Assembly: GCA_021613535.1 (NCBI GenBank)
Contig: CP075494.1
Span: 2,170,001-2,234,000 of the forward strand
Length of the DNA stretch: 64,000 bases
Reading direction: 5' to 3'
DNA from: Adineta vaga
Taxonomy: Eukaryota > Animalia > Rotifera
Shown: positions 1 through 64,000 of the stretch, in pieces
Position numbering within the stretch: position 1 is the stretch's first letter
How the letters are laid out: each line of letters opens with the position of its first letter
Position numbers and translations under genes: made by a program
The notes under the pieces: model-generated
What the model was told of the DNA's origin: nothing
Seen by the model: the letters and a program-made list of their open reading frames with translations, nothing else
The model's database searches: none

Positions 1-2
1 AT

Positions 3-26
3 ATTTGAGGATATGGGTGTGGGTGT
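3..26. repeat. Telomere-type palindromic element, left arm only
   Basis: atttgaggatatgggtgtgggtgt. Confidence 0.65.
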
Positions 27-289
27 CGATTGAATTAAAAATTTATATAGAATTCTGTTCAATGAATTTGGATATTGCCGGAATTCCGTTTTACCGTTCT
101 TATATTTTCTATCATACTGAATGCGAGAAATATGGACAAAAACAAGATTATTTCATTGATGATATATATTTTTTTATTTGACAAGCAACTTAAAATTATT
201 CTTACGATAATAAAAATGACAAGAATAAATTTTATTTACAGTTTAGCCTTTGTGTGACATAAATCTCTTTCAATCAAATAGATTTCTAT

Positions 290-1294
290 TTAGACAGTAG
301 GTAGGCGATTATTTCCTGTACGAATCATAGGAAGTTCTAATGCATGAACGATGCGTCGATGTCGAAAATAATGTACAATATTCATTGTTTTTTGTCTTAA
401 CTCGGGTAATGAGCCAATGACAACTATCGGATAAAGAAGTAATGTATAATAAGGACAATACGCTGCAAGAATAAAAACAGCATTTCCAGAATCAAATGGT
501 ATATTGCATATGAAAAGAAAGTTCATAAGTATAAATGGAAATAGGAATATTCCATAAAGAGAAGAAATACTTAAGACTTGGATTGTCATTTTTCGATATC
601 GTCTCCAATCTACTTGTCGTTGTGTTCTATGTTTTTGCCAGATAGTTCGTATTAAAAGAGTAAAACTGGATATGATAATGATGATTATAGGTGCAATAAA
701 ATGAGCGCTTATTTCATATACATAAAGAGCAGCATTTTGAAGAGCACAAGGAGTCATAAATACACCAGAAATATTTTCATATGTATTGACACATTGTGAA
801 GCAAAAAATAAGATTGTATGAAACACAATGCAATAAACAATAATAAATATTGGAGGAAAATAATGAAGAAGAATACGTTTTCGTGTAGTTGCGAGTAAAT
901 CATTGTGAAAAATGAGAATGTGCCGTTCAAATGAAACCCAGGCATAAAGCATACATTGAACAACATAAAATGTCCAATCAATAAATCCCAAAATCATATG
1001 AAATACCAGTGGAAGATAAAACGTTTCAGAAGTGCGAAAATAATGCATAATAAAAGCTATATCTGTCAATTCATAGAATAAATTAATCACAAGAAGAACA
1101 ATAATTACGTGATTGTGAAGAGCATGACGAAGGTTTCGATCATGAAAAAACCAATATAAAGCAAACAATGAACAGCCGATCGATGGAATAATTAGCAGAA
1201 GAAAGAGCGAAAATTGTATAAAATAAAATGTTGTTGTAGCAATTCCTGATAAAAGAACACCACTTTCAGTATAGTTGTCTGTACTTACAGCCAT
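290..1294 (-). CDS. Intronless class A-like 7TM GPCR (334 aa)
   Basis: Seven hydrophobic segments, DRY-like SFERH, TM7 YP motif. Confidence 0.9.
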   Translation of the reverse strand: MAVSTDNYTESGVLLSGIATTTFYFIQFSLFLLLIIPSIGCSLFALYWFFHDRNLRHALHNHVIIVLLVINLFYELTDIAFIMHYFRTSETFYLPLVFHMILGFIDWTFYVVQCMLYAWVSFERHILIFHNDLLATTRKRILLHYFPPIFIIVYCIVFHTILFFASQCVNTYENISGVFMTPCALQNAALYVYEISAHFIAPIIIIIISSFTLLIRTIWQKHRTQRQVDWRRYRKMTIQVLSISSLYGIFLFPFILMNFLFICNIPFDSGNAVFILAAYCPYYTLLLYPIVVIGSLPELRQKTMNIVHYFRHRRIVHALELPMIRTGNNRLPTV

Positions 1295-2468
1295 CGTTGA
1301 TTATGACAAAAAGATATTGACAATAATGTTTAAATTTAACAAAAAATAATTTAAAAAATCTTTGAGACAAAATCTTAGAAAAGAAGCTTGTCTTCTAATC
1401 TAAGTTAAAGTCGGATTATTTTTTCAGTTTTCTATTCTTGACATTTAATGAGATGATTTTAAAGCGAAGAAGCAAAAAATTCTGTTGATGATTAGATGGC
1501 GAATAATTTCTCTTCCATCTAAAATTTTTCATTGTCGTAAGTGAATCTATGTTAAGACGAACAGTTAATGAACGCGTTTTGAACGCATTGAATGTAGGAT
1601 CCGGTGGAACAAAGTTTTTTCGTCCCGATCCCGACGGGATTGGGACCGGGCTCCAGAAAAAAAATAGGATTGGGACAATCTCGCCGGACCCTAATTGAAC
1701 GTACGAAATCGCATTCAGGACGACGCAAACAAAGATATATCGAACTCGTTCAGAATGCACAAGAACACACAAAGAATACGTTCCAAACCGAAGCCGTAGA
1801 CAAGTCACTCTTTTTCTGCCTGGAGTAAGACGGGGGGAGGGGGGGGGAATTATTTAGTTTTTTGGCGTACTAGGCCATCAGGCGCATGTCACAGGCTAAA
1901 TGTTACTTGTGGGTGTGGTGAGATAAGCTGCCATGACCAGTTTCAGTCTTGCTCAACGATCTCATCAGATGATTAATATCTTAATTGAATTTTAAAATCT
2001 AATTTAAACCAAAAAAGTTACAAGCAAATCTTTAAAATCAAAATCCGTTCTAAATAATGTAATTTTGTTCACACATTTCAATAACATAAGAAAGATGTGT
2101 GAATTTGTATTTCATGATAACCTAAGTAATTAATTTAATATTTTGTCATGTAGACCTCATGGCACATACTTTTCATAATTTGAAGTTGAAAATTAGTGTT
2201 GTTGATAGAGAATATTAGTCTATGCAATTTATCCTGTAGACTTCAACTTGCTAAATATTTCTCTGAGACACTAGAGAGTAATTAATGAATTGTCACTAAA
2301 TTGTAAATTTCAGTAACCGTGCTAGATACAGATGATGCTCGTCCTTGGGATTCACCTGACTGTCGATTGTGTGAGGCGAGAATACTTTTTCTGAGAATTC
2401 TACCGAAATTTTGAAAAGATGATCAATGACTTGATGCGCATGAAGGTAGTGATGACACCTAAAATTTG

Positions 2469-2480
2469 ACCCACACCCTC
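2469..2480. repeat. Palindromic element, degraded right arm
   Basis: acccacaccctc. Confidence 0.45.
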
Positions 2481-3355
2481 TCCTGATTTTCAATGTTTTG
2501 CCAGATTCGTAAGGCATAAAAGAAAGCGACAACTTGTGTGATTACGGGTGACAGTCATTCACTAACTTTAAAGATAGTGAAGATATGTCTAATTCATAGA
2601 ATTAACTTCGTTATCTTTTACCTGTATTGATCTGCAATGTTCATTGCAAGTCAGTTTCCAGTTTTAAAATCGAGCAATAAACTATTGATGTCGAAATGAA
2701 AATGATAACGAACGGTTAACCGAATTGTAGAACTGCATAATTATTTAATAAATAATCAAGACTTATCAAAGAAAATTTTTCTTGTCAGAAGACATGAACC
2801 GATCAATTGTGTAGTTTTTCTCTGTTTCTTTCGCAATCTATTCACTGTTTCGGTGAGACGAAGTGTGTTGCTGGTAATTTTATTATCTGGGAGAAAACTG
2901 TCTGATACACATTTAATTAGTCAGATTTTGTAGAAACATCTCTCGATTGTCTCATGATTTTCTAGAAAAAATGTGCTCTTTTCCAGAGTTTATTTCCGTT
3001 GAAATTTCACATGTGTTTTGCTGGTGTTTTTTAAATTTTACCTGTCTGGCTGATTTCTAAAGTTTGAATTTAGTGACCCTGGTTTTGTTATTTTTATAAT
3101 TTTTTGTCGAGTAAAGCGCTATTGCTCCTTCTTCCTCAAGAATTAACTTTATGTTAAGATTTGTTTTTAAAATCTTCATTTGTATTCGAACTCGAATTGA
3201 ACATCTACTCGCTCCTTAAGATTATGCTAGCCTCCTAGTCAAATAATAAAGAAGTAAGAAAAAAAGAAGAATATCACATAAATAAGTTTTCTTTATTGAT
3301 AAGATAAATGAAATATAAAACATGCAACGAATTCACATTTATTTCTTCTTTATTA

Positions 3356-5490
3356 TTATTCAAATGATTTATTGACATAGTTAAATTGTTGAATTTTCCG
3401 TGGATGTTCTCGTCTTTTCATTGGTTTTCTTCTTTGTCTTTGAATTCTTTCTAATTCATTTCGTATTAAATCAATACCAAAACAATATTTTAGCACATCC
3501 ATTAGAATGACAAACAAACAAACACATCCAATTATAATATAACCTGTATAACCAATTGCTTGGGATACAGTCAAACGTACATATAATATTCGTGAAAGAA
3601 CTTCACAATATTTACCAGAATAACTTTTACTCAAACATTCACATTTATATCCATGTAACAATGGTCGACATACACCACCATTGCAACATGTTACATTCTT
3701 ACAATAATTCTTTTTTCTTTCACAATGATCACCAATCCATCCTGATTCACATAGACATTGAAAAGTTGAATTCGATGTTTCATTGCATTGACCTAAACAA
3801 ACAAATATTTCTTTATCTATCAATTATATTATCAAAAATAAAACCATTATTTAAACATGTATTTGATTGACAAGATCGATAATCATTTTCACACATTGAA
3901 CCATTGAAACCTTGTAGACATAAACAATTATAACTATTAAGAATGGTATTATTATCAAAACAAGTGCCATTATTTTGACATGGTTTCATCATTTGACACG
4001 ATGTTGATGAGATATTACAATAGAAACCAATTTTATTTTGTGTACAAGATGATGCAACAAAGTTTAATGAAGGTGAAGATAGTTGATCTTAAAAAATAGA
4101 TAAGATATTAATAAAAGAAGAAGTTTTATAGAAATACACTTGTTTTACTTGATAAAACTGTTGATAACATAGAAATCGATGTATTTTCCACTAAAATTTG
4201 ATTTCAAACTATTTATTATATGATGAAAAGAAATCAAATGATACCTTTCAATATTGAAGTTGAAACCGATAGTTGTGTTGTATATGTATCTATAGGAAAT
4301 ATTCAATAATTTTCAAGTTATTCTATACTTTTCGGATTCTTCGATATTTACCACATGAATTTGTTGATAAAAGGAATTTTAGAACTTGATTTTGTCGTGC
4401 ATCAGTTACATATATATTACCATAAGTATCAAAAGCCATTCGGCGCGGATCTAAGAATATATTCGATGATGAACCACATCCAATAATGCATCGAAAACCA
4501 TTCTGACTTGATCTGATAATTTTTTTACCATTATTATCGACAATAAATATATAATTATCACCATCTAACACAACATCACTGGGTCCATCGAGTTTAATTG
4601 TAGTATTTGATGATGTCTGACCTGCAATTGTTATTCCATTTCGTTGTCCTGGTCGAAACATTTGGATACGTCGATTACTATAATCAGCTACATATAAATT
4701 AAAGTTCATATCAACAAAAATTCCACGTGGAATATTAAGTTTATCTAAAGTAGAACCACCAGTACCGGTTCCAGCGACAAGTATTGATGATGTTCCATTA
4801 TCACCTAACCATCGTTTCATCACTTTATCTTTTGTATAGATAGAACAGTATAAAGTATCATTAATATCAATAAAAAGACCAGAACAAAAATCGTCAACTT
4901 GCATTACAGAAGTAGAAGCACTTGAACCTAATATTCGTTTCTCAACTCTTCCCTGGTTACCATTATCAACATATATATCACCATTTGTTGTGACAAAGAT
5001 AGAGATTGGCGAGATCAAATTGTTAGATATTACATTGGTTGGACTACTTGAATTGTTAAGCCAAATAAAAACATTATTGTTTACTTTATCAGTAACATAA
5101 ATTGAATTATTTGTGCTAAGAAATAAACCAACAGGTTCACTAAATGATATACTATTCCCAATAGTAATTCCATTTGTATTCCAAGTAGTACATTCATCAA
5201 ACTTTGGTTGATTATAAGAAATAGCTAATTTTTATATTGAAAAAGAAAATCACAATAAAATTTCGAAACTGACATTCATACGATTTTAACGTACTTATCG
5301 AAGAACTTGTTATTGTATTAACAGTCTGTACACATAGAACTGAAAAGAAACATAAACTTCTTTCTTCTTTTCATTGATGTAAAAATTCTTATGAAGAATG
5401 TAAAAATATCATTCAATAGATTAAATATCTACCTAAGATTGATATGTTGATAAACAAAAATGTGCATAAATTGAACTTTTTAAATAACAT
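3356..5490 (-). CDS. Type I membrane protein: signal peptide, NHL repeats, EGF-like repeats, TM
   Basis: ATG 5490 (MLFKKFNLCTFLFINISIL). GT-AG exons ~5490-5433, ~5339-5293, ~5224-4352, ~4288-4245, ~4190-4149, ~4088-3845, ~3792-3356. NHL motifs (PRGIFVD..LYVADYSNRRIQ), EGF (CLCESGWIGDHC), TM. Confidence 0.8.
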
Positions 5491-5817
5491 TCTTTTGATC
5501 GGATCGATGAGAAAGTTCTTATTGATTGTTCTATATAATTGTTAGAAATGCAAAGAAAACCAATATCATTTCTTCTTTTTTCTATTTGCTCGTTTTTCTC
5601 CTGATTTGTTTGTCCATTTTTTCATTTTATTTAACATAAGCATGACTTTATAGCTACATACATTTCTGAAAAGTTCCAATGAAAAAATTATTTTCCTGAC
5701 TTTTTTTGTCAATTTAAATAAAGAACAAGTAAAAGAGTCTATAATTTTACTTGATCTCATTCGTTGATAAAGTTTAGCAGATGTAACTGGTGTGAGATTC
5801 ATGTGTAAATATACTAT

Positions 5818-5832
5818 ACCCACACCCTCAAT
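5818..5832. repeat. Palindromic element, right arm
   Basis: acccacaccctcaat. Confidence 0.65.
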
Positions 5833-5871
5833 CATTCAATTGGTTCTTTCTCGAAATTATTTTTCGCGTTA

Positions 5872-5940
5872 ATCAGAGTTTATGGGTGTGGATGGAGACA
5901 GACGACTACTTCACCCACACCCACACTACACCCTCTATCT
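5872..5940. repeat. Palindromic element
   Basis: tatgggtgtggatg..cacccacacccacactacaccctctat. Confidence 0.85.
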
Positions 5941-6136
5941 AAATATCTCTTAGTTTTAAACATTCTCTCATGCACATTATTATAATTTGAAATAAATTTT
6001 ATTTTCAACAAATACATGTAAACGACAAAGAACAATACATACAATATCAAACGTTTCAAGTCTATTAAGTTGATTAAATACGAGTGTCTTCTTCTGGTAT
6101 AATGCTTGACGATATGTTGTATAGTTGTAGAAACAA

Positions 6137-7065
6137 TCATTTAGTTGTTTGTCCTCTTAATTTTTGATAAGTATTTATAATTAATTGTTTCAAATCTCGA
6201 CGAACTGATTTTGATACAATTAAATAAGTATAAAAAGATGCAGCCCCATTGGCAAAAAACAAAACATATGCAATAGTAAATGTAAAACTTTCAATTTGTG
6301 ATAGTATTGAACACTTTTATTTGATATTATAGATGAACTAATCATCATTTCTAAAAGCATTAAGGCAACTGGAGTTGCTGTAATAACATAGACAAATACT
6401 TCAGATATGACAATAATTAACAAATCTCGATCTCGTCGTTGAATAGGAACATTTTTTCCACCTGGTGAATTAGTTGCAAGTGGTTGAACACGAACATGAC
6501 TTTGTGTCATATTACGATAAGTTAAATATCCAAAAATACACAATATAATAGGTGGAATTAAAGCAGTAAATATCATTATATAAACAGTATAAATTGTTGA
6601 ATAGATACTGAATGGATTACATCGTCCATTGACAATTGTGATCATTATTGGAATATGAATAGCTAATAATGACCAAAAAAGAATAGAAAAAAAAATAAGT
6701 CATTTTGCTCGTTTAGGTGTACTGAATGCTCGAATAGATGCACGATTATTTGTAATGATAAAACGATCAATACATGCGAATACAAGCATTGTTTTAGCTA
6801 TTTGTCCAAGATCATTCGATAAATAAGAACGTATTTTACATAAAGCAAATGCACCGATTGTTGCATTACCATAATTAAAAGAAAATAGTTGAAAAATACT
6901 ATTCATAATTGCTGAACATATTAAGTATATTGAACATGCGTTTTGACGACGTTGACTAAAAAGTATAACAATTAACACATTACCAAGATTTTCCAAAATC
7001 ATACAAATTGAATATCCATAAAAATTGAGTTGACTTTGAATAGTTGTCAAAGTTGATGATGACAT
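6137..7065 (-). pseudogene. 7TM GPCR pseudogene
   Basis: ACIDRF motif. In-frame TGA at 6700-6702 where W is expected. Frameshift near 6300, after which another frame reads QIESFTFTIAYVLFFANGAASFYTYL..KSVRRDLK. Confidence 0.85.
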
Positions 7066-8027
7066 TTCTACTTTGCTAATGATTGTAAAAGTATACTAGA
7101 AATGTGAGTATAGAACTAAAGAATTTATTGGATACTGTTACATACAGAACATATGGTACTCTGTTCAAAAACAGATACTTCAATAACACAAAATCTTATT
7201 ATTACTTTCTACTGCTACTATCTTTTCAGTATTCTCTACTTTTTTTTATTCTTCTTTTATAATTACTTTTTCTAAGCATCTTTGAAAAAACGATAGCTTA
7301 TGTTTCTTCAACCTTCGTATAGTTCGAGTTTATTGGCTTTAAGACAATAATCCTTAATCTATAAAGATTTATTAAAGTTGTTTTTAACGATATAAAGAAT
7401 GGATGGAAAAATATCGAAAACAAAAATAATACAAGTGAAGATGGATAGAAATGCTGAAAACGAGGTTATATTGAAGTATAAATCTCCCTCATCTTCAATC
7501 TTACATGTTCATCTTTACCTCATATGCTTGTTTTCGATCTTTTTCCTTTCTGGCTTTTTCTATCATATCCAATTTGCTATAAATTCTTGAGTGGACATTT
7601 TCTTTTGAAATTTTTTTTATTCTAGGTTCTGACTGTTTTTATATATTTAGTTATTTTACAATCAATGTCAGTTTGACACAGATTCTGTATATAGTTTTCA
7701 TAAAGATAATCGTGACGTCAATCCGGTTCTGGTAATAAACTTTTTTTTGCTGCAAGACCTTGTATTTTGTATTGACCCTTAAAAGCCGAAAGGTGCCTTC
7801 CAAGGGGCATTGCATTAATCGCTATAGAATAAAGGAATGAAAGTTACTGTTTTTCGGAACAAACACAGTCGAACTGAAAATACGATGGAAGAAAAATGTA
7901 CTAAAACAGTTATCAAAACGTTTTAAAGCACGATTTGTTACTCGGATGCTTCTATCTTCTGATGGATACAATATAGATTTTGAGCTATACCATTAGATGG
8001 ACATTTTTAGACGTAGTAACCAGGATT

Positions 8028-8080
8028 ATTGAGGGTGTGGATGAAGACTGAACACCCGCACCCACACCCACCCTCGAGAT
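8028..8080. repeat. Palindromic element
   Basis: attgagggtgtggatg..cacccacacccaccctcgagat. Confidence 0.9.
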
Positions 8081-8347
8081 GACGAAAGCATCTCTTCTAA
8101 TCCAAAACATTCTGAAATTCAAATAGTCATTTCTCGAAACACACATATGGTAGATAGTTATGTAATAGAAAGAAAGTGTAGCGTATATGATTATAAGGAA
8201 AAATATTTAGTATGGAATATCATATTCTTGTTGATTGATATAATATATTTAACAAAACAAACAACAAAATTAGATTTGAAATGAAATTTCATTCTTGGAC
8301 GAAAAGCTTGGTCAACATATAGAGTTAAAAGGTATAGTATTAAATAA

Positions 8348-9319
8348 CTATTTACATAAGAAAATGTTCTTTACTTCTTTTCGAAATGTTTTTAATACGA
8401 TGAATTTACTGTATAATCCAATACAATATGGTATATAACTAAAAAATATACATATGTATTGAATTGAAAAATTTGCTAGTGTTTGATCATAACTTTTCAT
8501 ATCATACTGAGTAATTTGTTGATATAATCTCGATGCTGTTAATGGATACGTACATAGAACAAAAATTCCAATATCAATCAAAATAATACGAATTAGTTGA
8601 CGATCTTTCGCATGAACTGACAGTAAACTGCGATGATTTCCAGAGACTATTCCAGATAATTGAGGAATAATTCTATTGGAATTTAATTTTCGAACATTTC
8701 TTATTGCAAAAACACCTAAACCTGTCAAAACCGATGGAATAATGATACTTTTCACCAATGTATAATAATTTATAACGGTAAGATATGTAAAAGATGATGA
8801 ATAACAAAGTGCAAAATTGGATCCAAATCTAATAACAGACATGAAGATTAATGTATGAATATGAAGTAAGAACCATACTAATGTAACACAAATAATACTG
8901 ATATAAGCGAGACGACAAGTACTTCGTTGTCTTGTTAAAGCATTTTGTGATGTAACTAAAATTCGATCGATAGATGCCAACATTAAACAACTCGGACTTA
9001 GAGCATCTAACACATATGTCATATACATAGAAAATCGACAAAGATCTAATGTATTTGCAATATATGACATGTTATAACCATAAGATAAGACAGATGGTAA
9101 TATAATTGTAATAATATATGTAAAATTAAAAATTTGAAATGCTATCATATAGATTGAACATGGATTTTTGCGAAGTGTTTTTTTATTGAATATGATCGAA
9201 CAAAGTATACAACTGATAGAACCTAAAGCTATAATAATTGGTCCACCATATTGAAATAGATATTTTTGTGTTTGTAGTAAAGACGATGTAAGCGAGCTGA
9301 CTGCAAATGGTGAAGACAT
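8348..9319 (-). CDS. Intronless 7TM GPCR (323 aa)
   Basis: LRKNPCSIY, ASIDR motifs; 7 TM; C-terminal KTFRKEV. Confidence 0.9.
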   Translation of the reverse strand: MSSPFAVSSLTSSLLQTQKYLFQYGGPIIIALGSISCILCSIIFNKKTLRKNPCSIYMIAFQIFNFTYIITIILPSVLSYGYNMSYIANTLDLCRFSMYMTYVLDALSPSCLMLASIDRILVTSQNALTRQRSTCRLAYISIICVTLVWFLLHIHTLIFMSVIRFGSNFALCYSSSFTYLTVINYYTLVKSIIIPSVLTGLGVFAIRNVRKLNSNRIIPQLSGIVSGNHRSLLSVHAKDRQLIRIILIDIGIFVLCTYPLTASRLYQQITQYDMKSYDQTLANFSIQYICIFFSYIPYCIGLYSKFIVLKTFRKEVKNIFLCK

Positions 9320-10131
9320 GGTTAAGATTATAAAATGAATAAAGAATAGAAAATGAATTATATATTTATCTGCACATTTCTAATTTGCTCTCTATATATT
9401 TTTGACATATCTGGACAAATGTAGGTTAGGTCATATCCTTTATATTTACCACATAATTAACTTTCGATTCTCTTTGCATTTTTATGAGTATATTTTATAA
9501 TCATGCTGTGACAATGACGTATGTATACTGCAATTGACATCTAGTCTTAAACATTACTTTGAATATGAAATAAATGATTGAATACACAATAATCAACAAG
9601 TAACGCTTATCCTAAGTCGATTCATTCGGTCCTAGAATCTCGTTTGTGTTGAAAATTTGTCTGTAAGAGTTTGGGAAGGGGATAGAATCTTCAATTGAAA
9701 CTTACAGTCACTTTGTACCGTATTATCGACAAAATCAATTGAATTTTCATTTTTAGACACTATATATCTTTTCACTCTAGAGAACAAGATGATTCTGCTT
9801 TAAGTGAATGCGTAACTTCGAATTTCATTTTATTTCATTTATTTTACATATTGAAAGAAACGATAATTAAGGAAAAGAAAATAACGTGAATAAAATGTCT
9901 GTTTGAAAACAAATAATTATATCTGGAGAAGAACTCGGTGACATATAACAATCAAAAACATTCTTGAAATAATCTTGTTTTTATCAGGTACCTTATCTAA
10001 ATCGACCAAAGATAGCGCCGATTTTACATGTAAGTTTCATAGCTGAAATTCTATTCGAAAAATCGGCTGTTGGCGAACATTCCATACATAGAATGATACC
10101 AACTGTATCTATTAAACTTTTATATTGACCA

Positions 10132-10199
10132 ATATTGAGGGTATGGATGGATGGATAGAGACACTGACTTGAACGAATCCTCGCCCACACCCTCAAGAT
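10132..10199. repeat. Palindromic element
   Basis: atattgagggtatgg..cccacaccctcaagat. Confidence 0.9.
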
Positions 10200-10339
10200 T
10201 ATCAACATTTCGTCGTATTTTTTACTCTCAGTCAAATAAAACGCATCTATCGTCAAAGAACAAGAGAAAAATAATGTTTCTTTTTTATATCAATAAAAGG
10301 ATAAACGACATAAAACAGTTGAGGAGAATGTTCTGTTAA

Positions 10340-11460
10340 TACTTAACCATAATAATAATTAACATCGGTGTTATTGATTTAATCTTTTAATTTCCAATAT
10401 TTTCTTTTGTCTATTCTCCGATGAATCATCAACTTGAAATACTGTACCTTTTTTCAATTGGAGACAAACTTGTATGAAATTTGTCCATGAAGAAAAATCA
10501 ATTGTTAATTTTATAGGATATAATAAATCCAATGAATGACGTTTGACATCGAGTAAAAAATTTTGAATTGAATTATTTGTTGAATACTCCGATGCATATG
10601 TATTACCATCATCAAATAAATCTGCACAAGAAATTTCTAATCGATTAATTCATTTTAAAGAAGAATTCCATAGTCTTTGAAATAACCTAAGACATAAATG
10701 TTATAATCAAATTTAAGAGAGAGACGACGTAGTTTTGGAAAATGTATTGGCAATTCATCAGAAAGATTTTGAAGATGTAAAGAGTTTCGGATGAAGTTTT
10801 CAAATCATATTATTAAAAACTTCATTATTACGCGATGATAATATACATGTACTTTTACTTGATCTTTGTGAAGTTTATGCAGAATCTGTGGAGTAAATAC
10901 ATTAATTATATCACTTAAAGGTAAATATTTTAAAATTATTCCAATTCGACTATAAAGAAATGAATATAAAAACAAGAATATTAGAAAATAATTATGATAC
11001 ATACTAAAACTCTTTCATTCTGATTGAATTCTTTTTTAAATATCTTATGGAAAATCATTTACCTAGTTTTATTAGTTTCTAATGTAATATCCCATGCCCA
11101 AATAACGTTATTTTCAAATAAATATTCGATAATATGCGATGTACAAAATATATGTGAACAGAATGGAATAGTGAATATACTTTTGTCATTATGAGTATAA
11201 ATGAGACGAGGAAGACGCTATATAATAAATAAGAAAAATTCTAAACATACTTCATGAATATCTAATGAATTAAAAGCTGTATGAAATGCTTCGGCAAGAA
11301 AATCGGAATAAAATTATGGACATTCATGATAACGTCATTGGAAACATATACTAAACAATTCTTTACCCATATTTTCATTGGTATTTTCGTCAGGAACTTG
11401 AAATAGAACTGTAGTAAATGAATAAATATATTTAAGATAACATGCAAAGTGGAAGATGAC
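10340..11460 (-). pseudogene. Degraded gene with FAF1-like UAS domain followed by F-box/LRR-like region
   Basis: Spliced exon ~11217-11063 translates RLPRLIYTHNDKSIFTIPFCSHIFCTSHIIEYLFENNVIWAWDITLETNKT (UAS-like). Upstream exon has in-frame stops; downstream part is fragmented. Confidence 0.6.
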
Positions 11461-11744
11461 TATGAATATTTTCATCTTCACAATTATCATTATCATCATC
11501 ACTAATTTTCACATCATTATCTTATGAAAATAAATCACTTTGTCAAAAATAAAATCGATAAAAAATACATAGTCTTCTTTGTCACTTGTCATTATATCGA
11601 AAAATTTGTTGTGAAGAAAAAAAAAATTCATTCTTGTTTTTCTTTCAAGATCAGAATTTTAATCATATGAAAGTATTAAAATAAATTGACAAAGAAACAA
11701 TCTCGCAGAAAACAAAGTTTTCTTCTCATTTATAAAAAGAATAT

Positions 11745-11808
11745 TAATCTTGAGGAATGGATGTGAGTGTAATCGACGACTATAATGACACCCACACCCT
11801 CAAGATTA
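11745..11808. repeat. Palindromic element
   Basis: taatcttgagg..cacccacaccctcaagatta (11-bp perfect ends). Confidence 0.9.
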
Positions 11809-12078
11809 TTTATTTAATAAGCACATTATGTATACTTGAAATTTAATTTCGACAAAAGATTGGTTACTGAAAAGCAAAAGTTGAGATCAGTAGATTGAAC
11901 TTGTCTTCTTCTTCAAGAGATAGACCGGTCTGTTTATCAATTGATTTATGAATAAAGAGTGATTTTAAATTTATTTGAAAGGATAAGGAGAATGCAGATA
12001 AGGAATGGTTAAATCGTGTAGGAAAAAAAAGTACATTTGAAATCTAGGAGAACGTGGAATAAACGATCAGACTCTTAT

Positions 12079-14534
12079 TTAATAATGTGAAAACCTTTGA
12101 ACTCGGTTATTAGAGGTGTCTGCTACATATAAATTCATTTGATTGTCGATTATTGTAGCATGAGGATAGTATAATTGGTTAGGACTAGTACCGAACGAGC
12201 CTGTAACACCAGCAACCGTTGTGCCATTCAATTGACCAGCCAAGAAAAACTGTATACGATGATTACCTGCATCAGCTATAAACATGTTGCTCATCGAGTC
12301 CAACGTCACACCGAGTGGTTGATACAGCAGTGTCGATGTACTGCCACTTACCCCACTGATACTACCAGCAACCAGTGTCCAACTACTTGCACCCAATATC
12401 CAACGAACAATATTGTTAGCACCATAGTTAGCGATCACAAGACTATTCGAAGAGGCATCGAAAACTAAACCATAGGGACTATACAACTGCGTGATACCTG
12501 TTCCTGCACCATTTCCACCAGCAGCTACTGTGCCTGAAGAGGCGTTTGCGAGATATTTCATCACACGATGATTGCTTGTATCTGCTATGTAGAGAGTACC
12601 CGAGCTCGAATCACGTGCAACACCGAATGGATTATTGAACGTATTATTCGTCGTTCCAGAAGAACCTACAACAAACTCATAGAGAAGAATTTCAATTGCA
12701 GAACTTTTCTCTCATCTTTCACAAATATAGCGACCTCAATCTTGACAAGAATACACTAAGAAAAATACCGATTGTGCACGCTGACCTTTTAGAATCCTCA
12801 TAATTTCTTTCGACTTATTAGATTCGAGTTTGATCGAAGGAATACTGTTGCAAGTTGACTGAATTTACTCGCTACAAATGTTAATATCCGTTTATTTGAT
12901 CACTCTTTGACAAAGGATTTGCTTTTAAGCGCTTGAAAGATGTCCCTCATTCTTTATGTATTACACTGATCTAATCACGAATTACAGCAATCGAAATTAT
13001 TTTTTTGACATTCTGCGAAAAAAGATTGTTTCGTAAGATATGTTTCGTTTCATATGTCCTACCTGTAATACCGGCAATCGTTGTACCAGATGACGCATTC
13101 CTGGCCCAAAACATAACTCGGTAATTGCTTGTATCCGAAAGATACATATTGTCAGTCGAATCGAGTACAATACTGGTCGGATATCTGAGAGTGGTGACGC
13201 TTGAACCAGTACCTCCATTTGCCTGACCAGCTACCGTTGTGCCGCTATTAGCATTGAACAACCATTTTTGAATACGGTTGTTTATCAGATCAACAATATA
13301 GAGTGAGTTGGTTGAATCCAGTGCCAGACCAAATGGGGAAGAAAGTAGATTCGCAGCTAAACCCGGTGTGCCCCCGCTCGAACCAGCCACAGTCATGCCG
13401 CTTGTATTCCAACGAAATAAGGGGATGGTAGCTAAATAATCGCATAAAATCAATGAAGTTTAGAACTTAACTTGCTTTAAGTTACCAATTGATCTCTGTA
13501 TTTACACTCCTACATACTATTACGCACCAGGTAACTAGGAAAACTGACTCCGTCGTTCGCTTAGATCAAGACGTCGTAAAGAATGTATCCGACGGATGAA
13601 TTCTTTCAAATATGTCGAAGTGAAAAAATGGAAGTATTTTATCGCATTTACTGTTAGTCCGTCATGATTTCTTCTTTACACTAGAAGTAGATCCTCGTGA
13701 TGCATAACAATGGTAAGAAAGAATTATTCTTTAAAGTTTTAGTTTACTAAATCCATGATTTTAAGAAATGTCACTCGTCAATCATCAAGTTTGTCGTAAA
13801 ATCCTATCATTGATTTGTAACCTGGAACGAGATATTTTGAAAAGGACTTAAAATAGAGTAAGTTGTGTACAAAATGGTAGTTTTAGAAATATACGCCTCT
13901 ATTCTCGGGTCAGAATTAGTTATATCGTATCGTCGCGACCTCGTGTTTCTCTCTCTCTCTCTCGTTCTATAATTTATCATGACTAATTAAGATCTCAAAA
14001 CTTTTTGCACAAAACGGTTCGATCATTTCAAACATGACAAAATCAATAACCTTTTTCTTGCATTCAGATGGTCACTTTTTCTAATATAATATAATGATAC
14101 AGTATAAGAACGATAGAACAGTCGGACATATATCTTATCGATTTGTAATCACGCTTATTTTATCAAAGTAAGAGAAAAATAAAAATAATCCGATGTAAAA
14201 ACTTGTCATCATTCCTACCTTTGAACTTGCTTTGTTGAAAGTCGTAAACTACTACACTGATCGCGGTGACAAGGTTCGTTGTTATAACTATCTCACTGAA
14301 TAGTAGGCATTGAGGAACAACCGAACTATCAAACACGGCGGTATTGCAGCTGCTGAATTGATTTGCACATTGAACAGCACAAAGCAATTTATTTTTTATT
14401 ACCAAACGAGCGAGTATGGACCCTACTGGATTATAATTCATACGATTGTAGACATTACCGGTCATCGAAGGTAAACTACTAGTAGTATATGTTCTAATAA
14501 GATAGCAGATCCAAAAAACGTGTATAAGAGTCAT
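12079..14534 (-). CDS. Secreted PAN/Apple-like plus NHL-repeat protein
   Basis: Exons 14534-14219, 13431-13063, 12665-12079, all phase 1 and in frame; CAVQC..CNTAVF motif, then NHL repeats. Confidence 0.85.
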
Positions 14535-14640
14535 ATAGATTATCTAAAAACAGATACATACTTGTAGTTATTTGATAATAAAGATGTATCACTTTTATTA
14601 CACTTATTCAGCTAAATATCAAGAGAAAGAATAGAACGCG

Positions 14641-14703
14641 TTAGGGTATGAGTGTGGGTTGAGTGCATAAACTCATGTACACCTACACCCACAACCTCAA
14701 GAT
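14641..14703. repeat. Palindromic element
   Basis: ttagggtatgagtgtgggt..acctacacccacaacctcaagat. Confidence 0.85.
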
Positions 14704-14906
14704 GCTTAAATAATAAGAATATAGACAGTTTCCTCCATTTTATATTTTCAAATCGAAAACATTCCATCTCACGAAGATCATCTGTTCGACAATCATAAAA
14801 TATTACAATCTTTTCTTTTTTTCAAAGACAAAGAAAGACCTTTGAATGGATCCGAATATTAAATGTAAAACAATTATTTCTGCTCTTTCTATAGAACTTC
14901 TAGGAC

Positions 14907-15677
14907 GTTCATAAGTTTTGAACTCCTTTCCATTTTTTTCCATCTTTGCCGTACTCAATTGTGAAGAGGTCTTAAATATATATTTTTGAAGAGCTACATA
15001 TTACCTATCAATCAAAACAAATTGTATTCAATTTGCATGAATTCTATAAGAGAACTGCGTCAATGAAAATTCTGAAAAAAATTGTCAAAAGCACTTTTTA
15101 TTCTATGCTCATCAGAGTCTTAAAATTTAGCAGGCACTGTTGAGAAAATTATTCTCTTTCGATCTGTGCAAGACCGAGCTCGTTAACCTTTTCGTTCAGG
15201 ACTTACAGGCATTTTCTCGAGAGTGCCAGAATCGGCCACGCTGAGTCGAACGATGATATTTGTTTTTAGATTCACAGCGATTAGAGTTATTAAATCAAAA
15301 TTCCAACATTCCGCTGTTATGCTAGAATTTCGAAAATCTTGATTTAGTTGCTCCAATCACTGTCAAGAAAATATCTGTAAGTCCTGAACGAAAAGGTTAA
15401 CGAGCTCGGTCTTGCACAGATCGAAAGAGAATAATTTTCTCTACAGTGCCTACTAAATTTTAAGACCCTGATGAGCATAGAATAAAAAGTGCTTTTGACA
15501 ATTTTTTTCAAGATTTTCATTGACGCAGTTCTCTTATAGAATTCATGCAAATTGAATACAATTTGTTTTGATTGATAGGTAATATGTAGCTCTTCAAAAA
15601 TATATATTTAAGACCTCTTCACAATTGAGTACGGCAAAGATGGAAAAAAATGGAAAGGAGGTCATAACTGGTGAAAC
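14907..15677. mobile_element. Long inverted repeat / foldback element (~300-bp arms, ~135-bp spacer)
   Basis: 14923-15223 is a near-perfect reverse complement of 15358-15660. Confidence 0.85.
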
Positions 15678-16249
15678 ACTGTAAGCTCATTAACTAAAAG
15701 GCACTCGAAAAACTAATGAGAGAGATAGATGATGAGTTTGGAATTAAAGTTGTTTTGTATCAGAAAATAACTATTTCATTACATGGAAAAGTATTTAACA
15801 TATACACAATAGTTTATCATGAGAGTGAGAATGATACGGATAACTTCATCTACCACCTTTATTTAACTGATCGATCAAGGTTGTTAGTAATGAATTAATT
15901 CTGAACACGATATCCGAGAAATAAGAGTTATAGCTGGAATGCTCATGAAGAAAATATACCATAGTTAGTAATTGAGATCTTAATATCTATTATACAGTCG
16001 TATTTCTGTGACGAGACTATTCCAAACACATCTAGTAGATACCGATCAATAACAAGCAGTACCAACTACCATTATCAACAGAAGTTTACGTGAATTTTGT
16101 TTTTATAGTGGATGAGGTTTTCTTTTTTATTCGTTGTTATATATTTCAAATTAAAACAAAAGGATAAATAAACAGAAGGTCGATCTGTGGCAGTGATACA
16201 TATCGAAATTAATGTCAGCATAGTTAGAAAAATAGAGTCACGCTATAAT

Positions 16250-17625
16250 TTAATAGAAAAGATGAAATTTCAACAGTTGACTCAATCAAACAGAAGATTG
16301 AGGAAGTTCTATCTATCTTTTGAATAGGAATTTAAGTCCTGAATATCATGAGAAGCATTCGTGCTCTTTGTTTTCTTAAAAAATCATCTTGGTTTGATAT
16401 CTACAATGTGATAAATAATGATCAAATAAATTTGAAAATGGTTCCTAACATTTCCGCATTCAGTCCAAAGTCTAATAGAATTGATATCCATTTCAAATGT
16501 AAAATTTGAATGGTATAACATACATATGAGATGTATCACAATCAAATGTCACGATCGACAAACGTCTTTAAAAAGTATTTCAAATTTTTTCTAGATCTTC
16601 TTTTGATTTGATTTTCATTCGACTGAACGAATTTGTTGAAAACATATCTCTCGAATGTTGATGGAATTGACTTAAATTCAAGAAAACGAACATTTTTCAT
16701 TTGAGGAAGAACATTAATCAAAACGTCAACTGACATATTATCCTCTGATTGACCAAATATCAGACGTTCAACTTGATTTACATCAATCATAAAGAAAAGT
16801 TGGATCAGTGGAATTGAATAAACTAATCTTTGATTCCATTCAATTTCCATATACCATTTTTTGTCATTTAACCAATATGTACTCGAATAAGAACGTAGAC
16901 TATTTTGAATACGTATTACATTTAATATTAATGGTGATTTTAGTTGAAAAATTTAAAATTGAATTTTTGTAAATATGGATTATTTTCTAAGAAACATCTT
17001 TCCCATTCCTCTTCATCACATAAATCAATATCACTTCGACATTCAACTGCAAATTGAACAAGACGAGGAAAACATTTTAATGATTCTTCCATTTGAATGA
17101 TATTTATTTGAAATGCGACTCACACAAAAAATAGAAAAAACGATTAATCTATTCCATTGAACTATATCAACAACTTACCTGACATATTAACTACAATTCG
17201 AACTAAATGTGAATGTACTTGATCGATCATAATTCCATTTTCTCTTTCCAGAGAAATATTCAAAGAACGAAGTTTTGGCGAAATGACGAATAATCTGTTC
17301 TAATTGTCTGATATTACATGGATTGAATAGAACTAAATATATTAGTTGACTTCTATTACAATCAAATTGTTAAAAATCATTGAGAAGACATCTTCAATCG
17401 AATCAATCGAGAAAATACATTGATTAATGTCGTAGAAGATGTAAACCACTGTCTATGATGGTCAATGATGTCAGGAAATTAAATCTCTCTAAAGATTCTG
17501 TATTTATTTTCAATGATTGATCATTAATTGAAGTTGAAGGCATAGAACTTTTCCATATAGTAGACGATAAAGACAAGCCGAATACTTTCGCAAAGGAGCA
17601 TCGTTCTCTTGAGATTTTTATATCA
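16250..17625 (-). pseudogene. F-box/LRR-like family pseudogene
   Basis: Fragments DEEEWERCFLENNPYLQKFNF and SYSSTYWLNDKKWYMEIEW resemble the 56849 protein (RWENFIQRKL..SYRTSFWIENKHW); frames are broken. Confidence 0.55.
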
Positions 17626-17702
17626 ATGTTAAGATGTATGTTTTGTTTGATAAGAAGATCACGAAGAATCATATAATGAGATTCAGACCTATTACCCTGG
17701 CC

Positions 17703-17780
17703 ATCGAGGGTGTTTTAGGTGAATCTCTTTTTGCTAACCTTCATACTTGCCTACAACCACCACACCCACAACCTCAAGAT
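17703..17780. repeat. Palindromic element at duplication breakpoint
   Basis: atcgagggtgt..cacacccacaacctcaagat. Confidence 0.85.
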
Positions 17781-18465
17781 GCAATCCATTCAGTATCTAT
17801 TCAACAATTTATACTGTTTATATAATGATATTTACTGCTTTAATTCCACCTATTATATTGTGTATTTTTGGATATTTAACTTATCGTAATATGACACAAA
17901 GTCATGTTCGTGTTCAACCACTTGCAACTAATTCACCAGGTGGAAAAAATGTTCCTATTCAACGACGAGATCGAGATTTGTTAATTATTGTCATATCTGA
18001 AGTATTTGTCTATGTTATTACAGCAACTCCAGTTGCCTTAATGCTTTTAGAAATGATGATTAGTTCATCTATAATATCAAATAAAAGTGTTCAATACTAT
18101 CACAAATCGAAAGTTTTACATTTACTATTGCATATGTTTTGTTTTTTGCCAATGGGGCTGCACCTTGTTATACTTATTTAATTGTATCAAAATCAGTTCG
18201 TCGAGATTTGAAACAATTAATTATAAATACTTATCAAAAATTAAGAGGACAAACAACTAAATGATTGTTTCTACAACTATACAACATATCGTCAAGCATT
18301 ATACCAGAAGAAGACACTCGTATTTAATCAACTTAATAGACTTGAAACGTTTGATATTGTATGTATTGTTCTTTGTCGTTTACATGTATTTGTTGAAAAT
18401 AAAATTTATTTCAAATTATAATAATGTGCATGAGAGAATGTTTAAAACTAAGAGATATTTAGATA
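17778..18465 (+). repeat. 688-bp inverted duplicate of 5936-6623 (3' half of GPCR pseudogene plus 3' flank)
   Basis: About 4 substitutions; same frameshift as the 6 kb copy. Confidence 0.95.
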
Positions 18466-18572
18466 AAGAATACAGCGCTATATTATGTAGTTTTAATTGC
18501 AGTAGCGTTCCAGAACAAGTGTGAACGAAAGAACAGCAAAATGGAAACAAAAATCAGTTCAATAGAAATGAG

Positions 18573-18625
18573 ATCGATATTTGTGGTTGTCACATTCATC
18601 TCTCACACCCGCATCCACTCTACAT
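18573..18625. repeat. Palindromic element, degraded
   Basis: ttgtggttgt..cacacccgcatccactc. Confidence 0.5.
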
Positions 18626-19885
18626 GAACTTAACTGCGTGCTTTCTAATGTATAGAACACGGTGATAGGATTTGTTTGAAAACAGATAGCTTCACACTTC
18701 TAAATATTGATCTTTATTTTACAGTAATTTCAGACATAAACTGAAATATCGAGATACTGTGAAAGTTCAATTGTGATCTTTCCCAGATTGGATTCTAAAT
18801 TGATTAATAATAAGGTACACTGTTCACCAAAAAAGTACTGTCGATATTTATTTAGAATTAGATTTTTCGGAACTCACTTCTTTACTAACTCGGGATCAGT
18901 GTATGAGAAAATCTTGCCTAATTTTCTCATATGTCCTTCTATATTTCAGTAGAACATGTATTATTAGTGATAAATGTAATATGTATACGGAATTAATGTT
19001 TCGATGTTTTTCATCAGACTCCTATGAAATAGGTAACATCTCATTAATACAAGTGTTAAGTAAATGAACTAAGAAATTATACACTTAAACTTTATTCTGA
19101 ACATTGAATCGATAAATACACGAGTTTTATTTTTATTTTTCTGGAATTCAAGGAAAAAACGAATTCTAAAACGTTTTCTCAAAGTATAGGCCTTCGGTCA
19201 GGAAAATTGAAATAACTCTTTCTCAGTTTGAACTATAACCAAATATTATTTTTGGTTCTAAATATCACAACGAGACGAAAACTTTTCATCCAATACTTCT
19301 TTTTAAAATCCAATCCTGGGTTGAGAAAAGTTGAATTTACTGTCATTAGATCATCATTTTTCAAGACATATCTGCTAAAATATCTATAAAAAAGTAATAA
19401 CACATCATTTCAAAACTTCATCATTGACATGATCCAATCATCGTAATTTTTTGAATGCTATAAATAATCTATGAATCAATTGTAAATCTGATATAGTACA
19501 ATTGATCGAGCTGAAATTTTCTGCAGAAGCGTTTTTTAAGATCCATTGTAAGTGCGTGGGATTCGTTTCCGAAAGATGTTCATGTGTATTATTATTATTA
19601 TTATTTAAACTTATCTTTACCTGTTTCTATAAATAATCGAGGAAAAAAAAGAATCGCATCATGACAGGCATCTTTGAAGATTCAAATTATACGCTTTTTT
19701 TTTCTAATATATGGAATTACTCAGGCAGACAATCATTAAAATGACGTTCATATGCTTATTGAAAGTCTTTGAAGTTTATTCTTTTTGATTGTCATTAATT
19801 AATAATAAGTTGTTTTGATGAGAATATTATTTTGATGCTGTTCATTATAATCCATATCATTCTTTTTTTTAAATACTTATTAAAT

Positions 19886-20857
19886 ATGAGTCTCTTGTTG
19901 AGTCAAGTCTTGAAAGCAAATCTATACATTCAACCCATATTATTTACTGTCATTATGATTACAAATACTCTTGTAATTCGTGTCTTATGTTCGCGTGCTC
20001 TCCGTATTTCTCCATGCACTTATTATTTGATTATCTATACAATTTTCACTAGTATTTATATTTGCATATCATGTCCAACACAAACATTACGTGGAATATT
20101 TATCGGTTGGGAAAATACATTAATAGGATGTAATATATATTTTTTTGTTTATTTCACACCATCATATATTGCTCAAGCTATGCTTGTCTTAGCTTCATTT
20201 GATCGATATTGTTCTAGTTCAAAATCACATCGATTGAATTCAAGAAGTACGAAACGAACAGCTTATATAAGTATTATAATAACAACAATAACGGCGACAA
20301 TTTACATGTCACCAATGTCGTTCATTTATTATTTTGATGGAACAACAAATACATGTCGACAATATACAAGTTTACCAGTCAATATTTTTGTATTTAGTCA
20401 AATAATTACATATTTTATTCTTGCACCTTTATTAATGATTTTTTTAGGAATTTTAACAATTAGAAATATTCATCGACATTCTATTCTTCGAATAGCACCA
20501 CAAAATTCTGAAAGACATAATCGACGAACCGAAGGACAGTTAACACGCATGTTACTTCTTCAAGTTCTTTCTCATTTAATTCTAACAAGTCCATTCGGTG
20601 TTGTCTACTTTATGAATTCATTTATTCCATCAACTCGTACACCAGATATTATTGCTATACGTTTTATTTTCAGCATTGGAGTACAACTTAATTATTTACT
20701 TTCATTTTTTCTTTATATTTTATCAGGAAGTGTTTATCGAGAACAACTTCGTCGATTATTCAAATTTACTCGACGACAAAATCATTTAAACAATACGATT
20801 CTCAATCCACAAACAGAAGCAAATCATCAGTATCGATTTACTAAGAATAATAATTGA
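19886..20857 (+). CDS. Intronless 7TM GPCR
   Basis: ATG 19886; LRISPCTYY, ASFDRY, YILSGSVYR motifs; the stop TGA is supplied by the adjacent palindromic element. Confidence 0.9.
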   Translation: MSLLLSQVLKANLYIQPILFTVIMITNTLVIRVLCSRALRISPCTYYLIIYTIFTSIYICISCPTQTLRGIFIGWENTLIGCNIYFFVYFTPSYIAQAMLVLASFDRYCSSSKSHRLNSRSTKRTAYISIIITTITATIYMSPMSFIYYFDGTTNTCRQYTSLPVNIFVFSQIITYFILAPLLMIFLGILTIRNIHRHSILRIAPQNSERHNRRTEGQLTRMLLLQVLSHLILTSPFGVVYFMNSFIPSTRTPDIIAIRFIFSIGVQLNYLLSFFLYILSGSVYREQLRRLFKFTRRQNHLNNTILNPQTEANHQYRFTKNNN

Positions 20858-20900
20858 GTGGGTGTGGGTGAGATAGAATTGATCACACCCACACCTTGAT
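20853..20900. repeat. Palindromic element overlapping GPCR stop codon
   Basis: attgagtgggtgtgggtg..cacacccacaccttgat. Confidence 0.88.
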
Positions 20901-20966
20901 TATGTTTTTATTGAAAGAGTAATAAAGAAATTGGATATATTAGGAAATAGAAATGAATCACGGTTC

Positions 20967-22506
20967 TCAATTAGCAGTGGGTGTTCCATCGCCTTTGATT
21001 ATTAAATCAGCAGGAGCTCGTTGTTGCCATTCAGTAAATGCACCCTAATAAAAAGAAATGAAAACTTTTCAGGTTTATTGTCAAAAATAGCATTTCCTAC
21101 CATATAGACGGACGGTTCCTTTTGACCGAGTAGCTGAGCAACAAAAGCTAATGTACTAGCTGTTATTCCGCCTTGGCACGTATATATCGTAGGTTTTGAT
21201 AGATCAACACCGGCTTTGTTAAATACTTAAATAAATAATTCAGTTAAAAATAAGAAGAATATCGATAATCTACTTTCAGCTAATTGATCTTTTGGTTTTA
21301 AATATTGATTTGCCTGATCAAACAAAGATCCGTAAGGTAAATTAATAGCATTGGGCATGTGTCCGGCATCGGCACCTGAAAAATACATATAAATCAATCG
21401 GATTGGATAACAGAGTTTTTTTTCTTATAAATAATTGTGACGTACCATAGAATAGATTAGGTGGCCGTGCATCAAAAACTTTTACGCGTTCAGGATTATC
21501 TTTATCTAAAGATATATTTGATAACATTTGATCAAAATTTCGTACCATTTGTTCATTTAACTTGACAGTAAATTTATTTGTCTAATTCATATGAAAAGTT
21601 CATAAAATATTTCCTCATATTTTATTTATTTTACCTGTTCTTCTTTTTTCGAATCATCAGATATTTCTATTTCATTAATTTCTCTTTTCCATGCATTAAA
21701 TCCACCATTGAGAATCGATAATTTTCCAACACCATATGTCTAAAAGCAACTTTTGCTTTAAACTTCTAAAAGAATTGTTCAAATACTTTCAACAAAAACC
21801 AAGCACGACTGGCAGCAAAGAAACCTGTTGCTGATCGATCATAAAGAACAATATGATGCTCATTTGAAACTCCTAAACGTGTTAAATAATCTTCGAAAGA
21901 TTTGATATCCGGTAAACCACGTGGAATAAATGCCGTTGGTGTTGTATATTCAAGTTGATCGAAATATCGAGCTTTAGGAATATGACCTCTAATTAAGTAT
22001 ATAAACATTAATTTTAAAATAATAATTAGAGAATATTTACGCTTTAAAATCAGCCTCGACTTGCTTACTAAGATCTGCTTCAAGTACTGCAATCGTTTGT
22101 GACGATGATTGAAGCAATTTTTTTAATTCTTGACACGAAACTAATGATGGGATCGTCTCTGAGGATGTCATCTAGAAAAAAATTTCAATCTAGCTCTAAA
22201 TCCAAGAAGGTACATATTCTCCGTGCATGAACAAACACATCCATTTCGTTTTAAGGCTCTTTCTTGTTGATTTTTATCAAAGAAAGCTGGTAATAACATA
22301 TTATATGCTAAAAATCGAAAACTAAACAAGGCTACGTGATGTAACTGATTCCAGAAACTTCAGGACGCTTAACCTCAGTTAACCGACGATTCTAGAGCGT
22401 TTTGTATAACATGGACACACAAATAGCCATGATAATTTAACATACAATAGAAAAAATGCTCACTTATACACGAACATTAGTAAAAGAAAAGGATATGACT
22501 TACCAT
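20967..22506 (-). CDS. Tandem-rhodanese sulfurtransferase (TST/MPST family)
   Basis: Eight GT-AG exons (the first codes only ATG); GHIPKA, SRAWF, LNGGF, DARP, GHMPNA, catalytic CQGGITA, YMGAFTEW motifs. Confidence 0.9.
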
Positions 22507-22912
22507 TATACTATATATCAACAGAAGTCAATTTTATTTCGAAATGCGAACTGAAAAAACGATTTAGGAATAAACAGAATATATGAATCCTTACTTGTCA
22601 TACGAATATCGATCTTGGATTATACAAGACGAATTCAACAGCTATTTATAATTTAGAATAGTTTTATTATTCTACTGCTCTTCAAAATTTTGAATATGCT
22701 CGCTGTTGCTTTTTTTTAAAGAAAATAACGGTTTTTGCGCAGAAAAACACACGTGTTTCATAAATGGTCTATTTTGCGTCATTTTTTTCTTTTTACAAGC
22801 AACATAGATTGTTTTGTTCTATGATAAATATTACATGAGAAAAAAAACGAGAATAAAAATACAATGTACCCGAATGAGAAGAACAGCCGCAAAGTACGGG
22901 AGAGCATTGCCG

Positions 22913-22969
22913 TTGAGAGTGTGGATGTGGGTTTGGGTATATCTTCTTCACCCACACCCACCCGCATCC
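22913..22969. repeat. Palindromic element
   Basis: ttgagagtgtggatgtgggtttgggtatatcttcttcacccacacccacccgcatcc. Confidence 0.88.
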
Positions 22970-23173
22970 TTTTTTATCGGAAACATGTATCTCGGACGCG
23001 CGACATCTAATACAGACGAATTTGATGATTATGTACGTTTATGTATTCGAATATCTTATGATATGAAAAAGTTAACGAAAATCTAAGAAAGTGTTCGCCA
23101 ATGAACAAGCAAAAGATAACATATGAAAAATTTTATGCAGAACGTATGATCTAATGATTTTCTTTTATTTTTA

Positions 23174-23222
23174 ATTGAGGGTGTGACAGGAGAAGAGATA
23201 CATCCACACTTTTTTCTTAGAT
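23174..23222. repeat. Palindromic element
   Basis: attgagggtgtgac..gagatacatccacac. Confidence 0.7.
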
Positions 23223-23346
23223 TTACCACTTCTGCAATATCCATCGAAACAATTTATTTTTGATAATTGCATTTCATTTCGTTTCAAGTGTATTTACAAC
23301 GACTAGATATGAAGATATCTTTTTTCTCATAGTTTGAATATGAGTG

Positions 23347-23951
23347 CATGTCATATCTCAGTGATAATATCACTGGGATTTATCTACCTATATATCTATC
23401 ACGTGGATAGGTAAGTAGACTGATACATAGGTATATGCGCAGATAAATGAAGAGTGCCGTACATGGTTAGGTAGATAGAAAGATAACTGGACAGCTCAAT
23501 ATATGGATAAGTAGATGGATAGTTGTGGATATGGTTATATAGATAGATAGATAGGTGGATAGTTTATTATATGGATAGATAGATGGATAGTGCATTTTAG
23601 GATTAGGTAGATAGATAGATACATAGCACAATATATGGATAGATAACTCACCCATCTACCTATCTATCTATCTATCTATCTACGTAACTAATCATATCCA
23701 CAACTATCCATCTATCTATCCATATACTCACCCACCTATCTATCTAACTAATCATATCCACAACTATCCATATACTGAACTATCCACCTATCTATCTATC
23801 TATCTGACTAACCAAATCCATAACTAATCGTCTATCTATCCCTCTGCCTACCCATGTACCCATCTATCTATGTATCGTTCTACACAGCTATCTCCCTGAT
23901 AGGTATATAGCTAGATAAATCCTAGTGATAATATCACTGAGATATGACATG
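23347..23951. mobile_element. MITE with ~65-bp TIRs and inverted internal GATA/TATC arrays
   Basis: catgtcatatctcagtgataatatcact... at the left end and its complement at the right end. Confidence 0.85.
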
Positions 23952-24335
23952 TATTGTTGAATATATTTCTCAAACTTTTAGAATTTGAAAATCTTGCAGA
24001 ATAAATTGATTTTTCTATTGATTGTGTCATATTATAATATTTTTACGAAAGTTACTTTGTTTTCAAAGAGAAAAACTTCATTTTTCCAGAGATTCTAAAA
24101 CATCAGCTATCAAATTAGTTTTTTTCTCTTTTATAACAACTTTAATTAAAAGAAGTGTGAAAATACAGAAAAGAAAATTAATTTTTTTCTTTTTATCTGC
24201 TTTTGTAATATTCGCAAGATGACTGGGTGCAATACTAATTTGATTTTTGATGATTATGTTCGTATCAAGCATAAAATATTCAAAGAATAGAATGAGAAAA
24301 GGAAACTCCCTTGAACATTTTTAAAAATATCAAAA

Positions 24336-25828
24336 ATGCTTCGAACATGCATTTTTTCCTCGATCTTTTCTGTCATTAGTTGTATTTTACTTAGTAAAAT
24401 AGACAATTTTATAATGATTGGAAATATTTATGGAATTCTATTGAATAAAACTAGAGATGCATGTATTTGTGAAATGATTAATTCAAATAATTCTATATCA
24501 GCATTGAATTATTATTTAAATAATCAAACGTGTCAATTATTTTCTTTACATATAACTTCAATTTATATTCAATATAATCTCAATGCTTCTCTTTTATTCA
24601 TCAATCAATCAAACCTAACTATTGAATTAGGTAAGTTAATTTTATAAAAACATATCGAAAATGTTTTCGTTCATATTTAAATAAAGTCAAATTGACTATG
24701 GTTCATTCTGCAAATAAAATTAGAAGATACTATACAAAGTATCAGTCATTATTTCATACATGTGTTATTGTCTTTTAGTACCAACAATCGTACGACCAAA
24801 GTTGTGTCCAACAGCTGTTTGGAATCCAAATGCTACAACAATTGCTGGATCCGCCAGCGGTAATAGTGGGTCAACTTCTTCGCAACTGAATAACCCATTT
24901 GATATTATTGTCGATTCAGCATTGAACGTATATGTATCAGATTTTTTAAATTATCGTGTTATGAAATGGTCCAATGGTAGTACAAATGGCACAATTTTTG
25001 GCCCACAACTTGGATTTGGCACAAATCTAGATACACAACATTTGAATACTGTGACAGCATTATATTTAGATCCGACTGAGTCAAATTTGTACATATCAGA
25101 CACGTTCAACTGTCGTATTCTGAGATGTAATATCATATCGAATAATGTTACAATTGTTGTTGGGGGCTCAGGATGTGGTTCTTCATTAAACACTTTTTAT
25201 TGGTGTGATGGAATACATGTTGATAGTCAGTTTTCATAATTTAAATTATTCAATTTCATTTATTTTCTTTTTGTTACCAATAGGATTTGGTTATATTTAT
25301 GTTTCAGACTATGGTAATCATCGAGTGCTTAAATTTCCTCCGAACTCAAATTCTTCTACAAACGGTACCATAGTTGCTGGAACTGGTGTTATAGGTAATG
25401 CCTTGAATCAATTAAATACACCTGGTGGTATTTATGTTGATGAATCTGATAACGATGCATTATACGTTGTCGATCGCATGAATCATCGCGTTGTGAAATG
25501 GCTTTTGAACGGCACAAATATTACAGTCGTCGCGGGTGGTAATACTGCTGGTACATCATATACCCAATTAAACAATCCAAGGTATGCTTATGTTGACTCG
25601 TTTGGTACAGTCTATGTTAGTGATACTGATAATCACAGAATAATGAAATGGCCAAAAAATGCAAGGAATGGAACATTAGTGGTAGGTATCACTGGTGTCA
25701 TTGGTGTCACACCGTCGCGATTACACAATCCCTATGGAGTTCGACTGGACAAAGATGGAAACTTGTACGTTGTTGATCAAGCGAATGGTCGCGTTCAACG
25801 ATTTATGATTGACAATACGTCTTGTTAG
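24336..25828 (+). CDS. Secreted Apple-like plus NHL-repeat protein
   Basis: Exons 24336-24630, 24779-25225, 25284-25828 splice in frame; signal peptide; NHL repeats. Confidence 0.85.
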
Positions 25829-26091
25829 AAGCTTCTTTTGCCTTTCTACAGAAGACTTGTCTAAAAATACAATATTTTGAAATAAAATCAGTATCTTGTC
25901 GGTTTGACGTATTGTCTTTTCCTTATTTCGCTTATAACGCGTAACTCTCAATTGATTTTCCAACAAAGTGAAAACAGAAATGAAGGTGCATTGTATATAA
26001 AGATCGTTTGCGTCTAGTGAAGACGTTTTCTAAGACTTTAATGTAAAAATGAGCAAAGATATTCAAAACTTTCAATCTTTATTAGCTTCCC

Positions 26092-26140
26092 ATCTTGAAG
26101 GTGTGCAGACACAGGCATTTGCATCCGCATCCACACCCTT
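26092..26140. repeat. Palindromic element
   Basis: atcttgaaggtgtg..catccgcatccacaccct. Confidence 0.8.
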
Positions 26141-26807
26141 TTATAACTCGTATTTTGTCAATCGCATTAATATGAATTATATAATTTCTCGTACAAATCG
26201 TGTTTTTAAATTGTCCATTTCTCTAATAGTTTTGCGACATGTTATATGTTTATCAGGAATCGTATTTTTATATTTCGATACAATTGTCTTTTTCGAATTT
26301 ATATTCATCGATTAGAAATATTTTCCTTTACAAAAAGAAATTTTCATAGAAGATAAATTCAGTCATCGAAAGAATATTTAATCATAACAAATTACATTAC
26401 TGAATATGTAAAAAAAATATTATTTTCTTTGATTTTAAATTAAAATTAAAGAAGAATAAATATGTTTAAATCAAAATAAAAAATCGATTTGTTAATATTT
26501 CAAAGTTATAAAAATACCTGTGCTTTTACGACACAAAATATGCTTTTGTGTATTTACATCAATAGGCACATGGTATAGATTTACCTTTTGTTTTTCATCA
26601 ATATTCACTTTTTGATGACTATAAGCTGATTATTCGATAAAGTATCAATAAGTAAAAATACATTGACGTATGTGACTATCGATCGTCAACTGATCATTTG
26701 CGAAAGAAAAACAAAAATATTCTCCCCTAATATATATATTGTGTATCATAATCATTCATACGTAAAAGACAAGAAATCTTAAACATTGATTATAGATTAC
26801 AATAAAT

Positions 26808-29800
26808 ATGGAAATTCAAATTGAAAATAATATGATTGATGTTTCAAGCAATGCTTCGATTCCTTTCGAAAGTTCAAACGAGCCGGACTATTTGGATGAT
26901 TTACCAGAGAAATCAAAAGACAAGTATGTTTCATTTAGTTAATATTTCCAAACTATTCATTTTCTTCAAGTTTTTGTTCATGCATTTCAACACCAATTAA
27001 GATAACAATTTCAATTGGAATATTTACAACTTTAGCCATGTTAATCGGTATTCTTATTGTTTGTTTTGCATCACCAAAGCCACCAAGTATGTTAATTTTA
27101 TATATAATTAAAGTATAAATATCTTCTTTTATAGATAAAACATGTCGATACATTATCAAATCAGAAGCTCAAACTTCAATCAATGCCGATTCTCGACCAA
27201 ATGGAATTGCCCTTGGTGATTTAAATAATGATGGTCAAATTGATATAATTACTGCAAATTCTGGTTCAAATAAAATTGGAATATTTCTTCGCGAAAATTC
27301 TCAGACATTTACAAATCAAATCATCTATTCAACTGGAATGAATTCTCAACCATATTCAGTAACTATTAGTGATTTTAATCATGATCAACAATTAGATATT
27401 GCTGTTGCTAATTATGGTACAAATAATATTGGTATTTTCTTTGGATTAGGTAATGGATCATTGAGATTTTATCAAAACTTTCCTCTTGGATCATCTCGTC
27501 CAGTATGGATTGATCATGGTGATTTAAATAATGATACATTCATTGATTTAGTTACACTTAATTATGGTACAAATAATATTGGCATTTTATTTGGCGATGA
27601 AAATGGAAATTTTGCTCAACAATTCACTTATTCAAATGGATTTGATTCTGATTCATCTTCATTAATGATTAAAGATCTTAATAATGATCATAATCTGGAT
27701 ATTATTGTTACGAATTATGGAACAGATAATGTTGGCATCTTCTATGGATTTGGTGATGGAAGATTTAGAAATCAAATTCTACTGAATACTGGTAAGAATT
27801 CTCATCCATATTCAGTTGCTGTGAATGATTTGAATAATGATAAACATATGGATATTGTTGTTAGTTATTCTGGTACAAATCAAATTGGTGTCTTTCTAGG
27901 TATTGATAATGAAAGTTTTACAAAAGCAAATATCTATGCAACAGGAAAGAATTCTTTACCTTTATCTGTTGTGATTGGTGATATTAATAATGATCAACAT
28001 CTTGATATTGTTGTTGGAAATCATGATATTCCAAATATTGGTGTTTTTCAAGGAGATGGAACGGGTTTGTTCTCTGATGAAAGGATATTCTATACAAATA
28101 ATGATTGTAATCCGTATTTAATTATTACGAGTGATTTCAATAATGACAGTCAATTAGATATTGCTATTGTTAATTATGATTATAATTATCTTGATATTGT
28201 TTTGATACATAAAAATTATGCTTATGCTGATCAAATTACCTATAAAACAACTGGCCTTGGTCTTGGTTCTTCTCCTGGTGGAATTACAATTGCTGATTTT
28301 AATAATGATACTCATTTAGATATGGCTGTGGCTAATTATGGAATACATAGTATTGGAGTTTTTCTTGCCAACGATCATGGTAGCTTTTTAAATCAAATAA
28401 CTTATTCAACTGGTTCGGGTACAGGACCATGGTCAATTGCAAGTGGAGATTTCAATAATGATCAACAACTAGATATTGTTGTTGCAAACTATGATGGAAA
28501 TAGTATAAGTGTATTATTTGGTAATGGAAATGGTGAATTTTCGAATCTAACAACTTATTCAACTGGATCTGGTTCTGTTCCATATGCTGTTAAGATTGGT
28601 GATGCTAATAATGATAGTCACTTAGATATTGTTGTTGCTAATAGTGGTAGTCATACCATTGGTATCTTTTTGAGCTTTGGTAATGGAAGTTTTTTAAGTC
28701 AAAAAACATATTTAACTGGAAGTAATTCTCGACCGCATGATGTTATTGTTATTGATGTTAATAATGATACAATCCTTGATATAATTGCAGCTAATTATGG
28801 AACTAGTGACATAAGTGTTTTTATTGGTGAAGGTAATGGTAATTTTTCGAATCCCATTACTTATTCGACTGGAACTGATTCTGGTCCATCATCTCTTACT
28901 TATGGTGATCTAAATGGAGACAATTTACTTGATATTGTAATCGCTGATCCTTATCTAAGTCAATTAGGAGTTTTATTTGGATATAATAATGGTACTTTCG
29001 TATTAACAAGTACGTATTCAACTGGAAGCGGTTCTAGTCCAGGCTCCGTAACAATTGCTGACATTAATCATGATCAACAACTTGATATAATTGTTGCAAA
29101 CCGTTACTCGAACAACATCAATATTTATATTGGAAATAATAATGGAAATTTTTCGTTTCAAAAAAGTTATTCAACTGGAATAAATTCTCAACCATATTTT
29201 GTTACTGTTACTGATTTTAACAAAGATGATCGAGCTGATATTGCTGTTGCCAATTATGGAACCAGTAATATTGGTATTTTCATAGGATATAATGATAGTA
29301 GTTTTACTGATCAAACGATTTATTCAACTGACGATATATTTAAGTCTAATCCTCAATCTGTTATTGCTGGATATTTGAATAATGACCTTCAATTAGATAT
29401 TGTGGTCGCTAATTATTATAGTAGTTGTGTCGACATTTTTCTAGGATATAAAAATGGTAGTTTTTCAAATCCAATTACTTATTCAACAGGAACTGGTTCT
29501 GGACCAAATTTTGCTACTGTTGGTGATTTAAATAATGATAAACAATTAGATCTTATTGTTGCAAATTATGATGCGGGTAGTATCGGAATTTTTTTTGGCT
29601 ATGGGAATGGAACATTTTCTAATCAATTCACTTATTCAACAGGGAGTAATTCTAAACCATATTCTCTTGGTGTTGGTGATGTTGATAATAATACAAACTT
29701 GGATGTTGTTGTTGTGAATTCTGCGACAAATAGTATTGGAATTTTTCTTGGGCAAGGTTATGGAAATCTATCCAATCAAATAACTCATCTCATTGACGAT

Positions 29801-32515
29801 TGTAACAGTCCACGGACGATGGCTATTGGAAATCTTGATAATGATGAGTGTTTAGATATCGTAGTCATCTGTAAATCTTCGAACACTATGCATATTCTTT
29901 TTGGTGATTGCAATAGTTCTTTCTTGGATCAAACCATGTATCTAATTGGTATTGGTATGGAACCAAATAGTCTTGCCATTGGTGATCTGAATAATGATAC
30001 TTATTTAGATATAGTTGTGACCACATATTATGGTCGTAATATGTATGTTTTCTTTGGATCTAACAATGGAACTTTTCAAAATGTGGCAATTTATTCAACT
30101 GGTAGTGGTTCTCGACCATGTGCGTGTGGTATTACAGATTGGAATGATGATCATATTTTAGATATTATTGTTAGTAATTGTAACACAAATAATATAGTTT
30201 TATTTAAAGGATATGGAAATGAAACATTTTCTCTTGAACAAAACTATACAACTGGTATAGAATCATCTCCAATATCAATTGCATTTGGTTATTTTAATGA
30301 TGACAATCTTATTGATATTGTTGTTGCTAATTCTGAAAGCAATACTATGGGTATTTTCTTAGGTTATACTTATATGAATGGTAAACGTGAATCAATATAT
30401 TCAACAGGATCATCTTCTCAAGTACGAGCACTCGCACTTGCTGATTTTGATAATAATACTTATTTAGATATTGTTATGACAAATTATGGATTAGATAATG
30501 TTGGTATTCTTTTAGGACATATTAATGTAACTTTTCCATTGCAAACAACATTTTCAACTGGTACTTTATCATATCCAACTTCACTTGCTGTTGATGATCT
30601 TGATAATGATGGAAAATTAGATGTTATAATTGCCAATTCTGCTACTGAAAATGTTCTTATTTATTATGGATATGAAAATGATAGTTTTATCAATTCACAT
30701 ACGTATTCAACTAGTGTTGGTTCATCACCACAATCATTGGCTATCGGTGATTTTAATAATGATAAGAAACTTGATATTGCTGTTGTTAATATTGGTACAA
30801 ATAATATTTTCACAATGATGAAATATGATATTGGCGCATTTAGAAAACAAATAACATACTCTACTGGTATAGATTCTTCTCCAAGCTCAGTAAAGGTTGC
30901 TGATTTTAATAATGATGGCCAATTTGATTTTGTTGTTATTAACAGGGGTAATAGTAATATTGGTGTTTCTCTTGGTCAAATCGATGGTAACTTTTCTAGT
31001 CAAACAACATATTCAACTGGCTATCAATCAAATCCATGGGCAATCACAATTGCTGATCTGAATAAAGACACCTATTCGGATATCATTGTTAGTAATTTCT
31101 GGGGTAATAATGTCGGCATTTATCTTGGTCTTGGTGATGGAACATTTTCTAATCAAATAACTTGTTCAACTGGCTATTATTCATCACCATCCGATACTGC
31201 TGTTGGTCATTTCAATAATGATAATCATATAGATATTGTTGTTGCTCTTCAATATAGCTATTCAATAGGTATTTTGTATGGATATAGTAATGGTACTTTT
31301 TCCTATGAAAGGAGTTATTCCACAGGCGATTCATCATATCCGTCATCAGTAGCTACTGATGATTTTAACAAAGATGGATATTTAGATATTGTTGTTGCCA
31401 ATTATGGACGTTATAACATATATTTATTCCAAGGATCTAGAGATGGTACTTTTGTACATGTAATGATTTTATCAACTGGTATTGATTCAACGCCTCTATC
31501 ACTTGTTATTGCTGATTTTAATCAAGATTCTTTATTGGATATTGCTATTGGTAATGCTGGTACAGATAATATTGGAATATTTTTTGGAAATACAAATGGT
31601 ACATTTCTTGATCAAACAACTCTTTCCACAGGCAAAGGTTCTGCTCCATATGGAATTGCTGTCGGTGATTTGAATAATGACAATCAATTAGATATTGCTG
31701 TTGCTAATTATGGCTATGGTAATTTAGGAATTTTTCTTGGATGTAATAATGGGAGTTACTTTAGTCAAATAACTTATACAACTGGTGATTATTCTCAACC
31801 ATGGGATGTAGCTATTGCTGACTTTGATAAAGATAATCGTCTAGATATTATTATTGCCAATTTAGGTACTGATAATGTTGGTGTATTTTATGGATATGTT
31901 CTTGAAGATTATCTAAGTGCACCATCTTATTCCATTGGATCATCTTCACAACCAACATCAATTGCAGTTGGAGATTTTAATCTTGATATGAAATTAGATG
32001 TTGTGATTACAGATAATGCAACAAATAATATCATGATTTTATTTGGATCAGGTTATGGAACGTTTGTTAGTGAAATTATCTATTCAACTGGTCATAATTC
32101 TCATCCATGTTCAGTAACTGTTGCTGATCTTAATAATGATCAACAATTAGATATCATTGTAGCAAATTCTGGTACAAATAATATTGGTATTTTCTTAGCC
32201 AATGGAAGTGGAACATTTGCATATCAAATCACATATTTTACTGGTATTCGTTCTCAACCCAACTCCATTGCAATTTTAGATTTTAATAATGACACTTATT
32301 TGGATATTGCCGTTGCTAATTATGGTTCAAATAATATTCTCATCCTTTTTGGTTTTGGCAATGGAAGTTTTGGAGAACAAATAATATTTAATAGTGGTTA
32401 TCGTTCATATCCATATTCACTTAGCATAGGCGATATTAATCATGATAATTTAACGGATATTATTGCAACAAATAATGGATATGGAAATATTGATATTATT
32501 ATGAGAACTTGTTAA
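26808..32515 (+). CDS. Type II membrane protein with ~35 FG-GAP/VCBS repeats (~1870 aa)
   Basis: Exons 26808-26923, 26971-27086 (TM), 27135-32515; repeated DFNND..LDIVVAN motif. Confidence 0.9.
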
Positions 32516-32726
32516 TAGAATATCTTTTTTTCTCTTTTCTTAATAAACATTCTTATATATTCGAGTATATTTTCAGTTAGTAATAAGTCAAACTACAAAT
32601 GAAATATGAAATAGATATAATTAATCTTGCTATAGTGCATGTCGAGCGATTTTATTATAAGAAAGCTTCAAAATATCTTTAAGATCAAAATTCATTTAAA
32701 TAGATTTGATAACATTCAATCCTATA

Positions 32727-32802
32727 TTATGGGTGTGGGTGTGGATGAGAGTGCAGATAACTAATGAACATCCATCCACACCTACACCCACACCCTCAAG
32801 AT
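32727..32802. repeat. Palindromic element
   Basis: ttatgggtgtgggtgtggatg..catccacacctacacccacaccctcaagat. Confidence 0.92.
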
Positions 32803-33782
32803 GCGTGTTGTGTTAAGAAGCACAAGAAATTTTCTTTCTCTGTATCATATTTGACTAAAGTCTAGCGACATCTTTCATTTATTGCTAAAAATAAAGTTTC
32901 TTGTTTTGTATCTGTAACATTAAATGTTTCGAAATATCTCTTTGAATATGCCTTTTTTATGATTAAAACTAAATTTTAACTATCTTTCTCTCACAATTGG
33001 TTTATCCATAGAATATCAAAGTTATTTCTTCATATTTTTCTCAGACATTTATCTTATTAGACTCTACCATAAACCTATGAAAATCTCTAAAAACCAAATT
33101 ATATAATTATTTTCTTCATTTACGTCATATCATGAAATTCTAAACGCGTCTCAGTTATTCATTGCATCTGTAAGTATGACAGATCATATCAGTATAAATC
33201 ATAATGATACACGTTATTCTCTGGGTATGATTCATTCCAATGAGTGTTCCTGTTTTTTTTCTTTAATATCGCTTTTTGCAATGTCATTCTATCAACGCAA
33301 ATAAATACATATATATATATATATATATATATACATTTTATTTTTTTGTAAAGTAATTTCTAACGTTACATTTTGAACTCGCATATTCATTATTGGGGTA
33401 TGTAATTGACTAGGTTGTTTTTTTCATAACATGCTTTATAGTACGGTCTTTGTTTCTCAAGGAAGATATCTAAACGATCCTCTCGATTTTTATGCTGTTA
33501 GTTTAGATAGACGTTTCATTCACTGTAACTTGACAAACCCTCTAAAATCTATTTTGAAGAAGCCTTAATAATTTTTTTGAATATACGACTTATTACAAAC
33601 TATCCCATAACAGGTTCGTATCGTGAAAGAAGAAAGTCGTATAATATTTTAATACAAAACATAAATGAAGGAAAAAAACATGTAACTTGCTGATGTGTTA
33701 TTATTTACATGCACGTGATAAATCTAATTTGAATGATTAGTGAACAGTGAAAATAATAGATTTTTCCTTGTTTTTTTACAGC

Positions 33783-34598
33783 ATGATATCATTGAAGCAA
33801 CCCGCAGTTTTTCTTACTCACGGAGCTGGTCCTTGTTGGTTTGTAGATGGCAATGATTTTCCACACTTTGCCGACATCGACAAAAATAGCGCCGGTGCAA
33901 AATGGTTTCGACAATTACCTCACCAACTCGGTCAAAACGAACAAAATAAACCAAAAGCAATTCTGCTAGTTACTGCTCATTGGGAAACCAATGGTGTCGT
34001 TAATATTAGTGCACAAAGTCAACATACAGATTTATATTATGATTATGGTGGCTTTCCAAAAGAGACATATGAAATAAAATTTCAACCAAAAGGCGACCTT
34101 CAATTATCTCAACAGGTTTTCGAGTTATTACAAAACTCAGGTATTAATGCTGTGCTCAATTCGAAACGAAATTTTGATCACGGTGTGTTTATTCCATTGA
34201 AATTGATGTATCCGAATGCTGATATTCCTGTTGTTAGTATGTCCATTCTCAATACATACTCACCTGAACAGCATATTGCTATAGGCAAAGCCCTATCCCC
34301 TTTACGAGAACAAGGTGTATTGATAATTGGCTCTGGATCAATCACTCATGGACGAGCTTCTGGCGAGCAAAGCAATGCGTTTGTCGATGCAGTTACAAAT
34401 TCTTTACAGACATTATCAGAAAACGAAAGACAGGATGTATTGATCAATTGGACTAAATTACCTTACGCGCGAGAAAATCATGGTCGTGAAGATCATTTAG
34501 TTCCCTTACATGTGATTACAGGAGTTGCTGGTCAAGATAGATGTCAAATATTAAATCCACATTTATCAAAGTCACTAGCAGCATACTCATTTTCATAA
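33783..34598 (+). CDS. Extradiol ring-cleavage dioxygenase, LigB/DODA (YgiD-like)
   Basis: FLTHGAGP, TAHWE, YDYGGFP, DHGVFIPL, GSG, HGREDHLVPL motifs. Confidence 0.9.
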   Translation: MISLKQPAVFLTHGAGPCWFVDGNDFPHFADIDKNSAGAKWFRQLPHQLGQNEQNKPKAILLVTAHWETNGVVNISAQSQHTDLYYDYGGFPKETYEIKFQPKGDLQLSQQVFELLQNSGINAVLNSKRNFDHGVFIPLKLMYPNADIPVVSMSILNTYSPEQHIAIGKALSPLREQGVLIIGSGSITHGRASGEQSNAFVDAVTNSLQTLSENERQDVLINWTKLPYARENHGREDHLVPLHVITGVAGQDRCQILNPHLSKSLAAYSFS

Positions 34599-34811
34599 CT
34601 CTTTATTAGTATTGGATCCAATAGTGTTGAAAGATTAATCACCTTTTTTTTCTTTCTATTGGTATATTTTTATTCTGAAATATAATGAAGAATTGAACCA
34701 GGCACTCTCCTAGAGTAATATCCACCTCTTTCTTAGATTCGCACACATACTCTAAAAAAATCGATTTCGAATAAGATGTTCGTAAAGAATGTAGATATTC
34801 GTCAATTATGG

Positions 34812-34870
34812 ATTTAGAGGGTGTGGGTGTGAAAGAAGAAGCGATACACCCACACCCACACACTCAAGAT
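34812..34870. repeat. Palindromic element
   Basis: atttagagggtgtgggtgtg..cacccacacccacacactcaagat. Confidence 0.92.
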
Positions 34871-34932
34871 TTTTTTATATTACGAAAGTTCAGATGTTTT
34901 TGAAAAGAAGTGACCGCGATCGATAAAGTTTG

Positions 34933-37900
34933 TTATTGATGGGTTTGTCGTCGCCAACTTTGTAGAAATTCTTTGAAAGTTTTCATGTACAACTCTGAGG
35001 GAAGGACAAATACAATGAAGACAAGCATGGATGGAGTGAATGAAATGAAATAACCACAAAGATACAACCATGGATTGTTAGACACATTCATACAACCAGA
35101 CACCAATGAAGTAATGATACGAGGCAACGATAGAACGAGCAGAATGATGGGACTGATTATCAGTTGTTTCTGCTCACTTAACTGTTTAAGAATATGATTT
35201 CCGTAGGTTCGTCTATGACGAGCTACTGATCGTTGTCGAGCAGTTCCGAAGATGATATATAAAGCAGACAGGAGATTAGTAATGAAGGGGACAATGAGAT
35301 GAAAAAATAGAATAGCTGTATTGTAGTCTTGCACGAAACGGGAATAACTGATAGCACACAAAACATGGTTTTCTGACACGTATTCGGTTGACTCATTTAT
35401 CGTTGTTTCATACTTCATGGGCTCGTATGTCATTGACTCGGTTGTTTCCGTCGCATATTCTTCTGATTTGTTTGTCCATCTATCATATTTCTTTGGTTTG
35501 TATTTCTCGCTCGTGTATTTAAACAAATTACGATATAAAGGTTCGTGGATAAGTGTACCCATAACGAAGAACGGTAAAACTACGATTACCCATCGTGCCA
35601 CGCGTGTACTCTGATTTTTGTTGAATCCGACGCCTTTAGATACATTGACCGCCCGTTCTACAGCGACACACGCATTGAGCCACGCGCCAAGATATACAAA
35701 AACTTTGAGAAGTGGTTCGATAAACACACAACCACTCCAAAGAATGGAGAGACTGACAGATTGTTTTATTTCAGTGACAAGAAGAAACCAAAATTTGACC
35801 GTAAATAGAGAGATTGTCAGAAGAGAAGTGATCGATGATGCTAGCAGATATATTCCACAACCGACTTTCCGTAGATCTGCATTTTGAAACGTGAACAAAG
35901 AAAGAATACCACTGATCAGACCAACAACGAACATGATTATTGTCAGAGCAGCACTCACTTTCACTAAGAATGGTTGATGACCCAACGTCGTATTCGATCG
36001 AATTTCGTTGCGCAAAATGTCATCAAGGGTCAAACCAATACCTTTTATGTACGAGTTACACCAATCACCAATAGTACAACTACTATGCCTTTTAACTAAA
36101 AAAATTACATGCATATAGTTTCAGAACTTTTCATGTTAAAGAAAATACATTCTGCGTCTTACCGAAATATTCAACCAATTCGTGCAATTTTAATTATCAA
36201 ACAAGAAAACTGAGAAGTGTATCGGACACAATCAGATAAAAACTACAGAGAGCGTAAAACACATCAGTCAAAGAAAGCGATTGACGCTACATTAAAATGC
36301 AACGATTCTTCGAAATCTTGCTCCCTTTAGATAATGAAATTTGCAGACGCTTTTATAAATCGAAGGAGAAAATTAATTTTACAAATATACTCTGAATTTT
36401 TTTCTTTATGTATTATCTACCATGCAGTAAGATACAGATACTCACTAATACGATTGAGACTGACGTTGTTTGGACCAGCAGCAAGCACTGAATAAGATCC
36501 CTGTACATCTGGATCAAATGTTGTCACAACCAGTACGTACGTCATGTTAGCCTGAAGGTACGCCGCAAAATGAAAATGATATCCATCACAATCATATCCA
36601 CTTTGTGAGAGTACATTCTCACTAGGGTTGAATGGATCAAAATCGTTCTTGTAAATGTAGCCGTATGTTAATATAGTGCTATTACTGTCAAAACTATAGA
36701 CACCATTGTCTTGCACATTTACGTGTATAGTTTCATAATGATAGTTTGTTCGTCCGCAAACACGAGAATATGTTTGAGTTTTCACAGTCAGTTCTGATAC
36801 ATATATTGATTGAATCACTATTAGAAGATGACAATCAGAATTTACATTTTATGAAAAGAGATGAAACTATTTATCTTTGAATTGAATAAATAATAATATT
36901 GAGAAAACAATGCCATAAAATGGATATGAAGAATGAATATAAAGTCGGGGCAACTAATGAAAACATTCTAGTGTAAAAATTTCACAGTATTTCGAATGTG
37001 AAAACTGAGTTACAGAAAAATTGGCTCGACTAATGGGGTTTTCTACTGAACAGAAAATGTTCTAACGAGTAAGACATGTCGTAGACATACAGGGGAATTG
37101 ATATTATCAACATTTTTTGCTTCTGTACTTATTACTGAAAAAGTGCAAATACTCACTTATGCGATTTAATGTAACGTTGTGCGCACCAGATGCAATGATT
37201 GAGAATGTGCCTATCGTATCTGGACGATACGTTGTCAGAACTAATACGTATGTGACGTTGGATTGAAGGTACAGAACGAATGAAAATTGAGCATTGGTAC
37301 ATCCATCATTATTCTGTGAGAGAACATTCTTACGTGTATCATACGGATCAAAATAGTCTTTGAAGAAATAACCGTATGTATCAAAACCACTATCACTTGA
37401 AAAACTGTAAAAGTCAGATGTGATCACATTTATCTGAATGGCTTCATAATAAACTTCTAATGATGTGCACCCTTCACGTCTATATGTCTGACTATTCGTA
37501 GTCAGCGATGATGAATATATAGATTGGATGATTGGTAGAGTATCTAGTTCAATATAACAAGAAGTATTCAATATTCCTGAAGAATTTGTATTAGATCAAA
37601 AGCTCTACTATTGTCTTCTCCTCTTGTACATATTCTTCACGTGAACTAGCTGTTATATTTAGATTACTTAAATGCTTCAAAAATGTCGGACTTCGATCCC
37701 ATACGAAATCTGCTATTCATAAATCTTCGACTCGCATAAAGGAAATCATAATCAGTTTCAGTCGCGTTCACATAGCCTGTTTCAGCTGACAAGTCAAAGA
37801 TAGATTATCTATGGCCACATGAGGAAACTATAAACTGTTAATTATTGTTTTCAGCAGTTTTATAACACCAGAACATAATCGTGACTAATGCGTTGAGCGA

Positions 37901-40900
37901 AATAATAATAATTTGTCATGCTAACTAGGCGACTGAAAAGTAATAAGTCGTCTGCTGCCACTTCGAGCAGTCATCCAATTTAAATAGAAATTAGTGCATG
38001 CAGCCGGATCAAAACCTCTAATAGTTTATTATATCAATATCATATTTTCACTGTATTTTAACGAACTTTGTTACTTATTTCAGTTCAGTTATAAATTCTT
38101 CAAATTACCAGATTACATAAGATCAAATATATGAGAACGTTCTTCACTTTTGAAGGAAAACCCATGGGGAAGAATTCTCTTAGGCTTTCTCCTATCTCAC
38201 TGTACTCGATCAAATGAGAAATTAGTGGATCAAACCGGAGCGTGTCACCCTGATGGTTCGTTCGTAATTTCCAATTCCCTGACAATCAGATAATAAGATT
38301 ATCAGTGTAAATAACTGTTTAATAGTCTCTGAATGATGATATCATCTTTTTCATGAAGAAACATTTTTTGTGAAATCGATAGTAGTGTGCAATAATTCTT
38401 GCTAAGCACTCAATATTACGCTGAGAACACAGTATGGACATGTTTAGCGTCTTCAACTGTATGCGATAAGATATACTTAGAAAACTATCCTACAAGATGG
38501 ACATGGTAGATGTTCACCGTATTAATTTAGTATATTCTATTGCAACTTTGTAGATTGATTCACATTTCAGTGACAGAATATCTAGCAACTTGAGAAACAT
38601 TGTGAAAACTCTTAGAAATAGCTAACAACCGGTCAAGTAGACTGATTTTTGCAATCATCAGTTCTTCAGTAAATCATTAAAATGCTAGCATCGATAAGGA
38701 CGAGCTTTACTTGTCAAGAAGTAATTGATAGTTAAAAGAAGAAACTAAATTTATCAACATTTTCTCAATTTTGGATTGCTCCTCGAATACTCCACAAAAT
38801 ATCAGGTACACTCACCAATAGAAGTAAAACTAACGTTGTTTGGACCAGTTATAAGCACTGAGAACACTCCTGTTACAGCTGGATCAAATGTTTTCACTAC
38901 TAATATGTAGTTAATGTTGACCAAAAGATGAGTTTGAAATTCGAACTGATTACTACGATAGTTTCGATCTGTCTGTAAAAATAAGTTAACAGTTGGATTG
39001 ATTGGAATGAAATCATCCTTGTATATATAGCCGTATGTAGCGATTGTACTATTGCTGACAAGATTGTAACACCCAGTCTCAATCACATCCACTTGTATGG
39101 CTTTATAGTGATGAGTTGGTGTACCGCAACCAATGGGCATAAATGTTTGACTATTCTCAGTTAGTGCTGATGAATATTTCGATTGAATAATTGATGCATT
39201 ATCTATTGAATCAGAAGAGAAAAATATCCGTACTTTGACGTATACTTTTTCATGCTATTTACAGAATGTTTTCAGTTATGAAAAGGAAAGGAACAGTATA
39301 TAGAGTAATCGAACGATAGATTTTGCATGATAACAGTTCAAACCCACGACGAAAAAAATGCAAATAAAGCTATAAAAGATATCGAGATTGAGGCCCTCTA
39401 ATGTAGAAGACTTAACTGTCGGTGTAGCTTTGTTCAGCTAGTTTTATTGATTATTGTCATTCATTATGGCGACTAGATTTATTTTCAATTCGTCGGCAGA
39501 CAAAATTATTTTACCTGACTTCTAAAAGTCTTGTATAATTGGATTTATTAGTCTCCGAGACAAATGTTGATAATGAGTCAAAGTCAGTTACTATAATAAT
39601 ATATTGATGCAAGCAAAGCACACTTGCCAAATTGACTTAGTCAAATTGATCAACAAATAGTTTTCTTCTTTTGATAACTCTGATCTGCCGTAGTATAATT
39701 CCAGAGATACAAAGAAGGAGAATGATTCATTTTCGGTTATTTTAGTGACAAATTCGTTATAGTTTACAATACATTAATCATTCAAAGCATTTTTGTTCTT
39801 CCATATACTTGTGTGTATAGTCCTTCCGAAAACGGTGAACTTTATGGAAGAAAAAACGAAAAAGTATTATTCGTCATAAAAAAACAATACGTTTTCGTAA
39901 CGGTGCATTCTTAGATTCAACGGTAAGCTAATATCAAATCTCGCATCAATTAGTTCTTTTAGAAAAATATGGAAATAACATTTACTTACTGACAGTATTT
40001 ACCAATAAAATAAATTTTTGAATTCGATTATTATTTTGATCAGCCACAAAGATGTTGCCAGAACTATCAAAAGCTGCGGCATATGGATAATGTAAATGAT
40101 TAGGTGTCGAGCCAGAGGCGCCTGAACATCCAACTATGCAGTACAGCTCAGTGGATCGTGATCTAACAATACGATGATTCCCATTATCTACAATGAATAA
40201 GTGGCCATCGGCATCCAAGAACACAGCTGTTGGGTAACGAAGGTTAATATTTGATGTACTAGTACTTCCTGCTACCGTTATCCCATCTAGCTTTCCAAAC
40301 TTGAAGAGTTGGATTCTGTTGTTAAAGCAATCTGCTACATATAAATCGAAGTTGATGTCAACAAAGATTCCGCGAGGCTGATCAAGCATATTGTCAGCTG
40401 ATCCTTTAGTGCCATTACCCGCACTTATAAATAACATATTCGTATCATCATCCAATGACTGCTTCGCAACTTGGTGTTTATCTGCCAAAGAGCAGTAAAG
40501 ATAATTCGCGATATCGACAAACAGCCCAGAACAATAGCTAGATACATTCATTACGAGAATGCCGTTCGTCGCATTCGGAGCCCATTTTTTCACATTACCA
40601 TTGGCATCACCGCCGACATAAATGTCTCCATCAATCGTGACAAAAAGGCCCCAGGGAAAAATGAAATGATTCAAGATAATTGTCGTCGGAGTTGTGCTAT
40701 TTACGCCCCATGCATGAACTTCCTTTTTGGACAGATCAACCACATAAACTGTATTGTTTCTATCAACGAAAACGTCAAGTGGTTCGGAGCCGACTACTGT
40801 TCCTTCTGCAAATGTGATTCCCCGAGGATCCCATTGTGAACAACCAGACAATTTCGGTTGATTGTACGATACTCCTATAATGTTAAAGATTCACATAATA

Positions 40901-43112
40901 AGTGATGCATACTGGAAGTAGATTTTCTGAACTCGTATCAATCGATCTAATAGACTCAGCTTATATAGAAAAAAATATTTTTTTTCTTAACATTTCACTA
41001 TTTCTAGCATAAAGAATGGCACGAGAAAAAAATAAGACAAAGATCGTGTAAGAAATTAGTCTATATTCAGAATCGGAAGACCGAACAAGATTCAGTGTAA
41101 AACAGTTGTAGCTTTGTTGTGGAGTGAACTTGATTACAGACGCAGCAGTCGAACTTCTTCACTTACGCCATTGACAATCTATCTTTTAGCGATAAGTAGA
41201 TCTCCATGAAATATGAAACATCTGAAAAGGATTTTCATCCTCACAACTTTATTTTTGGGATATCAGAGTTTTCAACGATTTCTGCCTATGGAATCCAAGA
41301 TTTCCGGTCGAGTCTTATTCGACTTGTTTTACAACATATATGAATGTTTTGAAGACCCGTATTACCTTCGATATTCGTGAAAAACGTTGATGGTTTAAAA
41401 AATTCGTATACAGATAATTAATTGGAAACTCCATACCTCGGGAATAAAGGCGCGCGAGCACAAATTATTTTCAGGTTTTTCATACTTCATCGAGGTCTAC
41501 TTATTATCAAAAGATGGAGTCTAAGCCATTTAATCACCTAAGTATCTTCCGTAATTAGTATAATTCTGTTCTTGGTATAAGAACAACCAATATTGTGCTC
41601 CTCTCGTCAGCACAGTATCTCATTCGGTTCTAGACAGAGTTGCGAAAGGTCTAATAGTTCGGTGTGCGGGATCTGCGGCCCACGCGGTCTGGTAGCCCAG
41701 GGAATTTAGAGTGCATCGAGACTCGATTTCCAGTCTCATGAACAGTCTGTTTAGTCTGTAGATGATAATAGGCAGATTTATGGATATTCAACCGCTTTTT
41801 GGAAGAAGTGCTTTTTATCGAGTTTTACTTGCTGATTCAATGGAAGTACGACAGAAAGTATCTTTGGCCGAAAACACTTTTTTTTACAACAAACGTGTAG
41901 TAGTAGTGTTCGATAAGTCTTGTATCTTGGCTGTAATACATGGAAACAAAATCATTGTGAGATTAAGCTAGTCTAGTGATTCTGTTCCAGTATTTTAGAT
42001 AGAAATCAGAATCTTTTTCCGCTAAAGATACTTTCTATCGTTCTTCTATCGAATGAGCGCATAAAACTCGATAAAAAACACTTCCTCCGAGAACTAGTTG
42101 AATACCTATAGATTTACCCGGTATAATTATGAAGAACGCCTATATATATATATATATGAGTGATAATCGCGGCCATTGTACCGTTCGGTCCCGGACAGAA
42201 AAATACTTATAAGTCGAGTTCTACTTAATCGATTTTAATAATTTTTTTTTCTTTTACTAGCCCAGAGATAGTCGATCACTTTTGAAAAAATCAGATTTCC
42301 ATCTGCTTTTGTTTTTCGAGGAATCATAACAGTAACGTCAAATATCAGGCTTCCGACGCTATATGACGAAAGAAAAATTCATTTTTCCAAATTTCATTGC
42401 TGTTTTTTTAAATCATGTTTTCTGCTTAAGTTGTAGAATTCCTCAAGAGCTTTCAGGATGTCTTTAGTTTTAGCTTTGGTCAAGATTTTATTGATGAAAA
42501 ACTATGAATAATAAGTGTTCACACACTTCCGTTTTCTTTGTAGAGCCACATTAAAATCAATGTCATTTCGTTCAGAGAAGTTTTATATAAACAGATTTGA
42601 TTGATTATTGAAGAGAAAAGAAAGGGAAATTATCTGACACGTAACAAAAGTTTGTTTCATGAACATTTTTAATGCAAAAATATTACGCAAAAGTCGAAAA
42701 AATGACGGTCTCACTCTGTATGTAAACTAGATTTTTAGCTGGTTATGTTGTATATCTCCATCATATTACAGGGAAGTGTAGGGAAAATACCATTTACATG
42801 CACATTCGACATAGCTCTATCAGAAAAACACTTAATTTTTTTCGATTTTTTCGTCGAACGGTACAATGGCCGCGATTATCACTCATATACACCTACAACA
42901 TTTCAACAGAGTAACTGTCGTATTTTGTTCTGATTGATTTTATATGTCGACGATATTTTTATCTTTCGAAAAAATAATACTTCTTTCTGTATTTATAGGG
43001 TAAATTTCATACCAAAGGATAGAAACTATTAAAACTTACTTGTCCCTTTTGCTGTTTGATCAAACATGACTAGCACGTATAACCATCTCTTTAAGATAGC
43101 GAAAGCCACCAT
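34933..43112 (-). CDS. Multidomain receptor: N-terminal hydrophobic leader, NHL propeller, 3 repeated beta-rich domains, 7TM GPCR
   Basis: Phase-1 exons 43112-43040, 40874-39990, 39202-38816, 37543-37157, 36817-36446, 36094-34933 join in frame; ACVAVER 7TM motif. The first exon is less certain. Confidence 0.75.
41765..42125. repeat. Degenerate foldback palindrome in intron
   Basis: tttttatcgagtttta / taaaactcgataaaaa and agaaagtatcttt / aaagatactttct are paired around ~41965. Confidence 0.65.
42157..42885. mobile_element. Non-autonomous DNA transposon (MITE), ~31-bp perfect TIR, TA target
   Basis: tgagtgataatcgcggccattgtaccgttcg ... cgaacggtacaatggccgcgattatcactca, flanked by TA. Confidence 0.9.
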
Positions 43113-43483
43113 TCGGTAAAAATACACTACTTTTTTGTTTTATATTGGTTAGTAGGGCTCTTGTATCCAAAACAACGAGAACGATACTCTTTTGCCTAAC
43201 TCGTTTACTATTGAATCAGATAAAGTGAGAATAACGAGCATTTGTCATTTTTTTTTATCTATTTCTATTTTCTTTCTCTTTCTCTTTCTTCAACAGATGA
43301 ATGTGGTTGAACGAGCAGATAAAGATGACGGAATATAAAAAAATGTCTCAGTGTGATAAAACTACATTTTAAAGAAGAATTGACTGTACCTGACAATTGA
43401 AGCAAATACAATGATCATGCGTTTATGTTTTCTCCAATTACAAACTATAATAAGTGAATATTTTTAATTTGTCATACACAGAG

Positions 43484-43559
43484 TTTAGGAGTGGGTGTGG
43501 GTGAACGCGAAGAATAGAGAATTAACCGACTCCCACAGCCGCATCTGCACCCACAAGAT
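43484..43559. repeat. Palindromic element
   Basis: ggagtgggtgtgggtg..cccacagccgcatctgcacccacaagat. Confidence 0.8.
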
Positions 43560-43662
43560 GGTACTGAGACTATCATTGTACTTCGTTGTCTTTAACATAT
43601 GTACAACAGTATAGTTTAATCTTGTGATTTCATTCATTTGATAATCATATAGATTATTTGCC

Positions 43663-43732
43663 ATGTGAGGGGCCCCTTTAGCAAGAACGAAATCTAGATC
43701 ATGGCTACTTGTCACACCCACACCCTCAAGAT
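43663..43732. repeat. Palindromic element (right arm intact)
   Basis: atgtgagggg..cacacccacaccctcaagat. Confidence 0.8.
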
Positions 43733-43888
43733 TTATACTAAATCAACTAACGAAGTGTGGAAAATGATTATTATTTGAATGATGTAAGCTGTTGTAAGCG
43801 AATATTTTTTTTATTGGTTAAACATAAATATATACTGCGAAGCAAACAAATAAGGATACTTGTTCATTACAATGTTATGAAAAAAAGA

Positions 43889-46800
43889 TTAAGATGTCAA
43901 ATGGAATCGTTTCATAGTTTTAGCAATTATTGCGTCAAATTTACTTTTATAAACTGTTGATGGTAAGACAAATACAAAAAATGTTAACATTGTTGGTATA
44001 AATGATACAAAATACCCAATTAAATGTAACCAAGGTTCACGTGCTGATCTCATACATCCACTTGTAAATGAAATGATTAGACGAGGTAAACTTACTAGTA
44101 TTAACATACATGGTGCAATAAAAATATGTTTATGTTGTTGAAATTGTAATTTTAAACCTTGTTTAAATGTTTGTTTTGATTCTACTTTAAAACGTCTATG
44201 AGCAACTACTAGAATAAGTAGTAAAGCAGAAATTAAATTGATTACAAAAGGAACAAGAAAATGAAAAAGAATGATAAATGAATTGTAAATTGTCAATGAA
44301 CGTGAATAGTCAGAGAAACACCATATTCGCTTTTGATTTCCATCTAAATCATCAATCAATCGACGATGAAATGGATCATGAATATGTGTAAGTGTAGTTA
44401 AAATAAATACAACAAAAATCATTATTTTAGCTCCAGTCTTACTTTTGTTTTTATTAAAACTTACACCTTTAATGACACTAATTGATCGTTCAATAGCGAC
44501 ACATGCATTAAGCCATTCACTTGATGCTAAAAAAACTTTGAGAATTATTTCAAGTGAAATACAACCAACAAACAGCATCGATCGATTGGTTATTAATGAC
44601 ATTTGTGAAAGAAGAAGGTGACAAAATTTGATTGTTAATACAATGATCAGACATATAGAACTAATCGATGATGCTAAAAGATAATAACCACAACCAACTT
44701 CTCTTGATGTTTTCATATGAAATGTTACTATACATAATGATCCAGAACTTAATCCTGAAAGTAACATAACTGTAATGATAGCAATGCTTAATTTGACAAT
44801 AAATGGTTGTTGATTGAGTGAAACATTTGGTTTGATATGATATCCAAGAATAGGATCAAGTGAAAACATGAAACCTTTTGTTGAAAGTTCACATCGAGCG
44901 CCATAATAACAATCTTCACAGTTACATATAAATGTGGTTGGACAAATTTCATTATTCTGAAAACATTGACCACCATGTTGACAAAAGTCTTTTTCTTGAC
45001 ATTCATGTTTTAACATATGATCAAATTCGAAACAATTGGAAAAACGATCAGAATCACATATACACATATTATATTCATCATAAAAACACATTAATTGTAA
45101 ATGTTGCCGACATAACAATGGATAATATTTCAAACGGCGTAGATATTCATAATGACGGATGGTGTCGTTCAGAAGATGAAGGACAAAAATACAACGTTGT
45201 TTTGATAGCACTTGAGCATGAATATGTTCTGATGAAATAAATTTTTCTCGTATTATAGTTAAATAATAATCATCCTTAGGTATCTCAACGAAGAGGATAT
45301 GAAATGGTTGTGACGCATAAATAGTGATCGAATTCTGATTAAAAGCAACCTTCTTAAGTATCGTTGTTCGTTCATGTTGTGCTAATCTTTCATGTGCTAT
45401 TATGTAATGGATGAAGAGTGATGAACTGATTGCTAATATTGTCTCATCTATATGAATATCGATTTGGTTACTTTTGAACTGACATCTGTCACCTGAATAT
45501 CCTTCTTTACAGAAACAGATAAATGAGTATAAATCGATGCGATCATCGGTTGGTATGCATATGCCATCGTACTGACATGGATTGTTTGTTGGTTGACATA
45601 ACGTTCGCTTCAAATAACAGCGTGAACCGAATTTGTTCAAAGGACATACACAGATAGATGGAGCAAGACAGAGTGAATCATTTGAACATTGACATTCATG
45701 TGTGATGTTACAGAATGAACCAGAATAACCTTGATCACATTGACAAAAATATAAAGACTTTCTATTTGTGTATTCCATACATCGGCCATGTTCTCCACAA
45801 GGAAGAGAACATGGATTATTTTGTGGTGTCTTTGGAATCATTAATAGAGTAGAGATTCGATTGACAGGTAGAAATTGAAATGGAATTGGTATATACCAAC
45901 TGGTCCAATACTCTAATGTTATTTTATCAAATAGATCGATGTGAATTGAATAATTAGTTGATGAATGTTTGGGACGATGTGGATAAAGTAGATAGATGTT
46001 ATGTTTTGTGGTACAGTGACGAGCAGGAATGTATATTATTTGTTCATAATTGGGTGCAATTGTTCCTTGTTCATCAATGAGTATAATGATCAATTTGAAA
46101 ATAACTGTAGTAGAAATAATACTTTGCATTTTAAGCTGAAGAGTCAAACTAATACGTTGATTTTGCCATTGACATTGAGAACCAAAATAATTCGGTGGAC
46201 AAAGACATCTTTTTGATTGATTAGCACCGAATAAAACGACAACGCCTTGATGACAGTACCAATGTAGTGCTATATCTATCTCAGGTATGATTTTCTTTTT
46301 GTCTTGATTTATTTTGGTTATAGATTGAATCGAAGGAATAGTAGATGATATTGGTGGAAAATATCCAAGTCGAGTAGTGATTACAAAGTCGATATAGTTA
46401 GTAACAAAAGCCGTCGATTCGTAGTCGATGGTGCACAAATATGCGTTACTGTTATCCAGTTGTGAAACTTCCATAGTGTTAGAAATAAAAGGAGGATATT
46501 GGTCACCTCTAAGACATTCTTTATCCTGTTCATCAACTGTTTCTAAATGATGATTACAAATACTGTTTCCACTGGTACATTTAGATCTATTAAATGAGTA
46601 GTAATCTTTGCTGATGTAATTTGTTTCATTGTTAAAGTAGACTTCTGAAATATATTCAGCTTCCGTACAATTATCTATTCGTTTATAGAACATATAAGTT
46701 AGCGGTAAGCAGTAAGTCAAAGTCGAAGCTTTGTTTGTGCATTGAAATTCATTGAACGAACAATTTGTATTCGGACAATTGAGTTCATCGATGCCATTCA

Positions 46801-48944
46801 GACAATCCCATATTCCATTACAATGTAAATACGGATTATTACATGGCCACAATTCACAGTTAGTTTCATCGTTTTCATTTCCATCATTCAGCGAAGACAC
46901 ATGAAGTACCATGCCATCGCATAAAGCTGCAAACGGTACTGACTTGTTGAAGGCAAATCTGTTCATTAAACGTTCATTTCCTGTCTTGGGACAATTTCGA
47001 TTTCCATACTTTAATGCTACAGGCAGCAAGCACTTGGTTTCATAGGATATGCATTTAAGTCGGTTTGAATCGTTCAACTGACATGCAGGAAATAACTCAT
47101 CTTCGTCATAATCACAATCTGTGAATCCATCACCGACCCGATGATATGAAATACATTTTAAAGAAATATTACAATGAAAATAGGATGAGTTTTCACACGA
47201 CACTTCAATACCGGTCGTCGAGCATTGACGGTTGATGCGCGCAAAAAGTGTATTCATAAAATGAAAATGTTGTTTCTCAACATTTTCTGTAAGATTAGAA
47301 ATATGGCAACATGTCAATCCGTCAATTATGTTGATGCGATCGATAGTCGATGCTAATGAAGGACATTTTTGTGCATCAAAACATACAAAATCAGGAGCAA
47401 CATTCCTCTTAAATTCGTCGACCGATCGATTAGTCATATAAATAAATTGAAAATAATCGTACATAATAGGTTTTGCAGGTAAAGTTAGCCATTCATCCGG
47501 ACAATGATTGGCTAAGAATTCACAGTTTCTAGACCAGTTACCTTCGAAATATATATCAGGACCAGGCTTGTCATCATTCAAAGTATAACCTAAAATATTA
47601 TAAATTACAAAACAAAAAAGTATAATAATACGAAATTGAAAATAAAACGGTCGTTCAAATATCGTAGATAAATGTCAAAGAAAATAGAAGTTATATGGTA
47701 TTATGGGTGTGGGTATTCTAATCATACATTACATCCACGCCAACCCACACTCTACAATCGTTTTCTTTTAATTTTCTCATGGTTTCCTGTTGAAACGCCG
47801 TTGATTCACTGACATTTGTTTTTCGTGTGTTGCTTAAGACACCATTTTCACTAAAATACTGATAAGGAACAGAAGGTGTCATTTAAGTTTTCTCAGTATA
47901 GTGAAACCTAGTTATATAAAACTATAACTATACTCACCGTAACTTCGATTGGAGACAGTTAACGTTCTTAATATGATCGAACGACGTGTACATAGCTAAA
48001 ATCACTTGTTTGTCTCGCTCGTTTGCACAAGCAGCTGAATGCGCTGGCATACTACTCTGACTAAAGAATTCACCGTTTCCACATGAAAAAGCAAGCGGAT
48101 ACCGACTAGTACGCTCTTGACATCGAAACGAGAGAGATTCATCACAAGCTGAATTTGATAAAGGATTATATCGGAATTCTTCGGCTTTCTCGTCACTGCC
48201 ATCGAGACAATCTACGCCAAGGTTGCCATCTCTTGCAAATATTAGTGGAATACACTGGCCACCATAATGACAACGGTACTCATCATCATCAGCACATTTA
48301 GTCATCTCCAATATGTCACACCATTGTTCATCTTCTCCACTGATACAGTCAGCTTTACCATCACATACTTCACGCCAATCAAGACATAAAGCCCATGGTC
48401 CACGGTCGCATTCAAATAAGAAACGATAACATGTAATAGTACTCATGTTAAGCGGGATGTGTAAACGATTAGACATAGTCGCTGTAACGATTTCACTGAA
48501 TGACAGAGAGAAATTGTAAACAAAATGGTACTGACATTTTGAGCCAAACCATGATGATGAACAGTTATAGAAAACTTCTGAGCTACTATTATTCATTTCA
48601 TACCGTTCAGCAACATCAATAGTAGCTGACCAATTGAGAAGATGTTCACTAGTCACGCCTTGTTTGCTCAGTTCTTTGAAAGTGATATTTTGTGCTATGT
48701 TTTCTTGTGATATATCAGATTTCTCATCTTGTTCTTCGTCGTCATCATCGGGTCGTCGGCAATAAGGAGTCAACTGATCATTAGAAAAAATGGGTAGGTA
48801 TTCACCTCTTTCGTTTTCAATGGTTTGAGCATACAGACAATCGAATGTCAAATACGAAGCATGACGAATATCAGAATAATATAGTGAATATCGGACATCC
48901 ACAACGGTACATGAAGCAAAAAGTATTATTAAACGTATAATCAT
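43889..48944 (-). CDS. LDLa-repeat plus EGF plus 7TM GPCR (possibly disrupted or chimeric)
   Basis: Exon 48944-47938 (signal peptide, LDLa CLDWREVCDGKADC) and exon 47589-43889 (LDLa, EGF, ACVAIER 7TM); splice phases do not match directly. Confidence 0.75.
47700..47758. repeat. Palindromic element inside an apparent intron
   Basis: attatgggtgtgggta..catccacgccaacccacactc. Confidence 0.78.
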
Positions 48945-49193
48945 CACTGTTAGGTGATTTTATGTTAAAGTCGATAGTTACTAATGCTTTTATATTCCTA
49001 GATTTAGATAAACTCGTGACATTTTCTCATTGGCGGAAGCATAAAATGAATAAATATACAATAAGTTTTGTATTCCGTTTCCTGCAAGCACACAACAGAT
49101 GTTGTTCCTGTTTCAACAAAAGAATATATCATAAATTACGAATTTAAATGAAGAATTAACGGTTTCACACTCAGTTACTAACCGGATAGTTTG

Positions 49194-49221
49194 TATCTTC
49201 TTCATCCACACCCATCCTCGA
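49194..49221. repeat. Palindromic element, spacer plus right arm
   Basis: tatcttcttcatccacacccatcctcga. Confidence 0.65.
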
Positions 49222-49889
49222 AACAGGCGAACGTTTAAGAATGATATTGAAGTGCATTTTAATTTCGTACCAGTTGTTTTAATCAAAAGTATACTATCTG
49301 AAAGTCCACGTAAAGTTACATGTACCTACAAATTTGAACTAAAAAAGTACAAAAGTATTAAGTATTTTGCACAATACTTTGTCTCTGCAATATACTAATT
49401 AATTTTTATTGTGAGTAAGAAAACAGACGAGAAAGACACTTAATATATTTATCTATTTAAAAGCTATATGTTATGTTTATTTCAGAAGTATTTTAAGTTC
49501 GAAGATTTATCTAGATGCCCATAGGCATACTCTATGTTATTTGAAATATTCATGTAAATTAAAATTTTTGATCGACGTCTGTTCTATTCATATCCTCATA
49601 TTCGTACAACTATATAAGAGCTTTACAAGTACATTTTCTTCTCATCATTCACTCAATCTTTTAATTTTTTTTACAAATCTCAAGAAATACCACCTGCGAT
49701 TTTACTTAAGAGTGTATAGCATACTTACATACATTGAGTGATAAGAAGGAATCTATTGAGATTATTTTCATTTTTTATATATCGTGAAATGAGACTTTTT
49801 TCAATCCTATCAATGTGTCAAATTTCCTTTCGATTATTTCGATTTTTCCTTTTCATCATCACTATAGTTACACTATAGAAATTATAGCA

Positions 49890-50832
49890 ATGTCAACATC
49901 ATCCTTATTAATAACTACACAAAATGAATTCAGTCGTTATGCCTCGTTGTTGATCATAATTGGTGGTATGTTTGGAAATCTCTGCATCCTCATTTTATTT
50001 AGTACACGTTGGAAAACTTCCTGTTCATTATGCTTATTAATTGCTGCACTTTTCAATAGTCTTAATATTGCTTTGAATGTCTGGTCAAAATTTACTCGTA
50101 CATTTAATCCAGATCCAGCAAATGTCAATATATATTTTTGCAAAATACAATTTTATTCCAGTCATGGATGGAGTCAAATTGGAAGATATTTGGTTTGTCT
50201 GTCATGTATTGATCGTTATTTATTGGTGAAAAATCATTCTCACTATAAAATTCTCGGTCAACCTATAGTTATACGAAGTATTATTGGATTTATTGTTGTC
50301 TTTTGGCATGTAACAAGTATTCATGCAATTCATTTTAACAACAATTGAAAATGGAATATGTGGTCAATTTGGAATTTATAAACTTATATATTTTGTTTAC
50401 TTTTTAATTACTGTTTCTCTTATTCCATCACTACTACTGGTCGTTTTTGGCAGTTTAACTCATTATAATGTGAATAAATTACGTGTACGTGTTCGACCAA
50501 CAAGTGATAAAATTACACATAATAATGATAATTTAATTATACAACGTAGAGATCGAGCATTACTGAAAATGGTTCTGGTTGAAAGTGCTGTTTATGTATT
50601 CACAACTATTCTATATCCATTAATAAGTTTAGAAATTCAAATAACTAATTATATGAATATTAAAAAGACTTCTCGACATGTTCAAGTTGAAAACTTTCTT
50701 TTTAATATTGGAATGATGCTTCTTTATTTTAACAACGCTGCTCCTTTTTATACATATTTAGTTGCATCAAAAACATTTCGTAAAGATGCAAAAGAATTGT
50801 TTATTAAATTATGGCATCGATTATTCAGATGA
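49890..50832 (+). pseudogene. Frameshifted 7TM GPCR
   Basis: SCIDRY in the first ORF; NAAPFYTYLVASKTFR in the second; frameshift near 50330. Confidence 0.8.
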
Positions 50833-51870
50833 ATCATTTCCTTTTGATGTTGTTAATCTCGTTTTCTATATTAATAAATGATTTTCAATTGAGAATAGAG
50901 GCGTCTTCGTAGAAATACAAAAACATCTTTTAGTACTGTATTTATACTTATTTTTCATGATCTGAAATAGTAAAAATTGCCTTCGTCATTGAAGTTAAAC
51001 GTTAAGTATAAAGAGAATAACATATGGCATTATGGGTGGTACTTTAAATTTCTTCACAACCATCGAAGACTTTTCCTACTACGCAACTATGGCTCAATAA
51101 AAGCTCATTGGTTCAGCTAAAAGATAGTTCATCAAATATTTCACAAAGAATTTATTTTTCATAGTGGTGTTACATTTACTCCTTCGCTTGAAAATTACTT
51201 TTCGGTAGTTACGTAATTCGAAAGTAAGGTAAATGTGCCACTCCTAAATCTGATCGATAGAAATAACTATAGGTTTCTAATGGATGGTTATAGAAAACTT
51301 TATTGTATAGATTTGTTAGTAATATTATTGAACTAAAACAAGCTAGATATCTCTAGATACTGCCAACGACATGGATTTTAATCATTCATATAAGATATAT
51401 TAACAAAGATTTAATGATATAGATAAAAATAAAACAAATTAATCTAAAGTTATTTTTAATTGCTTTTTTATTAATTGTAAAAATGATAATTTCTCGTTTA
51501 ATGTAAATAAGTAATGGAGACCTGTATAGAAAAAAATGTTTCTTTTTAGGAAATTAATATTTGAATGGACCTGTCATAAATTCTGTTGCGTTTATATTCA
51601 GTTCGGTTCGGTTCGGTTTTCAAAAAACAGGAACCTATCCCATCTCTAGATCCTATATGAAGTCATAGTTTATTTGATCCATTCTAGCAGACAACCAGAA
51701 ATTAGACTATAGAAAAAGGATTTGATTTTATCGATCAGAAAATGCGATGAGAATGGTTCACTTTCCGTTAGAAAAGTGATGTATATGTTTGTCCTTAAAA
51801 TAAATGAAAATATCGATTGACGACGCTTTTATTTTTTTAAAATAAGAACATTTAGCTGGTATCCATCCAT

Positions 51871-51941
51871 GGAGTGAGTGTAAATGTAGCTCGAATTGTA
51901 GTGTTAAGATATTCTCATTGTTTTCACCCTCATCCTCAAGA
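51871..51941. repeat. Palindromic element, degraded
   Basis: ggagtgagtgt..caccctcatcctcaaga. Confidence 0.55.
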
Positions 51942-52186
51942 GTATTTAAGATGTAAAGATATTCTAATCTGTTGAGCATAGAATTAGATAATAATTTATT
52001 GTCTTCATTATACCAAAATGTCGCTAATTTAGTGAGATTACTGAATTAGATCATGTCGAATAAGTACACAAGTGAGAAAACTACGATATAATGTTCTCGA
52101 TTAAAATCAAACTTTATTTAAAAATCATGACAACTTAGTCTCATGTCATACAATAGTTCTTTAGAATGGTAACAAATATTTTTATT

Positions 52187-52738
52187 TTAAGCACAAATTA
52201 CTTCTGAATAACCACCAGGACAGCTTTTGCATAAACAGTTGTTGACGAATGTACCATCGTAATCAGTAAAAGGGGCACAAACACCAGACCCACAGTTCTT
52301 ATAGCCTGTAGAAATATAAGATGTAAAATACATAAATGACTTTCTGTTAATCATTTGATGAAGAAGACGTTCAATGGAAGCTTTCGAAATGTATCAAATC
52401 TTTTGTTTTGATAGCTGATTTTTCGTAACTCTTGGCAATTCTAAGTGATTCAATTTTGTGCACTGTCTCTTTCATTCTATGTTTAGAAGAAAACTGTCTG
52501 GGGTGTAACAAGTCGAGGAGAAGAAGTAAAATAATAAAAATTAGTATTTTTCCTTACCAACACATTTGCCGTAACAGTTGTTACTGTTACATGTTCGACA
52601 TTGATCTTGAACAACTAAAAGACGAATGATACAGCAACACTCATAAATCGAAACGGTCTAATACATACCAATAACAAAGCTAAATATCTATTTTATTTAG
52701 ATCTATAGATGTTGCAATCATTATTGGTAGTATTTCAT
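52187..52738 (-). pseudogene. Small secreted Cys-rich peptide gene (10 Cys), first exon disrupted
   Basis: Exons 52614-52558 and 52305-52187 splice to VQDQCRTCNSNNCYGKCVGYKNCGSGVCAPFTDYDGTFVNNCLCKSCPGGYSEVICA; signal exon 52738-52669 has stops. Confidence 0.7.
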
Positions 52739-53549
52739 ATTATTTAGTTGTAATTCGTAGACAAAATTACTTGATATAATATAAAATTCCATATACAGTC
52801 GTATTTTTGTATCGATTGATATGAAATATTATTTCGACTGTTGCATTGTATTTTTGAGTTATTTCAATAAAATGCTTATTGATAATCGGACTAGCTTCAG
52901 TGATAGTCTTGAAATAGTACTGTATGTCATCACATGGTTTGTACACGTAACGCGACACGTCGCTGAGTAAGTTTTGAACAACACTTTTTTCGATATCAGT
53001 ATACTCTAATATAGTCTGATCGATTCAGTTTTTAACGCTGATTACGAATCGGACATTTATTATTTTTTATATAAAAAAGAATCAAGTTTTAAACTTCTCA
53101 AAAACTGTATTTTGAACGTTCTAAGCAGAAAACGTTAAATACAAAATATGTCAGTAAACATACCATTCGATAGAGAATTTCATTGTCTACAAAAGGAGAT
53201 ATTTAGTTTGCAGGTTTCGAGATACAGACAACTTTGGTGTCCTGTAGACTTTCTAATTTGCTGCTCTGAATGCAAACGTCTGGAAGAGTGAACCAGTCTC
53301 ATTCTTAGACAGAATGCTCAAGAATATCGAGGGGACTAACCTTTTTAAAAAAAATCAAAACATTCCCAATATGCTAAGTGCCTTAAAAACAAGCAACAAG
53401 AAACTATGTCACAACGTTACGCTTAGAGAAACCGTTGTATGAAAAACAATATTAATTTTGCTTTGAAGGTATATGGTTCGAAACCTCATCTGTCTTGATT
53501 CATGTTTGAGTTCTTCAGTTGAATAATAACATTTCGGGCAAAAATAAAA

Positions 53550-53605
53550 ATCTTGAGGATGCAGATGTGCGCGAAAAAGATATACCCACACTCACCATCT
53601 GAAGA
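53550..53605. repeat. Palindromic element
   Basis: atcttgaggatgcagatgtg..agatatacccacactcacc. Confidence 0.8.
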
Positions 53606-53754
53606 GGTGGTGGTTCCACCACCTAACATCATTCAATATGTTGCTGCGTATGCTGGGTACACGTTAGTGATAAAAGAAAAAACTCGTATGCGCATTCTGG
53701 CATAGAATAATATTTACTCCATAAACAACATTTTTTCCTAGAAACATCTATTGT

Positions 53755-54996
53755 TCATATACAATTACATGCTGTATCACTGAATTCTTCATCCATTCCA
53801 TATAGTTTCAGTTTCAGGTCCATTGCTGGCTCAACATATATTACCCATCTGAGAACTTGGTCGGAACTTTTTACACAAAATTCATCTCTTTCTTCTTTTT
53901 CATGCTTAAAATAGATTGTATCATAATCGGCCCACCACGCATTCGAGTCGGAGACTTGCCATAATTCCGGACGAGTAATCATGAGGACTTTTCCCATACG
54001 AACTTCTGCACAAATGTATGCACCATCTTTTCTAGCTTTTTGTTCGGTACTTTCGATCGAACGAGCAAAATAAATGCCATATCCTAACATCTGTGGAGGA
54101 ATGTCACTAATCCTCATGTCGCTATGAGCTATTGAAATTGCAGAATCAGCGTTAGTACGATGAAAGCCAATGTAGATTGGATAGTCAGGCGTCCATCTTG
54201 GTTGTGGTCGAAAGTCAGCTGAATGAAAGACGACAATGTGTTCCAGTGTTCGTTCTCGACATTGATAACCATTTTTACATTTTCTATTTCCGAGTGCAGC
54301 TGTTCGAAATTTTTCGATTAGTACATAAGGAATAAATCTTTTATGCTTAGGCGAGAGTGACTTGCGGGTGACTGATGGATTGGCTGTAACAATCGGTTTG
54401 TATGCCCACCATACTCGATAATGATATATATCAAATGCAATGGCTAAAAATGGCAACAATGTGATGACTGCAAAAACAATCAGAATGGCGTGTTCAAACT
54501 GAAAGGTCGTGTGCCTTGAAGATTCGCCAACTACTGTTCCATAGAGAATGACTCCGATTGATCGAAGTATAATGGAAATAGTATGAAAAGCAAGTCGTAC
54601 TTTAAATCTTAATTTAGGTCGAGGTATATAACATGGACAATTACAGTTCAATGACATAAATCGGAGACATGGACGTCGATACCCTTTCACAAAGCAACCG
54701 ATCAAGTGACAGGGACAAGCCATACAACAACATGTCGTCACCAAAACAGAAACAATGATGCTAGAAGCTATCAAACCATTAGCAGCATTGAAACGTTCGA
54801 GTAGAACTGGTGGAAAAATAGTGGTAGTTGTTATTGGCGTACTTGTGCTTATGCCTGAGGTTACGTAGTTCCTTTGCGTGGAAGAGCTCAAATTTATAAT
54901 AACAAAAATTAATGCTGGAAAAGTTATGACCATTTCTGCAATGTTTATTGCACCATACAAGTACGGTAATGAGCGATAAAACTTGCCAGATGGCAT
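53755..54996 (-). CDS. Multi-TM protein with C-terminal PARP-like ADP-ribosyltransferase domain
   Basis: Four hydrophobic segments, then GFHRT, GYGIYFA and DEFCV (H-Y-E-like). Confidence 0.8.
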   Translation of the reverse strand: MPSGKFYRSLPYLYGAINIAEMVITFPALIFVIINLSSSTQRNYVTSGISTSTPITTTTIFPPVLLERFNAANGLIASSIIVSVLVTTCCCMACPCHLIGCFVKGYRRPCLRFMSLNCNCPCYIPRPKLRFKVRLAFHTISIILRSIGVILYGTVVGESSRHTTFQFEHAILIVFAVITLLPFLAIAFDIYHYRVWWAYKPIVTANPSVTRKSLSPKHKRFIPYVLIEKFRTAALGNRKCKNGYQCRERTLEHIVVFHSADFRPQPRWTPDYPIYIGFHRTNADSAISIAHSDMRISDIPPQMLGYGIYFARSIESTEQKARKDGAYICAEVRMGKVLMITRPELWQVSDSNAWWADYDTIYFKHEKEERDEFCVKSSDQVLRWVIYVEPAMDLKLKLYGMDEEFSDTACNCI

Positions 54997-55698
54997 TAGT
55001 AATCAATGACTACTGACGAATTTAATCTAGAAAAGAAGACGTATTTTTTCTATTATTGTTGTTGTTAGAAAAAGAATCGAAATAATTTTACTAAACATTA
55101 AAAAACTACGGTAGAAATCATATTAATATTTTATTAATATGAAAAATAAGTTGATAATTGATTATCAATTGTTCCAATAGTTTTTGTGTTGAAATATCAA
55201 ATGCCCAGATCCAGATCCTCACATCCTCGTTAGATACTTACTAAGAACTCGATATAAAATGCTAGATGAAACAATCTTTCTAATGCAACGATAATCACGA
55301 ATGATTCAAACTTTTTATAGATGTACTATTTCCGCTCTTTTTTCAAAATCATGAAAAATTGTTTGTTTTTCGGTTCTTACCATATTTGGATTACAATCAA
55401 AAGCATGACTACATCAGAATAGAAAAAAAGAATGAGTATAATAGAATTCATCTCAGTCACTATGCACACAACAATTTCTTTTTACAGTTGTAAGCGTCTC
55501 TATCTCTATACATCACAATAAAAAGCAGACTAAAAAGGTTTCTTTACAGTTTGCTGTTTGAATTCAATGAATCTGCTTCCAAAGTTGATTTCGAGATACG
55601 AATTATTTCAGATTGAAGAAACGAGAAAAAGGAAGTGAAATATTAGTAGAGTCAAAGTTTTTCAAAGTAACTAAACGGTTCTAAAACATAAAATGATG

Positions 55699-55770
55699 AT
55701 CTTGAGGGTGGGTGTGGGTGTGTGAAGATACAGTAATAACCAATGTCGATCACACTCACACCCTCAAGAT
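55699..55770. repeat. Palindromic element (best-preserved ends)
   Basis: atcttgagggtgggtgtgggtgtg..cacactcacaccctcaagat (12-bp perfect ends). Confidence 0.95.
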
Positions 55771-56019
55771 TTTTCATGTCGATTGAGAACTAATTTTCTC
55801 TTATTTTGTTTTGAAAAATCACTCTTGTTAACAGATTTATTCGTATACAGATAGATTTAAATTCAGTGTAATTTTGTTTTTATTGTTGAAAAATAGAAAA
55901 AATTAAGACAACTAAATGTATAAAATAAAAGAAGTGATCGTTTGTATTAAAATACAAGATTATTTTTTATATAATCGTAAAGAAATTGAATAGGAAAATG
56001 TTGATGGTTCCTTCTCTTA

Positions 56020-56497
56020 AGCTTTTGACGTATCTATTATATATCTTTGTAGACGTTGTGTTCCTACCCGGTTCAAATTTTGAGAGCACAAGTAGTTTCT
56101 TATCGTGGAAGTTTTTTTTTATCGACTCTCTCAGTCTACTTTGTTCATTGGCACAAGAAAGTGTTGACAATAGTATTGACGTATTTCATGCTTCGACTTT
56201 GCTCACCAATAATCTCAAGTCTTCTGTTCAATTCATGCACGACATAAATGAGACTTTATTGCAGTTTCAAAAAAGAACACCAGCTGCATTTGCTCAAACG
56301 TTAGATCTTGTTCGTACAACTGCACAAGGAAATGCTCTCCTAGCTATGTTTTCATCAAATTGGGATTTACTCGTTGCTGAAAAAGGCCAAGGAAGAAATG
56401 CTGTGTTTCTTACTGCACCTGTCATTCATAACAATATAGCTTTTGACGTATCTATTATATATATTTGTAGACGTTGTGTTCCTGCCTGGTTCAAATT
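56020..56497 (+). repeat. 60-bp direct repeat pair (56020-56079; 56438-56497)
   Basis: 57/60 identical. Confidence 0.95.
56085..56437 (+). pseudogene. Internal fragment of a larger gene, with no start or end
   Basis: Coding-like SLLCSLAQESVDNSIDVF..TLDLVRTTAQGNALLAMFSSNW, flanked by 60-bp direct repeats. Confidence 0.6.
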
Positions 56498-56533
56498 GAG
56501 GGTGTGGGTATATCTTCTTCACCCACACCCAAT
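56495..56533. repeat. Palindromic element
   Basis: attgagggtgtgggtatatcttcttcacccacacccaat. Confidence 0.92.
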
Positions 56534-56848
56534 AAATATAATTGATAAAATAGTACAAATGTAAGATAAGGAACTGTTTTTTTTATCAACCTTGTATGAA
56601 AATTACTACCCTTCAGTATAAATAATTCCTTCATCAGTCGTTGGTATTTTCATTCTTTTGCAATTTTATTGTGAAATATTTTTATGATAGTTATATATTC
56701 TTTCATTTTCATTCTGTAATATCTCAATGATTCCTATGTTTTTTTTCCCCTTTTTTATAAGATATGGCGTCATATAAATCTCAAGTTATATCTATATTCT
56801 ATGTTTTATTGATCAAACTGTACCGTTGTAACGAGAAACGTCGACTAT

Positions 56849-58726
56849 ATGACAGAACAATCTTGTTTAGAACATTTACCAATTGAAATTCTTTATCGAA
56901 TATATGATGAACTTGATATACAAACAATTCTATTTTCAATTCGTTATTTATCTAGAAGATTTTATAAAATAACACATAATTATAATCGATATCGATTAGA
57001 TTGTCGTTATGTCTCAAGATCTGATTTACGTATTATGTCACGTCTTATTGATCCTGAAAATATTATTTCTTTAACACTTTCGAATGGTTTAGAGACATCT
57101 GATCAAATTCAATTATTTCTTTTTTATTTTCATTTCAATCAGTTTATACGATTACGTTCATTGACTCTTTCATGTGATTATGATCAAGATTTAGGTGAAA
57201 TTGAAGATTATATAATAAAATGTCCTCTTCAAACAATTTCAATATCATTTTATGGTTGGCATTCTAACAAAAACAACAAATTTGTATCATCAATTTTATC
57301 TCTTAATCATCTATGTCAATTGACGCTCGCATGTGCCGATATGATATACGAAAATTTACAATGGCCCATTCAGTATCGATTAGAAAATTTAACATTAAAA
57401 TATGTCAATTCATGGGAACAAATCTGCATTATTCTTAGTCAATCAATCTATTTAAAAACATTAGTTCTAAGTAATCAGGATTGGTCCGAACTCGATGAAA
57501 ATATTTTCACAAAATCTCATAGGAAACAATTTGATCATTTAATATCATTTTCATTAATATATCCATTCGGTAATCTAACAATGAATGATATTAAAGCAAT
57601 TCTTACAATGTTTCCTAATTTAACATATCTTGGATTATTTATGTGGACTTCTGATCGTTCATTATTTAATGGAAAACGATGGGAAAATTTCATTCAAAGA
57701 AAATTACTTCAATTAAATCAATTTGAATTTTGTTTTCTTTGTCATACAGAAGCCAATCAAGATTTCACTCCAATGAATTCATTGATTTCATCATATAGAA
57801 CATCATTTTGGATTGAAAATAAACATTGGATTGTTAAATATGAATACACAAATACAATACGCAATTCATATTATATTAATAAAGATAAGATTAATGATAA
57901 TCATGTATATCGTTTGTATACGATACCAATGATTAATAATGTATGTGGTTATTTTGATAGACAAACTAAAATCTTTCAACGAAACGGACATGAAAATCCT
58001 TCTTATGATAAAATTTTAGTATTAAATTCTTTATTAAATATTAACAATACAAATCAAACAGCGATAATTGTTGATTCTAATGAATTAATTTTAAATGTTG
58101 ACTCAGTAGTAACAGAGAATATTGAAGAAAAAGTAAGAAGAGAATACATCAATGAAAAATATTTTAGTTTTTATTTGTTTTATTTTTAGAATAATTTAAC
58201 AACGAAATATAAATTTCGAAATGTCAAAGATCTTATATTATTATTTTATAACAAATGGTCTATTCATTTAATTGAATCTTTATCAATAATTATTAATTTA
58301 TCAAATATTGAAAGTTTATTTTTAGATTTTCAAGATGAATGTTTATTTGATACAACATTTGAAATTGAAATGAATAATTTATTCAAACAAACATATAATC
58401 TTCGTTCATTACGAATAAATTGTAAGAATTCTGATAAAATGATATTAATAACACGAAGTTATATTAATTTGAAATTACCTCATTTTATTAAAAAATTTGA
58501 TATTCAAATAAAAGATCTCGATAATGCAAAAATTATATTGAAACAAAATAAGCATTTATCAATAATGAAATTTCGACCATATTCTCATGTTGAAGAATTT
58601 GCTGATGAAATCGATAATTGGCTTAGAGAAAAGAAAAGAGATTTTATGTCTGAATTATATTCGGTTGGTTATTTTGGTTGTGAATGTTGTTATTCAGTTA
58701 AAGCTGTTTATATATGGCTTGATTAA
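56849..58726 (+). CDS. F-box plus LRR-like protein
   Basis: LEHLPIEILYRIYDEL F-box; exons 56849-58132 and 58190-58726 in frame. Confidence 0.88.
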
Positions 58727-59500
58727 ATATATTTATCAACATCCTTTACATATATCGATTTAAATTAATATTATTATTATTATTAATATAAAAAGAAAAT
58801 AGATTTTATGTTATTTATAACGTTCTTTCATAAAATGTTTCTGATTGTTTTTCTCTATTCATATGTAAAGCCCGGCTCTACAAAGAACATATCCGCACCA
58901 AATTAACCCCGATAACGCTGCGAATTTCTTTTTTCCGCATTTTGTGCCACGATATTGACGGTAAATTGTGATTCAGTAACAACTAAGATGAAACAAAATA
59001 CTCCCGTTGTCATTTTTAGAGAAAAAAACATGTTGTGCAAACTTAAAAAGAACTCAATACGAATAGATTCACCCATCACATATGAGTCTATAAGTATGAA
59101 TAAAAAGATACCTGATACTATAAAAATAAAAGTATGAGCTTTCAACATTATTTTCAGAGAAGTGTGAGGATATAGTCACAGTTGTTGTAGCTTTGTGGGG
59201 TGTTTCAGATTGATTTCGAATGAGTGATGTATAATAATGAAGAATTTCTTATTGTTGCCATAATTCTCGTTACATTTTGGCGGATTCTGACTTTCTGAGA
59301 ACAGGTTAGTTTTTAGTCATGAATATGTTTAACAGTGAGTGAGAGAAGATGCTATCATATTATTTTTCTACTAGCCTTCGCTTTATGAAGGAGAAAGCAG
59401 TAATGTGACTTTTATCTAAAACCAAATACAACAGGTAAGAGATTCCTTTTTTTTTATCTCAGTGATCTTCACGAAGATCTCACTCTCTCTTCAACTATAC

Positions 59501-59570
59501 CCAAGGGGAACAAACTGATTCCTCATGATTTCTGGTGATTTTCGGCTAGAAATCAGTTTGTTCCTCTTGG
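59501..59570. repeat. 20-bp stem hairpin
   Basis: ccaaggggaacaaactgatt / aatcagtttgttcctcttgg (19/20). Confidence 0.7.
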
Positions 59571-60442
59571 ATTCGCTAGATAATCGAGTACAAAATTCCA
59601 GCTTCCTACTGATACAAGATTGCGTTCGAAGGGAATAAATTGAGTTATTCTAAAATATGGTATTCCTCGACTAGAAAAAGGTGAGTAAATGCATCGTTAA
59701 TAAGACTATTTGGTTCAAAATATTCATGATTATGGTTATATTTGAAAACTTGCTTTAGATTATCTCTTCGTCACGATTGAAACAATAGCAGTCACATCAT
59801 CAGGTAATGTTTCGTTTATTTCACTTTTCCTTTGAATAAAATGACTGATAAGAAAGAGATTCAAATGTGCAATTCTCGTTATCTTGCTCGATGTTTTCTT
59901 TCTAATACAGAATCAATGAACTCAAATAATCGTGCAAATTCACTGAAATATCATTCAACAGGTTATTTTCAAAAAATTCTTTTAGTTTCATTAGGACTGA
60001 TAATGATAATAACAATTTGTTATATATTACTCATAAGTTTTTTTGTCTCAATAATTCGTATAAAAAGATGCGCATATGATATTTTTCGATAAGATATATT
60101 TATATGTATATTAATCTTGTTTACGACAAAGGTTAATGTTTCTTTCTTCGAAGTCGCATAGTCACATTTCAATGATTTTCTATAGAAAAGTAATCATTCA
60201 TTCAGTTCTAATTTTTTTCTATTCATCAAAGGGTATCTCTTTATTTTACCTGTATTTTTTCACGAAAGGAGACAGAAAACGATTTTTATCTTATTATATC
60301 TGTCTTTACATCACAACATATATTTTTCGTACTGGTAATCGCTGTCTCTCTCTCTCTCTCTCTTTCTTTTTCTCATTTGAGAATAATTATCGAAAAACTA
60401 ATCACAAACATTCGTTATTTTTTCAAACAACGACATAACGAT

Positions 60443-60924
60443 ATGGCTTATATGAAAACTAGTATTTACATTACAATGGTGATGGTGATCATTGCAACAA
60501 TTATTAGAATATCGGACGCCTATGATTGTGCTCCTCAAAATTGTAACTGCGGCACTTGTGTAAGTATTGTGGTTGTTTTTCTGGTTCTACAGAATGTACT
60601 AGGGAAAATGAAGGTTTTGCGTGCTGTAAAGAGTGTTGTTTTAAAGATATTAAATACACGGTTGCCTATAATATAGGTGGTTTAAAGAAGGGTGTCTATT
60701 TCAAAACTAATTGTGCGGGTAGTGAATGTGCTTCAAAATACCGCTCAAAAAGTTTAATGCTCGATTCTTCTGGCGCGGAGATGGTCAGTTGTAGTTACAA
60801 AACAACCTGTCCTAGGTATAATTGCTACTGTCCTTGGAATTATGGACTATTTCCACAATCAAACAAGCGTAACTTCATTTCAAAATTCAAACATTTTCGT
60901 TATCAATTGGACGATCGTAAATAA
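60443..60924 (+). pseudogene. Secreted Cys-rich protein (~17 Cys) with a 2-nt frameshift
   Basis: Signal peptide MAYMKTSIYITMVMVIIATIIRISDA; extra GT at ~60560 shifts into the Cys-rich frame. Confidence 0.7.
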
Positions 60925-61442
60925 TTTTTCTTTTTAAAATATCTCATACATATATTCAATACAATGGCACTAATCATCTTAATTCACATTATATATTTAA
61001 CAAATATTATTCATAACTAACCTTTTTTTCTTTTACTCTTTTCTTTTAATAAAAAGAAAATCATTAATATTTAGAAATACATTTTGAGATTCAACATATC
61101 TCTCGTGTCCATAATAATATTTTTCGATATTCAAAGAGAATTTAGGTTAAAACAAAAAATTTGATGATAGATACAGGTAATAAAACAACACAATAATCGT
61201 CTAGTGATGTGCTACATCTACTTTCACATATTTTTCCACAAAAATCCGATATTTGAATTCTTAGCGTTAAAATTTACTTAAAATAAATAACGCTCACCGA
61301 GTGACTCGCTTGACCAGGGTCAGTGAAAGATGAGCACACGACTGTTTATATCCATAATATCTACGAAAAAAAAGCAAATCAGGAATGATATGAATCGACA
61401 TGAATAGAGGAATATATCCATGCTGTCCTTTCTCGATTTTTG

Positions 61443-61470
61443 CCCACACCCTCACCCTCACCCACACCCA
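61443..61470. repeat. Palindromic element, right arm
   Basis: cccacaccctcaccctcacccacaccca. Confidence 0.7.
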
Positions 61471-61757
61471 TTATTCTTAAGTTAGTTTTAATCGAAATAG
61501 AATTACGCATATTTACATTCTCATTCTTAATATTTCTTCTTTCATCTAACTCAAATCATGAATATTTTATTTATTCCTTATGCTTTATTAATTTTCTCTC
61601 TCTTGAAGTATTTCTTCGAAAAATACGATTACAAAATATTTGACATAGATGATGTCATATTATGAAATAAAAACTCAGAAGAAAAAGAAATATACATACA
61701 GTTTAAAAGTATTTGGTTACTCAACCAACATCAATACACACTCGCCTTTAATCCATA

Positions 61758-63192
61758 ATGTGTATGAAATTCAGATCTCAAAAGAATAAGTCGACTCAAG
61801 AAGATAAATCTAACAACAACCATCTGAATTCACATTCACTGTCGAAAATCAATTCTGATAAGAATCAAAATTATTTTCAAGAATTCAATATTGATCTTAC
61901 ACGAGTATGATGTCTTTGAATAAGTTACTTTTTACATTCTTTTTTGTTTACCAGTCATCTACAGGTAGTTTTGGCTTCTCAATCATCGGTGGTACTGAAG
62001 ATTCATCTCCTATCACCATTGGATATATTGAGAAAGGTGGTTCTGCTGATTGTGATGGTCGTTTAAAGTCAGATGAATTTTTATCTATGAATTGCTAATT
62101 TTATTTATCTTTTTAAGACTTAATGATATTATATTACAAGTCAATGGAACCACTTTTGTAGGAATTAGTCATAAGAAAGCGCTTCTTGTATTTAAAAATG
62201 CCAATACATCAATTAAAATGGTAATATTTATACATAATTAAAGAAATGAAATATTCTTTTTTCTTCTTTTAAGACTATTCAACGTGAGGCATCTTCTAAG
62301 AAAGATCGATCAGAAATGTTTTCAAAACTAGCGAATATTGATAATCAAGTTAAAAATACCGAAGTATATTCTTCATATTTCTTCGTCATTCTTAATAAAT
62401 TTTGTACAATTTTAGAAAGAAATATTGAACTCTAAACGAACACACTATACAAATAACAAACCTACTAATGAATTCGATATTGGAATTTACAAAGATTTAG
62501 AACAACGAACTGAACGTGGAGGTGATCTTAAGATTTATCATTTAATCCCAAATTATATTGCCTGTAGAATTATTCCTGAATACAACGAAGAAGAAGCTAT
62601 TTGCATTGTTCTACGACAATCAAAACGTCGTCCAATACGTGCTTCATGCGAAGATCTTTATGATTTACTTTTATCTATGAATGAAACAAAAAAAATCTTA
62701 GCTTCTGCTATCGGATGCAACATTCAATTGAAACCCATTCCAGGTCCAGTTTTACTCGAAGCAATTCGACAACATTGTCAGAGATTTCCGTATATTTATG
62801 CCAAAATAGATCAAAACAGATCAAATATGAAAGCTAATCTGATTACTTGTAATGGAAATGAATTAGCGATACTAATTCCTTTTATAGATTTGAAATCCAT
62901 TGGTAATATTGAAGATATTCTTCGATATGGAAATTGTGTGAAAGATCTTCCTCTTCCAATTTATTATTTTCTTGTTGAAAAAAAGATGGAAAGATCAATG
63001 ACACGTGCAGATTACGATGATCTGTCAGAGATTTATGTTGTACATCGTGATATTAATCCATTTACCAACAAACCAAGATGTTTAACAATACAAATTGAAT
63101 TTGATTCATCGGATATAGAGAAAGAAGAGACTGACAAATACATAAAATCGACTAAAACATATCATTATAACATTATTTCTAAATATAAATAG
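61758..63192 (+). CDS. PDZ-domain protein
   Basis: Exons 61758-61904, 61955-62067, 62118-62220, 62274-62363, 62416-63192 in frame; SFGFSIIGG..GGSADCDGRLKLNDIILQVNG. Confidence 0.85.
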
Positions 63193-63824
63193 TTTTTCTT
63201 AGTGTGCTCAAAAACTAATGAAGTATCAATCTTCTTAGATCATCCTTATATTTACTGTAGTCAAACAGACAGAAAATTTGGTAATCTCACTTTTTGACTG
63301 CTCCAATTGTGATATGTGACTATCGCTTCAGCATAAAATGTATATAATGTACATTTATGAGTACTACAACAACTATATGTTGTTGAGGAAGAAAAGAACA
63401 AGTGACAATATCACCAACTTATTCCATCGACTCGATTGCAAGCCTTCATTATTTGATTATGTTCTGCTCTCTTCTCATAGCATAAAATAAGTCATTATGT
63501 ATCAACTTTTTTCTTTTTCTATCATAGGTACATAGTTCGTTCATGACATAGAAGCGTGAGGACAAGCCACACATTTCAGTTAAATAAAGTAGTAGTATAT
63601 AAAAGTGCACGTAGGTTGAAATATCAATCATTTTTTCTATACTCTCCATTGACAAGCATATTCACATACGTGTACATATTAGGAATCCTTTTAAAGCAAG
63701 CGTAAACATCTAGTTGCACAAGAAGAATAGTTCTGTTACTAATCCGAAACCTCTTTCACTTCACTAATTTATAAATATACGTATATTAGAGCAATTCATA
63801 AAGAAAAGAAAAAATACACCAAAT

Positions 63825-64000
63825 ATGACAGATTCGACTATCAAACATATAACTACTGTATTTCCTGTCAATGTTGAAGCGTTAAAACCAAACCTTCAAA
63901 TTTCTCGACGTCGTTCTATCATTCGAGAGTTCAGTCTCAACACTACTGCTCATGGTATTCCTGGCATTGCACGAAGTAAAAGTATACCAAATCGAATCTT
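63825..64000 (+). CDS. DEG/ENaC channel subunit, 5' part only
   Basis: REFSLNTTAHGIPGIARS (pre-TM1 HG motif). Confidence 0.8.
   Translation, partial: MTDSTIKHITTVFPVNVEALKPNLQISRRRSIIREFSLNTTAHGIPGIARSKSIPNRI

What the first reader, a model, noticed from the sequence alone, without database searches (positions are those of the whole stretch)
3..61470. Candidate eukaryotic gene-cassette array: ~25 telomere-repeat palindromes divide the region into one-gene modules
Seen: imperfect palindromes ATCTTGAGGG(TGTGGG)n-N10-35-(CCCACA)nCCCTCAAGAT at 3, 2469, 5818, 5872, 8028, 10132, 11745, 14641, 17703, 18573, 20853, 22913, 23174, 26092, 32727, 34812, 43484, 43663, 47700, 49194, 51871, 53550, 55699, 56495 and 61443. 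Nearly every interval between copies holds one gene or gene remnant with its own flanks, and neighbouring genes are unrelated (GPCR, NHL, rhodanese, FG-GAP, dioxygenase, PARP-like, F-box). Only one copy is intronic, although the long introns here hold ordinary MITEs. Conserved ends with a variable spacer and hairpin potential resemble integron attC sites. Inference: these are recombination or joining sites that shuffle whole genes. Alternatives are protein-bound boundary/insulator sites or a tiny MITE with intergenic bias. I know of no description of this system, and no recombinase is encoded here.
Basis: partly seen in the sequence, partly recalled or inferred. Interest (0 to 1): 0.95.

Follow-up and report, generated by a model that had tools for sequence, protein, structure and literature searches.

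The report
Telomere-repeat palindromes bounding rotifer genes
In the gene-shuffled outer parts of the chromosomes of the rotifer Adineta vaga, an estimated several thousand 45-80 bp hairpin-forming repeats, each made of two telomere-repeat runs facing each other, sit between genes and often lie where gene-sized blocks have been broken, copied or rejoined, so they may be footprints of how this animal repairs broken chromosomes and stitches in new genes.

Summary
All 25 listed places carry telomere-type arms. About 18 are full palindromes: cap ATCTTGAGGG, (TGTGGG)n, a 10-40 nt spacer, (CCCACA)n, cap CCCTCAAGAT. The rest are half or decayed copies. The order G arm then C arm is nearly absolute (741 to 7 genome-wide). 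The window is Adineta vaga chromosome piece C5 at 2.17-2.23 Mb, which is subtelomeric.

The element is a discrete dispersed repeat. Copies share spacer and inner arms but have unrelated flanks. One 18-nt spacer type has about 90 copies. I found no target-site duplication and no filled/empty site. Arm lengths vary independently, from 1 to more than 13 repeats.

Elements lie between genes, usually 60-300 nt past a stop codon and beyond the one transcript end I could map. They are rare in chromosome cores.

Homology blocks, both paralogous and A. vaga versus A. steineri, end within 30 nt of an element in 8 of 20 cases, and five end at its outer tip. One element cuts a GH51 gene.

My best reading (0.4) is scars of telomerase-capped break ends joined tip to tip, copied by templated repair and broken again later. 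A MITE/REP-like mobile element is the main rival (0.3). An integron-like system is not supported. The scan noted this motif in many other windows of this genome; none had been followed up.

The parts
3..28 (.). E1, single G arm at the window edge
   Evidence: no C arm follows within 90 nt
2469..2485 (.). E2, single C arm
5818..5832 (.). E3, single C arm, doublet partner of E4
5872..5940 (.). E4, full palindrome; the source copy of the 691-nt duplicate starts at its outer right tip
8028..8080 (.). E5, full palindrome near the left edge of the block shared with C5:2.867 Mb
10132..10199 (.). E6, full palindrome inside that block, kept with its spacer in the paralog
11745..11808 (.). E7, full palindrome; in both copies homology stops right after its last base
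14641..14703 (.). E8, full palindrome
17703..17780 (.). E9, decayed G arm plus good C arm; the target copy of the 691-nt duplicate abuts its outer tip, sharing GAT
18573..18625 (.). E10, degenerate copy
20853..20900 (.). E11, full palindrome; the stop codon of the GPCR ORF 19832-20857 lies in its left cap
22913..22975 (.). E12, full palindrome; spacer and inner arms 97% identical to E24, flanks unrelated
23174..23215 (.). E13, degenerate palindrome
26092..26150 (.). E14, palindrome with decayed arms
32727..32802 (.). E15, full palindrome, orthologous copy in A. steineri (L021:9256-9306); left edge of the conserved LigB module
34725..34751 (.). old spacer plus C-arm relic about 140 nt after the LigB stop codon, present in both species
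34812..34870 (.). E16, full palindrome between convergent genes, 28 nt beyond the end of homology and about 110 nt beyond the transcript contig end
43484..43559 (.). E17, palindrome, doublet with E18
43663..43732 (.). E18, decayed G arm plus canonical C arm
47700..47760 (.). E19, palindrome kept in the 94% paralog on C3 (L029:6815-6880), with an indel at its outer C side
49194..49225 (.). E20, spacer plus C arm only; the C3 paralog block ends inside its spacer
51871..51950 (.). E21, degenerate palindrome; a 95% block shared with C3:19.96 Mb begins in its C arm
53550..53600 (.). E22, palindrome with decayed arms, about 150 nt past the stop of the PARP-like gene
55699..55770 (.). E23, canonical capped palindrome; 87% identical over 69 nt to C5:1136322, flanks unrelated
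56495..56535 (.). E24, short canonical palindrome; a 99% repeat shared with C3:18.77 Mb ends at its left tip
61443..61470 (.). E25, single C arm

Best explanation
The elements are repair scars. At a chromosome break, or at the ends of a free DNA fragment, telomerase caps each 3' end with a fixed start (ATCTTGAGGG) followed by TGTGGG repeats. Two capped ends are later joined tip to tip, which can only give the order G arm, joint, C arm. Two G-rich overhangs cannot pair with each other. I infer that they are bridged by copying the joint from an existing element (synthesis-dependent annealing, or a reverse-transcribed copy). That would make spacer plus inner arms a copied unit while the outer arm length stays free. 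Once in place, the hairpin-forming palindrome is a preferred site for new breaks. Gene-sized blocks in the subtelomeres therefore end up bounded by these elements. Selection leaves them only in dispensable DNA just past gene 3' ends. Shown: the anatomy, the orientation rule, dispersal as a unit, the association with breakpoints, and the age of some copies. Inferred: the role of telomerase, a templated cap, bridging by copying, and re-breakage.
For: Orientation is 741 to 7 genome-wide and 51 to 3 locally. The two arm lengths are uncorrelated (r=0.04) and range up to more than 13 repeats. The same 10-nt cap also starts long tracts (19 tracts of cap plus 5 repeats, 0 in the control) and G tracts in A. 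ricciae. No target duplication is present. No filled/empty site appears in about 25 kb of aligned paralogous DNA, although an ordinary terminal-inverted-repeat (TIR) transposon insertion is visible there. Single arms are as common as pairs (54 against 51). A GH51 gene is cut at an element, G repeats follow its sense strand, and its remainder is absent nearby. Eight of 20 block ends lie within 30 nt of an arm (P about 3e-3) and five lie at the outer tip (P about 5e-4). The LigB module is bounded by E15 and E16 and has different neighbours in A. steineri. Copies are restricted to subtelomeric regions rich in foreign genes. Published work reports neotelomeres at A. vaga break points, described as leaving scars (PMC13564844), and TGAGGG as a known repeat variant (PMC6431247).
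Against: Spacers fall into families with fixed junctions to both arms. One type has 81-93 copies, and every exact copy is preceded by a G arm. Flanks of same-family copies are unrelated. That is what a mobile element would show, and it forces an extra copying step into my model. A telomerase-templated cap is untested, because the telomerase RNA is unknown. In the block ending at E7 the whole element, both arms included, sits at the end of both copies; this needs re-breakage at the tip rather than a new scar. The breakpoint statistics are post hoc and rest on 20 ends. No newly formed element was observed.
Confidence: 0.4

Rival explanations
1. A family of very short non-autonomous palindromic mobile elements (MITE-like, or like bacterial REP/REPIN). 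Its terminal inverted repeats happen to be cap plus telomere hexamers. An enzyme encoded elsewhere would move it. It would insert without target duplication, preferably just past genes in subtelomeres, and the breakpoint association would come from ectopic recombination or hairpin fragility.
For: The unit is discrete, with defined ends and conserved termini. Spacer families have tens to about 90 copies. Copies share only the element and not the flanks. Copy number extrapolates to about 4,000. The strands fold into hairpins.
Against: There is no target duplication. No filled/empty site was seen. Arm lengths are independent and reach more than 13 repeats. The cap also heads long telomeric tracts. 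Single arms are as common as pairs. One element sits where a gene is truncated and its other half is absent. No transposase is encoded in the window.
Confidence: 0.3
2. A cis-acting chromatin or transcription element, such as a roadblock terminator, an insulator or a silencing boundary bound by a telomere-repeat-binding protein, kept by selection just downstream of genes.
For: In tandem gene pairs the element is nearer the 3' side in 21 of 27 gaps. It lies 64-166 nt after annotated stop codons in A. steineri. It lies about 110 nt beyond the LigB transcript contig end. E15 is conserved in position between species. Either reading direction meets the G-rich arm first.
Against: Elements are rare in chromosome cores, where most genes lie. 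Conserved copies diverge about as fast as their flanks. Many copies are half or decayed. They also occur in divergent gaps (6 cases). This reading does not explain the breakpoint association.
Confidence: 0.1
3. Sites of a dedicated site-specific recombination system that excises and inserts whole-gene cassettes, as integron attC sites do.
For: Gene-sized blocks are bounded by elements. Some cassettes are bracketed by elements with the same spacer in the same orientation (window coordinates -34709 and -29746). Some homology ends fall exactly at element tips.
Against: No recombinase is encoded here. Several blocks have only one end at an element, and other ends fall inside arms or spacers. The modules have their own promoters and lie on both strands. 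The GH51 truncation is a break, not an exchange. No circular form is known.
Confidence: 0.07
4. Extremely 5'-truncated stubs of Athena/Terminon retroelements, which attach to telomeric overhangs through C-rich 3' ends.
For: Terminon 3' ends carry (ACACCC)n or (TCACCC)n next to a hammerhead motif, and copies are 5'-truncated by telomeric repeats (PMC6431247). The subtelomeric location is the same.
Against: That mechanism gives arms in direct order, which is rare here (6 direct pairs against 51 inverted). No hammerhead or any other Rfam family was found. No hammerhead-core motif precedes a C arm in any of the sequence held. The spacer never occurs without its G arm, so it is not the tip of a longer element.
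Confidence: 0.05

Closest known systems
Interstitial telomeric repeats in bdelloid subtelomeres ('short stretches of telomeric repeats' near foreign genes and transposons; PMC2861651, PMC8494291, PMC7943196, PMC13564844)
   Same: Same hexamer, same genome regions, same association with foreign genes and break healing.
   Different: In the papers I could read, the repeats are counted as single hexamer tracts. None describes the paired head-to-head unit, the fixed 10-nt cap, the spacer families, the near one-per-gap spacing, or the coincidence with block boundaries.
Head-to-head telomere fusion relic (human 2q13) and telomerase-inserted interstitial repeats at repaired breaks in mammals (from my own knowledge)
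   Same: The order is G-strand repeats, then C-strand repeats. There is no target duplication and the origin lies in end capping and joining. Telomerase-RNA-derived extra bases have been reported next to some inserted repeats, which would parallel a templated cap.
   Different: Here there are an estimated several thousand copies of 45-80 bp, with a conserved cap and a copied spacer, lying between single genes.
Telomere-bearing elements of ciliates (Oxytricha TBE1, Tetrahymena Tel-1; from my own knowledge)
   Same: DNA segments bounded by inverted telomeric repeats, in the orientation of a free linear molecule.
   Different: Those are transposons with their own transposase and target duplications. 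Here the bounded segments are ordinary, unrelated host or foreign genes.
Bacterial REP/REPIN elements and MITEs
   Same: Short, imperfect, hairpin-forming palindromes in high copy number, lying outside genes and mostly past gene 3' ends, with subfamilies. REP elements also make no target duplication.
   Different: The arms are telomere repeats of variable number. No RAYT-like or other mobilising enzyme is known. Many copies are single arms, and the elements are tied to rearrangement junctions.
Integron attC sites
   Same: Imperfect palindromes with conserved ends and a variable middle, lying between single-gene units.
   Different: There is no integrase. The 'cassettes' have promoters and lie in either orientation. 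The ends are telomere repeats, and junctions are often one-sided.

Membership tests
Integron attC / gene cassette array | Tyrosine integrase (IntI) with attI next to the array | tested here: not met
   Pfam scan of 30 ORFs of the window found no integrase, transposase or reverse transcriptase. The whole genome was not scanned.
Integron attC / gene cassette array | Mostly promoterless cassettes in one orientation, each ending in one attC | tested here: not met
   Genes lie on both strands. The LigB module carries about 1 kb of conserved upstream DNA and its own transcript start.
MITE (cut-and-paste, non-autonomous) | Terminal inverted repeats flanked by a target-site duplication | tested here: not met
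   Inverted ends are present, but 21 well-formed copies show no direct repeat in their flanks.
MITE (cut-and-paste, non-autonomous) | Filled and empty sites among related sequences | tested here: inconclusive
   None was found in about 25 kb of paralogous or orthologous alignment. The sample is small.
MITE (cut-and-paste, non-autonomous) | Dispersed copies that share the element but not the flanks | tested here: met
   E23 versus C5:1136322, E12 versus E24, and other pairs.
Telomere fusion / break-healing scar | G-strand repeats followed by C-strand repeats, never the reverse | tested here: met
   741 to 7 and 51 to 3.
Telomere fusion / break-healing scar | Lies at the junction of sequences with different histories | tested here: met
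   8 of 20 block ends, plus the GH51 truncation. Twelve ends are not at elements.
Telomere fusion / break-healing scar | Joint sequence arbitrary at each event | tested here: not met
   Spacers form families. An added copying step is needed.
Athena/Terminon 3' end | Hammerhead ribozyme motif immediately before the C-rich repeats, with arms in direct order | tested here: not met
   No Rfam hit, no motif match, and direct pairs are rare.
REP/REPIN | A RAYT (Y1 HUH) transposase gene flanked by the repeats | not tested

The most novel reading that the evidence does not exclude
The palindromes are reversible chromosome fission/fusion joints. A break in the spacer would leave two ends that already carry correctly oriented telomere seeds, and two capped ends would be re-joined by copying a joint from another element. 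On this reading, bdelloid subtelomeres are chains of gene-sized, telomere-capped fragments, including incoming foreign DNA. The elements would then be both the footprint and the working part of the route by which these asexual animals integrate foreign genes and reshuffle their own.
Probability: 0.25. Interest if true: 0.9.

Novelty: new variant of a known kind. Interest (0 to 1): 0.72.

Why it matters
Bdelloid rotifers are the textbook case of massive horizontal gene transfer and of survival after wholesale chromosome breakage. How fragments are protected, rejoined and integrated is still open. If these palindromes are tip-to-tip joints of transient neotelomeres, they give a sequence signature that can be counted, dated and searched for in irradiated or desiccated lines. 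They would then mark where blocks were joined, including the edges of foreign genes. Even if they prove to be a mobile element, a telomere-armed, gene-punctuating repeat with an estimated several thousand copies is missing from the transposon counts I could read, which report a low load for this genome. It would also confound the use of the TGTGGG hexamer as a marker of 'telomeric' context.

Tried and rejected
- **Rfam:** one chance microRNA-like hit at E=0.78 and no hammerhead.
- **Hammerhead motif:** a regular-expression search for a hammerhead core followed by a C arm, over all sequence held, found nothing.
- **Homoeolog comparison:** the window genes have only 41-53% paralogs elsewhere, so there is no collinear copy to compare.
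- **Exact look-up of the FG-GAP protein** to obtain annotation: not on record.
- **FG-GAP orthologs:** none closer than 70%, so the E14/E15 edges could not be tested.
- **PARP-like gene orthologs (87% DNA identity):** the non-coding DNA is too diverged to place block ends.
- **Rotaria and A. ricciae loci around LigB paralogs:** these are core-like regions with almost no elements, so they say little about distribution.
- **Spacer orientation versus gene direction:** judged by eye, no pattern.
- **Proximity of same-family copies within 264 kb:** not significant (P=0.31).
- **Cassette insertion into the GH51 gene:** rejected, because the other half of the gene is not on the far side.
- **Key papers not held** (Gladyshev and Arkhipova 2007; Arkhipova et al. 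2017; Rodriguez and Arkhipova 2016), so an earlier description there cannot be excluded.


Full report
**Where this is.** The window is G000:C5:2170001-2234000 of a 100.8 Mb, six-piece genome. Paralogs of window proteins are named Adineta vaga on contigs of 13.9, 16.9, 18.1 and 20.4 Mb. This is therefore the chromosome-level A. vaga assembly, and the window lies 2.2 Mb from a chromosome end. TGTGGG is the bdelloid telomere repeat (PMC8494291). TGAGGG is a known variant, seen as (TCACCC)n at Terminon ends (PMC6431247).

**The observation.** Every listed coordinate carries telomere-type arms, and the motifs are far above chance. The full form, from 21 well-formed copies, is:
- ATC-TTGAGGG, then one to several TGTGGG units;
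- a spacer of 10-40 nt;
- the mirror image, ending CCCTCAA-GAT.

About 18 of the 25 listed places are such pairs. Five are single arms and some are decayed. As single strands they fold into hairpins.

The order G arm then C arm is close to a rule. The pattern GGGTGTGGG, 10-40 nt, CCCACACCC has 741 matches genome-wide against 7 for the reverse order. A 13+13 nt version gives 30 against 0. In 264 kb around the window the count is 51 against 3, with only 6 pairs in direct order. Scaling from that region (9 exact-pattern matches, at 8 loci, for 51 detected pair matches) gives roughly 4,000 paired elements in the genome. This figure is an extrapolation.

**Location.**
- The exact-pattern hits listed for C1 lie at 0.13-2.16 Mb and beyond 11.55 Mb, with none in between.
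- One spacer family (about 90 copies) lies almost wholly within about 3.5 Mb of contig ends, or in the C1 11-18 Mb region.
- The elements are therefore a feature of the dynamic, foreign-gene-rich regions and not of genes in general.
- Within those regions they occur in tandem (27), convergent (8) and divergent (6) gaps between long ORFs. In tandem gaps they are nearer the stop-codon side in 21 of 27 (binomial P about 0.003, my own count from that table).
- With independent gene calls in A. steineri, 8 of 10 intergenic gaps hold an arm or element, typically 64-166 nt past a stop codon. None convincingly lies inside a gene.
- For the LigB gene, contigs from three runs that are probably RNA (the tool's guess) end at 34698-34701. 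The stop codon is at 34598 and E16 starts at 34812, so the element is outside the mature transcript. Short contig pieces that match only element cores, with other flanks, show that other copies are present in those runs.
- Two environmental contigs also carry canonical capped copies.

**It is a copied unit.** Spacers are not random filler. Seventeen of 54 have a nearest neighbour scoring 12 or more, against 0.8 after shuffling. The type with spacer TTAAGAGTATAGYCTGAC has 93 copies when anchored to its G arm and 81 for the 16-nt core. All 27 exact cores are preceded by the G arm at the same junction, so the spacer is not the tip of a longer element.

Copies of the same family share 21-69 nt of spacer plus arms at 87-100% identity, with no homology in 250-400 nt of flank. 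There is no target duplication. The lengths of the two arms are uncorrelated (r=0.04) and reach more than 13 repeats, as at C1:16327983-16328150. The same 10-nt cap heads 19 tracts of five or more repeats (0 in the control), and it heads G tracts in A. ricciae.

**Age.** E15 has an ortholog in A. steineri with the same spacer. E6, E7 and E19 are retained in paralogous blocks of 79-94% identity, and they diverge about as much as their flanks do.

**Breakpoints.**
- **LigB module, between species.** Only window 32840-34784 is alignable by blastn to 20 kb and 13 kb of A. steineri. The multiple alignment carries the homology into E15, and it stops 28 nt before E16. The six genes of the A. steineri contig map to different A. 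vaga chromosomes.
- **Block 8172-11807**, shared with C5:2.867 Mb. In both copies it ends exactly after the last base of E7, and it starts 45-92 nt from an element.
- **Block 43889-49198**, 94% identical to a stretch on C3. It ends inside the spacer of E20.
- **A 95% block shared with C3:19.96 Mb** begins inside the C arm of E21.
- **A 99% repeat shared with C3:18.77 Mb** ends at the tip of E24.
- **A 99.3% inverted duplicate of 691 nt** starts at the outer tip of E4 in the source. It is joined to the outer tip of E9 at the target through a shared GAT, and its other two ends are not at elements.

Counting all blocks of at least 84% identity that I could examine, 8 of 20 ends lie within 30 nt of an arm (P about 3e-3), and five lie at an outer tip (P about 5e-4), against random placement in non-ORF DNA. 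These tests are post hoc and small, and 12 ends are not at elements. An ordinary terminal-inverted-repeat (TIR) transposon insertion in the same data (L012, about 5038-6095) shows what a filled/empty site looks like. No element showed that pattern.

About 29.7 kb before the window, an element cuts a GH51 arabinofuranosidase gene after the first 66 of 239 profile positions of its catalytic domain. G-strand repeats directly follow the sense strand, and the missing part of the gene is neither next to the element nor beyond the neighbouring cassette.

**Interpretation.** A pure scar model explains the following:
- the orientation rule and the free arm lengths;
- the single arms and the absence of target duplication;
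- the gene truncation and the block edges;
- the subtelomeric range.

It does not explain the copied spacers. A pure mobile-element model explains the copied unit and the conserved ends, but little of the list above.

I therefore favour a combined model. Break ends are capped by telomerase, starting with the cap. Two such ends are then joined by copying a joint from an existing element, so that spacer and inner arm phase are inherited while arm length is not. Old elements are re-used as break sites. Every step beyond the anatomy is inference. The integron analogy fails on its defining features. A general terminator or insulator role is unlikely given the absence from chromosome cores, although a local effect cannot be excluded.

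**Prior knowledge.** The papers I could read describe interstitial or 'short stretches of' telomeric repeats, neotelomeres and Terminon ends. They do not describe this paired, capped, spacer-bearing unit or its relation to block edges. Three key papers were not held, so prior description cannot be excluded. First readers of this scan flagged the same motif in many other windows of this genome (467 notes matched my look-up), and none had been followed up.

Noticed in passing
window 5933-6623 and 17778-18468: A very recent (99.3%) inverted duplicate of 691 nt that carries the 3' part of a GPCR-like ORF. The copy at 17778-18468 nearly fills the interval between E9 and E10.
   Followed up: yes
window 32840-34784 versus L021/L022: The bacterial-type LigB dioxygenase module is 83-92% identical in DNA between A. 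vaga and A. steineri. The other five genes of the A. steineri contig find only 71-79% matches, scattered over other A. vaga chromosomes. Either those matches are paralogs, or this module moved between lineages recently.
   Followed up: partly
window 53707-55432 versus L034-L039: The PARP-like gene is 87% identical in DNA to contigs labelled Rotaria magnacalcarata and to Logan contigs. That is high for a different genus, so contamination of those samples by an Adineta, or exchange between lineages, should be considered.
   Followed up: no
window 23512-23757: A GATA-rich inverted repeat of about 90 nt per arm. The adjacent stretch 23341-23557 is 94% identical to C1:2748651; it looks like an ordinary MITE.
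   Followed up: no
window 56017-56497: A 423-nt unit, 99% identical to C3:18769132-18769554, followed by a repeat of its first 58 nt that ends at E24.
   Followed up: partly
L012:5038-6095 (window coordinates 79038-80095): A 1,059-nt insertion with long terminal inverted repeats, present in one copy of a segmental duplication of about 9 kb (window coordinates 76981-86725 and 96606-104905) and absent from the other. This is an ordinary DNA transposon.
   Followed up: partly
L008:238-919 and L007:5254-9763: A truncated GH51 gene lies next to an expansin-like (DPBB) gene and a GH5 cellulase gene. These are bracketed by two elements with the same spacer in the same orientation. An FkbM-type methyltransferase and a P450 gene follow. 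This is a cluster of foreign-looking genes.
   Followed up: partly
L040:2158-2471 (A. ricciae): Runs of a different repeat (GTTTGGG) lie in mixed C- and G-strand orientation, starting with a C-then-G pair. Short GTTTGGG runs also occur in A. steineri (L021:6062, L022:4968).
   Followed up: no
L048:1259-1307 and L049:1184-1246: Two contigs of one environmental metagenome (Ga0116226) carry canonical capped elements, so wild relatives have them too.
   Followed up: no
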